Source: an uncultured Acidobacteriaceae bacterium (lineage in GTDB: Bacteria > Acidobacteriota > Terriglobia > Terriglobales > Acidobacteriaceae). From it: a DNA stretch of 64,000 nucleotides. This document shows, piece after piece, positions 1 to 64,000 of the stretch. Under the pieces are notes generated by a model, which worked only from the letters and a program-made list of their open reading frames with translations, did no database searches and had not been told where the DNA came from. The first letter of the stretch is position 1, and every line of letters begins with the position of its first letter. The stretch is taken from the NCBI GenBank assembly GCA_963771535.1, contig CAVYTK010000004.1, forward strand, positions 322,950 through 386,949, written 5' to 3'. The translations under genes were made by a program, and so were the position numbers.

Positions 1-1231
1 TGCCGCCCTGGACCACGTACATGATGTTGCGGTTGGGCACCGACAGCAAGCCGGTAACCGGACCCAGCGGGGGGAACGGCGGGTCGGGCGTCATGGTCGT
101 CAGGTCCACGACGGAAAGGCATCCCGTGACCGTGTTGTTGCAGGTCTTGGCGCCGATGTAGAGCTTGTTGTTGTTGATCGCCATCTTCCACTGCTGCCCG
201 TCGTTGATGGAGATGGAATTCGCCGTTGTCCGGGTCATGGTCGTGGTATCGACGATGTCCAGGGTTCCGTTGTTACCGCCGGCAAATCCCGCGACATACA
301 GCGTGGTGCCGTTCAGCAGGCCGACGGTGGCGCCGCCCACCACCGTTGTACTGGTGATGGTCTGGGTAGTCATGTTAAACGCCGCTACCGAAGGAGGCGC
401 GCTGCCTCCGCACTGGTTGCCGCAGTTCAGCACGTAAGCGGTATTGCCGTCGCTGCTGAAGAAGGCATTGACCGGACGCGAGAATCCTGGGATCGCGATC
501 GGGGTATACGTGTTGCTGCTGACATTGGTCACCCACATGGAGTCGGCGTTGTCGGCGAACGCCAGTAAAACACTGCCCGCCGGATTCAGCGCCACCCACC
601 GCACCGAGGGTATCGGAATATAGGTCGACAGAGTACCGGTGGTAACGTCGACCAGTTGCACCGCCCCCGGAGCGGTTCCCTCGATGGCAACATTGCCGGT
701 GGGAACGTACAGCGTATTGGAATCGGGCGAGAACACTTCCATCGCCGCCCAGGCTGGCAGCGTCACCGTCGAGGTTGCCGTCTGCGTCGAGTTAGTTACC
801 AGGCCAATGGAGGCGGTCGGCGGCTCGTACACAGCAGTCATTGCCCCGCTGGGACTGCGCGCCAGAAACGTGGCCGAGATGCCCACCGGAATGTTTACCG
901 ACAAATCGGCAATCTGATTGGTGGTATTGGTGTTGTAACTCGACGAAGAATAGAACGCCGTGGTGTCGTTGGCGCTGTCGACAATCTGCAGGTTGCCGGA
1001 ATACTGGTTGCTGATGTAAGCCCGGTGCGTGATGCTGTTCTTGGGATTGGTGATGGTGTTGCCGTTCGACAGGGTGTACTGGTTGTTGTTGTTTCCACCG
1101 CAGGAGACAAACGCCAGCATGCAGGTCGCCGCTGCCAAGAGAGCCAAAACTCGATTCAAAACTCTGCCCCGCAATTCTTTGCTGTTATACCTAAGTTGTT
1201 GGAAAAGTGAATTATAACAAAGCGAACGCAT
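1..1231 (-). CDS. Lipoprotein with YVTN-type beta-propeller repeats (3' end runs off the window)
   Basis: Absent from the ORF track because no stop lies inside the window. My own translation of the minus strand from ATG 1231-1229 reads MRSLCYNSLFQQLRYNSKELRGRVLNRVLALLAAATCMLAFVSCGGNNNNQYTLSNGNTITNPK... and stays open to base 1. It has a signal peptide and a lipobox-like FVSC. Recurring NTLYVP / NTAYVLN / TTLYVAG / NKLYIGA / IMYVVQGG strands match YVTN propellers. Confidence 0.6.
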   Translation of the reverse strand, partial: MRSLCYNSLFQQLRYNSKELRGRVLNRVLALLAAATCMLAFVSCGGNNNNQYTLSNGNTITNPKNSITHRAYISNQYSGNLQIVDSANDTTAFYSSSSYNTNTTNQIADLSVNIPVGISATFLARSPSGAMTAVYEPPTASIGLVTNSTQTATSTVTLPAWAAMEVFSPDSNTLYVPTGNVAIEGTAPGAVQLVDVTTGTLSTYIPIPSVRWVALNPAGSVLLAFADNADSMWVTNVSSNTYTPIAIPGFSRPVNAFFSSDGNTAYVLNCGNQCGGSAPPSVAAFNMTTQTITSTTVVGGATVGLLNGTTLYVAGFAGGNNGTLDIVDTTTMTRTTANSISINDGQQWKMAINNNKLYIGAKTCNNTVTGCLSVVDLTTMTPDPPFPPLGPVTGLLSVPNRNIMYVVQGG

Positions 1232-1308
1232 CGACCCTCCACGGCTTTGCCGGCCTGCAGCTTCATGTACGATAGAGTTCTGCGCCTTTACGGTCGCAGA
1301 CACGCAGT

Positions 1309-3168
1309 ATGGCCACTGACCTGCTAACTCGATTGCAAGCCGGCGCCGTTCTTTGTGACGGAGCCATGGGTACGCTGCTGTACTCCAAGGGCATTTTCAT
1401 CAATCGCTGCTACGACGAGCTCAACCTCTCGCAGCCCGACCTGATTCGCACCATCCATCACGACTACCTCCAGGCCGGCGCAGAGATCGTAGAAACAAAC
1501 ACCTTTGGCGCGAATTCGTTTCGCCTGGGCCGGCACGGATGTGTTGACCGCCTGGTGGACATCAATCGCATGGGCGCTCGCGTGGCTCGCGAGGCCGCCA
1601 AGAGCTTCGACGCCCTGGTCGCCGGAGCCGTAGGACCGCTCGGCGTGCGCATCGAGCCCCTGGGCAAAATCTCCCTTTCGGAGGCCCGCGACGCCTTTCG
1701 CGAACAGATTGCGGCGCTCAATGAAGAGGGCATCGACCTCATCATTCTCGAAACCTTCGGCTACCTTGAGGAACTGCACCAGGCACTGCTGGCGGCGCGC
1801 GACGTCAATCCCAACCTGCCTGTGGTCGCGCAGGTGACGATCGACGAAGATGGCAACTGCCTCGACGGCTCCAGTCCCGAGCACTACGGCCCGCAGCTTC
1901 AGGCATGGGGAGCCGAGGTCGTCGGTTGTAATTGCAGTGTCGGTCCGGTCGCCATGCTCGACGCCATGGAGCGGGTGCGCGCCGTGACCACGGTTCCTCT
2001 GTCAGCCCAGCCCAACGCCGGCATGCCGCGCTCGGTGGAAGGCCGCAACATCTATCTGTGCTCGCCCGAATACATGGCGAGCTATGCCAAGAAGTTCGTC
2101 GAAGTCGGCGTCAGCCTGGTTGGCGGATGCTGCGGCACTACTCCCGAGCACATCCACAGCATGAAGTCGCGTCTTCGCGTCGGTTCGGCGCGCACCACTT
2201 CGTTCAAGCCGGTGGCTGCTCCTGCCGCCCATCCCGTCGAAAGCATTCCGCTCGAGGAGCGCTCGCAACTGGGACGCAAGATTGCCCACGGCGAGTTCGT
2301 GACCATGGTCGAGATCGTTCCGCCCAAAGGCACCGACGCTGGCAAGGAGATCGAGGGCGCGAAGTTCCTGAAGTCGGTGGGCGTGGATGCGGTCAACATT
2401 CCTGACAGCCCGCGTGCCTCGGCGCGCATGGGCAACCAGGCGCTGTGCCTGCTGGTCGCCCAACAGGTCGGCATCGAGCCCATCCTGCATTACACCTGCC
2501 GCGATCGCAACGTGCTGGGCATTCAGTCGGACCTGCTGGGAGCTAGCGCGATCGGCATCAACAATCTCATCTGCATCACCGGCGATCCGCCGAAGATGGG
2601 CGACTATCCCGACGCGACCGCGGTCTTCGACGTGGATGCCATCGGCCTGGTCAACATCGTCCACAACCTGAATCGCGGGTTGGACATCGGCGCGAACCCG
2701 ATCGGCAATGCCACCCGTTTCGTCATCGCTGTGGGCGCCAATCCCGGGGCCGACAACATCGAGGAAGAGATTCGCCGCTTCGAATACAAGGTCCAGGCGG
2801 GAGCCGAGTTGGCCGTGACCCAGCCCGTCTTCGATCTGCGCCTGCTGGAAGAGTTCCTGAAGAACATCGCGCACTGCCGCATTCCAGTGGTTGCCGGCAT
2901 CTGGCCGCTGACCAGCGCCCGCAATGCCGAGTTCATGAAGAACGAGCTGCGCGTCTCCATCCCCGACGACGTCATCGAGCGCATGGTCAAGGCCAATACC
3001 GCCGAAGCCGCACGCGCCGAAGGCGTGGCCATCGCCCGCGACATGCTCTCCGCCGTACGCGAGATGGTGCAAGGCGCACAGATCGCCGCTCCTTTCGGCC
3101 GCTACTCCTGCGCCGTCGATGTGCTCGAAGCGCTGGGCGGCAAAGGCGTAAGCTGCGCCACGGTGTAG
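1309..3168 (+). CDS. yitJ: Bifunctional homocysteine S-methyltransferase / 5,10-methylenetetrahydrofolate reductase
   Basis: 619-aa ORF. The N-half is a homocysteine-binding methyltransferase domain (VLCDGAMGTLLY, ETNTFGAN, GCNCSVGP, GGCCGTTPEHI). The C-half has the MetF/MTHFR fold (VTMVEIVPPKG, HYTCRDRN, ITGDPP, AVGANPGA). This is the same fusion as B. subtilis YitJ. Confidence 0.9.
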   Translation: MATDLLTRLQAGAVLCDGAMGTLLYSKGIFINRCYDELNLSQPDLIRTIHHDYLQAGAEIVETNTFGANSFRLGRHGCVDRLVDINRMGARVAREAAKSFDALVAGAVGPLGVRIEPLGKISLSEARDAFREQIAALNEEGIDLIILETFGYLEELHQALLAARDVNPNLPVVAQVTIDEDGNCLDGSSPEHYGPQLQAWGAEVVGCNCSVGPVAMLDAMERVRAVTTVPLSAQPNAGMPRSVEGRNIYLCSPEYMASYAKKFVEVGVSLVGGCCGTTPEHIHSMKSRLRVGSARTTSFKPVAAPAAHPVESIPLEERSQLGRKIAHGEFVTMVEIVPPKGTDAGKEIEGAKFLKSVGVDAVNIPDSPRASARMGNQALCLLVAQQVGIEPILHYTCRDRNVLGIQSDLLGASAIGINNLICITGDPPKMGDYPDATAVFDVDAIGLVNIVHNLNRGLDIGANPIGNATRFVIAVGANPGADNIEEEIRRFEYKVQAGAELAVTQPVFDLRLLEEFLKNIAHCRIPVVAGIWPLTSARNAEFMKNELRVSIPDDVIERMVKANTAEAARAEGVAIARDMLSAVREMVQGAQIAAPFGRYSCAVDVLEALGGKGVSCATV

Positions 3169-3176
3169 CGGAAGAA

Positions 3177-3450
3177 GCAACTAGCAATTAGCAATTAGTA
3201 ATTAGTAATTAGATAGATTACTGATCAGCGCTGAGTAGTTGCTGATAGACCATTAGTTAAAGAATCGGGTGCCCCATTCCGCCATCCTTTGGCGGGGTGG
3301 GGCTTTTGGTTTGTCACCACGAGCTTTGAAATTGTCGTCACGAGCGCAGCGAGGGATCTGCTCTTTATTCCCAGAGACGATAACGTGGAGCCCATCGATG
3401 ACACCGGCCGCACCCGACAATCCCCACCCGGGCAAACCCGGCCCCCAGCT
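3177..3450. repeat. Intergenic modular repeat block (heptamer array, conserved 35-nt module, wobble hairpin, GAGGGATCTGCTCT core, GGGCAAACCCGG hairpin)
   Basis: 3177-3216 holds TTAGCAA/TTAGTAA heptamers. 3219-3252 (ctgatcagcgctgagtagttgctgatagacca) recurs inverted at 9795-9832. The hairpin at 3272-3302 recurs at 22298-22330, 22990-23022 and 25804-25834. The core at 3333-3364 (gtcgtcacgagcgcagcgagggatctgctct) recurs at least 9 times in the window. 3422-3446 (ccccacccgggcaaacccggcccc) recurs at 9757-9790 and 25745-25775. Confidence 0.85.
3272..3312 (+). terminator. Putative intrinsic terminator formed by the repeat hairpin
   Basis: CCCCATTCCGCC-N7-GGCGGGGTGGGG forms a 12-bp stem with two U-G wobbles on this strand only. 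It is followed by CTTTTGGTTTG and lies about 100 nt downstream of the yitJ-like stop. Confidence 0.45.
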
Positions 3451-3452
3451 TC

Positions 3453-4397
3453 TTATCGCGTCATCGGCGCAATTACACTTGAGTCCACCATTGACTGAAG
3501 CGTCTGCTCATCGGCTCGAAATTGCATCCGGATCATCTCCTCAGAACTATCCACGTCAAGGTTGTCGGCGATGGTTTTTGTAGTTCGTGAAGAACTAAGT
3601 TTAGTGTAGAGGAGGTCTGCCTTTATCAGTGAGGCAAGGAGCGCGGCGGTAATCGTGTCGGGAGTCTTCAAATTCACCTCGAGTGTCGCTCCGTCTCCGA
3701 AAGTCAGCTTATAGTCTGACGCCAACAACCGGCTGGCGACCGGGCCGAAGTCGCCCGCGGCGCGGCCCCGGCCAATCGCCGTACGAATCATGCTCTGCGT
3801 GGCCACCCGGTCAAGCACACTCCACGCCGGCGCTTCAGAAACATCCGAGATAAGGTCGTTTACCTTGCCGTTGAATTCCAATGACTGAGCGCCGTTGTCG
3901 CGTACGTTGATCGCGCCTTTAACCGCTGAGGCCTCTCCCCACAATACCGTCGATGGGTCGAGAAATAACAGGCGAGTGCCACCACCTATAGGATATAGAT
4001 AAGAGAGCAGGTATTTCTCCGGCTTGATCTTCTTTAGCTTCAGCCTTTCTAATACATCTTTCTGGTTAAATGTTCCTTGGGCGATGACTATGGTATGCAG
4101 CAGATCTCCGGCGCCATGGTAGCTCACCAGGGTAACCTGGTCGATATCCGTCTCGGGATTGATACCGGCCTTCGCAACCGTCATCTCCACTTCGGCTAAC
4201 TTCCCCGGCAGTAGCAGGGCTTTCAGTGAATGCGCGCTCCGAAGATTCCGGAGCGCGCGATAGTCAATGGACGTGATTTGCTGAACTGCTGAAGGTACCG
4301 CGCTTCGCACGACACTGCTGAGTGGAGCGGCAGATATCGATGAACTGGTCAGAACACCGATAACCAATACGACCATGTGAAGCTGCTTCTTATTCAC
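3453..4397 (-). CDS. Secreted hypothetical protein
   Basis: 314-aa ORF with signal peptide MNKKQLHMVVLVIGVLTSSSISAAP. Composition looks coding and no recognisable catalytic motif is present. GC is locally lower than in neighbouring genes. Confidence 0.75.
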   Translation of the reverse strand: MNKKQLHMVVLVIGVLTSSSISAAPLSSVVRSAVPSAVQQITSIDYRALRNLRSAHSLKALLLPGKLAEVEMTVAKAGINPETDIDQVTLVSYHGAGDLLHTIVIAQGTFNQKDVLERLKLKKIKPEKYLLSYLYPIGGGTRLLFLDPSTVLWGEASAVKGAINVRDNGAQSLEFNGKVNDLISDVSEAPAWSVLDRVATQSMIRTAIGRGRAAGDFGPVASRLLASDYKLTFGDGATLEVNLKTPDTITAALLASLIKADLLYTKLSSSRTTKTIADNLDVDSSEEMIRMQFRADEQTLQSMVDSSVIAPMTR

Positions 4398-4461
4398 GGT
4401 ACCTTCCTTGCAGTTATTGGTTCACAACGCTATTTGCAACCACCGAAATCTGCAGAGTTCC

Positions 4462-5789
4462 TTACCGGAATCTGTAGATGTTCCCATCCTGATCGGTTGT
4501 ATACACCGACGTTCCAAACACGGTGGGCCCGGTCTGCACAGACGAGTTGTCTCCAAACCAGCCGCTCAGGCTGAGACTGGTGCCGCTCACGTCAAATGCC
4601 TCTAGTTGTCCTTGTCCGTTGTTTGTCGTGCCGACGAAGATGATTTCATTGTTGCCCACGTTGGCGACCGCGGGAGACGAGAATTCGACTGGGCCTCCAA
4701 CCGACCCTGCCCAGAGCACTCCACCACCGCCGCTACAGCGGGCATCCACCTTCTGCAGGCCATGGCTGCTTCCAACGTAGGCAACCGGTTGCCCATTCTC
4801 TGTCACCAGAGCTGGCGAGGCATTGATCTCACCGAAGACCGGAAGGTACCCTGGATCCCAGCAAGCCTTCCCAGTATCGGCATCGTAGGCACGGAGCGAG
4901 CCTATGCTCGGAAATGCCGGCAGCGATGAGCCGATGAAGACGGTGTTGTTCAGAACCGCAGGTGCTGCCACAGTACTACCCGAAAAGCGCAGAATGCCTG
5001 CGAACTCAGGCGTGCCCCAGGCCTCGGAACCATCCCCATCGTTGAAGGCAAAGGTTTCCTGGGTGGTGGAATTCATGAAGGTTGCGATGATCACGTAAAC
5101 CTTCCCTTTGTGGTTGTGACAATCGACGGCGACGTGTAGAAGCCTTGGTAAGTAGCTCCCACGCCCTGGGACTGCCACACCGCCGCGCACTGCTTTTGGT
5201 TGTTGGTGCACTTGGCAGGATCAAATTTGTAGACGTGGCCGTCACCGCTGGGGGCATACACGAAGCCGTTGTAGATGGTCGGCGACGGTCCCTGGAACGT
5301 GGGGGAATTGTGGTTTGCCACTAATCCGTACCACAGCAGCGTTCCTTTCAACTCATCGATTGCATAGAGCTTGTCGGCGTCCATGGCATACACAACGTAC
5401 CGGGTGTCATCCACCGCGGGGGTTGAGTTGATGCTTCCCGATGCTAGTGAAAAGGGCGGCCACGCCTGGACGTTCTTGTCAGGATCCCAGGCGATCAGGT
5501 CACTGCCTCCATCGGCGAAAAGTAGAGTGTTGTGCGGAGGGAGCGGATTCAAGATCGTGTTGAGCTGGTCTACCACAACCTGGGAATTGAAGATGTAAGC
5601 GTAACTGCTGTTGTAGACCATACTGGGAACCATTGCTGCGACATTGGCCGGCTGCAGAAGGGACATTGAATTTTGCCCGGAGTGATTGGCGTCATTCCGG
5701 AACTGCCGCCAGCTGTTGTTGCTACAGCCTGTTAGGGCAAAAACAAGTAACAAGCCGGGCAGAAGCATTGCGATCTTTGGCTGTGACAT
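4462..5789 (-). CDS. PQQ-like/beta-propeller lipoprotein, apparently frameshifted
   Basis: ORF 5091..5789 starts with lipoprotein signal MSQPKIAMLLPGLLLVFALTGCSNN and has RBS GGAGGAG. ORF 4462..5211 continues the propeller in another frame (KGKVYVIIATF..., VAYVGSS, IIFVGTT, SVYTTDQDGNIYRF). The frames meet at ...SPSIVTTTKG|KVYVII... over the ccc/ttt runs at 5105-5109. Confidence 0.65.
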
Positions 5790-6206
5790 TAGTACTCCTC
5801 CTTAAATGGTTTCAACTCTGTGAAAATGGCCGAGGACTAGCAGCGCGACCGCTTTTCCGACTGCGCTGTTTTGTCCACGTTGTGGGTGTGAGGACCATCT
5901 TTTCCGAGTCGGCACATCGCCTAACTTCCGAAGCCAGGAGATCTTTGCCAACCGCTTGACCCCACACCCCAACCGCATGGCCGGAGAATGAGCCCACACC
6001 GTCGCGGGGTCAATGCACGCGAGGTGAGTTGCCGGTGAGTAGTTGGTGAGAGCGAAGCGAGAGGTGGAAGTCGCTGATTCTTCAGGGAGTGGGGCCGATG
6101 ACAAGACCCATGCGGAGTTCGATTCCCTGGTAATAACCCAAAGTCACTGCTTCTTTACACAACCGTAACAGTAGTACAATTACCGCCCAGCCCATTTTCC
6201 AAGTCT

Positions 6207-9200
6207 ATGGAACACAGCCTCTCGGCCTATGTCCGGTTCGGCGAGTTCGAGCTTGATTTGAAGAGCGGGCGGCTCTGCGGCAATGGCCAGGCTATCTACC
6301 TCGCCGAGAAGCCCTTTCGACTCCTTCTGGTACTGATCGATCACCAGGGTGGACTCGTCAATCGCGAGGACATCAAAAGGAAGCTCTGGCCCAACGACAC
6401 TGCCGTCGATTTCGAGCACGGAATCAATACGGCGATCAAAAGTCTGCGGCGCAGCCTAGGCGATTCCGCCGACCAGCCCACCTACATCGAGACGGTTCCT
6501 CGCCGCGGCTATCGCCTGATGGTTCCGGTGGAGCGCATCGTCGCATCCGTAGAGCCAGCGGGCTCACAGCTCGCGCGCCTCGCCGGAGGCCTCGCGGAAG
6601 GTCCCGGCGTACAGGCACCCCGGGGGGAGCTGATCGGAAGAACGGTTTCCCATTACCGCGTGCTTGGCATTATCGGCGGCGGCGGTATGGGCGTGGTCTA
6701 TCGCGCGGAAGACTTAAAGCTGGGTCGGGCCGTAGCCCTGAAGTTTCTGCCGGAAGAGTTGGGCAGCGACCCGCTTGCGCTGGAGCGATTCAGCCGCGAA
6801 GCGCGCTCCGCCTCCTCCCTCGACCATGTAAACATCTGTTCGATTCACGAGTTTGGCGAGCACGATGGGCACCCTTTCATCGTCATGCAATTGCTGGAAG
6901 GGCAGACATTGCGCGACCGTCTGATGGCCAGTCAGGGACCGCTTCCGCTGGCAGAGTTGCTCGACATTGCAATTCAGGTGAGTCACGGCCTGCAGACGGC
7001 GCATGACAAGGGCATCATTCACCGTGACATCAAGCCGGCCAACATCTTCCTCACCCGCAAGGGGGTCTGCAAGGTCCTTGACTTCGGCCTGGCCAAGCTG
7101 CTCGAAGCCGAAGAAGAAGCCGTTGCTGTGGCCGGTGCTTCCTCCGGCGCTTCGTCGTCAGTGCCCCTGGGCTTTACCCTGAGCCGGACCGGCTCGACCA
7201 TGGGAACGGCAGGCTACATGTCTCCCGAGCAGGTGCGGGGTGAGAAGTTGGACGCCCGCTCCGACCTCTTTTCCTTTGGCCTTGTTCTTTATGAGATGGC
7301 TACAGGACATCGCGCCTTCGGCGGCGACACGGCTGCGGTGGTTCAAACCGCTATCCTGCAAGCGGCGGCTGTGCCCGTGCAGGAGCTCAACCCAGCACTA
7401 CCTTCCAGGTTGATCGCCATCATCGACAAGAGCTTGCAGAAAGATCGAGAGGCAAGATACCAGACAGTCGCCGAGCTGCTGGCAGAGTTGCAGGACCTCG
7501 AGCTGGAGACCAAGCCCTCCCGGCCGTCGCGCTTCTGGCCCCATCACAAGGCATGGGTGGGCGCCGGCACCTTGGCTGTGCTTGGGATAGTTGGCGTGCT
7601 GCTGTACTGGCGTTCCCACAGGGCTGCACCGAACTTCGGCCAGCGAGGCACGGTAGTGATCTCCGACTTCGTGAATACCACGGGTGAGGCTGTATTCGAC
7701 GGCTCCCTGCGGCAAGCGGTCGCTTTACAAATGGGGCAGTCTCCGTACCTCAACGTCCTCCCCGACAACAAGCTGCGAGCCACTCTCCAGCAGATGGAAA
7801 AAGCTCCCGGCGAGCCATTGACGCCGGAAATTGCCGCTGAAATCTGCCTCAGGACGCACAGCAACGCCGTTCTTGCTGGATCGATCGCGCGCGTCGACAG
7901 CGCGTACCGGCTGATATTGAAAGCCCAGAGCTGCCAAACCGGAGATCCTTTCGAGGTTGTGGGGGCGCAGGCCAAAGACCAGAAGCAAGTGTTGCCTGCT
8001 TTGAATCAGGCCGCGAACGAAATGCGCAGAAGACTAGGTGAGTCTCTCGCCTCCGTACAAAAATTCGACCAGCCATTGCTCGAAGCTACCACCACATCTT
8101 TAGCAGCTTTGCAGGAGCTATCCAAGACCAGGGCCTATGGAACGCCGAGCGAGAATATTCCCTATGTGAAGCGCGCATTGGAACTGGATCCAAACTTCGC
8201 CTGGGCCTATGAACAGTTAGGTGCGAGCTATTGGAATGTGGGCGAGGGTAGTTTGGGAGCGCAATACATCTCCAAGGGCTTTGCGCTTAGGGACAAGGCA
8301 AGCCCGAGGGAGCGCTTCCAGATTGAGACCGCATACTACTCGCTGGTCACTCGAGAGTTGGAGAAAGGTGAGCAATCCGCCAGGGAATGGGCACTGAGCT
8401 ATCCCGGAGATTGGTCGCCGCATAATGCTTTGTCCATTATTTATGCCCAGGCCGGCAGGCCCGATGATGCGGTCCGCGAGATTCAGGAAGTCATCCGGCT
8501 GGTTCCGGAGAATCCCGGGGCGTATGGCAACCTGATGGAAATGGCCTGTGCCGCCAACAAGCTGAGCCTGGCGCAGTTTGCCTATGACCAGGCCCACAAG
8601 CGAAACCTGGATAGTCCGTATCTGCGTGAGTCGCGGTACATGCTGGCCTTCCTTCAGCAGGACGAGACGGCCATGCGCGAGCAGCTGCAATGGGCGGCGG
8701 GCAAGCCCAGGACGGAAGATGTGATGCTGCAGCATCAGGCGGATACCGAGTCGTACTACGGACGCATTCAGCGGTCGCGCGAAGTTGCGCGGCGAGCGGT
8801 AGAGTCTGCCAAGTCTGCCGATGCCATGGAAGCGGCTTCGCAATGGGAGCTACGGCAGGCGCTCGCCGAAGTTGAGTTGGGCAATTACAGCCGGGCCCAG
8901 CGGCTGACCGCCGACGCCCTCGCTCTGAGCAATGGGCGAGACAATCGCATCGTCGCTGCGCTCATCTATGCTCGCGCGGGAGACACCGCGAAGGCTAAAA
9001 GCCTGGGCGATGTACTGAATCAGGAGTTTTCCCTGGATACACTGCTTCAGAACGTCGCGCTCCCCAGTATCCGGGCAGCCACGGCACTGCAGCAGCACAA
9101 GCCTTTCCAGGCGATTGAGGTGCTCGGAGTAAGCGGACCTTACGAACTTGCTCAAGGTGGCATCAGCTACATCTACCCAGCTTATCTGCGTGGCCAGGCC

Positions 9201-9458
9201 TACCTTCAGACAAACCAGCCGGAGCGCGCCGTGGCTGAGTTTCGCAAGCTGATCAACAATCCCGGTACCGTGGGGAATTTCGTTAGTGGGGCGTTAGTCC
9301 ATCTACAACTAGGGCGAGCGCAAACAAGTATGGGCGAAACGGAAGCAGCTCGTAACTCTTACAAGGAATTTCTTACTCTCTGGAAGGATGCTGACCCCGA
9401 CATTCCTATCTACCAACAAGCGAAGGCCGAGTATGCGAAGCTAGTAACCAGCAACTAG
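6207..9458 (+). CDS. Winged-helix (OmpR/PhoB-type) DNA-binding domain fused to a Ser/Thr protein kinase, a TM segment and TPR-like repeats
   Basis: wHTH: FGEFELDLKSGRL...ETVPRRGYRL. Hanks kinase core: GGGGMGVVYRAEDLKLGRAVALKFL, HRDIKPANIFL, DFGLAK, GTAGYMSPEQ. TM: AWVGAGTLAVLGIVGVLLYW. The long C-terminal region is helical-repeat. Confidence 0.9.
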   Translation: MEHSLSAYVRFGEFELDLKSGRLCGNGQAIYLAEKPFRLLLVLIDHQGGLVNREDIKRKLWPNDTAVDFEHGINTAIKSLRRSLGDSADQPTYIETVPRRGYRLMVPVERIVASVEPAGSQLARLAGGLAEGPGVQAPRGELIGRTVSHYRVLGIIGGGGMGVVYRAEDLKLGRAVALKFLPEELGSDPLALERFSREARSASSLDHVNICSIHEFGEHDGHPFIVMQLLEGQTLRDRLMASQGPLPLAELLDIAIQVSHGLQTAHDKGIIHRDIKPANIFLTRKGVCKVLDFGLAKLLEAEEEAVAVAGASSGASSSVPLGFTLSRTGSTMGTAGYMSPEQVRGEKLDARSDLFSFGLVLYEMATGHRAFGGDTAAVVQTAILQAAAVPVQELNPALPSRLIAIIDKSLQKDREARYQTVAELLAELQDLELETKPSRPSRFWPHHKAWVGAGTLAVLGIVGVLLYWRSHRAAPNFGQRGTVVISDFVNTTGEAVFDGSLRQAVALQMGQSPYLNVLPDNKLRATLQQMEKAPGEPLTPEIAAEICLRTHSNAVLAGSIARVDSAYRLILKAQSCQTGDPFEVVGAQAKDQKQVLPALNQAANEMRRRLGESLASVQKFDQPLLEATTTSLAALQELSKTRAYGTPSENIPYVKRALELDPNFAWAYEQLGASYWNVGEGSLGAQYISKGFALRDKASPRERFQIETAYYSLVTRELEKGEQSAREWALSYPGDWSPHNALSIIYAQAGRPDDAVREIQEVIRLVPENPGAYGNLMEMACAANKLSLAQFAYDQAHKRNLDSPYLRESRYMLAFLQQDETAMREQLQWAAGKPRTEDVMLQHQADTESYYGRIQRSREVARRAVESAKSADAMEAASQWELRQALAEVELGNYSRAQRLTADALALSNGRDNRIVAALIYARAGDTAKAKSLGDVLNQEFSLDTLLQNVALPSIRAATALQQHKPFQAIEVLGVSGPYELAQGGISYIYPAYLRGQAYLQTNQPERAVAEFRKLINNPGTVGNFVSGALVHLQLGRAQTSMGETEAARNSYKEFLTLWKDADPDIPIYQQAKAEYAKLVTSN

Positions 9459-9865
9459 TGATTAGTAATTAGCAATTAGTAATTAGCAGTGGCGACTAGC
9501 AACTAGCAATTCGCCACTAGCAATTAGCGACTAGCAATTAGCGACTGGCGACAAGCAACTGGCAACTGGCAACTGGCAATTATCAATTATGACGATTGTC
9601 TATCCGTCGCATTTTGGCTTGTCATCACGAGCGCACCTAGGGATCTGCTCTCTGTTTACAGGGACGATGACGTGAGGCCCGGCGATGATACTGGGTTGAT
9701 CAGACCCACCTAGGGGTGATGACGGGAAGTCCGTCGATGACGCCGACAATTCCCAGCCGGGCAAACCCGGCCCGAATGGGCACCCAATTCTTATGGTCTA
9801 TCAGCACCTACTCAGCACCGATCAGCAATCCGACTAGTTGCTAGTTGCTAGTTGCTAGTTGCTTC
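9456..9865. repeat. Intergenic modular repeat block flanked by heptamer arrays
   Basis: 9456-9592 holds about 19 heptamers (CAACTAG / TAGCAAT / TAGTAAT / CTGGCAA). The first overlaps the kinase stop (AGC AAC TAG). The core element is at 9619-9652 and the GGGCAAACCCGG hairpin at 9757-9790. The 35-nt module lies inverted at 9795-9832. 9834-9863 holds CTAGTTG x4, just after the stop of the minus-strand gene. Confidence 0.85.
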
Positions 9866-11058
9866 CTACTTCCCACTTACCAACACTTCCGCTGTCGCCG
9901 ACTTGGATTTGTCCGCATCGCTGGTCGCGACTACATGGTAGGTCCCGGCAGTTGAGGGAGCAATATAGACAGCCATGCTGGCGACCGTGCCTCCCTGGGC
10001 CTTGGCGCCATGGTTCACCATGGTTCCGCCGGAGCTGCCTTCCTGTACCGACCAGGTGACGTCGGTATCGCCGCTACCCGTGACGGTGGCGGAGAAGTCA
10101 TGTGCATCTCCGGCGACGACCTGCGCTTCTGTCGGAGAAATAACGATGGTCACGTTTCCGGTGACCGCGTGCTTTGCTGGGGTGCGAGACATCAGGTAGA
10201 TCACTCCCAGCACCCCCAGCGCCAACACGACCAGCAGGGCAATCACCAACCGGCTGTTGCCGCGTTGCGCGGCGGTGTCGTCGTAGATGTAGAAGAAGGG
10301 TTCGTCTTTGCCGTGCGATGCGACCGCGGCGGCTTTCGCGACCGGCGGCGTGTCCACCGAACGAGCTGCGGCCTCACGCGCTGCCGCTTCCGCCCGTGCC
10401 GTTTTGAGCTGATGCAGGCTCCTCCGGCGTGTCGAGCCAAGTGCTGGTAGCAATGGGAACTGCAACTCGCGCGGCTTCTGGTCGAGCTGAAGTCTCGTCG
10501 AGTGATCTGCCGCACCGCTCGCAGAAGCGGTTCTCCGCCGGATTCTGTGCACCACAGGACGGGCACGTCTGGCTCGCAGCTGCTCGCGGCAGCATCCGTG
10601 GACACCGGAGCTGCCGCAGAGAACTTTTCCGGCAAAGCGTCGATCGGCAACATGCCGCGGGTGGCGGCGATCTCCTCGCCCTCGAGCAGTACCTGCTGTT
10701 CCTGCTGACGGGACAATGGTGCTTCTGCACTGGCAGCAGGCGCGGCCGGTGGCGCGGCTTGATTCACCCGGGTCTGCGGCATGGGATCCGGTTGCGTCGG
10801 AGCTACGGGCGCGGGCACTTGTCGCGGGGGAGGGGTAAACCCGAGCTCCGGCTGTCTCACGCCGGCGGTGTTCGCCGGAGGAAGCGGAGCGCGGAATGCC
10901 TCGACGGTAGATTGGGCGGCGCGGGTTGCGACGGGTGGTTCCGGTGTAACAGGCGTAGCTTCCCGAGTCCTGGCCGGCCGGGGTGCGGCGGCAGTTCCGC
11001 AACTGGCGCAGAACTTGTCGGTCGCTCGCATTGGCTCACCGCAATTTGTGCAGAACAT
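9866..11058 (-). pseudogene. Double zinc-ribbon / Pro-rich / TM / Ig-like (Big_2-like) protein split over three reading frames
   Basis: Frame of ORF 10243..11058: MFCTNCGEPMRATDKFCASCG plus a Pro-rich linker. Frame of 10374..10730: QTCPSCGAQNPAENRFCERCGRSLDE. Frame of 9866..11002: ...KDEPFFYIYDDTAAQRGNSRLVIALLVVLALGVLGVIYLM plus an Ig-like domain (VTIVISPTEAQVVAGDAHDFSATVTGSGDTDVTWSV...). Outside these segments each frame is Arg-rich nonsense. Confidence 0.6.
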
Positions 11059-11089
11059 GGCTTTCTATTTAACCCTGATCCAGTGGATT

Positions 11090-14113
<3,024 letters not shown>

Positions 14114-14131
14114 CGCCTCTAGACGGCACGG

Positions 14132-15138
14132 CTAAAGCCGTGCCCTTTCAAAGCCGGCCCACACCTCAGCCGCCGCGACTACGGTGTTGGCGTGGATCGA
14201 AACCGTGTCCTCGACGTGATTGGCATAGCCGCCGGCGTAGGTGACCATGATCGGAATGTCGCGAGCGCGTGCCACGCGGAAGACCAGCTCATCGCGCTGC
14301 TTTAGCCCGGCGACCGTCAGGTTCAGCCGCCGAGCTGGTCTTCGCGGAAAGGATCGGCTCCGGCTACGTACGAGATGAGTTGCGGGTCGAACTGCCGCAG
14401 CGCTGAGCTGAGCGCGTTGTCCAGCCATGCCAGGTACTCTTCGTCGCTGCATCCGTCGGGCAGGTTCACGTCGATGGACGAAGCCGGCTTCACGTAGGGA
14501 TAGTTGTTCTCCTGATGCAGCGAGATGGTGAAGACGTCCTGCGAGCAGCCCTGCCTCATGTTGCCGCGACCGCCTTCGACGACAGGCGGCGAAGCCGACG
14601 GCAAAGTCGGAGAACTCGCCGCCGGCTTGCTGAAGATAGCCGCCGTGCCATTGCCTTGGTGAACGTCGCAGTCAACGGTCATGGCGCGCTGGATGAGCCC
14701 GCGCTTCTGCACCGAGCGGATGGCGACCGCGATGTCATTGATCATGCAGAAGCCCTCGCCGTGATCGGGGAAGGCATGATGGAAGCCGCCGCCGACATTG
14801 ATGCAGACTCCGTCTTGCAGCGCGCGCTCGGCTGCCAGGATCGAGCCGCCGGCGTGCAGCAGGAACGTGTCCACCACCTGCGGCGAGTAGGGGATCTCCA
14901 TCTGCAGCTCTTCGCGAACCGACAGGCTGCCTTCCATCAGCTTGTTGACGTAATGCGGCGAGTGCACCAGCATCACGTCCTGCTCGGAGGCCGGAGTCGG
15001 CGGTATGAGGTCCGAGGCGTCGACCACTCCCAGCTGCGTAAGGCGCTCGATGATGAGGCGGTACTTGTCGGCGCGGAAGACGTGCTCTCCGATGGGCAGG
15101 AAATACTTCTCGCTATAGACAAGTTTGAAGGGAAGCAT
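14132..15138 (-). CDS. Histone deacetylase / acetoin-utilisation (Zn-dependent deacetylase) family protein, apparently frameshifted near the 3' end
   Basis: Motifs: HHAFPDHGEGFCMINDIAVA, DCDVHQGNGTA, YVAGADPF. ORFs 14323..15204 and 14132..14452 join as ...FREDQLGG|LNLTVAGLKQRDELV... if one base is restored at about 14323-14330. Start ATG 15138 (MLPFKLVYSEKYF) is preferred over 15204, which abuts the divergent start at 15207. Confidence 0.8.
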
Positions 15139-15206
15139 GGCCGCGAGCACAAACAGGCGATTGTACTCCGCCGATGCACACGTGGGTACGTTAAGATGAC
15201 GCATTC

Positions 15207-16070
15207 ATGCTTCCTGCGGCTTCCATTGGCGGCTTTCGCCGCGCTGCCCGCCACAACGTGCTGTCCACGGCGGGCGCGGTGCTGATCATCGTGTTCGTGG
15301 CCTGCGCCCTGTTCGCGCCCTGGATCGCGCCGCAGGATCCGGCGTACATCGACCTGCCTTCGCGCCTCATGGCTCCCTCGGCGGCACACTGGTTCGGCAC
15401 CGACGAATTGGGACGCGACATCCTGTCTCGCGTCATCTATGGCGCGCGCATCTCCATGCTGGTGGGCAGCAGCGTGGTTGCGGCGTCGCTCACCCTGGGA
15501 CTGATCTTCGGCTCCATCGCCGGATTTTATGGCGGCCTGACCGACCGCTTTCTCAACGTGGTGGTGATGAACGCCTTCATGTCGTTTCCCGGAATTCTGC
15601 TGGCCATCGCCTTCGTCGCCTTCCTCGGACCCGGCATCTTCAACCTGATCTTCGCGCTCTCCATCGGCGGCTGGGTGGGATACGCGCGCCTGGTGCGAGC
15701 CCAGGTGCTGGCCGTCCGCGAGCGCGAATTCGTGGAAGCCGCGCGCGCCCTGGGAGCCAGTGACCTGCGCATCATCATCCGGCACATCCTGCCCAACATC
15801 ATTCAGCCGGTGCTGGTGCAAGCCGCGATCGGCATGGCCGGAGCCATCCTGGCCGAGGCCACCATGAGCTTTCTCGGGCTGGGCGTGCCGCCTCCGACCG
15901 CGAGCTGGGGAGCCATGCTCAACGACGCGCGCTCGCATCTGTTCGACTCGCCGCACCTGGTGCTGTTTCCCGCCGCGGCCGTGATGCTGGCCGTGCTGTC
16001 GTTCAACTTCGTAGGCGATGGCCTGCGCGACTACCTCGATCCGCGCTCGCGGCTCGAAGCCGGGATGTAA
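15207..16070 (+). CDS. ABC transporter permease, DppC/OppC (peptide/nickel) type
   Basis: Motifs: WFGTDELGRDILSRVIYGARISM and the EAA loop EAARALGASDLRIIIRHILPN. Six predicted TM segments. No cognate DppA/B/D/F genes lie in the window. Confidence 0.9.
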   Translation: MLPAASIGGFRRAARHNVLSTAGAVLIIVFVACALFAPWIAPQDPAYIDLPSRLMAPSAAHWFGTDELGRDILSRVIYGARISMLVGSSVVAASLTLGLIFGSIAGFYGGLTDRFLNVVVMNAFMSFPGILLAIAFVAFLGPGIFNLIFALSIGGWVGYARLVRAQVLAVREREFVEAARALGASDLRIIIRHILPNIIQPVLVQAAIGMAGAILAEATMSFLGLGVPPPTASWGAMLNDARSHLFDSPHLVLFPAAAVMLAVLSFNFVGDGLRDYLDPRSRLEAGM

Positions 16071-16209
16071 TCGGAAGCTTTGGAATACTCCCTACCCTCT
16101 GTCAACTTTCTGTTCGGCACATCCTTTACTTGCTTCGGTTTAGTGCGATTTTGTCGCTAAATTCCTCATTCTACAGCTAGTTACATGTATATTCCTGATC
16201 TGCAAGGAC

Positions 16210-16887
16210 TTACGACCCGGCTACTGTTACCGCGGGTGTCGCCGTGGGGCTGGCGGAGGCGGGCGGCTTCCTGAGGCCAAGGCCTTCGGCGAGGGCTGTC
16301 CTTATCTCCTGGAGCATGGCGAGCTGGTCGTCGGGCCCGAGTCTTTTGCAGGTGTCGACGATGCCCGGGATGGTGCGGCATCCGACGGCGCTGCGCTTAT
16401 GCCCGGCCAGGTGCGTGGCCGGCGGAGCGCCCGGCTTAGGCTTCGGTGGCGGGAAGACCGCTTCCGGATCGGCGTCGAGATCGAGGTTGGCCGGCAGTCC
16501 GTACTGGCTCGCCAGGCCGGGGGAGCTGGCGACGCTCTCGTGAAGTTCGTCAACCTCGTATTGGCTGCGGTCGGTCCACGCCTGCGCATTTCGTAAGTTG
16601 CCAGCCGCCAGGCGCAAGGCGGTGAGCAAAACCCGGGCGCGCTTCAGTTCGATGACGTCGGCGGCGATGGCTTCGATCACCTGCGAGATTGCGGCCTGCA
16701 CCGCGCGCATGTCCTCCAGCGGAGGCAGGTCGAGCCATAGACGCTCGCCGTTGGCGCGGGCCTGCGCAATCTTCATGCGACGCGCGCGATGGTTGTGGTG
16801 GAAATAACAGTAGTGTTCCCGGAGCAAGGCCGGAGACTGACAAAGATGGCCATCTTCTTTTATATGACGGCAGGTTGAGTAAGGCAT
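16210..16887 (-). CDS. Hypothetical protein with N-terminal Cys/His cluster
   Basis: 225-aa ORF: MPYSTCRHIKEDGHLCQSPALLREHYCYFHHNHRARR, then a helical region and a Pro-rich tail. Composition looks coding and I recognise no family. Confidence 0.65.
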   Translation of the reverse strand: MPYSTCRHIKEDGHLCQSPALLREHYCYFHHNHRARRMKIAQARANGERLWLDLPPLEDMRAVQAAISQVIEAIAADVIELKRARVLLTALRLAAGNLRNAQAWTDRSQYEVDELHESVASSPGLASQYGLPANLDLDADPEAVFPPPKPKPGAPPATHLAGHKRSAVGCRTIPGIVDTCKRLGPDDQLAMLQEIRTALAEGLGLRKPPASASPTATPAVTVAGS

Positions 16888-17239
16888 GTAGGACTCCTTG
16901 GGAATAGCTATCAGCCGTGAGCTATCAAGGAAAGACGAGCGGCAGCTTGATACTTCCCACTTCGAGACTAGAAGCCCAGGTAAGGAGAAGTCACCAAGAT
17001 AGTCGGGTTACCAGGTTACGAAAGGGAAGTTCTTTGGTAACCACTAAATTCCCAGAATGGGAAATCTGTGACGAGATCACAGTCAGGTGTGACGGGAAGA
17101 GAATTGGCAATCAGCAATTTGAAAAGGGGCGCGCCATTCGGTGGGGATTTTTCCGGGAGGAGCTTTGGCCATCATTTTGCGCTTGCCCGAGCGCCAGCCT
17201 GTCGCGATAATCGAGTATCCAAATCCTGCTTAAGTCGCC

Positions 17240-17413
17240 ATGAATCCTCCAGAAAGCATGACTCCCGACGGGGAGTTCACCCGCCGCTCCGCCCACGAGA
17301 GCATCTGTATGTGTTGCTTCCTGACGGTGCGTACCGCTTTTGACCAAACCCTGGAAGAGGCCGAGCGGGAGCATCTTAAGATTTGCCACGAGACGCCCGG
17401 CGCTGCTTCATAG
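17240..17413 (+). CDS. Small hypothetical protein (57 aa), Cys/His-containing
   Basis: Below the ORF-track cut-off, so this is my own translation: MNPPESMTPDGEFTRRSAHESICMCCFLTVRTAFDQTLEEAEREHLKICHETPGAAS*. Codon usage resembles neighbouring genes. No clear RBS. Confidence 0.35.
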   Translation: MNPPESMTPDGEFTRRSAHESICMCCFLTVRTAFDQTLEEAEREHLKICHETPGAAS

Positions 17414-18004
17414 CTGAGGGCTGGTAGTTAGTAATTAGTTAAGACTGAACCGCGTATGTTGGAAACGGTCCCTCTGGCACTCTAAGATGTTCCCAAAAAC
17501 CCAGCGCCGAAGGCGCGACTCAGCGTAGCCCAGCACCGAGCGAAGCGGAGTGCTGGGTAGCGAGCGATTCGCCCCGGAGCCCCGGTCGGGGCTCCGGCAA
17601 CTTGCTGGTGCCGCCGCCATCCCAGCGTTCCGCTGCGCTCCACGCTGGGCTAAGCTGAGTCGTCCCACAGAGTGGGACTGGCTCGTCGAGGCCGCACCGT
17701 CTGCATTCCAACCGATGCAAGGCTGGGGCGGTCGGCGGCACCGGTAGGCCACACCTTGTCGGTCATGCCACCGAGAACAGATCCCTCGCTGCGCTCGTGA
17801 TGACAAACAAAAGCTCGTGATGACAAACAAAAGCTCGCTAAAAAGATGACAAAACAAAAGCTCGTGATGGACCAACAAAAGCTAGTGATGACAAAGCAAA
17901 GCTAGTGATGACAAAGCAAGGCTCGTGATGACAGAACAAAAGCTCGTGATGGCAAAACAAAAGCTCGTGATGGCAAAACAAAAGCTCGTGATGACCAACA
18001 ATAG
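17414..18004. repeat. Hairpin array followed by core repeat and a 10-unit 20-21 bp minisatellite
   Basis: 17520-17700 holds four perfect or near-perfect hairpins (cccagcac..gtgctggg, ccggagcccc-ggtc-ggggctccgg, cccagcg..cgctggg, gtcccac-aga-gtgggac). The core agaacagatccctcgctgcgctc starts at 17775. 17793-18004 holds GCTCGTGATGACAAAACAAAA-like units x10. Confidence 0.85.
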
Positions 18005-18174
18005 TCCCTCCCCGCCAGAAGACGGGGACGGTTCGAGAAAGCCTTCGCTTAGGAGAAACCTAAGGCACTTATCGCCTATCCGTGTCGCCGATTATCAATT
18101 ACCTTTGGCGGAGAACGCCCGAAACTCGTTGCCGGACACACCCTGTCCGGCGGCAGAAAAAGGTGAATGCCCCC

Positions 18175-19401
18175 ATGCACCGCACTCTGTACCGGACCGC
18201 GTCGAACGGTCTTCTTCTCGCCATCATTTTGTTGATCGCCAACCTTGCGAACGCGCAAGGTCCGCGTTGCAACCAGCTCATCCTCGGACCCGAGGGCAGC
18301 TTGAACGGGTTTGTGCCCTTCCTGCCCAACAGTCTATGGAACACCAACATTGCCAATGCGACGGTCGATCCTAATTCCGACGCAATCATAGGTTTCATCG
18401 GCTCAGGGGTGAAACTGCATCCCGACTTTGGCGCCGGTCTGTACCAGGGATCAAGCATCGGCATCCCTTACCAGGTAGTGCCCAACAGTCCGATGTTGGC
18501 TGACATCCACTTCACGGCGTATGGCGATGAGAGCGATCCCGGCCCCATGCCGATTCCGTTCAACGCGCTGATCGAAGGCTATCCCAACCCCGGCGATGGC
18601 GATCGTCATGTGCTGGTGATTGACCGCACGAACTGCTGGCTCTACGAGCTGTATCACGCCTACCGGCAAAGCGATGGCAGCTGGAACGCCGATTCGGCCG
18701 CAGTGTGGGACCTGACGATGAACCAGCAGCGACCGTATACCTGGACCTCGGCCGATGCCGCCGGCTTGCCGATTATGCCGGGACTGGTTCGCTGGGACGA
18801 GGTGAACGCGGGTGCGATCAAGCACGCGGTTCGCTTTACCTTGCAGAACAGCAAGCAGGCGTTCACGCCGCCGGCATCGCACTGGGCGGCGAATTCCGGC
18901 GACCCACTTGCTGCGCCGATGGGAATGCGCATGCGGCTGAAGGCGAGCTTCGACATCTCGGGCTATCCCGCGGATGACCAGGTAATCCTGACGGCGCTCA
19001 AACAATACGGCATGATCATGGCCGACAATGGCGGATCGATGTTCATCAGCGGCACTCCGGATAATCGCTGGAACAATGACGACCTCGATCTACTGAAGCA
19101 GTTGACGGCTTCGGATTTCGAAGTTGTGCTGATCTCGCCGCTGTATGACTCCAACAATGTGCCGACCGGACCGAATCCAACCATCAACAGCTTCACCGCA
19201 AGCGCTTCCGGCGGAGCGGGTCAGCCCGTGACGCTAAGCTGGAACGTGGCGAATGCCGGCTACTCCATAGTGTCGCCGACAGTGGGCGCGGTGCGCGGTA
19301 CCTTCGTAGCCGTGTTTCCCCAGACTACGACGACTTACACGCTATATGCGACCAATCAGTATGGAAGGTCGACGGCGCAGGTGACGGTGAATGTGCCGTG
19401 A
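18175..19401 (+). CDS. Secreted hypothetical protein with C-terminal Ig-like domain
   Basis: Start moved to ATG 18175 (MHRTLYRTASNGLLLAIILLIANLANAQG signal peptide, AAGGTG upstream). The conserved-looking core is DRHVLVIDRTNCWLYELYHAY. The C-terminal PTINSFTASASGGAGQPVTLSWNV...TTYTLYATN resembles the Ig repeats of the 38407 gene. Confidence 0.8.
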   Translation: MHRTLYRTASNGLLLAIILLIANLANAQGPRCNQLILGPEGSLNGFVPFLPNSLWNTNIANATVDPNSDAIIGFIGSGVKLHPDFGAGLYQGSSIGIPYQVVPNSPMLADIHFTAYGDESDPGPMPIPFNALIEGYPNPGDGDRHVLVIDRTNCWLYELYHAYRQSDGSWNADSAAVWDLTMNQQRPYTWTSADAAGLPIMPGLVRWDEVNAGAIKHAVRFTLQNSKQAFTPPASHWAANSGDPLAAPMGMRMRLKASFDISGYPADDQVILTALKQYGMIMADNGGSMFISGTPDNRWNNDDLDLLKQLTASDFEVVLISPLYDSNNVPTGPNPTINSFTASASGGAGQPVTLSWNVANAGYSIVSPTVGAVRGTFVAVFPQTTTTYTLYATNQYGRSTAQVTVNVP

Positions 19402-19863
19402 TGGGAGTAATTAGTGACTAGCCGGTGCCCCAGGTTCGCCCGTCGTTTGGGGCTAACCTGGGGATGGAGGGAGCTGTGGCGGAATGGGGTACCCGGCGAA
19501 GACCACACGTTGTTGCTGATGCACCAGAGAGCAGATCCCTCGCTTCTCTCGTGATGACAAAACAAGAGCCGCGCCTCGAAGAAGTCACTAGTAACTAGTA
19601 ACTAGTGATTAGCAACTACCGATTAGCAACTACCGATTAGCAACTAGCAACTAGCTTAAACGTTTCGCGCTCATTCCAATAGATGGAATGAGTGGGGTAC
19701 TGGACAATATAGCACCAGCTTAGAGCGTCCCACTCAAGCCGCAGACGGCTTGAATGGGGCACCCGACTTATCGGCAGGTACTAACACTAACAACACATCA
19801 CTAACAACTGCCTACTGACAACTTCTTCCTGACAACCGGCAACTGACAACCGACAACTAGTCT
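19402..19863. repeat. Intergenic modular repeat block between convergent genes
   Basis: TAATTAG/ACTAG units start right after the stop. The core cagagagcagatccctcgcttctctcgtgatgaca lies at 19527-19559. Heptamer arrays (ACTAGTA, TAGCAAC) lie at 19575-19660. The hairpin caagccg-caga-cggcttg lies at about 19735-19752. CTGACAAC-type units lie at 19815-19860. Confidence 0.8.
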
Positions 19864-21573
19864 CTACTGCAATGCATAGTTCACGAAGTTGCTGTAGTCC
19901 TTATGCATCTTGTCGTGAGCTGTCTGGTCAAGGTAGACCATGTGTCCTGACGCGTAATAGGTGAAAGCAATATTCTTGTGCAGGTCGGGCGTAACGTTCA
20001 GCTGGTTCATGGTGTACTGCGCGGCCAGGAACGGTGTTGCCATGTCATAGTCGCCCTCCATGACAAGAACCTTGAGATCGGGATCCTTGATCATGGCCGA
20101 GCGCAGCGCCGAGGCCACGTCGGCATATCCCATCTCGAAGCCGCCTCCGGGGAAGCCGGGATTGGGGCGAGCCCAGTTCCAGGTGAAGACGCCGGGGCCG
20201 AGATCGCGGGCTGACGTGTAGTAAGGCATGTCGACCTTGTAGTTCAGTTCGCGGCGAATGTAGTCGTTGAACACCGCGGTGAACGGGCCCTGAGTCGCCG
20301 CCGAGGTGGGATCGAAGCGCCCGTTTTCCAGAGCGCCGTTGGGAGCAGGGCTGGTATAGCGGCCATCGAGACGGCCGACAACTTTGCGCTGATCGGCGAG
20401 CAGCCATTGCATGAAGGTGCGAACGTCGATGCGCATGTTGGCCATCTGTACGACGTTTTTCGGCAGTCCGGTGTACTCGGCGACCTTGTCGATCATGGCG
20501 GAGCGCTCCTCGGGGCTGAGCGAGTCGCCTTTATTCAGCGCCTGCCAGTACTGGTTCATGGCAAAGTCGCTGACCTCCTGGCGGGTATGGTTCATGTCCT
20601 GCGACAGGTTGGGCGCAAGCTTGTGGTGATAGCCGGCGATCATGGTCATGGTCGGCAGGATGAGCGGGTAAGGCACGTCGTTGGTAGGAGCGAATTCGAG
20701 ACTTTCGAAATTCAGCACCATTGAAAGTAAGCAGATGCCGTTGAAGTTGATGCCCTTGTCGGACAGGTATCCGGCGACTCCGGCGGAGCGCGTGGTTCCA
20801 TAGCTTTCGCCGAGCAGGTAGAGCGGCGAGGACCAGCGCTCATAGCGCGAGATGTACATGCGAATGAATTCGCCGAAGGACTCGATGTCGCCCTGCAATC
20901 CCCAGAACTTTTTCGCCTGCTGCATGTCGGCAGGACGGCTGTAGCCGGTGCCGATGGCGTCGATCATCACGATGTCGCTGACGTCGAGCGGAGTGTAGGG
21001 ATTGTCATGCAGACGGTAGGGCGGCTGCGGCATCCAGCCTTCGGGCTGCAACACCACGGTACGCGGACCGAGCGCGCCCATGTGCAGCCAGATCGAAGCC
21101 GAGCCGGGTCCGCCATTGTAGGAGAAGGTCACGGGCCGCTTCGCCGGGTCGGCGCCATCGAGGGTGTAGGCGACGAAGAACATTTCGGCGTCGATCTTGC
21201 CGGTGGTGTCCTTGATGGGCATGCGTCCGGCGGTGGCGGTGTAGTGCAGGGTGCGGCCGTTGATGGTGATCTGGTGATGGGTCTGTACCGGGGCGACTTC
21301 TTTCATGTCCCAGTGATAGTTGGCGGCTGCGCCACCAGCGTGCTCGCCTTCGGACGCAGGCGCGGTGGACTCGTGACGCTGCTCCTGCTGCTGCTCGTGC
21401 TCACGCGTGGGCGCCTGCGGCGGCGCGGTTTGCGGCGGAGCCTCGGTGGCGTTCGATTGCGTGGCAGGGTTGGGATTGCGTACCCGTTCCCGAGGTGCTT
21501 CGGGCTGCTGGGCCACAGCGCCGGCCGCAAGAACCAGGGCCAGGGATGCGACGAGGGGAGAAACGATTTTCAT
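19864..21573 (-). CDS. Serine carboxypeptidase (peptidase S10 family), secreted
   Basis: Start moved to ATG 21573 (MKIVSPLVASLALVLAAGAVAQQ, RBS GAGGA). S10 motifs are FSYNGGPGSASIW and LLGESYGTTR (the GESYxG nucleophile elbow). Confidence 0.85.
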   Translation of the reverse strand: MKIVSPLVASLALVLAAGAVAQQPEAPRERVRNPNPATQSNATEAPPQTAPPQAPTREHEQQQEQRHESTAPASEGEHAGGAAANYHWDMKEVAPVQTHHQITINGRTLHYTATAGRMPIKDTTGKIDAEMFFVAYTLDGADPAKRPVTFSYNGGPGSASIWLHMGALGPRTVVLQPEGWMPQPPYRLHDNPYTPLDVSDIVMIDAIGTGYSRPADMQQAKKFWGLQGDIESFGEFIRMYISRYERWSSPLYLLGESYGTTRSAGVAGYLSDKGINFNGICLLSMVLNFESLEFAPTNDVPYPLILPTMTMIAGYHHKLAPNLSQDMNHTRQEVSDFAMNQYWQALNKGDSLSPEERSAMIDKVAEYTGLPKNVVQMANMRIDVRTFMQWLLADQRKVVGRLDGRYTSPAPNGALENGRFDPTSAATQGPFTAVFNDYIRRELNYKVDMPYYTSARDLGPGVFTWNWARPNPGFPGGGFEMGYADVASALRSAMIKDPDLKVLVMEGDYDMATPFLAAQYTMNQLNVTPDLHKNIAFTYYASGHMVYLDQTAHDKMHKDYSNFVNYALQ

Positions 21574-21749
21574 GATTTCCTCGAAGGATGTGGTTGGATT
21601 GCGATGAAGAGAAACTGTCGTAGTGGAGAAGGGCGCAGTAGAAAACACATCGCGGTGGCGATGATAAACCGTCACGAATGTTAAAGGGAAATGTATGGGC
21701 GATGACTATAGCGTAAACGGGGAGCCTGATCAGGACATGAGGGCTGCGA

Positions 21750-21900
21750 CTGTGGTGCTGCGAAGGAGAGCAGATCCCTCGCTGCGCTCGTGATGACAAG
21801 CCAAGAGGGCGCGGGATGGCAAAACGGGAAGGCTGGTGATGGCAAAACGAGAAGGCTGGTGATGACAAGGCGGCAAGGCTGGTGATGATAAATGGAGGCC
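21750..21900. repeat. Core repeat plus 23-bp minisatellite (GGCTGGTGATGGCAAAACGAGAA x about 4)
   Basis: 21750-21799 (ctgtggtgctgcgaaggagagcagatccctcgctgcgctcgtgatgacaa) matches 22222-22271 at 49 of 50 positions in the same orientation. Confidence 0.8.
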
Positions 21901-21957
21901 GGCCCAGGGCAACATCGGTTGCGAAACCGTGCATGTATGTCGTGATAGCGGCCGATG

Positions 21958-22191
21958 TTACTGGTTCTTGGGATGGACGCGGGCGTAGCGTTCCATGCGG
22001 CCTGTCCATTTGAGGAAGCGCAACAGTTCGCCGCGCTCGTGCCAGAGGAATCCGCAGAACTCGGGGAAGCCGATGCTCTGCATCTTCACTCCGCTATAGG
22101 TCTCGATACGCCAGCGCAGGTAGGGACTGCGCCAGGGCGCGAGATGATGGCCGCGGGTGGCGTTCCACAGGAACCGGAGGACGTTGCGCAT
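21958..22191 (-). CDS. Small conserved-looking hypothetical protein (77 aa)
   Basis: Internal ATG 22191: MRNVLRFLWNATRGHHLAPWRSPYLRWRIETYSGVKMQSIGFPEFCGFLWHERGELLRFLKWTGRMERYARVHPKNQ*. The upstream part of the listed ORF lies in the repeat element. Confidence 0.5.
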   Translation of the reverse strand: MRNVLRFLWNATRGHHLAPWRSPYLRWRIETYSGVKMQSIGFPEFCGFLWHERGELLRFLKWTGRMERYARVHPKNQ

Positions 22192-22221
22192 GAATAGGCA
22201 GTATAGCGGGCATGCGGAGAG

Positions 22222-22335
22222 CTGTGGTGCTGCGAAGGAGAGCAGATCCCTCGCTGCGCTCTTGATGACAAACATAAAATGCGAAAAACAAATCCCCACC
22301 CCGCCAAAAGAAGGCGGAATGGGGCACCCGGAGAT
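22222..22335 (-). repeat. Composite roughly 100-bp element (wobble hairpin, TTTGTCATCA spacer, GAGGGATCTGCTCT core), minus orientation
   Basis: The minus strand reads gggtgccccattccgccttcttttggcggggtggggatttgtttttcgcattttatgtttgtcatcaagagcgcagcgagggatctgctctccttcgcagcaccacag. The module order matches 3267-3364 (+) and 22936-23030 (-). Confidence 0.85.
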
Positions 22336-22432
22336 CATTACACCGCGGCGGAATGGGGCACCCGGAGATCGTCGGCTCGCGGTGCAATGGAGCGTTCAAC
22401 GCATGCGCCAAGTCGCATGCTAACCTTCGAGG

Positions 22433-22797
22433 ATGAGCGACGAGCAGGCGCGCAGGGCGGCTGAAGATCACTATTACAGCGCGCTCGATCACTATGCGGA
22501 AGGGCGTCAGCGCGAGGCGATCGCCGAGTACGAAGCTGCGATCGCCGAAGATGCTCGTTCCTCGATGCCATGCATGGGCTGGCGCGCGTGCTTCAGGATA
22601 CGGAGCAGTACGACCGCGCTATTGGCGTTGCAAGCCGTATTACTGAACTTGATCCCGACGATGTGTTGGCGCATACCAGCCTGTCGATCCTGTATCAACG
22701 GAAGGGCATGGTTCCCGAGGCGGAGGCCGAGGCCGCGAAGGCGCGCGTGCTGGGGTGGAAGCAGCAGTTGAAGGGGAAGCCGTTGGATAGCAACTAG
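22433..22797 (+). CDS. Small TPR-repeat protein, apparently frameshifted
   Basis: ORF 22433..22771 (MSDEQARRAAEDHYYSALDHYAEGRQREAIAEYEAAIAEDAR) joins ORF 22570..22797 (...FLDAMHGLARVLQDTEQYDRAIGVASRITELDPDDVLAHTSLSILYQRKG...). The frames join if the TT at 22558-22559 is read as TTT. Confidence 0.6.
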
Positions 22798-23045
22798 CAG
22801 CTAGCAACTAGCAATAGCGACTAGCAATTAGCGCAGACGCATTTCCTCTGGCTTTTTCGTTGTCATCCCGAGCGCAGCGGTAGCCGAGGGACCTGCAGTT
22901 TGTTCGCATCAGCGACATTCTCGCCTGCTGCAAGCGAGAGCAGATCCCTCGCTGCGCTCGTGATGACAAACCATGATGACAAACCAAATCCCCACCCCGC
23001 CAAAGGAAGGCGGAATGGGGCAGCCGGAGATCATCACCCCGCCGC
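22798..23045. repeat. Heptamer array, GAGGGACCTGCAG-type core, and a composite element in minus orientation
   Basis: TAGCAAC/TAGCAAT units run through 22793-22840, and the first supplies the TPR gene stop (AGC AAC TAG). gttgtcatcccgagcgcagcggtagccgagggacctgcagtt lies at 22858-22900. The composite element lies at 22936-23030. Confidence 0.85.
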
Positions 23046-23234
23046 GGAATAGGGCGCGGCGGGGCTATGCCGTGCGGAGCTGTGTTCCTTCCTCTCGAAT
23101 GCTGTCCATTTTCGGACGTCTTCGCCCGGCCTCGAACAGCGATGCGAACTTGAGTGCGCGTAAGTCAAAGCTCTGAATGCTCTTACGGTGGCCGCCAGAC
23201 TGCTCATAAAAGATGGATTATCGGGGGAGAAACT

Positions 23235-25724
23235 ATGGCGCGCCTCTTACAAGATCTTCGTTATGCGACACGGCAGCTGCGCAAGTCGCCGGCCTTCACC
23301 GTCGCCGCGGTGGTGACGCTCGGCCTGGGCATCGGGGCAAACACCGCGATGTTCAGCGTGATGAATGCAGTGCTGCTGCGCTCGCTTCCGGTTCCGCAGC
23401 CTGATCGCGTTTACTACCTGCGAGTCCCGACCGATCAGCCGGATGGCGCCGAGAACACCGGCAACGGAGACACATCGTTTTCCTATCCCGTGTTCCAGGC
23501 GTTGCGGCAGCAGCGCGATGTCTTCTCCGACGTAGTCGCATCGGCGCCGTTGGCCATCGGCAAGACCAGTATTCGCTTCGGCCAGGAACCGGAACTGGCC
23601 GACGGCGAACTCGTCAGCGGAAATTTCTTCTCCGGGCTCGGGGTGAAGATGGCGCGAGGGCGCGGGTTCAGCGAGCAGGACGAGACCGCGCAGTCGCCGG
23701 TGGCGGTGCTCAGCTATCAGTTCTGGACGCGACGCTTCAATCGCGATCCCGGCGTGCTTGGCAAAACGCTGTACGTGAACGGAGTGCCGCAAACCATCAT
23801 CGGAGTTGCGGCCGAGGACTTCAGCGGGTTGAAGCGCGGCCAGGGGGACACCGATTTTTGGATTCCGATGCAGGACAACGTTGCGCTGAATGCCTGGGGA
23901 CAGGCGGGGCGCGATGGCAAAACATATTTCGGGTTGCCGAAGTGGTGGTGCCTGCTGCTGACGGCGCGGCTTGCGCCTGGCGTCACGCCCGCGCAAGCCC
24001 TGGCGCGAGTGCAGCCGATATTCCAAGCGACGGCATATGCTCCGGTGGGACCTCCCAAGCCGGGCACGAAGCAGGTTTATCTCACGATGACGCAGGCGAA
24101 AGGCCTGGACGACTATGTCAGCGATTACTCGCGTCCCTTGTCGTTGCTGATGGCGCTGGTTGCGCTGGTACTGCTGATTGCGTGCGCCAACGTTGCGTTG
24201 CTGCTGGTAGCGCGCAACCAGGCACGGCAGCGGGAGTTCAGTTTGCGGCTCGCAATCGGAGCCGGCCGGGGCGACCTCTTCCGCCAGCTGCTGATGGAGA
24301 GCCTGCTGCTGGTGCTCGCCGGCGGGGTGGTGGCGTGGCTGTTTGCTGAGCCGGCGACCAGCGCGTTAGCCGCTTGGTCGCATCTGGAAACCAGCTTGCG
24401 TCCCGACACCACGGTGTTGCTGTTCACGCTGGCGGTGCTGATCGCGGCCGCGTTGGCGTTCGGCCTGGCGCCGCTCTACGACGCGTTGTCGGTTCCGGCA
24501 GGGCTGGCGTTGAAAAGTTCTACGCGCACCGGGGCGCAAGACAAGCGTAAGTCGCGCTTCGGCCGCCTGGTGGTGGCATTGCAAATCGCGTTGTGCGTGG
24601 TGTTGCTGGTGGCGGCGGGACTGCTGCTGCGCACCCTGCGCAACCTCGAGCACGTGCCGCTGGGCATGCGTACGCAAGGGCTGCTGGTGTTTGGCGTCGA
24701 TGCTCCCGGTAGCCTGGGCAACGACCAGAAGAACGAGTTCTATCAGCGGCTGCTGGAGCGAATGCGCGTGCTGCCGGCGGTGGAGTCCGCAACGCTGGTT
24801 GAGAATCGGCCGGGAACGGGTTGGAGCAGCAACAACGAGGCGTACGTCGATGGCGCGGTCCCGCAAAGTGGGGGCTCGAAGTTTGCTCCGCTGCGCTCGA
24901 ATAACGTTGGCCCTGATTTCTTCCACGTGATGGGGATTCCCGTGTTGCAGGGGCGCGGCGTTGAGGAGAGCGATACTGCGAAGTCTCCCCGGATCGCGGT
25001 GGTGAATGAGACGTTCGCCCGGCGCTACCTTCCCAATCAGTCGCCTCTGGGGCACCAGGTTGGGCCGAAGGGGTCGGAACGGACCATCGTCGGCGTGGTG
25101 GGCAACAGCAAATACACCGGGGTGGATGAAAAAGATGTGCCCATGATGTGGATCCCGTATACCCAGACGGGCGCGCTCGGGGTCGGCGAAATGCATGTGG
25201 AGATGCACGTGAACGGCGATCCCATGTCGGCGCTGCCGAATGCCGAGCGCGCGGTGCACGAGATCGACCCGAACCTTCCGTTGCGCGATCCGATGACGCA
25301 GCAGGAGCAGTTCGATCAATCCATCAGCAGCAGACGGCTGTTTTCACGGCTGGCTGTGTTCTTCGGTTTGCTGGCTGGACTGCTGGTGGCCATCGGACTC
25401 TACGGCACGCTGGCCTACCGGGTGAGTAATCGCACGGTTGAGATTGGAGTGCGGCTGGCGGTGGGAGCGCAGCGCGGGGAAGTGCTGCTGATGGTGCTGC
25501 GCGAGAGCCTTATCCTGGCGGGGGTTGGAATAGCCATTGGATTACCGCTCGCACTGCTGGCTTCGCGTCTTTTGCACGCCATGCTGTTTGGCGTTGGCCC
25601 TGACGACTGGCTGACCTTTGCCGGCGCGTTGCTGGCGGTCGTAATGGTAGCGGTTGCGGCGGCCTTCATTCCGGCACGCCGCGCCGCCGGCACGGACCCG
25701 ATGCAGGCGCTGAGGGCGGAGTAG
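23235..25724 (+). CDS. ADOP-family (acidobacterial duplicated orphan permease) MacB/FtsX-like ABC permease
   Basis: Start moved to ATG 23235 (RBS GGGGGAGA). The N-terminus MARLLQDLRYATRQLRKSPAFTVAAVVTLGLGIGANTAMFS is characteristic. There are two MacB-type periplasmic domains and two FtsX 4-TM modules (LRLAIGAGRGDLFRQLLMESL and RLAVGAQRGEVLLMVLRESL). It ends MQALRAE. Confidence 0.9.
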   Translation: MARLLQDLRYATRQLRKSPAFTVAAVVTLGLGIGANTAMFSVMNAVLLRSLPVPQPDRVYYLRVPTDQPDGAENTGNGDTSFSYPVFQALRQQRDVFSDVVASAPLAIGKTSIRFGQEPELADGELVSGNFFSGLGVKMARGRGFSEQDETAQSPVAVLSYQFWTRRFNRDPGVLGKTLYVNGVPQTIIGVAAEDFSGLKRGQGDTDFWIPMQDNVALNAWGQAGRDGKTYFGLPKWWCLLLTARLAPGVTPAQALARVQPIFQATAYAPVGPPKPGTKQVYLTMTQAKGLDDYVSDYSRPLSLLMALVALVLLIACANVALLLVARNQARQREFSLRLAIGAGRGDLFRQLLMESLLLVLAGGVVAWLFAEPATSALAAWSHLETSLRPDTTVLLFTLAVLIAAALAFGLAPLYDALSVPAGLALKSSTRTGAQDKRKSRFGRLVVALQIALCVVLLVAAGLLLRTLRNLEHVPLGMRTQGLLVFGVDAPGSLGNDQKNEFYQRLLERMRVLPAVESATLVENRPGTGWSSNNEAYVDGAVPQSGGSKFAPLRSNNVGPDFFHVMGIPVLQGRGVEESDTAKSPRIAVVNETFARRYLPNQSPLGHQVGPKGSERTIVGVVGNSKYTGVDEKDVPMMWIPYTQTGALGVGEMHVEMHVNGDPMSALPNAERAVHEIDPNLPLRDPMTQQEQFDQSISSRRLFSRLAVFFGLLAGLLVAIGLYGTLAYRVSNRTVEIGVRLAVGAQRGEVLLMVLRESLILAGVGIAIGLPLALLASRLLHAMLFGVGPDDWLTFAGALLAVVMVAVAAAFIPARRAAGTDPMQALRAE

Positions 25725-25725
25725 G

Positions 25726-25843
25726 GGTTGCTCACGCATCGGGTGCCCCATTCGGGCCGGGTTTGCCAGGGTGGGGATTTTTGTTCCCACCACCAATCAA
25801 ATACCCCACCCCGCCAAAGGCAGGCGGAATGGGGCACCCGAAA
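25726..25843. repeat. Repeat block (GGGCCGGGTTTGCC hairpin plus wobble hairpin)
   Basis: cgggtgccccattcgggccgggtttgccagggtgggg lies at 25738-25775. ccccaccccgcc-aaaggca-ggcggaatgggg lies at 25804-25834. Confidence 0.8.
25795..25836 (-). terminator. Putative intrinsic terminator (wobble hairpin) for the M28 peptidase gene
   Basis: On the minus strand CCCCATTCCGCC-N7-GGCGGGGTGGGG is followed by TATTTGATTGG. It begins 10 nt after the TGA at 25846-25844. Confidence 0.5.
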
Positions 25844-28133
25844 TCATTTTCTCGCGCCCGCCAGCTGGTCCAGCTCCGTTGCCATCTGCTCGACGAAGGC
25901 GGCTTCATCGTTCACCGCTTTCGCAACTCTGGGAACTTCCGAATCGGCCAGCTTATAGTCCTTCAGCTCGATGCTCTCGCGAATACCCGACATGGTCTTA
26001 GGACCGTAGCCGCTATACAGTCCGGGAGCGTAGAGCATGTGCTTGTAGTACGGACGCGTGGGCAGGCCGTCGGGATTGAGCAGTTGCTGTTCGGCCTTGA
26101 GCAGGCGGTCGTTGAGCGCCGTCAGCTTCGCTGCATCAGGCGATGCCTCCAGCGCCGCACTCAGCGCCTTGTTGTAGTGCTCGCCTGATTTCGCCAACGC
26201 GTCGGCAGCGTTTTGCAGCGGAGCGAAATTGATGAACGGCGGCACCTCCTCGATCTTGGGAGCGACCTCGGGACGGCGGGGATCGTTGATGGCGCGATAT
26301 ACGCCATCTTCGAGCTGCCGGTTCTGCTCCTTCACCTGCTCTTGTTTCTGTTTGAGCAGCTCCTGCACTTCTTTCAGATATTGATTCACCGCGTCGGACA
26401 GGCTGCTGAAGCGATAGGGAAGCACCTCGGCATCGGCCAGGCGCATGACCGTCATGCCGATGGTTTGCGCCAGAGCTTTGCCGTAGACAAAGTCGGTGTC
26501 GGAGAAGTGGGTGTACCAGTAGAAGTCGTCGTAGATGGAGTGATAGATGCCTTCGGGATCTTCACCGCCGTAGCCGAGGTTGAGCGACGGCACTCCGAGA
26601 TGATGTTGGAAGACGGTGTAGTCGGTGCCGGAGCCGAGGGGAAACAGCTTCCAGTCGCTGCGGTTGCGAATGGCGGTGCGCGCTTCGGCGTCTTTCGCCT
26701 CGTGAATGCGGTAGTCCTGCGCACGCTTCCAGACGGAGATGCCCGCCTCGGGATCCTGCACGTCGCGAGCGACGCCGTTAACCAGCGCTTCAAGCGAGTG
26801 AGCGCCCTCGGCTTCGAGGAATCCGCGGCCGTTGCCATCGGTGTTGATGTAGGCGACGGCGTGTTGCTGCAACTCGGTTGCATGTGTCTCGGCCCATTCG
26901 GTTGAGCCGAGCAGCATGGGCTCTTCGCCGTCCCACGAGCAATAGATGATGGTGCGCTTCGGGCTGCCATCCCTGCTTGTGCAGCTCGCCTAACGCGCGC
27001 CCTTCTTCCAGCAACGAGATCTGGCCGGAGACGGGATCTTCCGCTCCATTGACCCAGGCGTCGTGGTGATTGCCGCGCACCACCCACTCCTCGCCCTCGC
27101 TGCTACCGGCCATGCGCGAGATCACGTCGTAGACCGGACGCAATCTTCCAATCGAAGGTGACGGCGAGGTGTACCTTGGCCGCGCCGGGACCAACGTGAT
27201 AGGTGATGGGCAGCGCTCCACGCCAGGATTCGGGAGCGACTGGCCCGGTCAGCGCGGCCAGCAGCGGCTGAGCGTCGCCGTAGGAAATCGGTAGCGTAGG
27301 AATGCGCGCAAGGTTCTTCGCGTCTTTGATGTCGAGCCGCTTGGCATCTTTGGTGGCGCCGATGCCGGGCGTCAGCGGATCGCCGGGATAAGCGTGGGGG
27401 AAGTCCATCACGCTGCCGCGCTGCACGCCTTCGTGTCGGACGCATCGGTCCTGCGGGAAATGTCGTCTCGGGACCGTAGCCATCGTCTTGCGGCTCGGAA
27501 TAAATGAGGCAGCCGATGGCACCGTGCTCCCAGGCAACGCTGCGGCTTCACTCCGCGCCAGGAGTGGCCATACTTGGCGATGACGATTGCGCCCTTCACC
27601 GAAACTCCCAGCCGCTCGAGCTCTTCGTAGTCGGCGGGCACGCCATAGTTGACGAACACCAGTGGTGCGGTGACATCGCCGTCGGGCGAGTAGGCGTTGT
27701 AGGTGGGCAGCTGTTCGTTCTTCTGATTGCTGGTGGGATCAACCGCGACCGCTGGCTCTTCCAGCTTGGCGGTGAAGTGAGTCGGCGCGGTCATCTCCAG
27801 CAGCCGCGATTTCGGAGTAGGGAAGAGCACGTCGAACTGCTCGATCTTGGCGTCCCAGCCCCACGACTTCATCTGGGCTAGGATCCACTCGGCGTTGTCT
27901 TTGTCGTAGGGCGAGCCCACGTGATGAGGGCGCGCGCTGAGCCGCTGCATGTAGTCGCGCAGCAATTTCGGATCGGGGATGCTCTTGAACTTGTCTTCCC
28001 ACTGACGCTCTTGCGCGCTGGATTGCGCAGTGAAGCCAAGCAAGGGTTCGTTGCTCGCGGGCTGCGGAGATTGAGTCTGCGACGGGGAATAGACGGATCC
28101 GAACATTAAGACGACGGCGAGCAGACGACGCAC
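25844..28133 (-). pseudogene. PA-domain / M28 peptidase with transferrin-receptor-like dimerisation domain (glutamate carboxypeptidase II-like), broken by about 4 frameshifts
   Basis: Track ORFs 27408..28133, 27103..27537, 26790..27221 and 25844..26917, plus one unlisted stretch, concatenate. The joined sequence reads signal MRRLLAVVLMFGS...AKYGHSWRGVKPQ | VAWEHGAIGCLIYSEPQDDGYGPETTFPAGPMRP | GVQRGSVMDFPHAYPGDPLTPG...FDWK | RPVYDVISRMAGSSEGEEWVVRGNHHDAWVNGAEDPVSG...GWQP | KRTIIYCSWDGEEPMLLGSTEWAE... The gene has a GTG start with an AGGAGG RBS. Confidence 0.8.
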
Positions 28134-30221
28134 GGAAAGCCTCCTGTGGGCGAAAGGAGGTAGCTTACAGGAATGGGCTGCTTACGTCGATGAGTCAGTC
28201 TTGCTGCGTGCGAGACGTGAATCGTGACGGTCTTCGCTACTGGTGTAACGCAACCGCAGCTAGACCGGGACCATGAGGCAAGCCTTCTTGAACGAAGCAA
28301 AAAACCGCCAGGCTGTGATTGCAGCGCTGGCGGCATAAGGTTTGCGTCGTGCGACAGCTTACCGGTTACGGCTGTTTCGTTGGAGATGGTGGCCGTGGTC
28401 CCATCAAATTTGGTTATCTTGATGCGGAACGGCTCGTTGTAACCATCGGCGCGATCCTGCAGGATGCTGAGGCCTACCTGCTCACCCAGTATCAGCGACC
28501 AGTAGCTGGAGCTACGGAAGTGGATGCCAGCGTGAACTCCGTGGCCGGTAGTGATGTTCCACCCCAGCTTGGCCAGTTCTCCGTTGATGGTCAGACTGTC
28601 GCGGTCGGCGCCGGTATAGGGCACCAGCGTCAGTCCGTCTGAGCTGGGCACCATGATGTCGGAGCCCGCCCGTTGCAACAGCGGCCGAAGCGGCTGGCTG
28701 CCATCGAAGAAGAACTTCAATGCGGCGATGCAAGCTCCACCTACCGTGCCGTGTCCCGTGGGATAGCAGGGATGGGTGGGAGAAGCCTCGGGGAAGGCCT
28801 GCGGCAACAGGTAGCTGCCATATTTGGAGAAAATCAGCGAAGTCGCTGCCGAGTTAAATACGTCCTGGTGCAGCGCTCCGGCAGCTTGAGGAGCAGGATG
28901 GGTGTGAGTGATATTGGCCTGTACCAATGCGCCGTATTCTTCGGGACGCATGCGCAGGTTCACGATCCACTTGTGGAACCATGCGGCTTTCAGGGCACGC
29001 GTGGCCATCTCCGGGATAGTTGCGAAACCGTCGACCATGCCGAATTGGCTGCCGAAAGTAACGAAGCCGTGTTCGGTCTGGGAGATGCCAGTCGGGCCGT
29101 ACGGATTGGTGGGATTCATCGGCGCGTGAATGCCGCAAAGCACCAGGAGGGCGACGAAGTACGCCTGGTGCAGCGCATCAACATGGGTGTAAGCCGACAT
29201 GTCGCGACCCATGCGGGCAAAGCGGAAGACGTTGTCGAATGCCAGTGTCTTGACCGGGACCTGGCCGTTCTGCACTGCCTGGTACTCGGGGACGGTGGTC
29301 ATGTAGTCAGCACCGCCGTCCCCGACGGAGCGGAATCGCTGGTACTGCTGGGTCAACGGCTGTACGCCCATGAAGGTGGGCTGTACCAGGAACTGAGACA
29401 GGTAGGGTCCCTGGACGTTGCCATCGCCGGGAACGAACTGTCCACGAAAAAGGTTTTGCGGAGTCACGGGATAGGGAAACAGGCTTCCGTGACTTCTGAC
29501 GTAGGTAAGTTTGTTAAGGTCGGCGGCCGCCTGGGCAGCCAGCGAGCTGTTGGCGTAGTCGACGAATTGCACGTCGCGCATCATGGCTGCCCAGTAATGC
29601 TCGATAAACTCGTCAGCCGTCTGCGCACTGGCGGTGGTGGGCGCCGGCGGAATGTTGGTGGCGTGCGAGTCGAGGCCTTCGAGGTCGAAGGCAAAGGCGC
29701 CCTGGGGATTGTTCAGGGTGGAGGTGAATCCGGTGCCACCCGGGTTGCCGGTGATGATGTTCTCGAAGTCCTGGAAGTTACCGGTGGTGAGCGCGTACTG
29801 GAAGCTCTTGTAAGAGGCAGCATTGGGGACTCCCAATGCGTCATGCTTCAGGCACTTGCTCCAGAGTCCGCTGAAATCGGTGTAGCGCGAGTCGTCACCG
29901 TTATCGGGAAGTTTTCCGATATCGATGTTGTCGCCTTGCGCCGTGTCCTTGCGATAGCTCATAGCTGGCACCGGCGCGCGAGCTGGAACCGTAATTGATC
30001 ACAGAAGCCTCTGCCTGACCCCGTTTGCCTTCGAAGAGCGGTTCCAGGGGAATGCCGACCGCCAATGCCACGGCAGTTGCTCCGCCCATCTTACCAAGGA
30101 ACGAACGACGGCTAGGGACTGCCGACGCGGCTGGGGTATTGGGTTGAGTCTCGGGTTTAGGGTTTAGCTCATCGTCGTGCTCGACAATGGTAGTTGTTTG
30201 GCGATGCTCTTTTTGGTTCAC
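28106..30221 (-). CDS. Vanadium-haloperoxidase-like PAP2-superfamily protein with twin-arginine signal, frameshifted near the 5' end and with a suspect 3' end
   Basis: PAP2/VHPO motifs are PTHPCYPTGHGTVGGA and GHGVHAGIHFRSS. The N-terminal piece, in the frame of ORF 29901..30467, starts at GTG 30221 (RBS AGGGAG) and carries SRRSFLGKMGGATAVALAV. The frames join at about 29955-29985. The last roughly 85 codons are Arg/Ser/Cys-rich and read through a terminator hairpin. Confidence 0.7.
28299..28332 (-). terminator. Rho-independent terminator
   Basis: The minus strand reads CCGCCAG-N14-CTGGCGG followed by TTTTTTG. It lies inside the listed 3' extension of the haloperoxidase-like ORF and upstream of the M28 gene start. 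Confidence 0.55.
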
Positions 30222-30557
30222 GGACTTTGCTCCCTTTCTGTACAGTCGTTTGGTTTGAGATATGGGGAGTACCGCAGTGGAATTGAGGGCGACTCCGGCG
30301 ATAGTTTCGACTTTCGGACATTGAGTCCTCCACCGGAGAAGCCGGTGATGCCTGGCCGAATCAGCCGCGGGAGCTGGTTTTCGCAAGCGGGATTCGCCGG
30401 CAGTTTTTGGCTGCCGACGATTCACTTCATGGGAAGGAATACTGTGGCGAAAGGGCCACGAAGTCAAGCAGAATCTCCGCGTAATCGTATGAAACAGCGA
30501 TGGTTACCGGATGTGCTCTAAGGCGATTACTGGGTAAACTGGGTAACAGGAGAAGCT

Positions 30558-30884
30558 ATGGCAATCACGCAAGAAGAAGTATTGGCTGCACTTAAAGAAT
30601 GTTATGACCCGGAGATTCCGGTGAACCTCGTAGATATGGGGTTGATCTACGAAGTGCGGGTTAAGCCGGCAGAGCTTCCCAATGTGGGAAGCGAAGATGT
30701 GGAGGTGGAGATGACGCTGACCTCGCCGGGATGTCCTTCGAGCGGCCACATCAGCGACCAGGTGAAGCAACGCCTGCTGCGCATGCCGGGGGTGAACCAG
30801 GCGACGGTGGAGATCGTGTGGTATCCGCAATGGACGCCGGAGCGGCTCAGCCCCGAGGCGCGCAAACAGTTGGGCATCGACTGA
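30558..30884 (+). CDS. Metal-sulfur cluster assembly factor (DUF59 / SufT-MIP18 family)
   Basis: 108 aa: EEVLAALKECYDPEIPVNLVDMGLIYEV...MTLTSPGCPSSGHI, which is the canonical DUF59 Cys motif. RBS is AGGAGAAG. Confidence 0.85.
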   Translation: MAITQEEVLAALKECYDPEIPVNLVDMGLIYEVRVKPAELPNVGSEDVEVEMTLTSPGCPSSGHISDQVKQRLLRMPGVNQATVEIVWYPQWTPERLSPEARKQLGID

Positions 30885-30938
30885 CACCGGCGCGGCGGCT
30901 CGCATCCAAGTGAAGCGTCCGGAGCACCGTTCAGAACT

Positions 30939-31641
30939 ATGTCGAAAACTGCCAGGATCGTTCAGTTGGTTTTGTTGGTGGCGATTGTCTTCGCCGGAGT
31001 TCGCCTTTACTTCTACATGCGCGATCGGCACGATACCTTCGTCGCGCCGCAGCAGAAGCAGATCGCGCTCGATGCCGATGCGTATGTCATGCCGAAGAAG
31101 CTGCATCCGCAAGACCTGGCCGATGCGAAAGAGTTGACCAAGCAGCCGGCGTGGGTGCGCGCGGGATACCAGATCGTCTACTACCCGTTCATCAACGGGC
31201 ATACCGATTTCAAACAAGAGGCCGGACACCTGGGGCCGATCGAGAAGCTCGACATTAAGGATGTGGTGGTGGATCGTCCGGCGGGCGGCGAGAAGCAGGT
31301 GATGGCGGTGTTCGAGAAAGATGGCAAGCGCTACGCGTTCACCATTGGCAATGCCGAGGGCGGCGACTACAAGATTTATTCCGACGATGTTCTCTTCATC
31401 CAGGACCCGCACGAGCTGTACAAGCACTGGCCAGCGGAGGTGTGGCAGGCCATCGACAATCACCAGGTGAAGCCCGGTATGAATGAGTTGCAGGCTTCGT
31501 TCGCCGTGGGGGTGGGAGCGCCGGAGGGAACCGGGACGGAGAATCCGCGAGTGGTGAATTATCCGAACGACGGGCCATCCGCTGCGCGTGACCTTCGACA
31601 ACGGCAAGGCGACGGAGATTGTGCCGGGGGCTGCGTCGTAG
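30939..31641 (+). CDS. Membrane-anchored hypothetical protein, apparent frameshift near the 3' end
   Basis: N-terminal TM is IVQLVLLVAIVFAGVRLYFYM. After ...RVVNYPNDG the listed frame turns Arg/Gly/Cys-rich. The +1 frame gives HPLRVTFDNGKATEIVPGAAS* ending at TAG 31639-31641. The break is at about 31571-31577 (gggcc). Confidence 0.6.
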
Positions 31642-31734
31642 GAACTGCTTCGGAAACTGTGTCCGAGTATCGAAGGGGCGTGGCTTCAGCCATGCTGTTA
31701 TGAGAGAGTGACACGGAGGCCGCGAAGAGAGACT

Positions 31735-31845
31735 CCTCAGCGGCTAAAGCCGGAGTATTATCGCCCGGTTACGGCACGCCTGAAGGCGTGCCCCTTCAAA
31801 ACAGGTTACGACACGCCTGAAGGCGTGCCCCTTCAAAAAAAGCGC
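31735..31845 (+). repeat. Three tandem UGAA/UAAA-tetraloop hairpins
   Basis: The three hairpins are cggc-taaa-gccg (about 31741-31752), ggcacgcc-tgaa-ggcgtgcc (31773-31792) and acacgcc-tgaa-ggcgtg (31811-31829). The last two are each followed by CCCTTCAAAA. Confidence 0.8.
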
Positions 31846-31910
31846 GTTCAGAATTTAGTTAGGTCCGCTCAGAAATGCAACAAGCTCGGCCGCGTTTAGA
31901 ATGACGCTTC

Positions 31911-33201
31911 ATGCAATTTGAGCTCTTCGTAGCCGCGCGATATTTGCGGGCCAAGCGGCGGCAAGCTGTCATCGGAATCATCACCCTCATCTCCATCATC
32001 GGAGTTGCCGCGGGCGTGGCTTCGCTCATCGTGGCGCTGGCCATCAACAACGGATTTCGCCAGGACTTGCAGGACCGCCTGCTGGGTTCGATGTCGCACG
32101 TCAACCTGCTGCGGGTGGAGAGCGACGGCATTCGCAACTGGGAAGAGCTGCTGCAGCGCCTGGCGAAAGAGCCGCACGTAGTGGCAGGTGCTCCGGCGAT
32201 GTACGAGCAGGTGCTGATCTCGCGCGGAGCACATGCGCAAGGCGCGGTGTTGAAGGGCGTCATCCCCAGCTACGAACGCAAGGTCAGCGACATTCTCGAT
32301 TCGGTGAAGTCGGGCTCGGCCGCGCCGCTTGATCCCGGCGAGCGAGAAGGCGAGCGCGCCCCCTGACAGCGATGAGACGAATGGCTTGTCGGCGCGCGTG
32401 ACTGCCGGGCTGCCGCCGATCCTGCTGGGGCAGGACATGGCGAATTCGCTCGGCGCGCAAGTGGGATCGCTGGTGACCGTCACCAGTCCGCAAGGCGAGC
32501 TGACGCCCTTCGGCATCGTGCCCAAGTACGCGCGCTTCAAAGTGGTGGGCATCTTCAGCTCGGGCTTCTACGACTCGGACAATACATGGGGATTCATTCG
32601 CCTGGCCGACGCGCAGAAGCTGTTCGACCTGGGCGATGTGGTTTCGGTACTGGAGTTCAAAGTCGACGACATTTATAAAGCCGACCAGATTGGCCGCGAG
32701 TTGGAGCAGGCGGCGGGCAAGGGCTTCATGGCGACCAACTGGATGGAGCAGAACCGCGCGCTGTTTCGCGCCCTGCGGCTGGAGCGGCTGGTTACGTTCA
32801 TCACCATTGGCCTGATCGTGTTTGTCGCCGCGCTCAATATTCTGATCTCGCTGATCATGATGGTGATGGAGAAGACACGCGACATCGCGGTGCTGGTTTC
32901 GATGGGCGCGCGCAAGCGGCAGGTGCGCCGCATCTTCATGTACCAGGGGCTGCTGATTGGCGTGATTGGTACCGCGATTGGATTGGTGCTGGGCTACGGG
33001 ATCTCTTTTGTTGCCGGACACTATCGGCTGCTGTCGCTCTCGGCCGAGGTGTACTCCATCGACTACGTGCCCTTCGCGCCGCGGGTGCTGGATGGCGTGC
33101 TGGTGGCGTGCATCGCCATCGGGATTTCGTTTATTGCGACGCTGTATCCTTCGTGGTCGGCAGCCAGCGTGCTGCCGGCGGAGGCGTTGCGGTACGAGTA
33201 G
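31911..33201 (+). CDS. LolC/LolE-family lipoprotein-releasing ABC permease (FtsX fold), apparently frameshifted
   Basis: ORF 31911..32366 (MQFELFVAARYLRAKRRQAVIGIITLISIIGVAAGVASLIVALAINNGF...) joins ORF 32329..33201 (...ILLGQDMANSLGAQVGSLVTV..., FtsX module MEKTRDIAVLVSMGARKRQVRRIFMYQG, ending PAEALRYE). The frames join at about 32320-32366. Confidence 0.8.
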
Positions 33202-33361
33202 GGCGTTGTCAGCACGCCGTTGTGGGATCGACGGGTTCTGTCAGGCTTTGAAGGTCGATTTGCAGATCAAGGTAGAGCGGGAACGACAAAAAGCAAACCT
33301 GCGCAACGCCGACACCAAACAATTCGGGAAGAACGCCCGTCACCAGGGTAGCCGACGTTAG

Positions 33362-33520
33362 TCGGAGAGGAACCTGCAGTTGCGTCACGCAAACAAACAG
33401 CAGATCCCTCGCTGCGCTCAGGATGACAACCAGAAGAGGCGGTCTGTGCGGCACGGCTGAGCCGTGCCCTTTCAAGCACTGGTCGCCGTGCGGCACGGCT
33501 GAAGCCGTGCCCTTTCAAAA
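33362..33520. repeat. Core repeat plus two UGA(A)-loop hairpins
   Basis: gaggaacctgcagttgcg is followed by cagcagatccctcgctgcgctcaggatgaca (33399-33428). ggcacggctgagccgtgcc lies at 33450-33468 and ggcacggctgaagccgtgcc at 33492-33511, each followed by CTTTCAA. Confidence 0.8.
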
Positions 33521-33675
33521 CTGGGTGGTGTGACGGGGCGCCCGGCCAAGTGATGGGCGGAGGAGCGTCTCTCGCTTCTCAGATCGGGCCAGCGAAGCCC
33601 TACCTGCACACCGACCGCACAACCGCTCCCTCCTCGCAGTGGCGTCCAGCGACGAAGCTGGACTATCTTGAAGGA

Positions 33676-35121
33676 ATGGAGCGATTTTCTCGCCTGTCGC
33701 TATTGTTGCTTTTGTTTGCGGCCGCGCTGGCATTCGGGCAGCAGAGCGGGCCCTCGACGGAGAAGTCTCCAGCGCGGTCCGGTGTCAGCGGCTTGCCACT
33801 GAACTTCCAGCGCCATACCGGCGACCTGGATGAGATGGTGAAGCGCGGGAGCATTCGAGCGTTGGTCTTGTATAGCCGCTCAGGGTTCTTCTACGTGGAT
33901 GGAAAGCCGGAGGGCATTTATTACGAGGCGCTGCAATACTTCGAGCAGTTTCTCAATCAGAAGCTGCGCACTCGGCAACACATCCAGGTTACGTTTATTC
34001 CGGTGCGACCCGACCAACTTGAATCGTACTTGAACGAAGGCATCGGCGACCTGATCGCGTATCCCGTGGCCACGACTGCGGAACGCGCACAGCAGGTCGC
34101 ATTCTCGGTCCCGCTTGAGACCGGGGTGAAGCAGATTCTTGTGACCGGAAAGAACTTCGGTCCAGTCGCGTCGTTGCAGGACCTGAGCGGGAAGAAAGTC
34201 TTCGTCAATCCCGACACTACGTACTACGGGAACCTGCAGAAAGTAAGCGATTCACTCGTCAAGCAAGGCAAGCCGCCCATCCTGATCGAGAGCGCCGACA
34301 AGAACCTTTTGGACGAAGACCTGATGGAGATGGTGAACGCCGGCATACTTCCGGCAACCGTCACTATCACCCAGCGCGCCAAGCTGTGGGCCAGCGTTTT
34401 TCACAACATCACTCCTCAGCCCAATGTCGTTATTGCGAACCAGGAGGACCTGGCATGGGCGATGCGCAAGAACAATCCGAAGTTTAGAGAGCTGGTGGAT
34501 GAATTCGTCAGGACCCACGCCGCCGGAACGTCGTTCGGCAACACCCTGCTGCGGCGATACATGGAGAGCAATCAGTGGATCACGAATCCGACTAATGACG
34601 AACAGATCAAGAAATTCAACCAGCTGGCGAATTTCTTCAGGACCTATTCCTCGCAATATGGTTTCGACTACCTGATGGTCATCGCCCAGGGCTACCAGGA
34701 GTCGCAGCTCAACCAGGCGGCAAGAAGTCCCGGGGGCGCGATTGGGGTCATGCAGGTCAAACCCTCGACGGCGGCGGCGCCACCCATCAGCATCCCCGAC
34801 ATCGGGACCGCCGAAAACAATATTCACGCCGGAGTGAAGCTGCTGAATTCCATTGCAACTGAGTATTTCAGCGACCCGAAGATCGATCCGATGAACCGGC
34901 TGCTACTTACATTCGCGGCATACAACGCGGGCCCGAATCGGGTCGCAGCGCTTCGTAAGGAGGCACCGGCCCAGGGCCTCGATCCCGACAAGTGGTTCGG
35001 CAACGTTGAGTTACTGGTTTCGCAGAAGGTGGGGCAGACGACGGTCCAGTATGTGAGCAATATTTACAAGTACTACATCGCCTACAAGCTGGTGGTCGAG
35101 CAGGGACAATCGTTGCAGTAG
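33676..35121 (+). CDS. mltF: MltF-like protein: solute-binding (SBP_bac_3-like) domain fused to a lytic transglycosylase (SLT) domain
   Basis: Start moved to ATG 33676 (MERFSRLSLLLLLFAAALAFGQQ). SLT motifs are VIAQGYQESQLNQAARSPGGAIGVMQV and FAAYNAGPNRV. Confidence 0.8.
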   Translation: MERFSRLSLLLLLFAAALAFGQQSGPSTEKSPARSGVSGLPLNFQRHTGDLDEMVKRGSIRALVLYSRSGFFYVDGKPEGIYYEALQYFEQFLNQKLRTRQHIQVTFIPVRPDQLESYLNEGIGDLIAYPVATTAERAQQVAFSVPLETGVKQILVTGKNFGPVASLQDLSGKKVFVNPDTTYYGNLQKVSDSLVKQGKPPILIESADKNLLDEDLMEMVNAGILPATVTITQRAKLWASVFHNITPQPNVVIANQEDLAWAMRKNNPKFRELVDEFVRTHAAGTSFGNTLLRRYMESNQWITNPTNDEQIKKFNQLANFFRTYSSQYGFDYLMVIAQGYQESQLNQAARSPGGAIGVMQVKPSTAAAPPISIPDIGTAENNIHAGVKLLNSIATEYFSDPKIDPMNRLLLTFAAYNAGPNRVAALRKEAPAQGLDPDKWFGNVELLVSQKVGQTTVQYVSNIYKYYIAYKLVVEQGQSLQ

Positions 35122-35208
35122 AACGCAACCGTTACCGCGCTGCGCTCGGGTCGTCGGTCGGGATGACACCCGTAGAGAGTTTCGGGCGCGCCACGCCAAC
35201 AGCAATCG

Positions 35209-35610
35209 CTACGCTGCGCGCTGCTGAGGGTGTGCGGCGTGCGAATCGCTTGCTAACGGCAGTTCGTGGAACTGCAGAGCGATTTGACGCTGCGAATCAG
35301 CCTTGGCTCCGAGGAAGCGTTCAATCAAGCCTTTCGGCTTCGAAGGGGGGAGGTGGGTGAGCATGCCCTCGGTCTCTCGGGTGAAGCTAGCTTTTTTCTC
35401 GTCCGTGAGATCGTGGCCCAGAACTTCGAGTGTGAGGTCGGCGTGGTTCAGATCGCTTGCCGGCAGTTGCGAGACGAACAGGATATTGATGTTGCGGCGC
35501 TCCTCAGCCCGCAAATGAAAGGCGCGCAGGGTAATCTCAATCAACTTCTGCGCCATGATGCGCTTTTGTTCGAGCGCTAGAGCTTCTGAATGAACACGTA
35601 GGAACGGCAT
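35209..35610 (-). CDS. Tautomerase (4-oxalocrotonate tautomerase-like) family protein
   Basis: Begins MPFLRVH (catalytic Pro-1 context), then EQKRIMAQKLIEITLRAF...NILFV. A second beta-alpha-beta-like half follows. Confidence 0.65.
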   Translation of the reverse strand: MPFLRVHSEALALEQKRIMAQKLIEITLRAFHLRAEERRNINILFVSQLPASDLNHADLTLEVLGHDLTDEKKASFTRETEGMLTHLPPSKPKGLIERFLGAKADSQRQIALQFHELPLASDSHAAHPQQRAA

Positions 35611-35859
35611 CGCTCGGCCTCCAGAATTCTTAGAAGCACTTCACGACTATGTAGAAGCATTTCTCGTGCCAAGGGTGGCTTGCGCAGCCGCTATCAAGGC
35701 AAAGGAGATAGCCGCAACAGAAACTGCAAGCCCTGAAAAACCGAGCAGCCAGGCGTGCAATATTTTCCTAGGTTCAGCCGTTGCACGCTTGCTGGACTAG
35801 CGTCGGCGGCCACGGCGAGAGCGTGGCACTCCCAGTCAGGCCGATGCGGGGGCCACCCA

Positions 35860-36056
35860 GCAGACTGCAGGTCCCTCAGCTCCTCCCCTTCGCTGCGCTT
35901 CGGGTCGTCGCTCGGGATGACACCCGGAGGAAAGAGGGAAGGGTTTAGGGGCGCCATCGACGCTGGCCTGAAGGCCAGCTCTACCCGACGCCTACCCAAC
36001 GCAGCTACCCGAACGCAGCTACCCGAACTGCAGCTACCCGAACGCAGCTCTACCGC
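35860..36056. repeat. GGTCCCTC-type core, UGAA hairpin and a 14-15 bp tandem repeat
   Basis: ctgcaggtccctcagctcc...cgctcgggatgacaccc lies at 35866-35927. gctggcc-tgaa-ggccagc + tctacccga lies at about 35957-35983. CGCAGCTACCCGAA x3 lies at 36000-36045, abutting the stop of the 36057 gene. Confidence 0.8.
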
Positions 36057-37460
36057 CTACTCGTACTTCAGCGTCTGCACGGGGTCGAGCTTGGCGGCGC
36101 GGCTGGCGGGGTAGAGGCCGGCCAGCAGGCTCACCACAATCGAGAAGGCGATGGCGGCGCCGATCAACCATGGCGGCAGGATCCAGACCGGCTCGGCGGG
36201 AAGCTGGTGGCGCACCAAATAGAATCCGGTGCCGATGTTGATGGCCTTGCCGATGGCAAAGCCCAGGGCAACACCCAGCAGTCCGCCGAAGAAGCCCATG
36301 GCTCCCGCCTCGGTGAAGAACAGTTTCTTCACGTCGCCATCGCTCGCACCGATGGCTTTCATGACGCCGATCTCGCGACGGCGCTCGAGCACCGCCATCA
36401 CTAGCGTGTTGATGATCGCCAGCGTCGCGACGGCCAAGGCCAGCGAACCGAAGATGCCGAGGAAGACGTCGAGCACGGTGAAGAAGCGGCGCAGGCTTTT
36501 CGTGGCGTCAAGAATGGAGAAGGTGCGGTAGTTCATTTTGGCGATTGCGTCCTGCACCGCCTGCACCTTACCCGGATCTTTCACCCTCACGGTCAGCGTC
36601 ATGTAGTTCTTGCCGGTGCCGCGCAGCGAGCTGCGCATGTCGGTGAACTGCGCCATGTTCAGCCGCTCCATAGTGCCCACGGGCAGGAAGATGCGGCCGC
36701 GCGAAACCGTACGCATGCCGCCATAGGGCTCTTCGTCGATGATGCCGACGACTTTCACCTTCTGAGTTTTGCGGACTACGGAAAATCCGTAACTGTCGCC
36801 GGAAGAATCGGCCGTCCCACTGTCCCGGGCTGCATCTTGCGCTGCGTCTTGTGCACCCATGGCCGGCCGGTTGTCGGAGGCATCGCTGGGCAGCGCCTGG
36901 CGCTCGCCGTAACGCAACGTCACTTCCTGCCCAAGCACGGCGTTGGGATCCTTGTCGTTCAGCTCCTTGGCGAAATCTTTAAGGACGACGACTTCGTCTG
37001 CGTTGTCGCTGCTGAAGAACTTGCCTTTCAAAGTTTCGAAAGCTTCGTTCTCTTTGGCCGACATAGGCAAGCCGGTGACGAAGCCCATGTGGGTCTGGCC
37101 GTCATAGCCAATCTCACCCATCACGCGCATCTCGGGCTCGACCTCGATCACGTTGGGCAGCTTGCTGATGGCCTGGCGCGCAGGCTCGTCGAGCACTGGC
37201 GACTTCTCGGGACTCGGGGCCTTGGCATCGTCTTCTTTGTCGTAGCCGCGAAAGTCCTGGCGCGAGGTGACGAAGACGGTGTCGAACATGCCTGAGCCGG
37301 CCAGTCGCCGGGTGGCCAGCTGCTGAAGTCCCACACCGAGGGACAACATGGCGACGAGCGAAGCCACGCCGACGGAGATGCCGATGGTAGTTAATCCATT
37401 GCGCAACTTTGATTGCCGCAGGTTACGGACTGCCAGGTCGAACAGGTCGTAGCTTTTCAC
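36057..37460 (-). CDS. ABC transporter permease (MacB/FtsX type)
   Basis: N-terminus is [43 protein letters not shown] periplasmic domain is followed by an FtsX module (LERRREIGVMKAIGASDGDVKKLFFTEA), and the protein ends PVQTLKYE. It overlaps the upstream ATPase gene by 4 nt. Confidence 0.9.
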   Translation of the reverse strand: MKSYDLFDLAVRNLRQSKLRNGLTTIGISVGVASLVAMLSLGVGLQQLATRRLAGSGMFDTVFVTSRQDFRGYDKEDDAKAPSPEKSPVLDEPARQAISKLPNVIEVEPEMRVMGEIGYDGQTHMGFVTGLPMSAKENEAFETLKGKFFSSDNADEVVVLKDFAKELNDKDPNAVLGQEVTLRYGERQALPSDASDNRPAMGAQDAAQDAARDSGTADSSGDSYGFSVVRKTQKVKVVGIIDEEPYGGMRTVSRGRIFLPVGTMERLNMAQFTDMRSSLRGTGKNYMTLTVRVKDPGKVQAVQDAIAKMNYRTFSILDATKSLRRFFTVLDVFLGIFGSLALAVATLAIINTLVMAVLERRREIGVMKAIGASDGDVKKLFFTEAGAMGFFGGLLGVALGFAIGKAINIGTGFYLVRHQLPAEPVWILPPWLIGAAIAFSIVVSLLAGLYPASRAAKLDPVQTLKYE

Positions 37461-38173
37461 GCGCGCACCTCCTGGCTTTGCAGCTTGCCGTCGGCAAGAA
37501 AGATGAGGCGCTGGGCAAAGCGTTCGGCCAGCGCGCGCTCGTGGGTGACCATGACGACGGTCATGCCCAGTGAGAGACTTACGTCGCGAATGAGGTTGAG
37601 GATGTCTTCTCCGGTGCGGCTGTCGAGGTTGCCGGTAGGCTCGTCGGCCAAAAGCAGGGAAGGACGGTTGGCCAGGGCGCGGGCGATGGACACGCGCTGC
37701 TGCTCGCCGCCGGAAAGCTCCGACGGGCGATGGTCCATACGTTTGGCGAGTCCTACCCGGTCCAGAGACTCGCGAACGCGCTGGTCGCGCTCGGCGCGGT
37801 CGACTTCGGCGAAGCGCATGGGAAGCTCGACGTTCTCGGTCACCTTCATCGAAGGGATGAGATGGAAGGATTGAAAGACCATGCCGACATCGTTGCGACG
37901 GTAGCGTGCCAGCTCTTCCGACGACATGCGGGCCAGGTCGCGGCCATGCACCAGCACCGAGCCCGAGGTCGGCCGATCGAGGCCAGCCAGCAGATTCAGC
38001 AGAGTTGATTTGCCGGAGCCGGATTGTCCCAGCAGGGCGACAAATTCACCGGGTTCGATGTCGAGGGAGATGCCGTCGACGGCGCGGATGGTGTTGCCGC
38101 CCATCAGGTAGTGGCGGCAGACGTTCTCGGTACGCACGGCGGGGTTGCTGCCTGAACTTACATTTGGGGTCAT
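37457..38173 (-). CDS. ABC transporter ATP-binding protein (LolD/MacB-type)
   Basis: Walker A is [12 protein letters not shown], the signature is [15 protein letters not shown], and Walker B is [12 protein letters not shown]. Confidence 0.95.
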
Positions 38174-38406
38174 GGGTCAATCATTCGATGAGGTTCAGAG
38201 TGACTCGGGCGCAATCTTGATATTCAGCCCGAGCGACGCCGCCGAGCGCCAGCTTTCGCTTTCCGAACCTTAATAAGTACCGATCGAAGGTGAGTTGCTG
38301 TTTGAACACTACTACCGGTTTTCTCCTCTTTCGGATATTCCAAGGACAACCGCCTCTCGCTCTCAAGCAACACCTGATTGTGTTCTCCCCTCTGAGTACC
38401 TGAAGG

Positions 38407-40791
38407 TTGCTAACCATGATCAGAGTTGCCAAGCCGACGGCCGTCCTTTTTACCAGCGTGGTAGTTGTTTGTCTCGTTGTTCTTTCAGCCTGCGGTGGCA
38501 GCGGCGGGGGTGGCAAGACGGCTCCCACGGCGACCCTCACGGCGTTGCCGACCAGCATCATGCCAGGGCAAAGCGCGACGCTGACCTGGATCACGACCAA
38601 CGCGACGTCGGCCAGCATTGATAACGGGGTTGGCGCAGTGACGCCGGTTCTTGCAGGCACGGTGACGGTGCAGCCGGCGACTACGACGACCTACACCATC
38701 ACGGCCAGCGGGCCGGGCGGCACGGCGACGGCGCAAGCCACGGTGACGGTGCAGGCGGCGGCTCCGCCGACGGTGACGCTGGTTGCGGCGCCGACGGCTA
38801 TCACTGTGGGGCAAACAGCTACTCTGACGTGGACGACTACGAATGCGACGTCGGCCATGATCGACAACAACGTGGGCGCGGTGACGCCGGTGGCAGGTGG
38901 CAGCGTCACGGTGCAGCCCACGACCACGACTACCTACACCATCACGGCGACCGGGCCGGACGGCACAGCAACGGCGCAGGCAACGATCACCGTGGCCACG
39001 GGGCCGCCGACAGCGACGCTCACGGCGTCACCGACCAGCATCACGTCGGGACAGACGGCTACGCTCACCTGGGCGACTACGAATGCGACCTCGGCCAGCA
39101 TCGATAACGGCATTGGCGCAGTGACGCCGGTCGGGGGCGGCAGCGTGACGGTGCAGCCTTCGAAGACGACTACCTACACCCTTACCGCGACCGGTCCGGA
39201 CGGCAGCGTGACCGCGCAAGCCACCATCACGGTGCAGCCGGCGTCGCTGCAAAGCATCCAGCACGTGCTGTTCATGCTGCAGGAGAACCGCAGCTTCGAC
39301 AGTTATTTCGGCATGTTGAATCCTTATCGCGTAGCCCAGGGCTGGACCACAAGCGAGGACAACCAGACGTATACCGTGGATGGCATCGACGACAAGCTCA
39401 GCAAATTCGTCAACTACGACGACGAGAATGAGCCGTTCATGCTGTTCAAGACCAAGAGCACGTGCCTGGACGACATGACGTCAGCCTGGCTGGAAAGCTA
39501 CGGCGACGTGAACCGCTACGACTTCCGCTTTGATCGTCCGATGCTGATGGATGGCTTTGTGCACACGGCGGAGGCCTTCGCCAAGGACGCCGGGGGCGAC
39601 GGTGAGTTCACCGACCTGCAAGGCAAGCGAGCGATGGCCTATTACGACCAGGACATCCTGAATTACTACTACTACATGGCGGGGCAATTCGCGGTCTCCG
39701 ATCGCTGGTTCGCGCCGGTTTCAAGCAAGAGCACGCCTAACCGGATTGCGACGTACACGGGAGGAACCACGCAGGGACTGGTGCGCGATCCTTACGCGGA
39801 TGACATGCAGACGCAGCAGATGACGACTACGACCATCTTCGAGGAGCTGGATCAGAACAAAGTGTCCTGGAAGATCTATTATTCGCTGACCGCCGGCGGC
39901 TGTACCGACAAGAGTGGAGACTGCGGGCCGGGCGGGCACTCGAGCGACTATCCGGTGACCACGTTCTCCGACTTCTCGTATTCCACCAAGTACCTGTATG
40001 AGAACCCGCAGCACCTCCCTTGTATCGCGCCGACTATCGGCTCGCAGCAGGCAGTGGGCGATATGAGCGATGCTTTCTGTATCGACATCAATCACATTGC
40101 GCCCCTGGAGTACTACATGAGCGACGTGGCAAACAACACGCTGCCCAGCTTCGCCTACATCGAGGCGGCGTATGGCAAGGGCGATGAGCACCCCGGCTCC
40201 GGCCAGCCCATTTCGCTGGGACAGCAGAAGGTCGCTACCCTGGTGAACGCCTTGATGAGTAGCCCGTCGTGGTCGAGCTCGGTATTTTTCGTGAGCTACG
40301 ATGAGCCGGGTGGACCGTTCGATCACGTACCGCCGGTATCGGGGCACTCCAACGACTTTTCGGATGCGGGCATCAATGCGCCTGACATTTCCACCATCGC
40401 GGTGAACCCGGATACTTACAATCCGTGTCTGCCGCCGGGTGGAATTCCGACCTGGAATTGCGATCTGAAGCCGACGGATCCGGGAGCCAATCCGGATGAT
40501 GCTCCGTCACACTTCGGGTTTGCGGCACAGCTTGGCGCACGCGTACCGAACATGGTGATCTCGCCGTTCACCCGGCAGCACTATGTCTCCCATATTCCGA
40601 TGGACCACACGGCGATCATCAAGTTCGTGGAAAATCGCTTCATCGGGCCCAATGCGCACCTGACCAATCGCGATGCAGCTCAGCCCGGACTGGTGAACTT
40701 CTTCGACTTCGTCAACGTGCCTTGGGCAACGCCACCGACACCGCCGACCCCGAATCCGGGGACCGGCCTGTGTACGCCGCGAGACATGTAA
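38407..40791 (+). CDS. Lipoprotein with three Ig-like repeats and a phosphoesterase-family domain (phospholipase C / AcpA acid-phosphatase type)
   Basis: Lipobox is VVLSACGG. Three roughly 80-aa repeats (PTSIxxGQxATLTWxTTNATSAxIDNxxGAVTPV...TTTYTxTATGPDG) are followed by LFMLQENRSFDSYFG and YDEPGGPFDHVPP, which are phosphoesterase hallmarks. Confidence 0.85.
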   Translation: MLTMIRVAKPTAVLFTSVVVVCLVVLSACGGSGGGGKTAPTATLTALPTSIMPGQSATLTWITTNATSASIDNGVGAVTPVLAGTVTVQPATTTTYTITASGPGGTATAQATVTVQAAAPPTVTLVAAPTAITVGQTATLTWTTTNATSAMIDNNVGAVTPVAGGSVTVQPTTTTTYTITATGPDGTATAQATITVATGPPTATLTASPTSITSGQTATLTWATTNATSASIDNGIGAVTPVGGGSVTVQPSKTTTYTLTATGPDGSVTAQATITVQPASLQSIQHVLFMLQENRSFDSYFGMLNPYRVAQGWTTSEDNQTYTVDGIDDKLSKFVNYDDENEPFMLFKTKSTCLDDMTSAWLESYGDVNRYDFRFDRPMLMDGFVHTAEAFAKDAGGDGEFTDLQGKRAMAYYDQDILNYYYYMAGQFAVSDRWFAPVSSKSTPNRIATYTGGTTQGLVRDPYADDMQTQQMTTTTIFEELDQNKVSWKIYYSLTAGGCTDKSGDCGPGGHSSDYPVTTFSDFSYSTKYLYENPQHLPCIAPTIGSQQAVGDMSDAFCIDINHIAPLEYYMSDVANNTLPSFAYIEAAYGKGDEHPGSGQPISLGQQKVATLVNALMSSPSWSSSVFFVSYDEPGGPFDHVPPVSGHSNDFSDAGINAPDISTIAVNPDTYNPCLPPGGIPTWNCDLKPTDPGANPDDAPSHFGFAAQLGARVPNMVISPFTRQHYVSHIPMDHTAIIKFVENRFIGPNAHLTNRDAAQPGLVNFFDFVNVPWATPPTPPTPNPGTGLCTPRDM
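38521..39240 (+). repeat. Intragenic triple tandem repeat (about 240 bp units) encoding the Ig-like domains
   Basis: The units begin at about 38521, 38761 and 39001. DNA identity by eye is roughly three quarters. Confidence 0.8.
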
Positions 40792-40812
40792 GCGAAAGTC
40801 CAGTCAACCATT

Positions 40813-40850
40813 CTGGGGAAGGGTGCAGTCAGAAGCAGCCCTTCCCCAGG
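40813..40850 (+). terminator. Stem-loop downstream of the phosphoesterase gene (no U-tract)
   Basis: ctggggaagggtgc-agtcagaa-gcagcccttccccag lies about 20 nt after the stop. The stem is 14 bp with one bulge. It is followed by GAGTGCC, so it is not a canonical intrinsic terminator. Confidence 0.3.
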
Positions 40851-41030
40851 AGTGCCACCAGCGCAACGTTGGCGGCGCGATTTTCACCTCACACCCGCCT
40901 GTGACCACGGTCACCGACAGCCCGGGCTGTCGCAAACCATACTTGCTCCCCAAGACGCGCCCAAGCCACCTCGGTCCCCCTGTTTTACGTTGGCGCCTCC
41001 TCGTCTGAAAGCCAGGTATGGAGAACGTTC

Positions 41031-42702
41031 ATGAAGCGTATAGGTGTGCTGTTATGTTGCCTGTTGCCGCTGATGGCATGGGGGAGTCAACAATCCTCCA
41101 CCAGCCCTGACCCCCAACTCACCTCCCAACATAAGCAACTGCCGGGCGCGCCTACGCCCAGCAACGTGACGTATACGCTGCTGGCGTGGAGCGAGCTGGG
41201 AATGCATTGCATCGACGGCAAGGATTACTCGGTGTTTTCCGTTTTGCCGCCGTACAACGTGCTGCATGCGCAGTTGCTGCGCCGGGCCGAGCCGCCGGTC
41301 CCCATCACCAGCGGAGTCGTGATCACCTATAAGGCCAGTTTCGACGTTAATCGATCGCGCAATACGATCAGCTCGACTAAGACGAACTTCTGGAGCTATG
41401 TGCAGACGCTGTTCCACGTGAGTCCGCCGCCTGACCACGGCCTGAACGGCACTCCGGTACAGAGCAAGGGGCCCAATCCGCTGACCTATAACGCAACCCT
41501 GGGCTACTGGGAAGCGGCGGGAATTCCGACCATTCCTTATGACGACACGATGCAGAGCAACCCCTACCCGATGGTGACCGTCGAGGCGAGAGAGATCAGC
41601 ACCGGGGCCCTGCTGGCGACCGCTCCTGCCGTGCTGTCGGTGAGCGACGAGCTGACCTGCGGCAAATGTCACTCGTCCACCAGCGGCGACAACGACGCTA
41701 AACCGAAAAACGGATGGGAGAACGATCCCGATCCCAGCAAGGACATGAAGTTTAATATCCTGAAGAAGCACGATGACCGCTGGGACATCAGCTTCACCCT
41801 GCCCTACCTGCAACAGAATGGCTACAACTATCAGAACACGCTGTACGCCACGGCCAAAGGCGGAACGGCTGTTCTGTGCGCCGCCTGCCACGCAACCAAC
41901 GCGCTGGGCCTGACCGGAGTTCCCGGGGTGAGTGCCCTGACGGCGGATACGCACACTCTGCACGGACCGCAGATCAATTACGACAACGGCATCTCGCTGG
42001 ACAACCAGACTGATCCGCTCAACTCGTGCTACTTGTGTCATCCGGGAAAGGTCACGAAGTGCCAGCGCGGTCCCATGAACAAGGTGGCGTGCTTTGATTG
42101 TCACGGCAATCTCACCAAGGTTGGACAGAAGACCCGCGACGGATGGCTGGACGAACCCAGCTGCCAGATGTGTCATAACACCAGCCAGCGCGTATCTGAC
42201 TACCTTCGACGGCAATGGACAGTGGCGGCAGACCAGCGACCTGACGTTCGCTACCAATCCCGACAAGCCGTTGCCGGGCAAGAGCCTGTATCGCTATAGC
42301 TCGACGCATGGCGGAGTGTACTGTTCCGGCTGTCATGGCTCGCAGCACTCCGAATACCCCAGCTTGCAGGCGAACGACAACGTCTACAGTCAGCAAATCC
42401 AAACCTACACCGGCAAGCTGACGGAATGCAGTATTTGCCACACCAACGTCCCGGTGACTAACAATCAGGGGCCGCACGCGATGCATACCATCGGGCAGAG
42501 CTGGGTCAACGGGCATCCCCACTATGCAGAGAACGGGAAGTACACCGCCTGTGCCTACTGTCATGGATCGGATTACCGGGGATCATTCCTGTCGGCGACT
42601 CGCACCAATCGGACCTTCAATACGGAGAACGGGCAGAAGAACTTCACCGCAGGTCACCAGTTCTCCTGCTATGACTGCCACAACGGTCCAAACGGGGGAT
42701 AG
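41031..42702 (+). CDS. Secreted multiheme c-type cytochrome (nine CxxCH motifs), apparently frameshifted
   Basis: Signal peptide is MKRIGVLLCCLLPLMAWG. ORF 41031..42299 carries CGKCH, CAACH, CYLCH, CFDCH and CQMCH. ORF 42094..42702 carries CSGCH, CSICH, CAYCH and CYDCH. The frames join at ...CQMCHNTS|(S)AYLTTFDGNGQW... at about 42181-42195. Confidence 0.8.
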
Positions 42703-42737
42703 GACAAGCTAATTACGCAACCGGCACAGATGCACTC

Positions 42738-42766
42738 AGCCCGTCGTGACAGACGGGCTTTTTTTG
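42738..42766 (+). terminator. Rho-independent terminator
   Basis: AGCCCGTC-gtgaca-GACGGGCT is followed by TTTTTTTG, about 35 nt after the cytochrome stop. Confidence 0.75.
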
Positions 42767-42957
42767 TCGCGTCGCGTTTTGCATCTGTTGCACCCGGGTT
42801 GCAACTGTTTCTGCCTAGTCCCATTGACACCGGGAGCTAGTAGATTGCAACATCTACTCTGCGTTACAGCGGCTCTGACGGTCATCAGCTTCCTTGAAGT
42901 TCTGCTCTCCGTTGAGTACCACCTCCGAGTTTTCCGAAATACAAAGAGGAACCATCC

Positions 42958-44208
42958 TTGAAACTCGACCGACGTACCTGTCTCTCGCTTGCCCTGCTAC
43001 TGGGCTCCAGCGTTCTATGCAGTGCGGCCGACGCAAAATCGAAGCCGCAGACGCCCGCGACGCCCACGTATGTGATCGTTAACCAGGACCAGGGCTTTCC
43101 GTATCCCAATCAAGTTGCGATCTATGCGGCAGGCGGGACGGACACGGCACCCACGCTCACCCCGGTTGACCAGGTGTACACCGGTGGATTCGGCAGCTAC
43201 GGCGGATATTTTGGGACACCGCGAGTGGCCTCCGCCGCCAACGTGAACACCAACTGCGTGTATGTGTCGAACTCAGGCGACAACACCATCTCGGCGATGA
43301 CTTTGAATACGCTGGGGTTCGTGGGAACTTTCTCCGGTGGTGCTACCGACAACGGCACACCAGATGGCATCGGCATGGCAGTGAACGCGAATTATCTGTA
43401 TGCCGGGTATGGCGACTCGCAAAGCATCGCCGTGTTCAGCACCAGCGCGGGATGCGGGCTGACCTATCTGGAGAGCTTGCCCGCGGCGGGCGTGAACGGC
43501 GGTTCGCCAACCGGTATCGCTGCCAACAACAACATCCTGGTGGTGAGCTACGGCGATGGGTCCACTCAATCGTTTGACCTGACACACGGCCTGCCGTTAG
43601 CGAACAACGATCGGCGAAACTCGCGCGGCTTTGGCGGGCCCATCACCGGACTCAACTCTCCGCTGGGCAATATTCCCAACGGCGTCGATCTCAGCGCGGA
43701 TGGCAGGTGGGCGATTTTCGGTGACACTTCGACTTTGTCGCTGGTCGAGGTGGCCAGCCTGTTCACCCTGGCCCATCCTCAATTGGCTGCGACCAGGCCT
43801 TATTACAATCTGGGCACCGCGGTTGATGCCGGCGACGTAAGACTCAGTCCCGACGGCACCCTGCTTTACATGGTGAACAACGAGAGCGGGACGGTGACCG
43901 CCGCCTTCTTCAATACCGCGACCGGATTGCTCACCAAGGGCTGCACCTCTGCCCCGCTGAGGAACTTCAACTTCCTGCCCTGGTATGGACAGATCGCGAC
44001 CCGCGACACCACAGGCACGGGCAAGGTGCTGTATGTTGCCGAGTTCGGGCGGTACATCGATGAGAGTGGGCCGCCGTCGGCTGTGGGCATTCTGACCGTC
44101 ACGGTGAACGGCAATAGCTGCACGCTGACGGAGTCTGCGAATTCGCCGGTGGCTGTGCCGTTTGCCGGTGCTCTGTCACTGGGTGCGTATCCGCCGCGGC
44201 CTTATTGA
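42958..44208 (+). CDS. Secreted beta-propeller protein (lactonase/YVTN-like)
   Basis: TTG start with an AAGAGGA RBS 9 nt upstream. Signal peptide is KLDRRTCLSLALLLGSSVLCSAADA. Propeller strands include CVYVSNSGDNTISAM, YLYAGYGDSQSIAVF, ILVVSYGDGS, LLYMVNNESGTV and VLYVAEFG. Confidence 0.8.
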   Translation: MKLDRRTCLSLALLLGSSVLCSAADAKSKPQTPATPTYVIVNQDQGFPYPNQVAIYAAGGTDTAPTLTPVDQVYTGGFGSYGGYFGTPRVASAANVNTNCVYVSNSGDNTISAMTLNTLGFVGTFSGGATDNGTPDGIGMAVNANYLYAGYGDSQSIAVFSTSAGCGLTYLESLPAAGVNGGSPTGIAANNNILVVSYGDGSTQSFDLTHGLPLANNDRRNSRGFGGPITGLNSPLGNIPNGVDLSADGRWAIFGDTSTLSLVEVASLFTLAHPQLAATRPYYNLGTAVDAGDVRLSPDGTLLYMVNNESGTVTAAFFNTATGLLTKGCTSAPLRNFNFLPWYGQIATRDTTGTGKVLYVAEFGRYIDESGPPSAVGILTVTVNGNSCTLTESANSPVAVPFAGALSLGAYPPRPY

Positions 44209-44261
44209 GGGCGGGGCTTCATAGTGCTCGTGGATTTTTCCGGCGATAAAGGACTGAGGAT

Positions 44262-46016
44262 ATGAAGATGATTTCCAAGATTGGCATCATGGCGGGCGCT
44301 CTGCTCTGCGGATTATCGATGACGGCGGCGGCTCAAAATGTTTGTCCTACGCGGCCGACCTATGGCGACGAGGTGGTGAATCCGCCGGAAGTCTCCAGCA
44401 AGAATGGGAGCTTGACGCTGAACCTGGCGGAGAATAGTTCGTTTGGGCCCTCGCAGCAGGTTCGCTACTGCTACGTGTACAACAACGGCGCCCAGAATGT
44501 GGAAGCGCCTACGCTGCGGGTCAATCCCGGCGATCAGTTGAACATCAATTTCACCAACAACATCTCGGTTACGGGGTCCAAGCATCCGCTGAAGTCGCGA
44601 CATGCGCCTAACAAACCCATGGCCATGGGTGATCCCGAAGAGGCCAAAAAGACCGGCGATTTCTGTCAGGGCGGCATGGTGGACGCCACCACGACGAACA
44701 TCCATTTTCACGGGCTGAACATTCCGCCCACCTGTCATCAGGATGAAGTGATCAACACCATCATCCCCAACGGCGGCTCGCAGTTCCCGTACTCGACACA
44801 GATTCCGCCCGACGATCAGTTCGGGATGTACTGGTATCATCCCCATCCCCACGGGTTCTCGGCGCCGCAGGTTTTCGGCGGCGCGGCCGGAGCGATCATC
44901 ATCAACGGCAGCAATCAGTACACCCAGGGATTGCCGGAACGAATCATTGAAATCCGCAACAATGCTGACATGATCACCGATGAAGCGGACGGCCAGTTCT
45001 CGGTCAACTTTGTGCCGGCGAACTATCCGCGCAAACCTTTGCCGGTGATCAATACCATTCCCGGGCAAAAGGAATTCTGGCGAGTGCTGAACGCTTCGAC
45101 CAACGGCTTCCTGACGCTGCAGCTTTACACCGATCACTTGCTGCCCTTGCTGGTGGTTTCCATCGACGGCATTCCGCTGAATCCGCCGCAATCCATGACG
45201 ACGGTGACCATTCCCCCGGCGGCACGGGCGGAATTCGTAACCCCGGAGTTGCAGGCGGTCCATACCCAGCTACAGACCCAGGGATTCGATAGTGGCTCCA
45301 TCGGCGACCCGATGAAGCCGTGGACCTTGGCGAATGTGGTGGTCTCCTCGGGAAATGCCAGGAAAGAGCCGCCGAGAATGCCGCCTGCCGTGAAGCAGAC
45401 CCGGGTCGAGCGCTTCTCCGGTGTTGCCGGCAAGAAGCCCAACGTGCAGCGCAGTCTTTATTTTTCGGAAATCAATGTTGGCAGCAATGGGCCGGGACAG
45501 TTCTTCATCACCGTGCAGGGTCAGATACCGAAGGTGTTCGATGCTATGAATCCGCCCGCGATTGTGACCAAGGTGGGCAACATCGAGGACTGGACGGTTT
45601 CTAACCAGACGGCGGAGCCGCACGCCTTCCACATTCACCAGTTGCACTTCCTGGTGATGGCCATCGATGGAGTGCCACTGGCCAATCCTTATATGGCGGA
45701 CACGCTTACCATTCCGGAGTGGGCGGGCAGCGGACCTTATCACACGGCAACGCTGCGGATGGACTTCAGCGACCCGGGGATTGCCGGTACGTTCGTGTAT
45801 CACTGCCACATCCTGGACCACGAGGATGGAGGCATGATGGCGACGATTCAGGTCGAATCCGTAGAAGCGCGGGTATTTGCTTCAGGACGCGCGGCGGCTC
45901 CCCGTCGTGCGTTTTTGTTTGCTGCGGGTGGCGGGTGCGGACAGGCTTGCGGCGTTGGGGTGCCGAAATCCGTTAAGGTCCGGTGTCTCACAATGTGGGA
46001 TATGTGGCAGGACTAA
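44262..46016 (+). CDS. Multicopper oxidase (three-domain laccase/CueO-like)
   Basis: All four copper-ligand motifs are present: HFHGL, WYHPHPHG, HAFHIHQLHF and YHCHILDHEDGGMMA. Signal-like N-terminus is MKMISKIGIMAGALLCGLSMTAAAQ. An unusual roughly 55-aa tail follows the last Cu motif. Confidence 0.9.
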   Translation: MKMISKIGIMAGALLCGLSMTAAAQNVCPTRPTYGDEVVNPPEVSSKNGSLTLNLAENSSFGPSQQVRYCYVYNNGAQNVEAPTLRVNPGDQLNINFTNNISVTGSKHPLKSRHAPNKPMAMGDPEEAKKTGDFCQGGMVDATTTNIHFHGLNIPPTCHQDEVINTIIPNGGSQFPYSTQIPPDDQFGMYWYHPHPHGFSAPQVFGGAAGAIIINGSNQYTQGLPERIIEIRNNADMITDEADGQFSVNFVPANYPRKPLPVINTIPGQKEFWRVLNASTNGFLTLQLYTDHLLPLLVVSIDGIPLNPPQSMTTVTIPPAARAEFVTPELQAVHTQLQTQGFDSGSIGDPMKPWTLANVVVSSGNARKEPPRMPPAVKQTRVERFSGVAGKKPNVQRSLYFSEINVGSNGPGQFFITVQGQIPKVFDAMNPPAIVTKVGNIEDWTVSNQTAEPHAFHIHQLHFLVMAIDGVPLANPYMADTLTIPEWAGSGPYHTATLRMDFSDPGIAGTFVYHCHILDHEDGGMMATIQVESVEARVFASGRAAAPRRAFLFAAGGGCGQACGVGVPKSVKVRCLTMWDMWQD

Positions 46017-46420
46017 GGCCGTGTCCAGTCCTCGGTTCGGAGCTGCTTTAGCCGCCTTAGAGTGGCGTCATTGGTGACGAGGGTGGCTCCGGCAGCGATG
46101 GCGTGAGCTGCGATCATCAGGTCGAGATTGGCGATAGTGCGGCCGGTTCGCTCCAGGCTCGCACGCAGCTCGGCATAATGATGCGCCGCCTCAGAATCCC
46201 ACGGCAAAATGGCTACTCGCCACAGAAACTCCTCAACCGCGCGTTTGAGAGTTGTTGCTCCGGGTTTTTTGGCGATGCCAAACCGCAACTCCGCCTCCGT
46301 AATTACCGAGACAGCGACTTGCTCCGCCGGTACGTCCATTAAGTGCTGACGCGCGCGAGCCGGATGTCCCTTGACGATGTAGCTGACAGTGTTGGTATCC
46401 AGCACGTAGAGCGTCGGCAT
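46013..46420 (-). CDS. vapC: PIN-domain toxin VapC
   Basis: The sequence has the conserved acidic residues of PIN domains: [14 protein letters not shown]...SVITEAELRFG...DLMIAAHAIAAGATLVTND. Confidence 0.9.
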   Translation of the reverse strand: MPTLYVLDTNTVSYIVKGHPARARQHLMDVPAEQVAVSVITEAELRFGIAKKPGATTLKRAVEEFLWRVAILPWDSEAAHHYAELRASLERTGRTIANLDLMIAAHAIAAGATLVTNDATLRRLKQLRTEDWTRP

Positions 46421-46662
46421 CAGAACAGGTTGCGTTTTTGTGGAGGCGTCTTATCGCGGTCGGCCAGGAAATCCTCAGGAATATCGAGGGAGTCGACCAG
46501 GTCGAAGAACTCCTGCCAGGACGGGGGGCGCTGCGATAAAATGACGTCCCCGCTTCGAGGATCGCGCCGGACGTAGACTTCCGAGCCTTGGAAGCGAAAC
46601 TCTGCGGGCAGCCGCACTGCCTGGCTGCGTCCATTGCGGAAAATCTTTGCCGTGCTCGCCAT
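46420..46662 (-). CDS. vapB: AbrB/MazE/SpoVT-type antitoxin VapB
   Basis: Start moved to ATG 46662: [24 protein letters not shown] (swapped-hairpin motif). Its stop overlaps the vapC ATG (TGATG). Confidence 0.85.
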
Positions 46663-46746
46663 GCGGGCGCTACCTCCCAAAGTGGTATATACCCATGATA
46701 GATGACATGGAAGACCGTGGCAAACGCTTGCTTCGGGGCGACCCGC

Positions 46747-46944
46747 CTATCCCATGCCCAGGTCTTCCGGCATCTCCAGCGGCGTGCCGCATTGGCGGCA
46801 GATGACGGCGGAGCAGTCGCCGCAGGTGAGCGGGTCATCGACCTCGCGCGCACAGGTCGGGCAATACAGCAGGGAAGAGCTGTGGCCGGATCCGTTGGTA
46901 GGGCGGTCGGGAGTTTGAGCCATGGATTCGGAAAACTGTAGCAT
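46747..46944 (-). CDS. Small zinc-ribbon-like protein
   Basis: 65 aa with CPTC...CGDC...CRQC spacing. An alternative start is ATG 46923 (MAQTPDRP). I recognise no family. Confidence 0.45.
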   Translation of the reverse strand: MLQFSESMAQTPDRPTNGSGHSSSLLYCPTCAREVDDPLTCGDCSAVICRQCGTPLEMPEDLGMG

Positions 46945-47102
46945 AGGAAACGGCTGTTGGCTTTTGGCTTTTCGCTTTTCGCTTTTCGAATTCGACCTAA
47001 CGTTCTTGCAGGTGGCAGTGATTTACGAAGTCAGAAGCAGTTTGGTCAACTCTGGCCAAGAGCCAAAGGCTAATAGCCAACAGCCGTACTTCCGGAGGAA
47101 CC

Positions 47103-47852
47103 ATGCCTGATTCCCGCACCAGCAGCGCCGACGAGCGTTTACGCCAGGAATTCAACCAATGGGCCGAGCAGGGCAAGGGCGAGGAGATGGAGCACCATCA
47201 CATCTCCATCACCGAGCAGACGCTGGCGATGATGCAACTCAAGCCCGGCAATAAGGTGCTTGACCTCGGCTGCGGCGCAGGTTGGGCGAGCCGTTTGATG
47301 GCGAAGACGGTGGATGATGCCGCGAACCCGGGACAGGTGATTGGGCTCGATGTTTCCGACGAGATGATTCGGCGCGCGCGGGCAAGCTCAACCGATTACG
47401 ACAACCTGATGTTCGTCGTCGGCTCGGCGCAGCAGATTCCCTGGGAAGAGAACTACTTCGACAAGGTGCTGTCGGTTGAGTCCTTCTATTACTACGCCGA
47501 TCAGGAGCGCGCGCTGGCCGAGCTTTTTCGCGTGATGGCGCCGCTGGGCGAGCTGTATATTCTCATCAATCTTTATAGCGACAACCACTACACGCTGGAG
47601 TGGCAGAAGCTGTTGCAGGTGCCGATCCACATGAAGTCCGAGCAGGAGTACGTTGATCTGTTGAAGGCGCATACCTTTGAAGACGTGCGTGCGGTGCGAG
47701 TGCCAGATTTGACGCCGACACCGGACGAGTACTCCGGGCGCTGGTTCAAGAACTCGGAAGAGCTGCGCGACTTCAAGCGCATTGGCGCGCTGTTGCTGAT
47801 CGCGCGGAAGCCGAATTTTCTTGTGCCGCCGCCGGCGATGCAGGTGTATTAG
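47103..47852 (+). CDS. Class I SAM-dependent methyltransferase
   Basis: Motif I is VLDLGCGAGWASRLM, and motif post-I/II (VIGLDVSDEMI, FDKVLSVESFYY) is also present. Confidence 0.9.
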   Translation: MPDSRTSSADERLRQEFNQWAEQGKGEEMEHHHISITEQTLAMMQLKPGNKVLDLGCGAGWASRLMAKTVDDAANPGQVIGLDVSDEMIRRARASSTDYDNLMFVVGSAQQIPWEENYFDKVLSVESFYYYADQERALAELFRVMAPLGELYILINLYSDNHYTLEWQKLLQVPIHMKSEQEYVDLLKAHTFEDVRAVRVPDLTPTPDEYSGRWFKNSEELRDFKRIGALLLIARKPNFLVPPPAMQVY

Positions 47853-47991
47853 GAGCTGCCAGCCGCCAGATGCCAGCGTTCCAGCACAATCTTTTCAAGA
47901 GAAGTCGTGGCTGGAGGCTAGTAGCTGGCGGCTGAATCCCCGGAACTTCTCGCCGGCCACTTCCGTATCTTTCTCCGAGGGACGAGCACCC

Positions 47992-48924
47992 ATGATTCGA
48001 CTTGAGAACCTCACCAAGGAATACGACGAGGTCGTGGCGGTTCGCGACGTGTCGATCGAGATACCCGAAGGCGAAATCTACGGCCTGATCGGGCCCAATG
48101 GCGCGGGAAAAACTACCATGCTGCGCATGTGCTGCGGCCTGCTGCCGGCGACCTCGGGACGCGTCGTGGTCAACGGCATCGACGTGCAGGGCGATCTCGA
48201 AGCGGCGCAATCCCAGATTGGCTATCTTGCCGACTTCTTCTCGGTCTACGACGATTTAAAAGTTTGGGAATATCTTGACTATTTCGCGCGCTCGTACCAG
48301 CTGGACTCGACGCTGGTGCCCGAACGGGTGAACGAGGTGATCGCCGCGATTGGTCTCGAGGTGAAACGCGATTCCATGGTGAAGGGCCTGTCGCGCGGCA
48401 TGAAGCAGCGGCTGGGCATTGGCCGCGCGGTGATCCATCGTCCCAAGGTGCTGCTGCTGGACGAGCCGGCCTCGGGTCTCGATCCCAAAGCGCGCTTCGA
48501 GCTGCGACAACTACTCAAGCGGCTGCGCGACCAGGGGGCGACCATCGTGGTTTCGTCGCACATCCTGCCTGACCTGGAAGATTTCAGCACATCGATCGGA
48601 GTGATGGAACGCGGCGTGATGCTGCGCAGCGGCCGCGTGGGCGAACTGCGCCACGAGGTAGAATCGGGCGACGCTCGCACCATCCATGTTAGTTGGGTCG
48701 GGCCGGGCACCCCGGTGGCCGAGCTGTTGCGCGCGCACGGACTGCTGCAACAGGCGGTGCTCCAGGAGCATGAAGGGGCGTTTCCGTTTCGCGGAGACGA
48801 CGAAGCGCTGAGCCAGTTGCTTTCGGAGATGACGTCTGCCGGACTGCGGCTCACCGGATTTCACGAAGTCAAACAGTCGGTCGAGGAACTGTATCTGAAA
48901 CTTTCTCACGGGCAGGTGATGTGA
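47992..48924 (+). CDS. ABC transporter ATP-binding protein (ABC-2/CcmA-like)
   Basis: Start moved to ATG 47992 (MIRLENLTKEY, RBS GAGGGA). Walker A is GPNGAGKTT, the signature is LSRGMKQRLGIGRA, and Walker B is LLLDEPASGLD. Its stop overlaps the next gene start (GTGATGTGATGATGG). Confidence 0.9.
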   Translation: MIRLENLTKEYDEVVAVRDVSIEIPEGEIYGLIGPNGAGKTTMLRMCCGLLPATSGRVVVNGIDVQGDLEAAQSQIGYLADFFSVYDDLKVWEYLDYFARSYQLDSTLVPERVNEVIAAIGLEVKRDSMVKGLSRGMKQRLGIGRAVIHRPKVLLLDEPASGLDPKARFELRQLLKRLRDQGATIVVSSHILPDLEDFSTSIGVMERGVMLRSGRVGELRHEVESGDARTIHVSWVGPGTPVAELLRAHGLLQQAVLQEHEGAFPFRGDDEALSQLLSEMTSAGLRLTGFHEVKQSVEELYLKLSHGQVM

Positions 48925-50445
48925 TGATGGCTCGCAATCCTGAATTGTTGCGCTACGTGCGTTCCGAGCTGCGGCCGGCGCGAGTTGCCGTCATCGTACT
49001 GTCCAGCTGGGCGGGCGCGCTGTTGATGGCGCTGTTTGTGTATCAGCAGAACGGGCAGCGGCTCGGCCCTGCTTATTGGAGCGACGTTTTCGGAGCCGTG
49101 TTTGTGGCAGCGTCGATCATCCTGGTGCTGTGGAGCCTGCTGAACGTTTCGCAATCGGTGGTGAGCGAGCGGACGCACCGCACCTTCGATTTCTGGCGCA
49201 CGACCCGCCTCTCGTCGGTCACGCTGGCCCTGGGAAAACTTTTCGGCGCACCGCTGGGTCCGTGGCTGTTGTATGGCAGTGCGTTTCCCGTGCTGCTGGT
49301 CACCGGGTTGATAGCACATTTTCGGCTGTCCGCCATTGTGGGATCGTACCTGGTTGTTGCGCTGTTCAACGTTGCGCTCAGCTCCATTGCACTGTGCGGA
49401 TCGGCACGCGCCCAGGATGCGCGCCGGGCCAACCTCTTCATGCTGGTGCTGGTAATCGCGCTGCTGCCCACGCTGAGTGTGAATTCCAACGCGCATCATC
49501 ATGCGGGGCTGGCGAGCGCCTGGAGCGCGATGGGTCCGGCGCTCGGTATTGCCGAATGGCTGCAAGGTACCATGCTTCGGGTGTCGCTCTTCGGTATGGC
49601 GGTTCCTTCGCTGCTGGTGACGGTGGTCTTGTTGCTGGCCATCATCGCCTGGTGCCTCGTGGCGCTGAAGCGCTGCATCAAGTTCGAGCCTGACCAGATT
49701 TCGTTATTCTCTCCGGCGCAGGTGGTCGGTGTGGCAGCGTCGGTTTTGCTGTTTGTCTATGCAGGATTCCGACCCATCGACGCGTTCATCACCGCTCCGA
49801 ACTTGGCGCCGGAGGACCTGGAAACTGCGCAGCTCACGCTGCAAAGCCTGGTGGCACTTGGCATCTCCGCGGCGGTCGGTTGCCTTTATTTCGCGGTGAG
49901 TGCCACGCTGCTGACGCGCGACAATCTTCGCCATGCACTGCGCAAGCGGACGCCGATGGACGTGGCGCTGCGCGCCGTGGCTCCGTGGCTGGCCACCGGC
50001 ATGGTGTCGCTGATTGCAGCCGTGCTGGCGCTCGTCGGCTATCGCCAAATGTTTGCCGGCGCGGTACCGCAGTGGTTCAGCCTGACCGCGATGTACCTCA
50101 GCGTGATGGCGTACGTGGTGCGCGATGGCATGTTCCTGCAATGGATGGTGAGCCAGAAGGTGAAGGCGCCCGTGTTGAAGGGCTCGGCCCTGCTGCTGTG
50201 CTACTACGTGGGCAGCGTGCTGGTGGCGGCGGCGTTGGCCGGACCGCAGAACATGGTCCAGATGCTGCGCTGGCTGGTGCCGTACGTCTCGGTGCCGGGG
50301 CAATTCGAGTCAGCCGCCAATTGGATGATTGTGCCTGTTGCTGGTGCCGCCGATTGCGACGGCTGCTTTGCTGGCCGCAGGCGTGTTTCGCACCATGCGG
50401 CGCACGGGCCAGACCACGACGGTGATGGCGGGCGTCCAGGGCTAG
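48921..50445 (+). CDS. Polytopic membrane protein translationally coupled to the ABC ATPase, apparent frameshift near the 3' end
   Basis: At least 10 hydrophobic segments. After ...ESAANWMIV the listed frame becomes Arg/Gly/His-rich out to 50702. Another frame gives LCLLLVPPIATAALLAAGVFRTMRRTGQTTTVMAGVQG* ending at TAG 50443-50445, 8 nt from the convergent gene stop. Confidence 0.6.
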
Positions 50446-50453
50446 GAACGCAG

Positions 50454-51483
50454 CTACTTCGGGGGACGGGTGATGGCCTCGCGCACATCGGCCAGCGGAG
50501 CGGTGTTCACCAACGTGATGGCACCGTCGGGGGCGCGCTGGATGCCCAGCTTCTGCCAGAGGGCAGGCAGATCTACGGGAGCAGGCTTGTCGCGCATCTC
50601 GTGATAAAGATCGACGAGGACATGCGTGCCGGTCGCCTTGTCGCCGACAGCAAATGCCTGCTCGATCTCCCAATCTCGGTTGATGTTGCCGCCCGCGTTT
50701 AAGAATGCCGCGGAGCGCATCCTGCAAGCCTTTGCGGTTATGGGTCTGCTCGTGGATGCGAACATCGGCAACCAGGCAGAACATCGCGCCTCCCCAATAG
50801 GTGCGTCCCCAGGTCGGGGTGCGATCGAGACCCTGGTCGCCGGATTGGGGTTCGCCTTTCGGCATATCGCGTACCACGTCATGCCACATTGTGGTAGGCG
50901 AGAGCTGGCCGGCCTGAACGCGAGCGACGGGCTCGACATAGGTGGAAATGCCTTCTTCAATCCAGTGATGCTCCTCGGCCATGGAGGGGAACGCGAGGTG
51001 GATCATTTCGTGGGTGAGCATCCAGTCGGTGTCGAGGTCTGACGTTGTGGTAGTAGCTCCGACGGAGATGCGGATGAGTCCCCCATTGTCAGAGGGGTAG
51101 GTCACGCCACCATGTACGCCCTCGCCGCCGCGTACGCTAACCTGCAACCTGAGCTGCGGTACAGGGAACTTGCCGTAGTAGGTGCAGACGGCGGTTGAGG
51201 CGCGCTTGATCCAGTTCAGCAGAGCGTCGTTGGAGATGCCCTTGGAATCGTTATCGAAGCGGATGTCAATGTTTGCGCCGCAGGCGGGCAAGCTCTGCGA
51301 GGAAATGGCGGATGCGGATCGCGACATGAAAGTAGCCACCAGAACTGCAGCTCCCAACACGACAACCGCCAGTGAGAAACGGACCCTCAGGTTGTGCCTA
51401 TCGCCTGACGACTGGCGTGCGCGCGGCCGTTCCCCGGGTATCGGCATCCACATTGGATGCGGAGGAAAGCCACTTGCGCTCAA
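50454..51483 (-). CDS. Secreted gluzincin-type (HExxH...E) metallopeptidase-like protein, apparently frameshifted
   Basis: The zinc motif is LTHEMIHLAFPSMAEEHHWIEEGISTYVEP. ORF 50098..51483 joins ORF 50454..50960 as ...KGLQDALRGIL|NAGGNINRDWEIEQAF... if the AAA run (TTT at 50698-50700 on the + strand) is read as AA. The start is uncertain (ATG 51483, 51453 or 51447) and overlaps the DoxX 3' end. Confidence 0.6.
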
Positions 51484-51920
51484 TTAAAGCGTCGAGCGAG
51501 AGGAATCCCGGACCGTAGACCAGGATGATCAGCGATGCCAGCCAGTAAGAGAACGGGGCGGCAGCGACAAACTTGTCGGGGTCGGAGAAGATTCCCAGAA
51601 ATGCGTCGTGATCGCCGGTGTAGTAGGCCACCGTCATGTTGCCGAAGAGCAGCAGCGCGATGAGACGGGTGCCGAGTCCGAGGGCCAGCAGAATTCCACC
51701 AACCAGTTCAAGAAGCGAAACCATCATTGCCGTCGCGCCGGGCGCGGGCAGTCCCGAGGCTTCCGAAGTACTCGGTCACCTTCGCGAGATGCGTCAGTTT
51801 GCCCCAGCCGTCGACGGCGAACTGGTATCCCCAGTAGAGCCGCACGAACAACAGGAAATAGGGTTGAACCGCGTTGGCGGCCTTCACAAACTGAGCGTAG
51901 AGCCTTTGCAGGGCAGTCAT
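51398..51920 (-). CDS. DoxX-family membrane protein, apparently frameshifted
   Basis: ORF 51708..51920 (MTALQRLYAQFVKAANAVQPYFLLFVRLYWGYQFAVDGWGKLTHLAKVTEYFGSLG) joins ORF 51398..51727 (MMVSLLELVGGILLALGLGTRLIALLLFGNM...). The junction ...SLG|LPAPGATAMMVS... forms if the GGG (CCC at 51753-51755 on the + strand) is read as GG. Confidence 0.75.
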
Positions 51921-52090
51921 GTTTTCGATCCTTGCTTTGAGTTGCAGTCGTAGGATTCAGAGGCCCTGGAAAAGTTACGGATATTCGGGGCCGAAGCCCC
52001 GGATGTTTACGGCGCAGGTGACGCTGACCTGAAGGTCGGCTCTACCCGAGCGTGCGAACGCGGCGCTGAAGCGGCGCACTACGCGAGCGT

Positions 52091-52960
52091 CTACGGTTTG
52101 CAAAACCATCCTGAGGCCGACCAATACGCGAACCACTTCTGCACATCGGCCATGGCTGCGTCGATATTGCGGCCGCTCCAGTCGACTTCATCCACCGCAT
52201 TGGACAGCGTGAGGCCCTGGCGCAGGGAAGTGAGAATGGTGAATGCTTCCTGGTCGATGCGTTTGAAGAAGACGGTGTTCTCGGCACGATGCACCGCCAA
52301 AAAAGTGCGCTCGGGTTTTGGAAGCCGGCGGCGGCGCGAACGGGAATGGGTGCGCTCGGTGACGGCGTTGCTCACGATGTCGGTTTCTTCCAGTTCGCTG
52401 CGAACCTTGATCAGCAGATCGTCAACCGGGTAGCTCAGATCGAGCAGCCGAATATAAGGCTGCAACTGGAAGTGAGGATCGGGACCGAGTGCGGGCAGAT
52501 CGGCTTCGGTGAGCCGCGGCCGGGCAGCTTCGTCGAAAGCTTCAATCTCGGCCCACTCCAGGCGCACCATGTCGAGTGCGATCTGCTCGTTGGCGGCGAT
52601 GTATTGCGGATGTTCGCTCAGCCATGACTGCAAGCGTGAGCCCAGGTTGCGCAGTGTGAACGACTGCGATGGGCACTCGTAGAGATATTCGACTGCCATC
52701 TTCTCAAAACGCTGCTCGCCGATGATGGCGCGCAGCCCGGGGAAATCCTCGGACAACGCCGAGAGAATGCGGAACCAATACTGCCGGTTGTAGATTTCCA
52801 GCCGCTCAAACGAGGTCAGCCGATCGTTGGGCTTGATGATTTCCTCGGCTACGGCGCGAAGCGACTTGCCCTCGCGCGAACGCTGCCGCATTCCTTCCTC
52901 GGCAGTGAGAGGCTGGCGGATGGCATCGAACATGGCGCGCTGAATGTGGTCGAGCGACAT
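52091..52960 (-). CDS. DUF2063-family protein (partner of DUF692/MNIO enzymes)
   Basis: Begins MSLDHIQRAMFDAIRQPL. The conserved block is LEIYNRQYWFRILSALSEDFPGLRAIIGEQRFEKMAVEYLYECPSQSFTLRNLGSRLQSWL. Its ATG 52960 overlaps the restored TGA of the upstream gene. Confidence 0.8.
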   Translation of the reverse strand: MSLDHIQRAMFDAIRQPLTAEEGMRQRSREGKSLRAVAEEIIKPNDRLTSFERLEIYNRQYWFRILSALSEDFPGLRAIIGEQRFEKMAVEYLYECPSQSFTLRNLGSRLQSWLSEHPQYIAANEQIALDMVRLEWAEIEAFDEAARPRLTEADLPALGPDPHFQLQPYIRLLDLSYPVDDLLIKVRSELEETDIVSNAVTERTHSRSRRRRLPKPERTFLAVHRAENTVFFKRIDQEAFTILTSLRQGLTLSNAVDEVDWSGRNIDAAMADVQKWFAYWSASGWFCKP

Positions 52961-53803
52961 CAGGCGCCTACCTTCTCGGCGACATAGCGATGGGCCTTCA
53001 GCGCCTCGTTGTGCACTTCGTCGAAGGAAGGAATGTGGTCGTCCCACTCCAGCAAGCGTGGCAGTCGGGCCGGTGAGCTCGATGGCGCGCGCGTACAGCT
53101 CCCACACGGGATCGATCACCGGATGGTCGTGCGTGTCGAGGATGTATTTCTCAAACTTCGAGTGGCCGGCAATGTGGATCTGCGCGACGCGCTCAGGCGG
53201 CACGCTGTTTACATAGTCGAAGGGATCGAAGGTGTGATTGCGCGACGACACGTAGATGTTGTTGACGTCGAGCAGAATGCCGCAGTCGGCGCGCTCGACC
53301 ACTTCGTTCAGGAACTGCCACTCCGTCATTTCGGAAGCGTGAAACTCGGCGTAGCTGCTGACGTTTTCGACGACTACCGGGACTTCGACGAAGTCGCGCA
53401 CCTCGCGGATCTTTTGCGCGGTTTTGGCGGCGGCTTCGAAGGTGTAGGGCATGGGCAGCAGGTCGTGCGAGTAGCTGCCGTCGACGCTGCCCCAGCAAAG
53501 ATGATCGGAGAGCCACGGCGTATTGGTGCGGCGCACCAGCGCTTTCAGGCGCTTCAGGTGCTCGCGGTTCGGTGGCTCGACGGAGCCGAAATACATGGAG
53601 ACGCCGTGCTGCACCACGCGATACTGCTCGAGAATCTGGTCGAGGATGTGCAGCGGACGGCCGCCATCGACCATGAAATTTTCGGAGATGATTTCGAACC
53701 AGTCGACGACCGGCTTTTTCTCCAGGATGTGGTTGTAATGCGGAATGCGAAGTCCGATGCCGACTCCGTAATCGGTGAAACCGTTGAAGCGATTGGCAGG
53801 CAT
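52960..53803 (-). CDS. DUF692 / multinuclear non-heme iron oxidase (MbnB/TglH/BufB-like), one apparent frameshift
   Basis: TIM-barrel DUF692 signature: MPANRFNGFTDYGVGIGLRIPHYNHIL...DWFEIISENFM...VQHGVSMYFGS...WLSDHLCW...VENVSSY...LLDVNNIYVS...IHIAGH. After ...ELTGPTAT the alternative frame gives the canonical end LLEWDDHIPSFDEVHNEALKAHRYVAEKVGA*. The break is at about 53050-53060. The track shows it fused to the next gene as one 570-aa ORF. Confidence 0.85.
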
Positions 53804-53889
53804 TGGAAAAATTCGTGGCCCAGGTGATTGCGAAAAGTTGATACGGGCCGAAGCTGGTTAACTCCGGCCCCTGTGATGAGTCAGGAGGG

Positions 53890-54171
53890 TTACTGGGGCG
53901 CCTTGGATCCGTCGGTGGCGCAGCCGCCCTTGCCCTTGCAGGAGTTCTTGCCCTTGCAGCCGTTGTCGCCGGTCTTGCAGCCGCCCTTGCCCTTGCAGGA
54001 GTTCTGGCCCTTGCAGGCGTGCTTGTCCTTAGAGAAATCGGCGGCAAAAGAGCCGTTGTCCGCGGAGGAAACAGTGCTGCTGCCGTTGTTGGTCTGGGCA
54101 ACCATGGTGCCGCCGGCCATAAAGCCGGCCAGAGCCGCGCCCATCATCAGAGACTTCATTGACTTCGTCAT
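53890..54171 (-). CDS. Sec-signal, 6-Cys RiPP precursor peptide (bufferin-like)
   Basis: ATG 54171 with RBS GAGGAG 9 nt upstream. Sequence: MTKSMKSLMMGAALAGFMAGGTMVAQT|NNGSSTVSSADNGSFAADFSKDKHACKGQNSCKGKGGCKTGDNGCKGKNSCKGKGGCATDGSKAPQ*. It lies 86 nt upstream of, and co-directional with, the DUF692 gene. Confidence 0.75.
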   Translation of the reverse strand: MTKSMKSLMMGAALAGFMAGGTMVAQTNNGSSTVSSADNGSFAADFSKDKHACKGQNSCKGKGGCKTGDNGCKGKNSCKGKGGCATDGSKAPQ

Positions 54172-54516
54172 TTGCTTAATTCTCCTCACCGTTTTTTTTG
54201 GAGCGGGCCACTGTCGAGTTGACCTCACCCAGATTGATTACGTGCGGGGTATCTTCCGGGATTTCTTCCCGCAAGGCAAATATTTTCTGCGCGAGATATT
54301 CGACATCCCCCACTTTGGTGGTACCGCCGGGTTAGGCAGTGAACCGGTGCCCAGCAATGTACCACGCTGTACTGCGAGGTAAGACGCGGCTTCCGGTAGA
54401 AAGTTACAGAGCGCGATATTTTGGTGGCGGCGGCAGCGGTTGTCACAAAATCCGGTCTTCGGAGTCAAACCGGCCATGAGAAGATGCCCACGAGAGAAGG
54501 AGTTGATCGGCGAACG

Positions 54517-55272
54517 ATGATATTGCATTCACCGCGGGAGCGCCCTGAGCCGTGGCAGGAAAAGCGCGCCGCAGCCCGTAATCCTTTTATGGTGCTGCTG
54601 CTGGCGCTGGAGTATCCGTTCGAGTGGCTGGCCTACGTACTTAGCCAGTGGGCGTTTCTGGAAGCGCTCGAATACCTGGGCAGCTTCTCCATTCTGATCG
54701 CGGTGATCTTCTATTTCAGCGAGTCGGGCGATCGCGTAAAGCAGAAGCACTACCAGGCGTGGCAGGTGATCAACACCGCGCAGGGGAAGGGCGGCAGCGG
54801 CGGACGCATTGAAGCCTTGCAAGAGTTGGAGCACGATGGCGTGCCCCTGGTCGGAGTCGATGTGTCAGGGGCATTTTTGCAGGGGCTGAGCTTGCCGCAT
54901 GCGCAGCTGTTGCGCGCCAACTTCAATGCGGTGGACGCCCGTAACAGCGACTTCCGCGATGCCGATTTCGTCGCGGCCAACCTGCACGCGGGAAATTTCA
55001 GGTACAGCAACTTCGCAGGCGCCAATCTTCAAGATGCCGACCTGGGAGAAGCCGACTTCTGCTATGCGAATTTGAGTGGCGCGAACCTGGCAGGCGCGAC
55101 CCTCGATGGCGCTGACATGGGAAGTACCGATCTTACGAACCTGAAATGGCAGGACATCAAGAGCGTGAAGGGGACCAGCCTGCAGGCGGTGCGCAATGCG
55201 CCAGCAGGTTTCCTGGAGTGGGCGGCGGCGCATGGCGCTACGACCAGTGGTGGGCCTTCGGACTGCCAGTAA
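54517..55272 (+). CDS. Membrane-anchored pentapeptide-repeat protein
   Basis: Two TM segments (FMVLLLALEYPFEWLAYVL, LGSFSILIAVIFYF) are followed by A(D/N)LxG repeats (ANLQDADLGEADFCYANLSGANLAGATLDGADMGSTDL). Start is ATG 54517 (RBS GAAGGAG), or alternatively 54484. Confidence 0.8.
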   Translation: MILHSPRERPEPWQEKRAAARNPFMVLLLALEYPFEWLAYVLSQWAFLEALEYLGSFSILIAVIFYFSESGDRVKQKHYQAWQVINTAQGKGGSGGRIEALQELEHDGVPLVGVDVSGAFLQGLSLPHAQLLRANFNAVDARNSDFRDADFVAANLHAGNFRYSNFAGANLQDADLGEADFCYANLSGANLAGATLDGADMGSTDLTNLKWQDIKSVKGTSLQAVRNAPAGFLEWAAAHGATTSGGPSDCQ

Positions 55273-55316
55273 ACGACGATTGTTGCGGATATGTAATTGC
55301 GGCGGCAGAGTTCCTC

Positions 55317-57701
55317 ATGCCGCAGTACCGCCATTCAGAGACAAACTTACATCCAACACTCCCAGTAGATCGCTATGGTTGGGGGTTGCTTTTGTTTGTT
55401 CGTGGTAAATGCCTGCGTTGGCGTTTCTGGGTCTGGATGATTGCAGTGCTTGCGCTGCTTGCACCAGCCTGGTGCGTGGCGCAGCAGACTGTCTCCGGAG
55501 TGGTGAAGGACCGCAGTGGAGCGGTGATACCGGCGGCGGCGGTTTCGCTGACGACGAACGGGACGGCAGTTCAGCAGACGACCAACGCGTCTGGCGTGTT
55601 CAGCTTTTCGGCGGTCGCGGTAAGCGCGGGCGACATCACCGTCTCAGCTGCCGGATTCGCGACTGTCACACAGCCGTGGCGTGCAGGCGATAAGACGCTG
55701 GTGATTGTGCTGCCTCCGGCGGCGATCCAGCAGACGCTGAACGTGACGGCGACGCGAACGGCGATCCTGCCGACGGGCGCTGAAGACCTCGAACTACAAC
55801 CCAGTACCACCATACTTGCGGCAACAGACCTGCAACAGTTTGGCGCAATCACGGTTGACGACAAGCTGCGACAGGTGCCCGGGTTTTCGCTGCTGCGCCG
55901 GTCGGGAAGCATGACGGCCAATCCTACTTCGCAAGGCGTCTCGCTGCGCGGATTGGGGGCGAGCGGCGCAAGCCGTGCGCTGGTGTTGCGCGACGGCATT
56001 CCGATTAACGATCCCTATGGCAGCTGGATTTTCTGGGGACGCGTGCCGGTGGCTTCGCTGGACGAAGCGCAGGTGGTGCCCGGCGGCGCGTCGTCGCTGT
56101 ATGGCAACGATGCGCTGGGGGGCGTGATCAACCTGGAGACGCGGCCGTCGGTGCTGACCAACTTCGCAGCTGAAGGTTCCTTCGGCAATAACAACACACC
56201 GTTTGGCTCGGTGTTTGGCGGGGTTCGCGCTGGGCAGTGGGCGGTGTCTGGCAGCGCCGAAGGTTTCAACACCAATGGCTACATCGACGTGCCCGCTAGC
56301 ATTCGAGGCGCGGTGGACACTCCGGTTTCGTCCGAACATGCGACCGGCGATGTGAAGGTCGAGCGATTCTTCGGCGACCGCGGGCGCATCTTCCTCGACG
56401 GCTCACTGTACGGCGAGCGCCGGGATAACGGCACTCCGCTACAGATCAACGCGGCTACGCTGCGCGAACTGGGCTTCGGCACCGATTGGCAGTCGCAGCG
56501 GGCAGGCGTGTTCACCCTGCGGCTGTTTGGCGGAACCGAGAACTATCATCAGACGTTTTCGTCCATCGGCCCAAATCGCAATAGCGAGTCGCTGACCAAC
56601 GACCAGCATGTTCCGGTGCAACAGATGGGGTTCATCGGCCAGTGGTCGAAGGCCATCAACGCAAAGTTCAGCCTGCTGGCCGGGCTTGATGGCCAGGACG
56701 TGCAGGGATGGAGCCTGGAAGAGTCGTACGTGCTCGGCAGGCCTACGGCGAGTCTGGCGAACGGAGGGCGGCAGCAGTATCTGGGAGCGTTTGTCGAAGG
56801 TATTTATCAACTGACGAGACGCTGGTCGCTGTCGGCGTCGGGCCGCGAAGATTTGTGGAGCAACTTCGATGCCAGCTCGTCGCGCACTCCGGTCGGCGGC
56901 AAACTCAGCAAGGTGTACTATCCCGCCCGCGGGCAAAACTCGTTCGACCCACGTGCCACCGTTTCGTATCGGCTCGACAACGGTACCGTGCTCTATGCCT
57001 CGGGCTATCGCTCATTTCGCGCGCCCACGCTGAACGAGCTGTATCGCAGCTTTCGCGTGGGCAATGTGCAGACCCTGGCAGATCCGTACCTCGTAGCCGA
57101 GCATTTTGCGGGATTCGAAACCGGCGTGCGCGCGTCGCTTTGGCACAACCGGCTGAATGTGAATGGAACATTTTTCTGGGGCTACGTGACCACGCCGATT
57201 GCGAATGTCACGTTGCAAGTTACCGATGCGCTGATCCTGCGACAACGGGAGAACCTGGGCAAGATTCGCGCACCGGGATTTCAGGTCGGGGCAAGCCTGC
57301 GAGTCACAGAGAAGATAAATTTTTCCGCGGCGTATCAATTTGTCGACTCGACGGTGATATCGTTTCCGGCGAACCCGGCGCTGGTGGGGAACTTGATTCC
57401 GCTGGTGCCGCGCAACAATGTGACGTTCCAGGGAACGTGGGCCGCGCCCCGGCGCTTCATGGTCGCGTTGCAGGGACGCGCCGCCAGCAATGAATATGAC
57501 GACGACCAGAACCTGCTGCCGCTGGGATCGTACTTCGTGCTGAGCGCCAGCGTGTCGCATCCGGTGTACAAGGGCGTGGACATGTTTGTCGCGGGAGAGA
57601 ACATTACCAACTCCAGCTACGAGATTGCGCGCACGCCGTACGTCAACCTTGGGCAGCCCATCCTGGTGCGGGTCGGACTGCGCTGGCAGAAGACCAGGTG
57701 A
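55317..57701 (+). CDS. TonB-dependent receptor with N-terminal carboxypeptidase-regulatory-like domain
   Basis: The CarboxypepD_reg-like segment is VSGVVKDRSGAVIPAAAVSLTT. The plug is ITVDDKLRQVPGFSLLRRSG...SLRGLGASGASRALVLRDGIPINDPYG. A long beta-barrel follows. The start is uncertain (ATG 55317, TTG at about 55386-55392, or ATG 55437), and the signal peptide ends AWCVAQQ. Confidence 0.85.
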   Translation: MPQYRHSETNLHPTLPVDRYGWGLLLFVRGKCLRWRFWVWMIAVLALLAPAWCVAQQTVSGVVKDRSGAVIPAAAVSLTTNGTAVQQTTNASGVFSFSAVAVSAGDITVSAAGFATVTQPWRAGDKTLVIVLPPAAIQQTLNVTATRTAILPTGAEDLELQPSTTILAATDLQQFGAITVDDKLRQVPGFSLLRRSGSMTANPTSQGVSLRGLGASGASRALVLRDGIPINDPYGSWIFWGRVPVASLDEAQVVPGGASSLYGNDALGGVINLETRPSVLTNFAAEGSFGNNNTPFGSVFGGVRAGQWAVSGSAEGFNTNGYIDVPASIRGAVDTPVSSEHATGDVKVERFFGDRGRIFLDGSLYGERRDNGTPLQINAATLRELGFGTDWQSQRAGVFTLRLFGGTENYHQTFSSIGPNRNSESLTNDQHVPVQQMGFIGQWSKAINAKFSLLAGLDGQDVQGWSLEESYVLGRPTASLANGGRQQYLGAFVEGIYQLTRRWSLSASGREDLWSNFDASSSRTPVGGKLSKVYYPARGQNSFDPRATVSYRLDNGTVLYASGYRSFRAPTLNELYRSFRVGNVQTLADPYLVAEHFAGFETGVRASLWHNRLNVNGTFFWGYVTTPIANVTLQVTDALILRQRENLGKIRAPGFQVGASLRVTEKINFSAAYQFVDSTVISFPANPALVGNLIPLVPRNNVTFQGTWAAPRRFMVALQGRAASNEYDDDQNLLPLGSYFVLSASVSHPVYKGVDMFVAGENITNSSYEIARTPYVNLGQPILVRVGLRWQKTR

Positions 57702-57788
57702 GGCGAATGAAAATGGAACCTTTCCATCGTAGTCAGGGAAAAATTAAGTAGCCAGTTTCCAGCCAATTTCGCAATCCAGCTTAAAATC

Positions 57789-59234
57789 ATGCTCATGCCT
57801 GTTCGTGTTCGCTCGAGTCTCCTGGGCATCGTCACACTTCTCTTGCTAAGCGGGGCTGCTTACCCGCAAACGGAGGAGCCAACGCAGTCTGCGGCAGCGG
57901 CCAAGCTGCTGAAGAACGATCCTTTGCACGTCTTCAGTCAATCAGTTCAGGAACTCTCGGGCGCAGTGACCAAGTCGGTAGTGCAGGTGCTGACGATCGG
58001 ATACGGGCTCAGCTCGGAGAACGACAAAACCGATACTGCCTATCTCACTCCACAACGCGGCATCGGCGCAGGCGTGATCGTGACTGCCGATGGCTACATC
58101 GTGACCAACGCGCACGTGGTGGAAGGCGCGCGCCGTATTCGGGTGCGCTTGCAGGGCATGAAGGACCCGGCTGATCTGGCTGATGTGCACGGGCCGATCG
58201 AAGCCAAGCTGGTTGGTGTCGACCAGTTGTCGGATGTAGCTGTCTTAAAAATCGATAGCAAGCAGTTACCCGCGCTGGAGTTCGCCGACTCCAGCCGCTT
58301 GAACCAGGGGCAGGTGGTGTTCGCCTTCGGCAGCCCGCTGGGATTGGAGAACTCGGTCACCATGGGCGTGGTCAGCGCCACCGAGCGCCAGATCGATCCT
58401 GACAATCCTGCGATCTACATTCAGACCGATGCGCCCATCAATCCCGGCAATAGCGGTGGTCCGCTGGTTGACGTGGATGGCAAGGTGGTCGGCATCAACA
58501 CTTTCATCCTGTCGGAATCGGGCGGCAACGAAGGCCTGGGGTTTGCGATTCCCAGCAACGTAGTGAAGAACGTGTACGAGCAACTGCGCACGGAAGGACA
58601 CGTGCACCGGGGAGAGATCGGCGTTGCGGTGCGCAGCATTACTCCCGACTTGCTGGAGGGACTTGCCCTGCCGACTTCGCGCGGCGTGTTGCTGGAGGAT
58701 GTCACGCCCGACTCGCCGGCGCAGAAGGCCGGGCTGAAGGTTGGCGACGTTGTGACCAGCGTCGGCGGCAAGCGGGTGACGAATGTGCGCCAGTTCTCGC
58801 TCGACCTGCTGGAGTACAAGGTTGGACAGACCACTCAAATCGAAGTGCTGCGCGGCAATAAGACGATCACTTACCCGGTGAAGCTGGTGGAGCGTCCTGA
58901 CGATCCTCAGCGCTTTGCCGACATGGTGACCGGGCCGAACAATCTGCTGCCGCGGCTCGGCATCGTCGGCATAACGCTGGACCATGAGTTGCAGCAGATG
59001 CTGCCCGACCTGCGAGTGCCGGGCGGAGTTGTGGTGGCAGCCAAAACGGCGAGCGCTGCGCTGCTGGGAGAAGGCCCGGAGCCCGGTGACGTCATCCACA
59101 GTGTCAATGGGCAGCCGGTTGAGGATGTTGCGGACCTGCGCGAAAAGCTGCGCGCCGTGAAACCCGGAACTCCGGTGGTGCTGCAGATCGAACGCGATGG
59201 CGCGCTCAGCTATCTCGTGCTGGAATCCGAATAG
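57789..59234 (+). CDS. HtrA/DegP/DegQ-family periplasmic serine protease with two PDZ domains
   Basis: The catalytic triad context is TNAHVV, DVAVLKI and GNSGGPLVD. Two PDZ segments follow (GVLLEDVTPDSPAQKAGLKVGDVV and GVVVAAKT...PGDVIHSVNG). Confidence 0.9.
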   Translation: MLMPVRVRSSLLGIVTLLLLSGAAYPQTEEPTQSAAAAKLLKNDPLHVFSQSVQELSGAVTKSVVQVLTIGYGLSSENDKTDTAYLTPQRGIGAGVIVTADGYIVTNAHVVEGARRIRVRLQGMKDPADLADVHGPIEAKLVGVDQLSDVAVLKIDSKQLPALEFADSSRLNQGQVVFAFGSPLGLENSVTMGVVSATERQIDPDNPAIYIQTDAPINPGNSGGPLVDVDGKVVGINTFILSESGGNEGLGFAIPSNVVKNVYEQLRTEGHVHRGEIGVAVRSITPDLLEGLALPTSRGVLLEDVTPDSPAQKAGLKVGDVVTSVGGKRVTNVRQFSLDLLEYKVGQTTQIEVLRGNKTITYPVKLVERPDDPQRFADMVTGPNNLLPRLGIVGITLDHELQQMLPDLRVPGGVVVAAKTASAALLGEGPEPGDVIHSVNGQPVEDVADLREKLRAVKPGTPVVLQIERDGALSYLVLESE

Positions 59235-59240
59235 GTAGGA

Positions 59241-59819
59241 CTACAGCTCGACCACGCCGCGAGTACCGAGAGCGTTGTCATCCTCGTCGCTCGGTCCTCG
59301 CGGTCCGCCTTCGCGCATCTTGGCGCTCATCTCTTCAATCACGAGTTCGATGACCATGGTGGTACGCAGATGCGCTGGCGGCGCCGGGATGTAGTCGCGT
59401 CCGGCGGTGCGGCCCGGGAAGTAGCGCAGCGTCATCTCCTCGAAAATCTGTCGCTTCTCGTCTTCATCTTGCAGCAGGCGTCCGCGTCCGAAGCACATCA
59501 CAGAACGGTAGTTGGCGGAGTGATACTTCGCATCGCGCGAATAGACCAGCCCATCGAGCTGGGTGACAGTGGCGCATGCGGGAATGCCAGCGGCCAGCGC
59601 GTCAAGCACTCGGCTCGACGGACCGCCATGCAGGAAGATGCGGTTGGGCCGCTTCGACGAATACTCGTACAACATGGGGATGACGTAGGGCCTGCCGTCG
59701 AACTCAAAGCCCACGTGGGCCACTTGTCCTGAAGCGAGAAACTCCTGCGCCCGCCCGGGAACTGCACGCTCGGGATGCTGACGGATCTTTGTCGTCCAGA
59801 TGTCTTCGTAATCGGCCAT
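59241..59819 (-). CDS. Pyridoxamine 5'-phosphate oxidase-like (FMN-binding split barrel) family protein
   Basis: Start moved to ATG 59819 (MADYEDIW, RBS GGAAGG). Motifs are AHVGFEFDGRPYVIPMLYEY, IFLHGGPSSR and ANYRSVMCFGRGRLL. The upstream part of the listed ORF lies in a repeat. Confidence 0.8.
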   Translation of the reverse strand: MADYEDIWTTKIRQHPERAVPGRAQEFLASGQVAHVGFEFDGRPYVIPMLYEYSSKRPNRIFLHGGPSSRVLDALAAGIPACATVTQLDGLVYSRDAKYHSANYRSVMCFGRGRLLQDEDEKRQIFEEMTLRYFPGRTAGRDYIPAPPAHLRTTMVIELVIEEMSAKMREGGPRGPSDEDDNALGTRGVVEL

Positions 59820-59971
59820 AGAGGACCTTCCCGGTACTAGCATGGCTGAAAAATGGCGGCGTGGGAAGAGGTCGGCGCCGTCGATCTCGCTTGCAAGTTT
59901 CTTGCGAGCGCAGTCACCGCGGCGCGAGCAGAAAGCAGGTCCTTCGCTGCGCTCAGGATGACAGGGCACGC

Positions 59972-60739
59972 TCAGGATGACACGACAAAAGAGCTGGCCG
60001 CGCGCAGTGCCACCACCTGCTCTCGCGCTGTATCACTCAACGCTTTGCGACTGTCATGGACATCCAAGGTCTCGCCGAAAACCACCTTGGCGCGAATGTT
60101 TCTCTTGCCGGTCAAGTTGAGAAACTGCGGCGCCAGCTTCATGTCGCCCCACCAGGCAACCTCGCTTTCAGTGCCATCACCAAGCGCGTAGGAAATAGCG
60201 CAAGGAGTCACCGGCACGGCAGCATCGATCGCCGGCTGGAGCATCGAGGAATGGAATCGCAGAACCTGCGAGCCGTCGGTGGTGGTGCCTTCGGGGAAGA
60301 GAACGACGGCGATGCCGGACTTTAAGTAGTCGGCAACGCGCTGGTTAGCCTCACGCAAAGCGACGCGGTCTTCACGCGGCACAAAAATCGTTCCGGAATA
60401 CTCGGCGAAGTCTCCAAAGAACGGCCAGCGGCGCACCTCAGCCTTCGATACAAAGGCGCAGGGAAGGACCGAACAGTAGACCAGGATGTCGAGATAGCTC
60501 AGGTGATTACTGGCCAGCAGTCCATTACTTGGCGGACTACCCTCAACCATTACTTGAACCTCGAGCGCGGTTAGGGAAGCGCGGCCCCAGTGCTGCAAAA
60601 GCCGCAGGCGCGTTTCGAGCGTCGCCGGCCCCGAACGTTGTTGAAGATGAAGTACTCTCGCCCGCTCGCGCAACACGACTGCGGTGAAGCGGCATAGGCG
60701 GCGGACTCGGCGCGACTGACGGCGGAAGAATTCGATCAT
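59972..60739 (-). CDS. plsC: 1-acyl-sn-glycerol-3-phosphate (lysophospholipid) acyltransferase
   Basis: The HxxxxD motif is NHLSYLDILV and block III is VVLFPEGTTTDG. Confidence 0.85.
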   Translation of the reverse strand: MIEFFRRQSRRVRRLCRFTAVVLRERARVLHLQQRSGPATLETRLRLLQHWGRASLTALEVQVMVEGSPPSNGLLASNHLSYLDILVYCSVLPCAFVSKAEVRRWPFFGDFAEYSGTIFVPREDRVALREANQRVADYLKSGIAVVLFPEGTTTDGSQVLRFHSSMLQPAIDAAVPVTPCAISYALGDGTESEVAWWGDMKLAPQFLNLTGKRNIRAKVVFGETLDVHDSRKALSDTAREQVVALRAASSFVVSS

Positions 60740-60862
60740 TCACCAGATAGCGCGCACGCGCGCCTTTGGCGAGTCTATCAGCCGAGCAGCGGGAGGAAGT
60801 CGATTGCGGGGAGTCGGCCGATCCGTCACAGCGTGACAGTTTCGTGTGCTGCAGTCACAACT

Positions 60863-62296
60863 TTACTGAGCGGCGGTCGCCTTCTCGCCTGAGGTGAATG
60901 GCACCCAGGGATTGCCCTTCATGTCTTTCAGCACCGGGCGCATCCAGTTGTATTCGGAGTGCGCGGCGAGAAACTTGTCGGCAATGAAGTCTTCGCCACA
61001 GGGATGGCCAGCGCGCGCGACGAACGACATGTTCTTCGTCATGGCGCTGTCGGTAGCCTTGCCGGTGACGGCTCCGTCAGGATAGAACGGCGTGCGGTCC
61101 CATGCGGGCATGCCGCGCGGTGAGTCCTCGAGATGGCCGCACAGCGTACGCTCGTTGGCCTGCTGTTTGTTCTGGTAGCTGTCCCAGTGATCGGCCAGGA
61201 ACTGCTGCGCCAGCACGACGTCGATCTGGCCCTTGTTCTGCGCCATCAGTTCGTCCCAGCGCTTGTGGCGCGCGTTCATGGAAGCGGAAGCATCATTGGG
61301 ATTGAAGTCGGTTTCCTTCTTGATCAGCTCGGGATCGCTGGGGAAGTTCGAGCCCACAAAGTAGCCGTCTTTGCTGCGCCACACGCGATGGATTTTGAGG
61401 CCGAGCTCGAAGCGCGCGACTTCGCCGGTCTTGTTGTCGGCCAGCAGCCAGTCGTTGGCGTAGCCGCCGTTGTTCTGCTCGAGCATGATGCGTACGAAGT
61501 CGTCGATGGAATTGGCGTATTGCATGGCCTTGCGCGCGCGCACGAATTCGGGAATGCCGTTGGGATCATAGAGCGAGAATCCGGTGATGGTGGTCTCGGT
61601 GATGACCAGTCCCGCAGCGTTGACCGTGAAGTCGTCATCGCTGACGATGATTCCGGGGAAGCCGTCCATCAGCATGCGATTGCCCTTGGCGGGGACGATG
61701 TCGAAGATGACGGTCCAGCGTGAGCCGTCGGGGAATGCGCTCCAGTTGTTGTGCGCGATGACGGGCTTGTGATCTTTGGTCCACGAACCGGTGGCGACGA
61801 ACGCGCTGCAGTGGCCGGGAGCCTTCAGAGTGGCGGCTGCCGCGCCTTTCTGCTGTCGATCGAGCGTCGGAACGTAATAGTCGGCGACTTCTTCCTTGGC
61901 ATTCAGCGCGACCACGTCCCAGAGGTCGAGCGACTCACCGCGCGCCTTCAGGCCATCGGCGATGCCCTGCAGTTCCTGGCGATACTCGGCTTCGATGTGC
62001 GGCCATAGAACGTTTTGCGCGGTGTCGCGGAAGAAGTTCCAGTCGCGCTTGGTGTCATGGGTCTGCAGGAACTGCACTGCTTTGAATCCGTCAGCGATTT
62101 CCGGGGCGAGCAGGTATCCGTGCTGAAAGCCGATGTCGGAAGGCGAGCCCTCGAGATGAACGTAGACCCAGCCAGCGCGCTCGAAGCGGTACGCGTTCTT
62201 CAGGCGAGGATCGGCGCTCGATTGAGCACAGGCAGACATCGCAACGAAGATGGCAAGACCGACGAGCAGCGCGCGTTTGATCAATTTGTCCCCCAT
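60863..62296 (-). CDS. Phospholipase B-like / Ntn-hydrolase lipoprotein
   Basis: Start moved to ATG 62296 (MGDKLIKRALLVGLAIFVAMSACAQS, lipobox). GHCSAFVATG followed by VIAHNNW resembles the autoprocessing Cys nucleophile region of phospholipase-B-like/C45 Ntn hydrolases. Confidence 0.65.
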   Translation of the reverse strand: MGDKLIKRALLVGLAIFVAMSACAQSSADPRLKNAYRFERAGWVYVHLEGSPSDIGFQHGYLLAPEIADGFKAVQFLQTHDTKRDWNFFRDTAQNVLWPHIEAEYRQELQGIADGLKARGESLDLWDVVALNAKEEVADYYVPTLDRQQKGAAAATLKAPGHCSAFVATGSWTKDHKPVIAHNNWSAFPDGSRWTVIFDIVPAKGNRMLMDGFPGIIVSDDDFTVNAAGLVITETTITGFSLYDPNGIPEFVRARKAMQYANSIDDFVRIMLEQNNGGYANDWLLADNKTGEVARFELGLKIHRVWRSKDGYFVGSNFPSDPELIKKETDFNPNDASASMNARHKRWDELMAQNKGQIDVVLAQQFLADHWDSYQNKQQANERTLCGHLEDSPRGMPAWDRTPFYPDGAVTGKATDSAMTKNMSFVARAGHPCGEDFIADKFLAAHSEYNWMRPVLKDMKGNPWVPFTSGEKATAAQ

Positions 62297-62522
62297 GGTC
62301 GTCTTTACCCTGAAAGTGGTGTGATCGAGCAGCTTACCTCGTCGCTGGGTCAGATTCAAATGCAAACGTGGGAATGGGTTGTGCGCGGTGCTGTTTACGG
62401 TTCGTTTACAAGGATGTGTGAAACTTTCGCTGGCGGCACGGGTCTGAAGGTTTAATCGCAGTTTCGAGCCGGGCCTGGCCCAGATTGCATCTAAAGAAAA
62501 CAGTGTCAATAATGAGACCATT

Positions 62523-63361
62523 TTGAAGCTGCCGCGCATCGTGCCATCCCGTGCTGTTTGGCTGTTGCTGATCGCAGTCGCGTGCTGCGCTGCCCAGGCG
62601 CACGCGAGCACTCCCGATCTTGATCGCGGATATCGCCAGATGTACAACCTGGATTTTACGGGCGCTCACGCCACCTTCCACCAGTTTCAGCAGGCGAATC
62701 CAAACGATCCCATGGGATACGTCTCTAACGCGGCTGCGTATTTGTTCTCGGAGTTCGAACGGCTGCACGTACTGGAATCGGACTTGTTCGTTGACGATAA
62801 GAGCTTCGACAGTCGTCGCAAGCTGACGCCGGACCCGGCGATCAAGGCGGAATTTGACTCGCACCTGGCGAAGGCCGAGGCGCTTGCGGACGCCGCGCTG
62901 GCAAAGAATCCGAAGGATTCGGATGCGCTGTTTGCCAAGGTACTGGCGAATGGATTACGCAGCGACTATGCAGCGCTGATCGAAAAGCGCAATGTGGCGA
63001 GCCTGGGATACATGAAGACCGTCACGCGCGCTGGCCGCAGCAACTGCTCGCCATCGACCCTACGCGTTACGATGCGTACCTATCGCTGGGGGCGGAGAAC
63101 TACCTGCTGGGAGCGAACTCTGCGCCGGTCCGCTGGATGCTGAGCCTTACCGGAGCGAAGACCGACAAGCAGCAGGGAATTGAGCAGCTGCGGATCGTGG
63201 CGGAGAAGGGCCACTACCTTGCTCCCTTCGCGCGGCTACTGCTTGCCGTTGCGGCGCTGCGCGACAAAGACAATCCCAAGGCAAAGATGCTGCTCGCCGG
63301 ACTCGCCACCGAATTTCCCGATAACAAGTTGTATTCCAAAGAGCTGTCGCGAATCCAGTAG
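62523..63361 (+). CDS. Secreted helical-repeat hypothetical protein, apparently frameshifted
   Basis: Signal peptide is MKLPRIVPSRAVWLLLIAVACCAAQAHA. After ...ASLGYMK the +1 frame continues ...HARWPQQLLAIDPTRYDAYLSLGAENYLLGANSAPVRWMLSLTGAKTDKQQGIEQLRIVAEKGHYLAPF...SRIQ*, which includes ORF 63137..63361. The break is at about 63015-63022. Confidence 0.6.
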
Positions 63362-64000
63362 TACGTTTTCGTAATTCGTCATCACGAGCGTAGCGAGGGA
63401 TCTGCTCTCGTGGCCTTTGGGCGCTCTGATGCAAACTGCATGTCGCTCGGCTCCTTCGTCGCTCGGATCACACCCGTTCCCAATTCCAGCCCAGTGCGGA
63501 AGCACTGGGTTGACCGGCGTCTCCTATAACCCCTGCGTGGCGCGTGTACCCAACGCTTCCGCGTTGGGCTGGAATTGGGCGAAGAGTTGCGACGCGAGAT
63601 CGATCTCGCGAGGAGCACTGAGTGTTGCGGATGACGAACGTCGGCAATCGCGGCACACCGCAGGTCCCTCGGGATGACACCGGTAAATTGCAGGTCCCCT
63701 CGGCTGCTATGTCGCTTGGCCATGGCACCCGTTCCCAATTCCAGCCCAGTGCGGAAGCACTGGGTTGACGGCGTCTCCGATAACCCCTGCGTGGCCCGTG
63801 TACCCAACGCTTCCGCGTTGGGCTGGAATTGGGCGAAGAGTTGCGACGCGAGATCAATCTCGCGAGGAGCACCGAGTGTCGCGGATGACGAACGGCGGCA
63901 ATCGCGGCACACGGCGCAGGTCCCTCGGCTCCGCTGCGCTACGCTCGGGATGACACGACGAAGAGTGGAGCGGCGTTCGGCACGGCTGAAGCCGTGCCCT
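63362..64000. repeat. Core repeat, 255-bp tandem duplication of a long-hairpin element, and a terminal UGAA hairpin
   Basis: The core tcgtcatcacgagcgtagcgagggatctgctct lies at 63377-63409. The two duplicated units span 63471-63690 and 63726-63945 and are near-identical. ggcacggctgaagccgtgcc lies at 63979-63998. Confidence 0.85.

Follow-up and report, generated by a model that had tools for sequence, protein, structure and literature searches.

An uncultured Acidobacteriaceae bacterium is the source of a 64,000-nt stretch of DNA (hereafter the window) in which many recognizable genes are split between reading frames. This raises the question of whether the splits belong to the organism, as decayed genes, or only to the assembly of its genome.

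Frame breaks in the window

The window held at least 20 frame breaks, and alignments together with single-ORF homologues showed that the deposited sequence really contains them. All 18 breaks listed in the original prediction were present, each within 13 nt of where it had been placed and each inside one recognizable gene (cf. Table 1), but the tally was too low, as a +1 at 13863 and a second +1 at 63035 had to be added. When compared with four to nine genomes of the same genus, or with more distant full-length homologues, every break proved to be an indel of one base that only this assembly has; about 17 are insertions and three are deletions (n = 20). In the comparison with orthologues that had been proposed, the indels of the window were absent from same-genus relatives, which agreed with one another at those columns. 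Within 35.3 kb aligned to four to seven same-genus genomes, 16 sites were resolved as clean private 1-nt indels (14 of +1 and two of -1), i.e., 0.48 private frameshifting indels per kb, as expected of an artefact confined to one assembly. Most sites were placed by multiple alignment with same-genus genomes, and those in the zinc-ribbon, cytochrome, and propeller genes by means of single-ORF orthologues or homologues; the type of the two shifts in the zinc-ribbon gene (both +1) was deduced from the succession of its frames (0, 2, 1) rather than at base level.

Table 1. Genes of the window interrupted by frame breaks, with the position and type of each indel and the comparison that located it
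Gene (position)	Strand	Indel	Comparison and further data
PQQ-like beta-propeller lipoprotein (4462-5789)	-	-1 in GGGAA (coding strand), 5102..5106	ORFs 5091-5789 and 4462-5211
Zinc-ribbon/Ig-like membrane protein (9866-11058)	-	two +1, near 10590 and 10400 (10374..10730)	three frames
Ser/Thr kinase, 3.0 kb	-	+1 at 13863, first ~10 codons	private vs 4 relatives
Histone-deacetylase-family gene (14132-15204)	-	-1 at 14326	gap private vs 5 relatives
Small TPR protein (22433-22797)	+	-1, GG to G, 22552..22553	alignment with 5 relatives; HMM switch at 22554
M28/PA/TFR_dimer peptidase (25844-28133)	-	four +1: 26960, 27144, 27432, 27541	each private vs 6 relatives
Secreted protein, ~610 aa (28106 to about 30150)	-	+1 at 29957	private vs 7 relatives
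Gene at 30939 to about 31640	+	+1 at 31572, GG to GGG	private vs 4 relatives
LolC/E / MacB-type permease (31911-33201)	+	about 32334-32337, variable linker	+1 relative to closest relative G004 (CCC vs CC)
Multihaem cytochrome c, ~555 aa (41031-42702)	+	+1 in CGCG, about 42190-42192	single-ORF orthologues
Polytopic membrane protein (48921-50425)	+	+1 at 50334, near 3' end	private vs 4 relatives; HMM switch at 50334; read-through 510 aa
Convergent gene with HExxH-type motif (50454-51483)	-	+1 at 50701, A to AA	private vs 5 relatives; HMM switch at 50697; read-through 342 aa
DoxX (51398-51920)	-	+1 at 51756	private vs 5 relatives; read-through covers 2-82 of the 85 positions of the DoxX profile
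MNIO/DUF692 RiPP enzyme (52963 to about 53800)	-	+1 at 53057, 32 codons before end	private vs 5 relatives
TPR-like secreted protein (62593-63361)	+	two +1, 63021 and 63035, 14 nt apart	both private vs 5 relatives; HMM switch at 63030; read-through 285 aa

Reading through the breaks recovered full Pfam matches that the fragments lacked, namely Peptidase_M28 with PA and TFR_dimer, MbnB_TglH_ChrH, and DoxX. The fragments of the peptidase gave no M28 match, while its read-through contained all three domains. The MNIO/DUF692 gene appeared as HMM segments of 738 and 96 nt, which on read-through matched MbnB_TglH_ChrH over profile positions 1-262 of 263 (355 bits); DUF2063, which follows it (52091-52961), was intact. 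In the deacetylase, the N-terminal fragment covered only positions 1-247 of 298 of the Hist_deacetyl profile, and the read-through was a stop-free 357 aa. The MacB_PCD domain of the permease was divided into profile positions 1-108 and 119-206, giving 431 aa when joined, and the G004 counterpart is one 466-aa ORF. PQQ_2 was found in both propeller fragments (HMM frame switch at 5118), and three full-length homologues (P0001-P0003, 437-454 aa) crossed the junction residue for residue. The zinc-ribbon gene, a single ORF in G001, G004, G006, and G009, was distributed over three ORFs in the window with one conserved part each, and the joined read-through gave two Zn_ribbon matches and one I-set match. 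Orthologues of the cytochrome in five other genera were single ORFs of 555-614 aa, and the protein alignment across the junction (...CQMCHNTSQR/YLTTFD..., the slash marking the break) had zero missing residues. In a protein that is open across the site on read-through, the insertion at 29957 lies between the twin-arginine signal region and the mature part; this protein had been called haloperoxidase-like, and a Pfam search of its fragments and read-through returned no match. The insertion at 31572 lies about 20 codons upstream of the stop, and HMM + strand coding ends there; the gene concerned, whose break had been listed at 31575, is on the + strand, which corrects the original prediction. 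The breaks listed at 50325 and 50699 lie in two separate, convergent genes.

The largest genes had been described as intact. This did not fully hold for the 3.0-kb kinase, the true start of which is at about 13880-13890 and not at the ATG at 14113: the N-terminus LD(L/I)AVGS(T/S)LLQYTIV is encoded in one frame in relatives but requires two frames in the window. Moreover, the apparent intactness of large genes is largely survivorship, because broken genes never show up as large ORFs.

Gene decay or assembly error

A frame-switch HMM returned 683 candidates in the 4.68-Mb genome (14.6 per 100 kb), with an even density over all eight contigs (13-20 on each). Of the 20 breaks known in the window it covered 13, and seven of ten randomly chosen candidates fell within one Pfam domain (class II aaRS, PBP1A transglycosylase, methylmalonyl-CoA mutase, COX2, NamZ, GNAT, and histidine kinase). 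The whole-genome total is on the order of 800-1,000 breaks, or one per about 4-6 kb. They were moderately clustered, with a variance/mean of 1.8 and 12.6% of neighbour distances below 300 nt (4.3% expected), and the local clustering originally noted was thereby confirmed, with low coverage as its putative cause.

As expected of a genome-wide artefact, indispensable single-copy genes were among those hit. gyrB occupied one locus in two frames, owing to a +1 A that nine genomes of the genus lack and that is the only gap in their alignment; ftsZ was broken twice, with the FtsZ_C domain bridging one junction, dnaE three times, and atpD once. A search of the genome for a second copy of ftsZ, atpD, or gyrB found none, and the sole dnaE paralogue was 32% identical. 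These genes bear on the possibility of genuine pseudogene accumulation, according to which the frameshifts are real mutations of an organism whose genome is decaying: decay would be expected to spare essential genes, yet these four were interrupted without an intact copy. Decay would also leave mixed lesions and relaxed constraint. However, there were at most nine possible interruptions by in-frame stops genome-wide vs about 680 frame switches, and substitution rates at codon positions 1/2/3 downstream of breaks (~0.05/0.04/0.35) were equal to those of unbroken control genes; in the M28 peptidase, downstream of all four breaks, they were 0.05/0.04/0.33. The broken genes are still evolving as coding sequence, and the purifying, codon-periodic pattern, dominated by third-position divergence, is undiminished past the breaks.

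Decay would agree with the true presence of the breaks in the deposited sequence, with their clustering, as expected within already-dead genes, and with the unbroken state of several large, highly conserved genes (rpoB, rpoC, secA, groEL, and recA). The first three (11.5 kb together) had zero breaks vs ~2-4 expected at the mean rate (P roughly 0.02-0.1), which would fit selection against real lesions; however, error clustering accounts for it equally well.

Comparison within the genus showed that the break rate follows the assembly and not the lineage. In private frameshifts per kb and HMM switches per 100 kb, respectively, three sister assemblies, G006 (0.48 and 18), G004 (0.25 and 23), and G008 (0, with only 9 kb aligned, and 17), stood beside this genome (0.48 in the window and 14.6), whereas two were clean, G001 (0.06 and 0) and G010 (0.05 and 2.6). 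Thus, 0-2.6 candidates per 100 kb (within 0-3) contrasted with 17-23, a roughly tenfold spread, and private frameshifts ranged over 0.05-0.48 per kb. It is also against decay that the same orthologues carried different private indels in the three sister assemblies and none in the two others, and that break density was uniform over all contigs; we regard decay as very improbable. The original prediction had preferred assembly error, and this preference is supported by the following observations: (i) the indels are private, (ii) their density is equal on eight contigs, (iii) their rate tracks the assembly, (iv) essential genes are hit, (v) stops are few, and (vi) constraint is kept. We estimate at about 93%, from sequence comparison, the probability that single-base consensus errors left uncorrected in a long-read metagenome-assembled genome (MAG) account for the breaks, which would then be absent from the organism's DNA.

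Indel spectrum and origin of the probable errors

Homopolymer indels had been put forward as the mechanism, the junctions being explained by the gain or loss of a base in runs of 2-3 nt, and neither part agreed with the data. Frame switches genome-wide were mostly +1 (495 vs 188 of -1 by HMM), most insertions were placed between unlike bases, no homopolymer run of 4 nt or more was involved at the window break sites, and only about one third of the indels touched a 2-3-nt run, with no enrichment over the chance value of ~0.44 for a random inserted base. Bacterial mutation has a deletion bias and a slippage spectrum, and the bias seen here, toward insertions between unlike bases, is the opposite, which also speaks against decay. 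A predominance of insertions outside homopolymers is not what textbooks describe for nanopore errors, and this counts against the reading as consensus error. The insertion-dominated, non-homopolymer signature was common to the three error-rich sister MAGs and absent from the two clean ones.

As to the provenance of the presumed consensus errors, the genus relatives named in public records are all Microflora Danica MAGs (MFD*.bin), which were built from nanopore reads only, using Flye (--meta --nano-hq) and one round of Medaka (PMC12313526). Judging from these relatives, this genome is most probably a nanopore-only MAG too. It may have passed through the same Flye --meta and one-round Medaka pipeline, and its error level might stem from a modest read depth, a mixture of strains in the soil metagenome, or both. 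R10.4 assemblies become near-finished only from about 40-fold coverage (PMC9262707, Sereika et al. 2022), and the authors of the MFD-LR catalogue themselves checked the effects of nanopore errors at low coverage (PMC12313526).

The insertion bias and the non-homopolymer context would fit an artefact that stems mainly from collapsed strain heterogeneity and not from low depth, the consensus writing both alleles of a SNP in tandem and so gaining one base. Six of the 14 resolved insertions (29957, 63021, 27144, 27432, 53057, and 51756) indeed correspond to both of the relatives' alleles of one variable column, the errors are clustered, and soil MAGs of the source study show microdiversity (PMC12313526). 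However, these six of 14 do not clearly exceed what is expected of random insertion beside wobble positions (rough estimate ~0.3; few sites), and several insertions adjoin invariant columns (26960, 27541); we consider this origin unlikely. That the insertion-dominated, non-homopolymer signature is a systematic artefact of the consensus, and not random noise at low depth, is equally doubtful; one candidate cause of such an artefact is the writing of both SNP alleles. Were this the case, the natural population would be polymorphic at the "frameshift" positions, and many genomes of a large public MAG catalogue would be affected, predictably and correctably.

The predominance of +1 events also means that one four-base decoding rule could in principle suffice for the frame to be restored in translation, by programmed +1 frameshifting or quadruplet decoding. 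Against such recoding, the coding-strand contexts of the 14 resolved insertions, inspected by eye, had neither a quadruplet nor a slippery motif or downstream structure in common, and no tRNA with an 8-nt anticodon loop matching a common four-base word conserved in orthologues was seen. Furthermore, programmed sites are conserved, but the extra base is missing from every orthologue; -1 events exist too, and two sister genomes are essentially without breaks. We therefore give recoding next to no credence, and uncorrected consensus error remains our preferred reading.

Consequences and comparison with known systems

The value of these findings is practical and not biological. Gene callers split about one fifth of the genes, and the breaks have to be read through to obtain the true proteins. 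The genome is a species representative, yet its single-base errors would number about a thousand. Any conclusion drawn from it that genes are pseudogenes or were lost, that enzymes are truncated, or that domain architectures are odd is unsafe. This extends to the multihaem cytochrome, the M28 peptidase, and the MNIO/DUF692 RiPP enzyme of the window. Its genes are best taken as intact, and every frameshifted call in the genome, that of the RiPP enzyme included, is to be read through. The same defect affects at least three sister MAGs (G004, G006, and G008), while the clean G001 and G010 can be used as references.

Pseudogene-rich genomes, such as those of Mycobacterium leprae, Sodalis, and host-restricted Salmonella, resemble this one in having hundreds of interrupted genes with recognizable intact orthologues. 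However, their essential genes are intact, stop codons and deletions occur beside frameshifts, and constraint is relaxed, whereas here the breaks extend to gyrB, ftsZ, dnaE, and atpD, there are hardly any nonsense codons, and constraint is kept. Programmed frameshifting of the prfB type likewise involves a +1 frame change inside a functional gene, but such sites are conserved across orthologues and have a defined slippery/stop context and an upstream SD-like element, whereas those described here are all private and their contexts unrelated. In the literature on nanopore errors, the emphasis is on indels within long homopolymers; of the present breaks, in contrast, ~72-85% are +1 insertions, mostly between unlike bases and with no run of 4 nt or more. 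With the consensus errors of nanopore-only (meta)genomes (PMC9262707; PMC12313526), the breaks share their nature as private, genome-wide single-base indels and the rejoining of split ORFs to full length, and with nanopore-only MAGs (PMC12313526) a rate that varies between MAGs of the same pipeline and a genus consisting of such MAGs.

Frame breaks in the window and the genes they interrupt

The window spans C4:322950-386949 of a genome of 4.68 Mb (59% G+C, eight contigs), for which 13 genomes of the same genus, sharing 72-89% DNA identity with it, were available for comparison, and all evidence on the breaks comes from such comparisons with relatives and homologs. The window turned out to be a mosaic of synteny blocks (borders at about 9800, 16100, 22400, 33200, 46700, and about 50405-50463), which in the relatives lie on different contigs or at distant positions; either gene order is poorly conserved in the genus or some of the assemblies are mis-joined. 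Since this made a single synteny comparison around the window unworkable, it was mapped piecewise onto five to seven relatives by three 20-kb searches, and 19 orthologous blocks (35.3 kb) were aligned with MAFFT, the gaps private to one genome being listed. Three genes without DNA-level orthologs in those relatives, coding for a zinc-ribbon protein, a multihaem cytochrome, and a propeller protein, were decided at the protein level. The original prediction listed 18 breaks, i.e., switches of the reading frame inside one gene, and the alignments together with the protein-level comparison showed that every one of them is real and lies no more than 13 nt from its predicted position. Furthermore, two additional coding breaks were found: 63035, the second +1 of a pair with 63021, and 13863, which falls within the first ~10 codons of a 3.0-kb kinase gene, so that its apparent ATG at 14113 is spurious.

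Sites private to the window and frame-switch candidates in each assembly
Item	Positions or candidates	Basis or density
Window-private single-base insertions	13863, 26960, 27144, 27432, 27541, 29957, 31572	MAFFT block alignments
Window-private single-base insertions	42955, 50334, 50701, 51756, 53057, 63021, 63035	MAFFT block alignments
Window-private single-base deletions	14326, 22552	MAFFT block alignments
LolC/E site	Variable linker; window +1 vs closest relative	Alignment
Own genome, all contigs	683 candidates	14.6 per 100 kb (13-20 on each of 8 contigs)
Window	12 candidates	About 70th percentile of 64-kb bins
G001 (95 kb)	0 candidates	0 per 100 kb
G010 (77 kb)	2 candidates	2.6 per 100 kb
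G004	23 candidates	23 per 100 kb
G006	18 candidates	18 per 100 kb
G008	13 candidates	17 per 100 kb

Joining the translation across the breaks regained complete domain matches absent from the fragments: PA, Peptidase_M28, and TFR_dimer together, positions 1-262 of 263 of the MbnB_TglH_ChrH profile in the MNIO enzyme, the DoxX match, and two zinc ribbons with an Ig-like domain in the zinc-ribbon protein. With the raw fragments, Pfam gave no match for the M28 pieces, the 28106 ORF, the 30504 ORF, and several others; the 30504-31607(-) ORF was rejected as a gene, as it is antisense to a real plus-strand one. The zinc-ribbon gene is spread over three frames in the window, whereas it forms one ORF in four same-genus genomes (G001, G004, G006, and G009). 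Five further genera within the family encode the multihaem cytochrome as a single ORF of 555-614 aa, and in the window it reads ...CQMCHNTSQR, one extra base, YLTTFD.... A collection of 5.8 billion proteins held only three full-length homologs of the propeller protein (59, 39, and 37% identity), all of which cross the junction residue for residue, implying that one base is missing in GGGAA.

Several other features of these regions were recorded. The PQQ-like beta-propeller lipoprotein (4462-5789) is very rare: a search of 400 genomes from the phylum at E ≤ 1e-8 recovered no homolog, nor did one of 150 genomes from the order. The cytochrome gene (41031-42702) lies in a stretch of ~2.0 kb (window 40745-42787), whereas its two neighbors are only ~230-260 bp apart in G004, G001, and G006, and its orthologs in other genera of the family share 57-63% amino-acid identity, which suggests that it was gained or differentially lost within the genus. 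Gene 36057-37460(-) carries a private in-frame 24-nt insertion at 36833-36856 (GCATCTTGCGCTGCGTCTTGTGCA), absent from four relatives, that resembles an imperfect local duplication and, as it keeps the frame, could be real. Just 3' of the M28 gene (25800-25845) lies a ~40-bp element with 91-98% identical copies scattered in every genus genome and a tandem array of at least nine copies, spaced ~64 bp apart, at G001:C1:822328-822873; it behaves like a REP/MITE-type repeat.

Frame switches across the genome and its relatives

The whole genome was scanned with a 3-periodic fourth-order Markov model trained on 409 of its long ORFs and a seven-state Viterbi decoder in which direct frame-to-frame switches were allowed, and a switch was taken as a break, and not as a true gene boundary, if the frame it left ran on for at least 24 nt before reaching a stop. 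The decoder recovered 13 of the 20 known window sites in 12 switch calls, the 63021/63035 pair being one call. As ranking of candidates by flanking segment length enriched true operon gene boundaries (RND pump/OMF and MacB pairs), precision was estimated from a random sample outside the window. Out of ten such candidates, two were ordinary gene boundaries and seven lay inside a single Pfam domain (class II aminoacyl-tRNA synthetase, PBP1A transglycosylase, methylmalonyl-CoA mutase, COX2, NamZ, GNAT, and HisKA). A precision of about 75-90% and a sensitivity of about 60-65% gave an estimated total on the order of 800-1,000 breaks, about one per 5 kb.

Private frameshift counts from the alignments (per kb: window, 0.48; G006, 0.48; G004, 0.25; G001, 0.06; G010, 0.05) agreed with the decoder densities across assemblies, and the same orthologs carried different private indels in different assemblies. 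G004, G006, and G008 have private single-base insertions of their own in the window's orthologs (loci L012, at G004:C1:925001-945000, L031, L036, and L047); the M28 gene of G004 is split into ORFs of 500 and 438 aa, and a private additional T stands in its TPR gene. The assemblies of G001 and G010 are clean.

Assembly error, gene decay, and other readings

Four independent lines point to assembly error and not to pseudogenes, as the original prediction had favored, and we put the probability of this reading at roughly 0.93: (i) essential single-copy genes outside the window are broken. The only gyrB locus (C3:52918-55524) is in two frames owing to one extra A, absent from nine genus genomes in a 350-nt alignment otherwise free of gaps; ftsZ (C3:1443001-1444392) is read in three pieces, one junction of which falls inside the FtsZ_C domain, dnaE (C7:524395-527802) in four, and atpD (C3:294352-295773) in two. 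These breaks map to C3:54893 (gyrB), C3:1443864 and 1444107 (ftsZ), C7:525159, 525249, and 527190 (dnaE), and C3:295515 (atpD). The genome has no second copy of ftsZ, atpD, or gyrB, and its sole dnaE paralog is 32% identical. (ii) Nearly all lesions are indels, with at most nine possible in-frame stops interrupting a coding frame genome-wide, against about 680 frame switches, whereas in real mutational decay, going by established mutation rates, nonsense codons are about as numerous as frameshifts. (iii) The direction is wrong for biology, since bacterial mutation is deletion-biased, whereas '+1' switches outnumber '-1' switches 495 to 188 genome-wide, 14 to 2 in the alignments, and about 17 to 3 among the window events, which are not of the slippage type. 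(iv) Constraint is unchanged, as divergence from G001 at codon positions 1/2/3 downstream of the breaks is about 0.05/0.04/0.35, as in unbroken controls. That the largest genes are intact, which had also been pointed out, is mostly survivorship, because broken genes never appear as large ORFs.

The homopolymer mechanism proposed for such errors was not supported. Runs of at least 4 nt are involved at none of the window sites, most inserted bases stand between unlike neighbors (e.g., CTT[C]GGG, ACGC[T]GCG, GATA[G]CTC, CCC[G]AGG, and AAG[C]GTG), and only about a third lengthen a run of 1-2 nt to 2-3 nt, no more than the ~0.44 that insertion of a random base would give. Inspection of the site contexts revealed no methylation-type motif or quadruplet codon common to the insertions. 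Programmed +1 frameshifting and quadruplet decoding were both rejected: no word on the coding strand is common to the sites, the extra base is absent from orthologs, -1 events are also present, and two sister genomes have essentially no breaks.

The breaks are over-dispersed (variance/mean ~1.8), and 12.6% of neighbor distances are below 300 nt, versus 4.3% expected. A point against assembly error is that rpoB, rpoC, and secA (11.5 kb together) are free of breaks, where about 2-4 were expected, but the over-dispersion can explain such gaps. Low local depth is a candidate source of both the clustering and the insertion bias. Collapsed strain variation, with both alleles written into the consensus, is another candidate; at 6 of 14 insertions the window's two bases are both alleles found among relatives at one variable column, but with these numbers the fit is not above chance.

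Consequences and likely origin of the errors

Since the breaks are an artefact, their biological interest is low, and the frameshifted window genes are best regarded as intact, among them those for the MNIO RiPP enzyme, DoxX, the multihaem cytochrome, and the M28 peptidase. No gene content should be inferred from the genome itself or from its sisters G004, G006, and G008 until they have been polished. Public records describe the genus relatives as 'uncultured Acidobacteriaceae bacterium' MAGs (MFDxxxxx.bin.*) of the Microflora Danica long-read catalogue, which was built from nanopore reads only, with Flye --meta --nano-hq followed by one Medaka round, and whose authors themselves examined the effects of nanopore errors in low-coverage MAGs (PMC12313526). 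We infer that the present genome came from the same pipeline. R10.4 assemblies have been reported to become near-finished only at ~40-fold coverage (PMC9262707), which fits a soil MAG of modest depth.

Follow-up and report, generated by a model that had tools for sequence, protein, structure and literature searches.

A probable five-gene variant of the Buf2-type bufferin operon in Acidobacteriaceae

The locus described here is very likely a Buf2-type bufferin ("Cys-Lys captophorin") operon of a soil bacterium of the Acidobacteriaceae (Terriglobia), in a five-gene variant belonging to the lineage. Bufferins were described in 2024, and MNIO-partner loci now number more than 24,000 (PMC13097082). 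In such systems, cysteines of a peptide destined for secretion are remodelled by an iron enzyme, which enables the peptide to bind copper. An earlier note had recognized a bufferin/gig-type RiPP operon of four co-directional minus-strand genes in the window (i.e., the whole 64-kb stretch of DNA analysed, to which all coordinates refer), and all four were recovered at the same positions or a few bases off. The analysis demonstrates the identity, homology, and synteny of the genes, the conservation of motifs, and the fold of the fifth-gene product. The fifth gene, the promoter motif, and the hairpin 3' of the precursor gene were absent from the first reading.

Gene content and class of the operon

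The bufA2-like precursor gene (54171-53890, minus strand) is an ORF whose 93-aa translation starts with a Sec-type signal peptide (about residues 1-25) and continues through a variable linker into a conserved six-Cys core, DKHACKGQNSCKGKGGCKTGDNGCKGKNSCKGKGGCATDGSK, with Cys at 53, 59, 65, 72, 78, and 84 (spacing 5-5-6-5-5). Its homologues number at least 7,542 (best identity 92%), and the exact sequence is already in public data; acidobacterial precursor proteins still carry a "hypothetical" annotation. Across 104 precursor sequences, C59, C65, C72, C78, and C84 are invariant and C53 is kept in at least 90%; the 5-5-6-5-5 spacing recurs in 54 of 74 relatives. The Cys-rich core matches the BufA2 model NF050166 at E 7.3e-10, although its 38.9 bits lie below the cut-off of 60, and none of the 104 relatives reaches that cut-off or does better than E 3e-11; judged by sequence, these precursors form a divergent acidobacterial clade that falls short of the threshold NCBI sets for BufA2. 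A Pfam search of the precursor gave no match, hence no DUF2282, and with its six Cys the peptide is, as had been proposed, not of the four-Cys DUF2282 type. The earlier note wavered between the multi-Cys bufferin class and a new acidobacterial subclass. BufA2 homology and Cys-Lys motifs as described for the Buf2 / BUF_6/12Cys group (PMC11626156, PMC12452194, PMC13097082) uphold the former; going by these motifs, the class is the known Buf2 / "Cys-Lys captophorin" one and not a new one.

An 86-nt spacer, as first read, separates the precursor gene from bufB (53803-52960, minus strand), which encodes an MNIO (DUF692) enzyme of 280 aa once one extra base (53057) is removed. The restored protein scores 355.6 bits against PF05114 and passes the NCBI equivalog model for the bufferin maturase, NF050167 MNIO_BufB (347.5 bits, cut-off 310); against the HvfB model it reaches 249.5, below the cut-off of 360. 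Its closest solved structure is PDB 3BWW (E 9e-49), and the candidate metal-binding residues H66, H101, E146, D179, N182, H210, H214, D223, H225, and E252 are invariant in 81 MNIO sequences. The bufC start codon overlaps the bufB stop (TGATG, 52962-52958), and bufC itself (52960-52091, minus strand; 289 aa) encodes the DUF2063-domain partner (PF09836, 60.7 bits, cut-off 27.2; NF050145 HvfC, E 2e-11 but below the model cut-off); it is intact and colinear in relatives. After a 170-nt spacer (52090-51921, minus strand) comes doxX (51920-51398, minus strand, ATG at 51920), a bufD/HvfX-like gene for a membrane protein of 173 aa once an extra base at ~51752 is removed. Restored DoxX matches PF07681 at 72.6 bits (cut-off 23.6) and the NF050144 HvfX family at 59.3, below the cut-off of 80. 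The DUF692, DUF2063, and DoxX matches are thus all above Pfam thresholds, and together with the BufB model and the BufA2-matching core they bear out the bufferin/gig-type reading. The small ORF adjoins the DUF692 gene in relatives and the order bufA-bufB-bufC-doxX is kept in nearly all of 80 related loci, which, with the number of its homologues, makes it more than a chance ORF.

Like the locus here, Caulobacter vibrioides bufferin 2 (buf2ABC, BufA2 = CCNA_03001) pairs a BufB-type MNIO with a DUF2063 partner, couples B and C translationally, and has a precursor with a Sec signal and six Cys arranged in Cys-Lys motifs; both systems are apparently under ECF-type stress regulation, and the BufA2 HMM matches the precursor core here, albeit below the NCBI cut-off. 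The Caulobacter buf2 operon, however, is without DoxX (PMC11626156), whereas DoxX and an extra fifth gene are present here, and the phylum here is Acidobacteriota. Bufferin 1 and gig systems (buf1ABCD of Caulobacter; gig of Cupriavidus and Legionella) share the order precursor-MNIO-DUF2063-DoxX and ECF sigma control, but their precursor is a DUF2282 protein with four Cys, and no sigF-nrsF pair is adjacent in the window. Oxazolin (hvfXABC, Haemophilus influenzae) and fontiphorin (the EGKCG "Lys-Cys" group) also combine MNIO, DUF2063, DoxX, and a secreted Cys-rich precursor, and 3BWW is a Histophilus somni DUF692 protein from an MNIO-partner locus of that kind (PMC13097082). They differ in that the MNIO here fails the HvfB model of oxazolin while passing that of BufB, and in carrying EGKCG repeats where the precursor here has Cys-Lys motifs; FonBC leaves NACKG-type motifs unprocessed (PMC13097082).

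The fifth gene

The fifth gene (51453-50454, minus strand) overlaps the 3' end of doxX with its 5' end, from a start codon that we infer, and encodes 332 aa once an extra T at 50702 is removed. Its product is secreted, carries an HExxH...E motif (HEMIHLAFPSMAEEHHWIEEG), and has a gluzincin M61/M1-like catalytic fold. Sequence searches of Pfam, NCBIfam, and PDB returned no match except a weak one to Peptidase_M61 (E 0.028; score 15.2, below the cut-off of 22). The AF2 model (pLDDT 92.6) is what places the protein: Foldseek finds the M61 peptidases 7XYO and 8J9C (E 1.5e-8 and 4e-8) and reaches ERAP/IRAP structures as well, with probability 1.0 and TM 0.58-0.60 in both cases. Shared with M61/M1 gluzincins are the HExxH, the downstream Glu in an (E/N)EG motif, and the thermolysin-like catalytic fold. 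Sequence identity to M61 glycyl and M1 aminopeptidases is nevertheless only 12-17%, the HExxH-to-Glu spacing is 14 residues instead of 18, and the protein, at ~300 aa, is a catalytic domain without the N- and C-terminal domains of those enzymes. The model suggests a zinc peptidase-like protein, a putative peptidase.

The gene is a conserved and previously undescribed lineage addition in this bacterial group. It lies directly 3' of doxX in 38 of the 80 related loci, down to about 50% identity, either overlapping or tightly spaced (mostly -19 to +50 nt), and its zinc-binding residues are invariant. When loci were picked by the fifth gene alone, the operon adjoined it in 30 of 33 (26 colinear, and four more with the operon adjacent but divergent). 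These same observations weigh against the gene being merely a neighbour, that is, a general secreted peptidase that is co-transcribed here for, e.g., envelope protein turnover under stress, with no action on the bufferin, which would leave an ordinary four-gene operon as the functional unit. We find this doubtful but by no means negligible. The gene is absent from 20 of 53 full-length loci; characterised bufferins need no dedicated protease (PMC11626156); and the wider family, of 3,051 clusters, also has two-domain members of 470 aa that are not known to be linked to bufferins, so the protein is not exclusively a bufferin accessory. If it does belong to the system, its task may be trimming of the exported peptide within the variable N-terminal linker, but the first Cys of the precursor is at residue 54 in loci with the gene and 56 in those without it. 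The linker is thus no longer where the gene is present, and the trimming idea gains no support.

Regulatory elements and proposed function

A promoter-like bipartite motif of ECF-sigma type, AATCC-N16-CGTA (AATCCCGGAAGATACCCCGCACGTA; 54263-54239, minus strand), begins 92 nt before the precursor start codon. This conserved motif recurs ahead of bufA in 28 of 74 genome loci (mean 0.17 and maximum 2 in shuffles; none on the reverse complement of these loci), and 14 of 31 metagenome loci, an independent set, have it too (mean 0.04 and maximum 1 in shuffles); matches within loci concentrate just upstream of bufA. Its architecture is similar to that of the Caulobacter sigmaF site of bufferin 1, GTAACC-N16-CGAA (PMC3511200), and it is a putative promoter. 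ECF sigma genes adjoin the operon in about 20 of the 80 relatives (i.e., ~1/4), whereas in a published survey sigma genes accompanied Buf1 but not Buf2 clusters (PMC12452194); none was found within the 64-kb window, which is a weak test.

A GC-rich stem-loop, GGGCCGGAGUU-AACC-AGCUUCGGCCC (53870-53845, minus strand), starts 19 nt past the precursor stop codon, with a short U-run 9 nt downstream. Its structure is conserved: a stem of at least 8 bp occurs at the same place in 74 of 77 spacers (76 relatives and the window) despite differing sequences, beating all 20 shuffles in 63, and a U-rich tract follows in about half. The hairpin may act as an attenuator or stabilise the mRNA. The "repeat hairpins" reported in the 170-nt gap before doxX are present, as two 33-nt direct copies of 73% identity (52021-52053, 52058-52090) and a hairpin GGGGC-TTCG-GCCCC at 51986-52002, but they are not conserved. 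The median spacer before doxX in relatives is 45 nt, the best stem beats all shuffles in 0 of 37 such spacers, and the hairpin is altered even in a 98%-identical contig. Folding no better than shuffles (z = -0.66), no Rfam match, and no further repeat copies in the 64-kb window complete a comparison that gave no evidence of function for these elements.

From this we infer the Cys chemistry, copper role, regulation by an ECF factor, hairpin role, and peptidase substrate as follows. A stress-responsive ECF sigma factor, its gene outside the window, would transcribe the operon from AATCC-N16-CGTA, and the hairpin 3' of the precursor gene would let precursor message outnumber enzyme message. In the cytoplasm, BufC would present the 93-aa precursor to the multi-iron oxidase BufB, which would turn the central cysteines (by analogy Cys59, 65, 72, and 78) into 5-thiooxazoles, leaving Cys53 and Cys84 for a disulfide. 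After Sec export and removal of about 25 residues by signal peptidase, the modified peptide would take up excess copper in the periplasm, where DoxX and the secreted M61/M1-like protein would work at the periplasmic face; Caulobacter DoxX is dispensable for both modification and copper tolerance (PMC11626156). Periplasmic location, Cys modification, and copper binding are thus predicted by homology. Buf2 itself is a copper-induced, sigmaF-dependent peptide with a Sec signal, showing a -4 Da shift on central Cys and a disulfide between the outer Cys (PMC11626156); 5-thiooxazole is general for MNIO-DUF2063 clusters, for which a Cys-Lys precursor group has been defined (PMC13097082). The AlphaFold model of the precursor (pLDDT 48.9) is not usable, so the disulfide and modification pattern are pure analogy.

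Alternatively, the modified peptide might not buffer copper but sequester another metal or give protection from oxidative stress or hypochlorite, or its cysteines might be converted to something other than 5-thiooxazole, such as an oxazolone/thioamide. Function is known from a few proteobacterial examples only. Stresses to which related operons react include gold and hypochlorite, and fusions to MerC are known (PMC12452194, PMC7907618); publications disagree on the heterocycle (PMC11252979 vs PMC13097082), and the acidobacterial precursors are a divergent clade. We nonetheless consider it unlikely, given that the MNIO passes the BufB equivalog model, that the core Cys-Lys motifs are those of Buf2, and that every MNIO-DUF2063 product characterised so far binds copper and, as it now seems, bears 5-thiooxazole (PMC13097082).

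Frame breaks and integrity of the operon

The MNIO and DoxX genes had each been noted to carry one apparent frame break, and each does contain a single extra base relative to four relatives and an independent 98%-identical contig: a G at 53057 and an A at 51752, respectively. The fifth gene is split likewise by its one extra T. Every operon gene is whole in the 98%-identical contig, and the MNIO of two relatives (L001 and L002) is 96% identical and intact. Elsewhere in the window, MacB_PCD and FtsX lie in two frames, Hist_deacetyl is truncated, and a cytochrome is split; because other genes are also broken, the breaks in MNIO and DoxX are most likely assembly errors, and the operon is therefore probably intact in the source organism.

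Were the three insertions real, the cluster would be a decaying pseudogene in this strain: the MNIO, broken before the invariant E252 and D254, would lose its last invariant acidic residues and be fused in frame to the DUF2063 protein (a 570-aa ORF), so that no modified peptide would be made. That three genes in a row, within 2.4 kb, each have a one-base insertion, none of these in a long homopolymer, would fit such decay, but we judge decay very unlikely in view of the intact genes of the 98%-identical contig, the 46 synonymous against four non-synonymous codon differences from it (no sign of relaxed selection), the absence of stop codons or deletions, and the similar splitting of unrelated window genes. 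The nearest relatives, moreover, are "MFD" metagenome-assembled genomes, which we take to be long-read assemblies. Read as a probably intact Buf2-type operon, the locus is an ordinary bufferin system apart from the fifth gene, which is conserved in this bacterial group and had not been described.

Gene order of the operon and the nature of its frame breaks

Four co-directional genes occupy the minus strand from 54171 to 51398, just as the earlier note described: a 93-amino acid precursor ORF (bufA, 54171-53890) containing six Cys residues spaced 5-5-6-5-5, an MNIO gene (bufB, 53803-52960), a DUF2063 gene (bufC, 52960-52091), and doxX (51920-51398). The finer details of that description, i.e., an 86-nt spacer after bufA, the MNIO start at 53803, a TGATG overlap at 52962-52958, and a 170-nt gap in front of the doxX ATG at 51920, were all recovered. 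In the uncorrected sequence, the MNIO frame continues into the DUF2063 gene to give an ORF of 570 amino acids, and doxX is present as two ORFs of 70 and 109 amino acids. Alignment with four relatives in each case identified both breaks as single inserted bases, and the two frames were restored by deleting one base each before family searches were made.

The restored MNIO matched PF05114 over model positions 1-262 of 263 (355.6 bits) and passed the MNIO_BufB equivalog NF050167 (347.5 bits, cut-off 310); it fell below the HvfB, ApyH, ChrH, and MbnB models. Its nearest solved MNIO structure is 3BWW (E 9e-49). An alignment of 81 MNIO orthologues shows no variation at residues H66, H101, E146, D179, N182, H210, H214, D223, H225, and E252, and we take the His, Asp, and Glu residues among them to be iron ligands from what is known of MbnB and TglH. 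A full-length MNIO domain with these ligands is obtained only once the extra base at 53057 is removed. BufC contains a PF09836 DUF2063 domain at residues 6-114 (60.7 bits, cut-off 27.2) and scored 44.1 against the HvfC model, which has a cut-off of 142; its C-terminal part, where an RRE-like domain was sought, gave no significant PDB match either by sequence or with a 61-sequence profile. With the extra base at 51752 removed, DoxX matched PF07681 (72.6 bits, cut-off 23.6) and stayed under the cut-off of 80 for the narrower HvfX model (59.3 bits). Profile searches thus matched all three larger proteins to their families and the precursor core to NF050166, and the bufferin/gig-type reading proposed in the earlier note is supported by the MNIO_BufB and NF050166 matches.

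A search with the MNIO that covered a single genome per species yielded 590 confirmed relatives, of which the best 80 are almost all from Acidobacteriaceae or other Terriglobia; a few metagenome-assembled genomes among those 80 bear other phylum labels. The order precursor-MNIO-DUF2063-DoxX is retained in nearly all of the best 80 loci, and the small ORF, which the earlier note expected to be kept beside DUF692 in relatives, is therefore a genuine gene with a conserved place beside bufB. Four of the related loci (L013, L020, L043, and L072) have two precursor genes, tandem or duplicated, and a further locus (L036) contains two whole bufA-bufB-bufC sets, divergent and back to back. Divergently upstream of the operon is a pentapeptide-repeat protein gene (54421-55272, plus strand). 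Of the eight closest loci, six (L001-L005 and L007) have it at the same position, and two further loci have a homologue elsewhere. It is followed by a CarboxypepD_reg/TonB-dependent receptor gene (55146-57701, plus strand), which was seen only in L001 and L002; neither gene has an evident tie to the operon. A multihaem c-type cytochrome gene with MtrC/MtrF-like and cytochrome c7 matches (41031-42702, plus strand) lies about 9 kb from the operon.

An independent 38.6-kb contig of GCA_019702715.1 (locus L081), which is about 98% identical to the window across 8 kb, encodes the precursor with its sequence unchanged. Compared with L081, the window carries three single-base insertions, namely G at 53057, A at 51752, and T at 50702, the last within the gene downstream of doxX. 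The MNIO (280 amino acids), the DUF2063 protein (289), and the downstream gene product (290, as called) are all intact in L081; doxX is interrupted there only by a 100-N scaffold gap (6339-6438) with duplicated flanks, and the called DoxX of 162 amino acids thus begins too late. The codon differences between the two sequences comprise 46 synonymous and four non-synonymous changes over four genes, which points to purifying selection. Were the breaks real, the MNIO would be deprived of two invariant residues, E252 and D254, and would hence be inactive. Unrelated genes of the window are likewise split or truncated: the MacB_PCD and FtsX domains of a LolE-like permease are in different frames (31911-33201, plus strand), the multihaem cytochrome gene is split, and others lie at 14323-15204, 19864-22009, and 4462-5789 (all minus strand). 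Among the genes concerned are a histone-deacetylase-like domain that ends at model position 247 of 298, a partial S10 peptidase, and a split PQQ propeller. Together with the break at 50702, these genes suggest an indel roughly every 8 kb, the pattern of a long-read assembly that has not been corrected, and the frame breaks in the operon are very probably assembly errors.

The precursor and its class

The precursor begins MTKSMKSLMMGAALAGFMAGGTMVAQ, continues through a variable Ser/Asn/Gly-rich linker, and has the core DKHACKGQNSCKGKGGCKTGDNGCKGKNSCKGKGGCATDGSK. By inspection only, its N-terminus has a basic n-region (K3 and K6) and a hydrophobic stretch, LMMGAALAGFMAGGTMV; a putative signal-peptide cleavage site between VA and Q, judged in the same way, aligns with one between HA and S in relatives. 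The Cys residues are at positions 53, 59, 65, 72, 78, and 84, five of the six being followed by Lys in the motifs HACKG, NSCKG, GGCKT, NGCKG, and NSCKG. All six are invariant or at least 90% conserved among 104 sequences, and the 5-5-6-5-5 spacing is kept in 54 of 74 relatives. Across 74 loci, the number of Cys residues is four (L045 and L069, which are without the two middle Cys), five (L012), or six, and longer homologues have nine (proteins P0066, P0076, and P0082) or twelve (P0073, P0107, and P0112); a three-Cys half-unit, CKGxNxCKGxGGC, is the building block of the family. With counts of 4, 5, 6, 9, and 12, the published "6/12 Cys" label misses some members.

The precursor matched the BufA2 model NF050166 at E 7.3e-10 over model positions 16-65 of 79, its 38.9 bits being below the curated cut-off of 60. 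All 104 close homologues match the same model, the best with an E value of only 3.1e-11. By sequence, then, the precursor is a BufA2 homologue that lies outside the equivalog threshold. A Pfam search found no domain in it, a PDB sequence search gave nothing significant, and an AlphaFold2 model made with the 104 homologues had a pLDDT of 48.9 and no secondary structure. Homologues at E <= 0.001 number at least 7,542; those in cultured Edaphobacter and Tunturiibacter are still labelled "hypothetical" or "low-complexity protein". Downstream, the precursor gene adjoins genes for the bufferin-type MNIO (347.5 bits, cut-off 310) and its DUF2063 partner (60.7, cut-off 27.2).

Bufferins, or captophorins, protect bacteria from copper and form one of the largest groups of ribosomal natural products known so far; to our knowledge, the examples studied are all from Proteobacteria. 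They are Sec-exported RiPPs in which the MNIO and its DUF2063 partner turn Cys into 5-thiooxazoles that chelate periplasmic copper, Buf1 precursors being of the DUF2282 family with four Cys and Buf2 (BUF_6/12Cys) precursors having six or twelve (PMC11626156, PMC12452194). A 2026 study named all MNIO-DUF2063 products captophorins and divided them into DUF2282, Lys-Cys (EGKCG), and Cys-Lys (BufA2-type) groups, NACKG being a common motif of the last (PMC13097082). The core of the present precursor is of the same Cys-Lys type, and the locus thus belongs to a known class rather than to a new one. The earlier note had allowed for either the multi-Cys bufferin class or a new subclass: the multi-Cys class is favoured, these precursors forming a divergent clade within the Cys-Lys group, and a new class is not indicated. 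By likeness to Buf2, the precursor would be expected to carry 5-thiooxazoles at its central Cys residues and a disulfide between the outer ones, and to bind copper.

Candidate regulatory elements

A GC-rich stem-loop in the bufA-bufB spacer (53870-53845) starts about 20 nt past the bufA stop codon. Of 77 spacers (those of the window and 76 relatives), 74 have a stem of 8 bp or more at this place, with differing sequences; the stem beats all 20 shuffles in 63 of the 77 and is followed by a U-rich tract in about half. The position and conservation of this element would fit partial termination, or stabilisation of the message, in favour of the precursor transcript. The "repeat hairpins" that the earlier note placed in the bufC-doxX gap are present, but they are neither conserved nor repeated in the window and fold no better than shuffled sequence; as a functional element, they were rejected. 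A conserved stem like that of the bufA-bufB spacer was not found in the bufC-doxX spacer, and Rfam, scanned over 51000-55000 at E <= 1, returned nothing.

Upstream of bufA is the motif AATCC-N15-17-CGTA (54263-54239), which is shared by 28 of 74 genome loci; shuffled controls gave a mean of 0.17 and a maximum of 2, and the reverse complement gave none. Among 31 independent metagenome loci, 14 have the same motif ahead of bufA (0.04 on average in shuffles), and the extended consensus is AATCC-N13-GnACGTAnT. In its AATCC-N16-CGTA form, the motif has the architecture of an ECF sigma promoter and is a candidate promoter of the operon, resembling the GTAACC-N16-CGAA site through which sigmaF drives buf1 and buf2 in Caulobacter (PMC3511200). 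One other match in the window (32594-32569, on the opposite strand within the split LolE-like permease gene) was taken as chance because 0.84 matches are expected. A generic sigma-70 and terminator scan was uninformative.

An approximate query with E. coli RpoE detected no ECF sigma gene in the window, and the same query finds ECF genes in relatives. Such a gene adjoins the operon in about 20 of the 80 Terriglobia loci, for example downstream of doxX in L028, L039, L060, L063, and L067, and divergently upstream in L034, L047, L048, L061, L073, and L074. These Buf2-type loci differ in this respect from those of a published survey, which reported sigma genes in Buf1 but not in Buf2 clusters (PMC12452194). 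Some of the ECF-adjacent loci bear another upstream motif, CTGTTACC...TCTAACGGGG. An adjacent ECF gene is found in 14 of 20 loci that lack the gene 3' of doxX described below, versus three of 33 that have it.

A fifth gene downstream of doxX

A fifth gene (51453-50454, minus strand), which was absent from the earlier note, comes immediately after doxX and overlaps its 3' end; with the break at 50702 repaired, it encodes 332 amino acids. The protein has a Sec-type signal peptide and the motif HEMIHLAFPSMAEEHHWIEEG, within which HEMIH...WIEEG provides H106, H110, and E125, all invariant among homologues. It gave no significant match in Pfam, NCBIfam, or PDB sequence searches, its sole family match being a weak one to Peptidase_M61 (E 0.028, 15.2 against a cut-off of 22), and its homologues, at least 7,936 in number, have neither a Pfam domain nor a name. 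An AlphaFold2 model built with 99 homologues was of high confidence (pLDDT 92.6, pTM 0.91), and Foldseek aligned it with the M61 catalytic domains of 7XYO and 8J9C (E 1.5e-8 and 4e-8, probability 1.0, TM 0.58-0.60), followed by M1 aminopeptidases. On the basis of the model, the fifth protein is assigned to the gluzincins (M61/M1) at the level of fold only, and is a putative peptidase.

The fifth gene lies 3' of doxX on the same strand in 38 of the 80 genome loci, mostly at -19 to +50 nt, and is present in 33 of the 53 full-length loci; the operons of the named isolates among the relatives (Edaphobacter, Tunturiibacter, and Granulicella) are of the form that lacks it. The association also holds in reverse. 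When 80 metagenome loci were picked solely by homology to the fifth protein, doxX was directly upstream in 54 of the 69 that extend far enough in that direction; of the 33 whose upstream sequence reaches 3.2 kb or more, 26 contained the full colinear five-gene operon and four more had it adjacent but divergent. Extra conserved genes are extremely rare in bufferin clusters, according to a published survey (PMC12452194), and our literature search found no paper tying an M61-like protein to MNIO clusters.

The wider family of the fifth protein comprises 3,051 clusters at 50% identity and includes forms of about 470 amino acids with an extra N-terminal domain. These longer forms, which include P0284, P0300, and some 55 of the 150 top cluster representatives, have a signal peptide, and their N-terminal domain of roughly 190 residues matches nothing in Pfam; that they are DoxX fusions was rejected, as 10 of 10 checked (455-757 amino acids) have no DoxX domain. 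A lone ORF on a 2.8-kb Logan contig (P0170, 486 amino acids) does fuse DoxX in frame to the fifth protein, and may be either natural or a sequencing artefact.

The bufferin pathway is so far not known to require anything beyond two enzymes and signal peptidase. We hypothesize that the fifth protein trims the linker of the exported precursor; the length of that linker shows no difference between loci that have the fifth gene and loci that lack it. It is conceivable, if rather unlikely, that Terriglobia possess a five-gene form of the bufferin system in which a dedicated zinc peptidase of a minimal M61/M1-like kind, secreted and coupled to DoxX in translation, performs in the periplasm a maturation step that is not known for bufferins. 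This step would be either the trimming of the variable N-terminal linker or the cutting of multi-unit precursors with 9 or 12 Cys.

What is new here is modest but concrete: a five-gene variant throughout Terriglobia, a conserved ECF-type promoter candidate, a conserved hairpin after the precursor gene, and a clade of precursors that the models miss. Acidobacteriota are a dominant phylum in soil, and their conserved version of the bufferin system falls into an annotation gap, being missed by current models, with precursors labelled "hypothetical". The ECF-type promoter and the post-precursor hairpin are specific candidate regulatory elements that can be tested, and the secreted peptidase-like protein is a candidate for an additional role in maturation or as an accessory. 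Should the fifth protein act on the peptide, the pathway would gain an extra step and an unannotated family of more than 3,000 clusters would gain a function; otherwise, the locus is a routine addition to a known class.

Follow-up and report, generated by a model that had tools for sequence, protein, structure and literature searches.

A probable bufferin-2-type precursor gene built from tandem three-cysteine units in an Acidobacteriaceae operon

Results

A Precursor Gene Leads a Four-Gene Operon.

The window (the whole 64,000-nt stretch of Acidobacteriaceae DNA that was analyzed) carries, on its minus strand, a small gene followed by genes for an MNIO maturase, its DUF2063 partner and a DoxX protein. 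The bufA2-bufB(MNIO)-bufC(DUF2063)-doxX arrangement, with bufA2 first, is a conserved operon of Acidobacteriaceae. The features discussed below are the following, with the basis of each assignment in brackets.

54383..54407, minus strand: ECF-sigma-type promoter-like motif GTAACT-N16-GTC, 236 nt 5' of the bufA2 ATG (motif count in orthologues)
54182..54187, minus strand: Shine-Dalgarno sequence GAGGAG, 10 nt 5' of the bufA2 ATG (sequence)
53890..54171, minus strand: bufA2, probable bufferin-2 precursor, 93 aa (ORF, NF050166 match, homologues, dN/dS of the core)
54097..54171, minus strand: Sec-type signal peptide, residues 1-25 (MTKSMKS / LMMGAALAGFMAGGTMVA), probable cut after MVA/Q (sequence inspection)
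54016..54096, minus strand: variable Ser/Asn/Asp-rich spacer, residues 26-52, ending in a conserved K-H-A before Cys I (homologue alignments)
53977..54015, minus strand: module 1, CKGQNSCKGKGGC, Cys I-III, C53-C65 (sequence and family consensus)
53959..53976, minus strand: linker KTGDNG between the modules (repeat search; family consensus K-(T/S)-G-D-N-G)
53920..53958, minus strand: module 2, CKGKNSCKGKGGC, Cys IV-VI, C72-C84 (sequence and family consensus)
53845..53870, minus strand: stem-loop GGGCCGGAGTT-aacc-AGCTTCGGCCC in the bufA2-bufB spacer, starting 20 nt after the bufA2 stop (MFE -21.3 kcal/mol, z -2.6)
52960..53803, minus strand: bufB, MNIO maturase, with a 1-nt insertion near 53053-53057 (NF050167 MNIO_BufB)
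52091..52960, minus strand: bufC, DUF2063/RRE partner, 289 aa, its start overlapping the bufB stop (PF09836)
51398..51920, minus strand: doxX (bufD-like), read as two overlapping ORFs because of a frameshift (DoxX Pfam matches in both halves)

The ORF at 53890-54171(-) runs from an ATG at 54171 to a TAA at 53892-53890 and encodes a peptide of 93 aa, whose full translation (54171-53890, minus strand) is MTKSMKSLMMGAALAGFMAGGTMVAQTNNGSSTVSSADNGSFAADFSKDKHACKGQNSCKGKGGCKTGDNGCKGKNSCKGKGGCATDGSKAPQ. Its signal peptide was recognized by inspection: the n-region is rich in K, a hydrophobic stretch of 18 residues follows, and position -1 is occupied by a small residue. This region is kept across 100 aligned homologues. 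A Sec signal peptide is a property of the bufferin family (PMC11626156). The spacer that follows is poorly conserved in homologue alignments, with the exception of K50 and H51, which are invariant or nearly so.

The initial annotation had described the core as an internal duplication of CKG(Q/K)NSCKGKGGC-type modules that is also visible in the DNA, and this proved real: the two modules are identical at 12 of 13 residues and at 38 of 39 nucleotides, a single base being different. Together with the linker, each module forms a repeat unit of 19 residues (57 nt), so that the modules lie 19 residues apart. At up to 3 mismatches, the module 39-mer occurs at exactly 2 sites in the 64-kb window (0 expected from 100 shuffles), and in a repeat search the pair extends over 54 nt with an identity of 89% and a spacing of 57 nt. 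TRF additionally reported an 18-nt sub-period in 5.5 copies, corresponding to hexads of the form CKGxxx; three such hexad-like stretches make up each unit. A self-match of 12/13 within the core was reached by none of 5,000 composition-preserving shuffles, the best of which gave 9.

The Cys spacing of 5,5,6,5,5, the small residue (A, S or G) before every Cys and the lack of F, W and Y in the core (H51-Q93) were likewise read from the sequence as first described. The annotation had also stated that five of the six Cys are followed by KG; a Lys does follow five of them, Cys VI being the sole Cys without one, but KG follows four only, as C65 continues as C-K-T and C84 as C-A-T.

An AlphaFold2 prediction of the precursor from a 100-sequence alignment gave no confident fold (pLDDT 52, pTM 0.22), and a sequence search of the PDB with the precursor returned no match at E <= 1. 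A Pfam search with the same sequence returned no match even at E <= 10. Multi-module relatives, treated below, reach DUF7640 (PF24646) below threshold only.

The DNA Identity of the Modules Mainly Reflects Codon Bias.

At the 12 positions where the two modules have the same residue, the same codon is used 12 times. The initial annotation had proposed that module number could vary through repeat slippage, and one reading of the match at DNA level is that the repeat is a strain-specific event, arisen by a fresh 57-nt tandem duplication or by gene conversion at a locus that is actively slipping. With 12/12 shared codons and 38/39 nucleotides, the window gene indeed stands highest among 81 orthologues and is the only one with complete codon sharing; under window-average codon usage, the modules would share their codons with a probability of only about 3e-5. 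A truly recent 57-nt duplication also exists in a relative (locus L081, 56/57 nt identical).

However, every shared codon is the preferred one of the gene, which uses AAG at 13/13, GGC at 16/17, TGC at 6/6 and AAC at 6/6 of the respective positions, and the bias is equal outside the modules (AAG 6/6, GGC 8/9, AAC 4/4). When family-wide codon frequencies of the modules are used instead, the chance of 12/12 rises to about 0.003 per gene by a hand estimate, so that about 0.2 such genes would be expected among 81. In the closest orthologues the layout is again one of two modules, but 8/12 and 10/12 codons are shared, which makes the duplication older than these species, and the sequences flanking the modules (linker versus tail) have diverged. 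At same-residue positions, codon sharing between modules 1 and 2 averages 0.648 within genes (81 orthologues) and 0.61 between genomes, which also led us to reject concerted evolution as the process keeping the modules identical at the level of the family. Given that the codon is shared at 65% of same-residue positions in the 81 orthologues and that the window gene uses preferred codons nearly throughout, its DNA identity is mostly a matter of codon bias. We conclude that the near-perfect match comes mainly from identical residues combined with extreme codon bias and not from a recent duplication, and we consider a recent event in this strain to be improbable. A small, local gene conversion at the modules may nevertheless have occurred.

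The Maturase Appears to Be of the Cys-Lys Type, and bufB and doxX Are Frameshifted.

The initial annotation had proposed that the ORF encodes a substrate of an MNIO (DUF692) enzyme, in agreement with which the adjoining gene encodes a BufB-type MNIO. Against NF050167 (cutoff 310 bits), bufB scored 317.4 bits in its uncorrected form; removal of one base raised this to 347.5 bits, the match then spanning positions 1-261 of 262, and gave a BufB of 280 aa. The inserted base throws the reading out of frame immediately ahead of the EWDD motif of the active site (...TATL/LEWDDHIPSF...AEKVGA, stop). It also creates an apparent BufB-BufC fusion in the form of a 570-aa MNIO-DUF2063 ORF, which we rejected as an artefact of the 1-nt insertion, the closest genome locus having two genes. 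This locus (L001), from an Acidobacteriaceae MAG, encodes a precursor 89% identical to that of the window, followed in the same order by a separate bufB (295 aa), bufC (288 aa) and an intact doxX (169 aa). BufC matched PF09836 with 58.9 bits (cutoff 27.2) and the HvfC-family model with E 2e-11, although its 44 bits lie below the cutoff of 142. The joined DoxX protein matched the HvfX family with E 5e-16 and 59.3 bits, below the 80-bit cutoff.

Frame-corrected BufB reads LEWDDH, and 73 of 74 orthologues have LEWDD. In MNIOs acting on Cys-Lys precursors, an Asp that contacts the substrate Lys is reported to replace, beside the catalytic Asp, the Phe of Lys-Cys enzymes (PMC13097082). The Asp-Asp of window BufB (EWDD) thus appears to match Cys-Lys specificity, its equivalence to FonB D249/F250 being taken from the E-W-D context and not from a structure-based alignment.

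A peptidase gene further downstream is also frameshifted, so that three indels, at about 53055 (bufB), 51725-51750 (doxX) and 50704 (peptidase), fall within about 3.5 kb. Should the frameshifts in bufB and doxX be genuine, this strain would leave the peptide unmodified. The operon could then be decaying, with bufB, doxX and the peptidase gene as true pseudogenes and the peptide, if made, either an unmodified, Cys-rich peptide of the periplasm, metallothionein-like or disulfide-rich, or non-functional; the position of the bufB insertion just before the catalytic EWDD and the two further frameshifts would suit such a course. Yet the protein sequence is well conserved on either side of all three frameshifts, which in their density resemble assembly indel errors, and the removal of one base restores bufB to 347 bits over the full model. 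Additionally, bufA2 itself is intact, uses optimal codons and shows no nonsynonymous change in its core relative to L001 and L002. Three indels in otherwise well-conserved coding sequence are most likely an assembly error, and we hold decay of the operon to be very improbable.

The Gene Is Under Purifying Selection and Conserved Across Acidobacteriota.

A search with the precursor retrieved 7542 homologues, and the best 120 almost all show the Cys spacing of 5,5,6,5,5. When species-representative genomes were scanned, at least 579 loci emerged; the best 80 of these, to which the taxonomy refers, belong nearly all to Acidobacteriota (mostly Acidobacteriaceae, with other Terriglobia) and in a few cases to Verrucomicrobiota. 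The cultured Silvibacterium bohemicum S15 and Edaphobacter aggregans DSM 19364 are among these 80. The operon is very widespread in Acidobacteriaceae, which are major bacteria of soil.

The consensus of 251 distinct domains is KHA-CKGQNSCKGKGGC-K(T/S)GDNG-CKGKNSCKGKGGC-ATDGSK, and in each module the Asn and Gly-Gly-Cys positions show no variation. The initial annotation had staked its modular reading on a CKGxNSCKGKGGC periodicity recurring in homologues, and the periodicity is kept in the best homologues as well as in the 251 domains. The two-unit architecture is ancient and family-wide.

Gene order is conserved as well. Of 85 loci, 79 have a BufB homologue downstream on the same strand and 74 have a bufC partner, and the order A2-B-C-DoxX is maintained in 71 of the 71 loci having all three downstream genes. 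In comparison with the ten closest orthologues, the core showed a dN/dS of 0-0.09 at a dS of 0.17-1.15. Clearly, the bufA2 ORF is translated and is subject to strong purifying selection. That it is instead an untranslated, chance low-complexity repeat in GC-rich DNA, for which the missing Pfam match could be cited, is effectively refuted by this selection signature, with synonymous change abundant, as well as by the Shine-Dalgarno sequence at proper distance from the ATG, the thousands of homologues of the same frame and length and the fixed place before bufB, and has next to no chance of being correct.

The Precursor Very Probably Belongs to the BufA2 Family.

The only NCBIfam match of the precursor is NF050166, Cu_RiPP_BufA2 ("BufA2 family periplasmic bufferin-type metallophore"), with E 7.3e-10. 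Its score of 38.9 bits lies below the 60-bit trusted cutoff of NCBI. Multi-module proteins drawn from the same set of homologues reach 51-63 bits, and one of them (P0073) passes; the cutoff is an annotation rule and not a biological feature. In the published description of the Buf2 family, 90% of the members have 6 Cys and the others have 12, by duplication of the 6-Cys domain (PMC12452194). Six-Cys precursors beside DUF692/DUF2063 genes had earlier been noted in Antarctic soil metagenomes (PMC8692599), and a 2026 study grouped such precursors as repeat-containing "Cys-Lys" captophorins (PMC13097082). The Lys-, Cys- and Gly-rich, aromatic-free composition, which had first struck the annotation as unusual for a RiPP core, is in fact the signature of the published Buf2 (BUF_6/12Cys) bufferins and "Cys-Lys" captophorins (PMC11626156, PMC12452194, PMC13097082).

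Taken together, the ORF very probably encodes the BufA2 precursor of a Buf2-type bufferin, which is a metallophore made by the ribosome, exported through Sec and derived from Cys, and in this gene the DNA identity of the modules is a product of their residues and codon bias.

The Number of Modules Varies Among Relatives.

The initial annotation had suggested that the number of modules could differ between strains. We counted modules in 370 collected relatives, a sample biased toward similarity with the queries.

1 module: 7 proteins of 370, all truncated or frameshifted
2 modules: 285 proteins of 370
3 modules: 22 proteins of 370
4 modules: 52 proteins of 370
5 modules: 2 proteins of 370
6 modules: 2 proteins of 370

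Module number does vary, from 2 to 6, and no bona fide one-module gene was present among the 370 relatives. The series is not one of 6, 12 and higher Cys numbers, as had been expected, but of 6, 9, 12, 15 and 18 Cys, in steps of the 19-residue unit. About 10 of the three-module proteins are evenly spaced, with 9 Cys at intervals of 5,5,6,5,5,6,5,5. One of these 9-Cys precursors (P0076, locus L081) is encoded within a complete MNIO-DUF2063-DoxX operon. The second and third units of the L081 gene are identical at 56 of 57 nt and have a rare GGT codon in common, the duplicated unit including the linker; they are a recent tandem duplication. In four other 9-Cys genes, the units differ at 10-23 of 57 nt, nonsynonymous sites included, which rules out an origin of the 9-Cys variants as assembly stutter for four of the five. 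The leaders of 9-Cys genes are only 32-55% identical to one another, and three of them match leaders of two-module genes at 91%, 89% and 71%, pointing to at least three independent gains from two to three modules. In the bufferin literature searched, which has 6 or 12 Cys, we found no mention of 9-Cys Buf2 forms, nor of relatives with 3, 5 or 6 modules.

Sequence Elements Around bufA2.

The 70 nt following the bufA2 stop have a z below -2 in 74% of 85 loci. RiPP operons commonly have a hairpin between the precursor and enzyme genes, and the stem-loop in the bufA2-bufB spacer fits this pattern. It may act in attenuation or in mRNA stability.

Upstream of bufA2, the motif GTAAC[CT]-N16-[GC]TC is present in 19 of 84 orthologous upstream regions, whereas shuffles give 0.4 and the opposite strand gives 1, and across these 84 regions the spacing is sharply peaked at 16. 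In Caulobacter, the sigmaF site GTAACC-N16-CGAA drives both buf1 and buf2, and the window motif shares its -35 element and spacing (PMC3511200). We infer that GTAACT-N16-GTC could function as a promoter. A crude region-2 regex applied to six frames detected no ECF sigma gene in the window, a negative of little weight, and a sigF/nrsF partner was likewise not found. A scan for sigma-70 promoters gave one weak site at 54446-54418, on which none of our conclusions rests. Further, a multicopper oxidase is encoded 8 kb from bufA2; like the sigmaF-like motif, this is no more than an indirect hint of copper binding, copper-stress induction or a protective role.

Discussion

A Proposed Route From Precursor to Metallophore.

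In the Buf2 family, BufB and BufC turn Cys into 5-thiooxazoles and the products buffer periplasmic copper; in Buf2 of Caulobacter vibrioides, each of the four central Cys loses 4 Da, and the first and last Cys stay unmodified, probably as a disulfide (PMC11626156). The steps that we propose for the window are extrapolated from systems characterized in Caulobacter, Fontimonas and Haemophilus. Together with BufC, its DUF2063/RRE partner, the MNIO BufB, an iron enzyme, would oxidize Cys in Cys-Lys contexts to 5-thiooxazoles in the cytoplasm, at a loss of 4 Da per Cys, and the second Asp of its EWDD motif, next to the catalytic one, may read the Lys following each target Cys. The precursor would then be Sec-exported and its signal peptide removed after MVA. 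Cys I and Cys VI, the latter having no Lys after it, would likely remain unmodified and pair as a disulfide, and surplus periplasmic Cu(I)/Cu(II) would be captured by the four thiooxazoles between them.

The initial annotation had suggested that the module may be a recognition motif for the MNIO enzyme. While the link to an MNIO stood, published work favors a local Cys-Lys context, read by an Asp of the MNIO, over the whole 13-mer, and the recognition element at each site is likely the local C-K(-G) context. In vitro, FonBC modified a two-repeat peptide and did not modify a one-repeat peptide (PMC13097082). Speculatively, such a need for two repeats would fit the absence of genuine one-module genes.

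What the Locus Adds.

The window precursor is a further member of the published Buf2/BufA2 family ("BUF_6/12Cys", "Cys-Lys captophorin") and does not overturn current understanding. A gene that falls below the BufA2 cutoff of NCBI, and that is recorded as a hypothetical protein in its nearest relatives, can now be named as a BufA2-type bufferin precursor, and the seeming BufB-BufC fusion resolves into two genes and an indel.

Only two points are mildly new. One is the sigmaF-like motif in Acidobacteriaceae, which points to ECF-controlled expression under metal stress outside Proteobacteria. The other is the 19-residue unit as the step in copy number, with natural 9-Cys variants; the core of Buf2 is most aptly viewed as a tandem series of three-Cys units, each of 19 residues. 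Going further, we offer as a tentative proposal, for which we would stop just short of an even chance, that this unit (57 nt) and not the 6-Cys domain is the evolvable block of Buf2, and that its copy number shifts recurrently by unequal recombination between modules, with at least three independent gains from two to three units in Acidobacteriota, one of them very recent. The 9- and 15-Cys forms would then lie outside the scheme of one Cys I-Cys VI disulfide and four thiooxazoles and would tune the number of metal ions per peptide. The natural variants of 2-6 units, including those with 9 Cys, are ready substrates for studying the repeat need of BufB/BufC and their choice of Cys.

Comparison With Known Systems.

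Several better-known classes were considered for the window peptide and set aside. A metallothionein-like, cytoplasmic six-Cys peptide does not agree with the export signal of the precursor. A ranthipeptide (SCIFF) was rejected since the operon consists of MNIO, DUF2063 and DoxX genes, with no radical-SAM gene among them. Methanobactin (MbnA/MbnB/MbnC) resembles the window system in being a copper-binding RiPP with MNIO-modified Cys, but differs in its oxazolone-thioamide chemistry, in having a leader peptide instead of a Sec signal and in its MbnC partner. It was excluded because the MbnB model TIGR04159 gave 35.8 bits against a cutoff of 325, the partner is a DUF2063 protein and not MbnC, and the precursor has a signal peptide.

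Buf1 (DUF2282) shares with the window the A-B-C-DoxX logic of the operon, Sec export, thiooxazoles and copper protection, the latter two as predicted properties on the side of the window. It differs in having four Cys, no internal repeat, a precursor of another family (PF10048) and a frequent linkage to sigF/nrsF.

Oxazolin (HvfA) and fontiphorin (FonA) are, like the window precursor, repeat-built and rich in Cys, Lys and Gly, and closely related pairs of MNIO and DUF2063(PME1) proteins turn them into copper-binding products with 5-thiooxazoles. These are, however, "Lys-Cys" captophorins, with K-C-G in EGKCG 5-mers, whereas the window has C-K-G in hexads, and the specificity residues of their MNIOs are Arg-Arg and Phe, the Phe standing where window BufB has Asp. 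NACKG-type substrates are not processed by FonBC (PMC13097082). We therefore rejected a Lys-Cys captophorin with EGKCG repeats: the peptide contains no K-C-G, an Asp is found at the Phe position and the HvfB model gave 249.5 bits against a cutoff of 360.

Buf2 of C. vibrioides (NF050166; BufB2, BufC2), whose BufA2 was compared through the descriptions in the papers and not by sequence, is like the window in its Sec signal, its six Cys in Cys-Lys contexts and the position of the precursor gene directly before those of a BufB-type MNIO (EWDD) and a DUF2063 partner. Its chemistry (5-thiooxazoles at -4 Da per Cys and a terminal disulfide) and its buffering of periplasmic copper are predicted to be the same for the window. 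The two differ in their hosts, Acidobacteriaceae as opposed to the alphaproteobacterium Caulobacter, and in doxX, which is part of the window operon but absent from the Caulobacter buf2 operon (PMC11626156). The distance from Cys I to Cys VI is 31 residues in the window and 26 in C. vibrioides Buf2 (numbering of the paper), so that the assignment of modified Cys is not simply transferable.

The 12-Cys Buf2 bufferins (PMC12452194) have four modules, usually as two 6-Cys domains that each follow a K-H and are joined by linkers of 6-35 residues, in comparison to two modules in the window. They are built from the same three-Cys modules as the window precursor, and a change in copy number is thus tolerated by the family.

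Apparent fusion and frameshifts in the buf operon

In the window, the MNIO maturase gene bufB and its DUF2063/RRE partner bufC are read as one ORF, and two further genes are disrupted:

52091-53803, minus strand: 570-aa ORF resembling an MNIO-DUF2063 fusion, with an indel near 53053-53057
51398-51920, minus strand: doxX, as two overlapping ORFs split by a frameshift
50098-51483, minus strand: peptidase-like gene downstream of doxX, frameshifted near 50704

We rejected the fusion as only apparent, since a single inserted base, immediately before the EWDD active-site motif of BufB, creates the long ORF. When one base is deleted, BufB is restored at 280 aa, and the bufB stop and the start of bufC overlap at 52960. 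The peptidase-like gene is frameshifted in comparison to its orthologue in the closest related locus (L001, from an Acidobacteriaceae MAG), which is intact at 339 aa and gave no Pfam match. The occurrence of three indels within about 3.5 kb suggests that assembly indel errors, rather than biology, underlie the frameshifts in bufB, doxX and the peptidase-like gene.

Neighboring genes

54421-55272, plus strand: membrane-anchored pentapeptide-repeat protein, divergent from bufA2
41031-42299, plus strand: multihaem c-type cytochrome
42958-44208, plus strand: beta-propeller protein
44262-46016, plus strand: three-domain multicopper oxidase

The pentapeptide-repeat gene is kept at the same position in L001, yet in only 7 of the 85 related loci, and its product therefore probably lies outside the buf system. 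The cytochrome, beta-propeller and multicopper oxidase genes (41031-46016) are separated from the buf operon by about 8 kb and may be linked to copper handling.

Nine-Cys precursors and paralogues

Three-module Buf2 precursors with nine Cys exist at L081 (5001-5348) and at four further related loci (L082-L085). The operon at L081 is complete, and its precursor gene carries a 57-nt tandem duplication that is 56/57 identical, while the units have diverged in the other four nine-Cys precursor genes. Buf2 with 6 or 12 Cys has been described (PMC12452194), and we found no mention of nine-Cys forms in the bufferin papers searched. Pfam DUF7640 (PF24646) matched the multi-module relatives P0129, P0326 and P0076 (the last encoded at L081) below threshold and did not match the two-module peptide of the window. 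This family could be an uncurated home of long Buf2 proteins.

In some Acidobacteriota genomes, two same-strand bufA2 paralogues are also found near each other:

L044: 3764-4063 and 5145-5438
L052: 5489-5776 and 6001-6303

Putative regulatory elements around bufA2

53845-53870, minus strand: GC-rich stem-loop beginning 20 nt 3' of the bufA2 stop codon
54383-54407, minus strand: conserved ECF-type promoter-like motif GTAAC[CT]-N16-[GC]TC upstream of bufA2

A similarly stable structure follows the precursor gene in 74% of the 85 related loci. The upstream motif is present in 19 of 84 orthologous upstream regions (0.4 expected). Caulobacter buf operons are controlled through the sigmaF site GTAACC-N16-CGAA (PMC3511200), with which the bufA2 motif agrees in the -35 element and the spacing.
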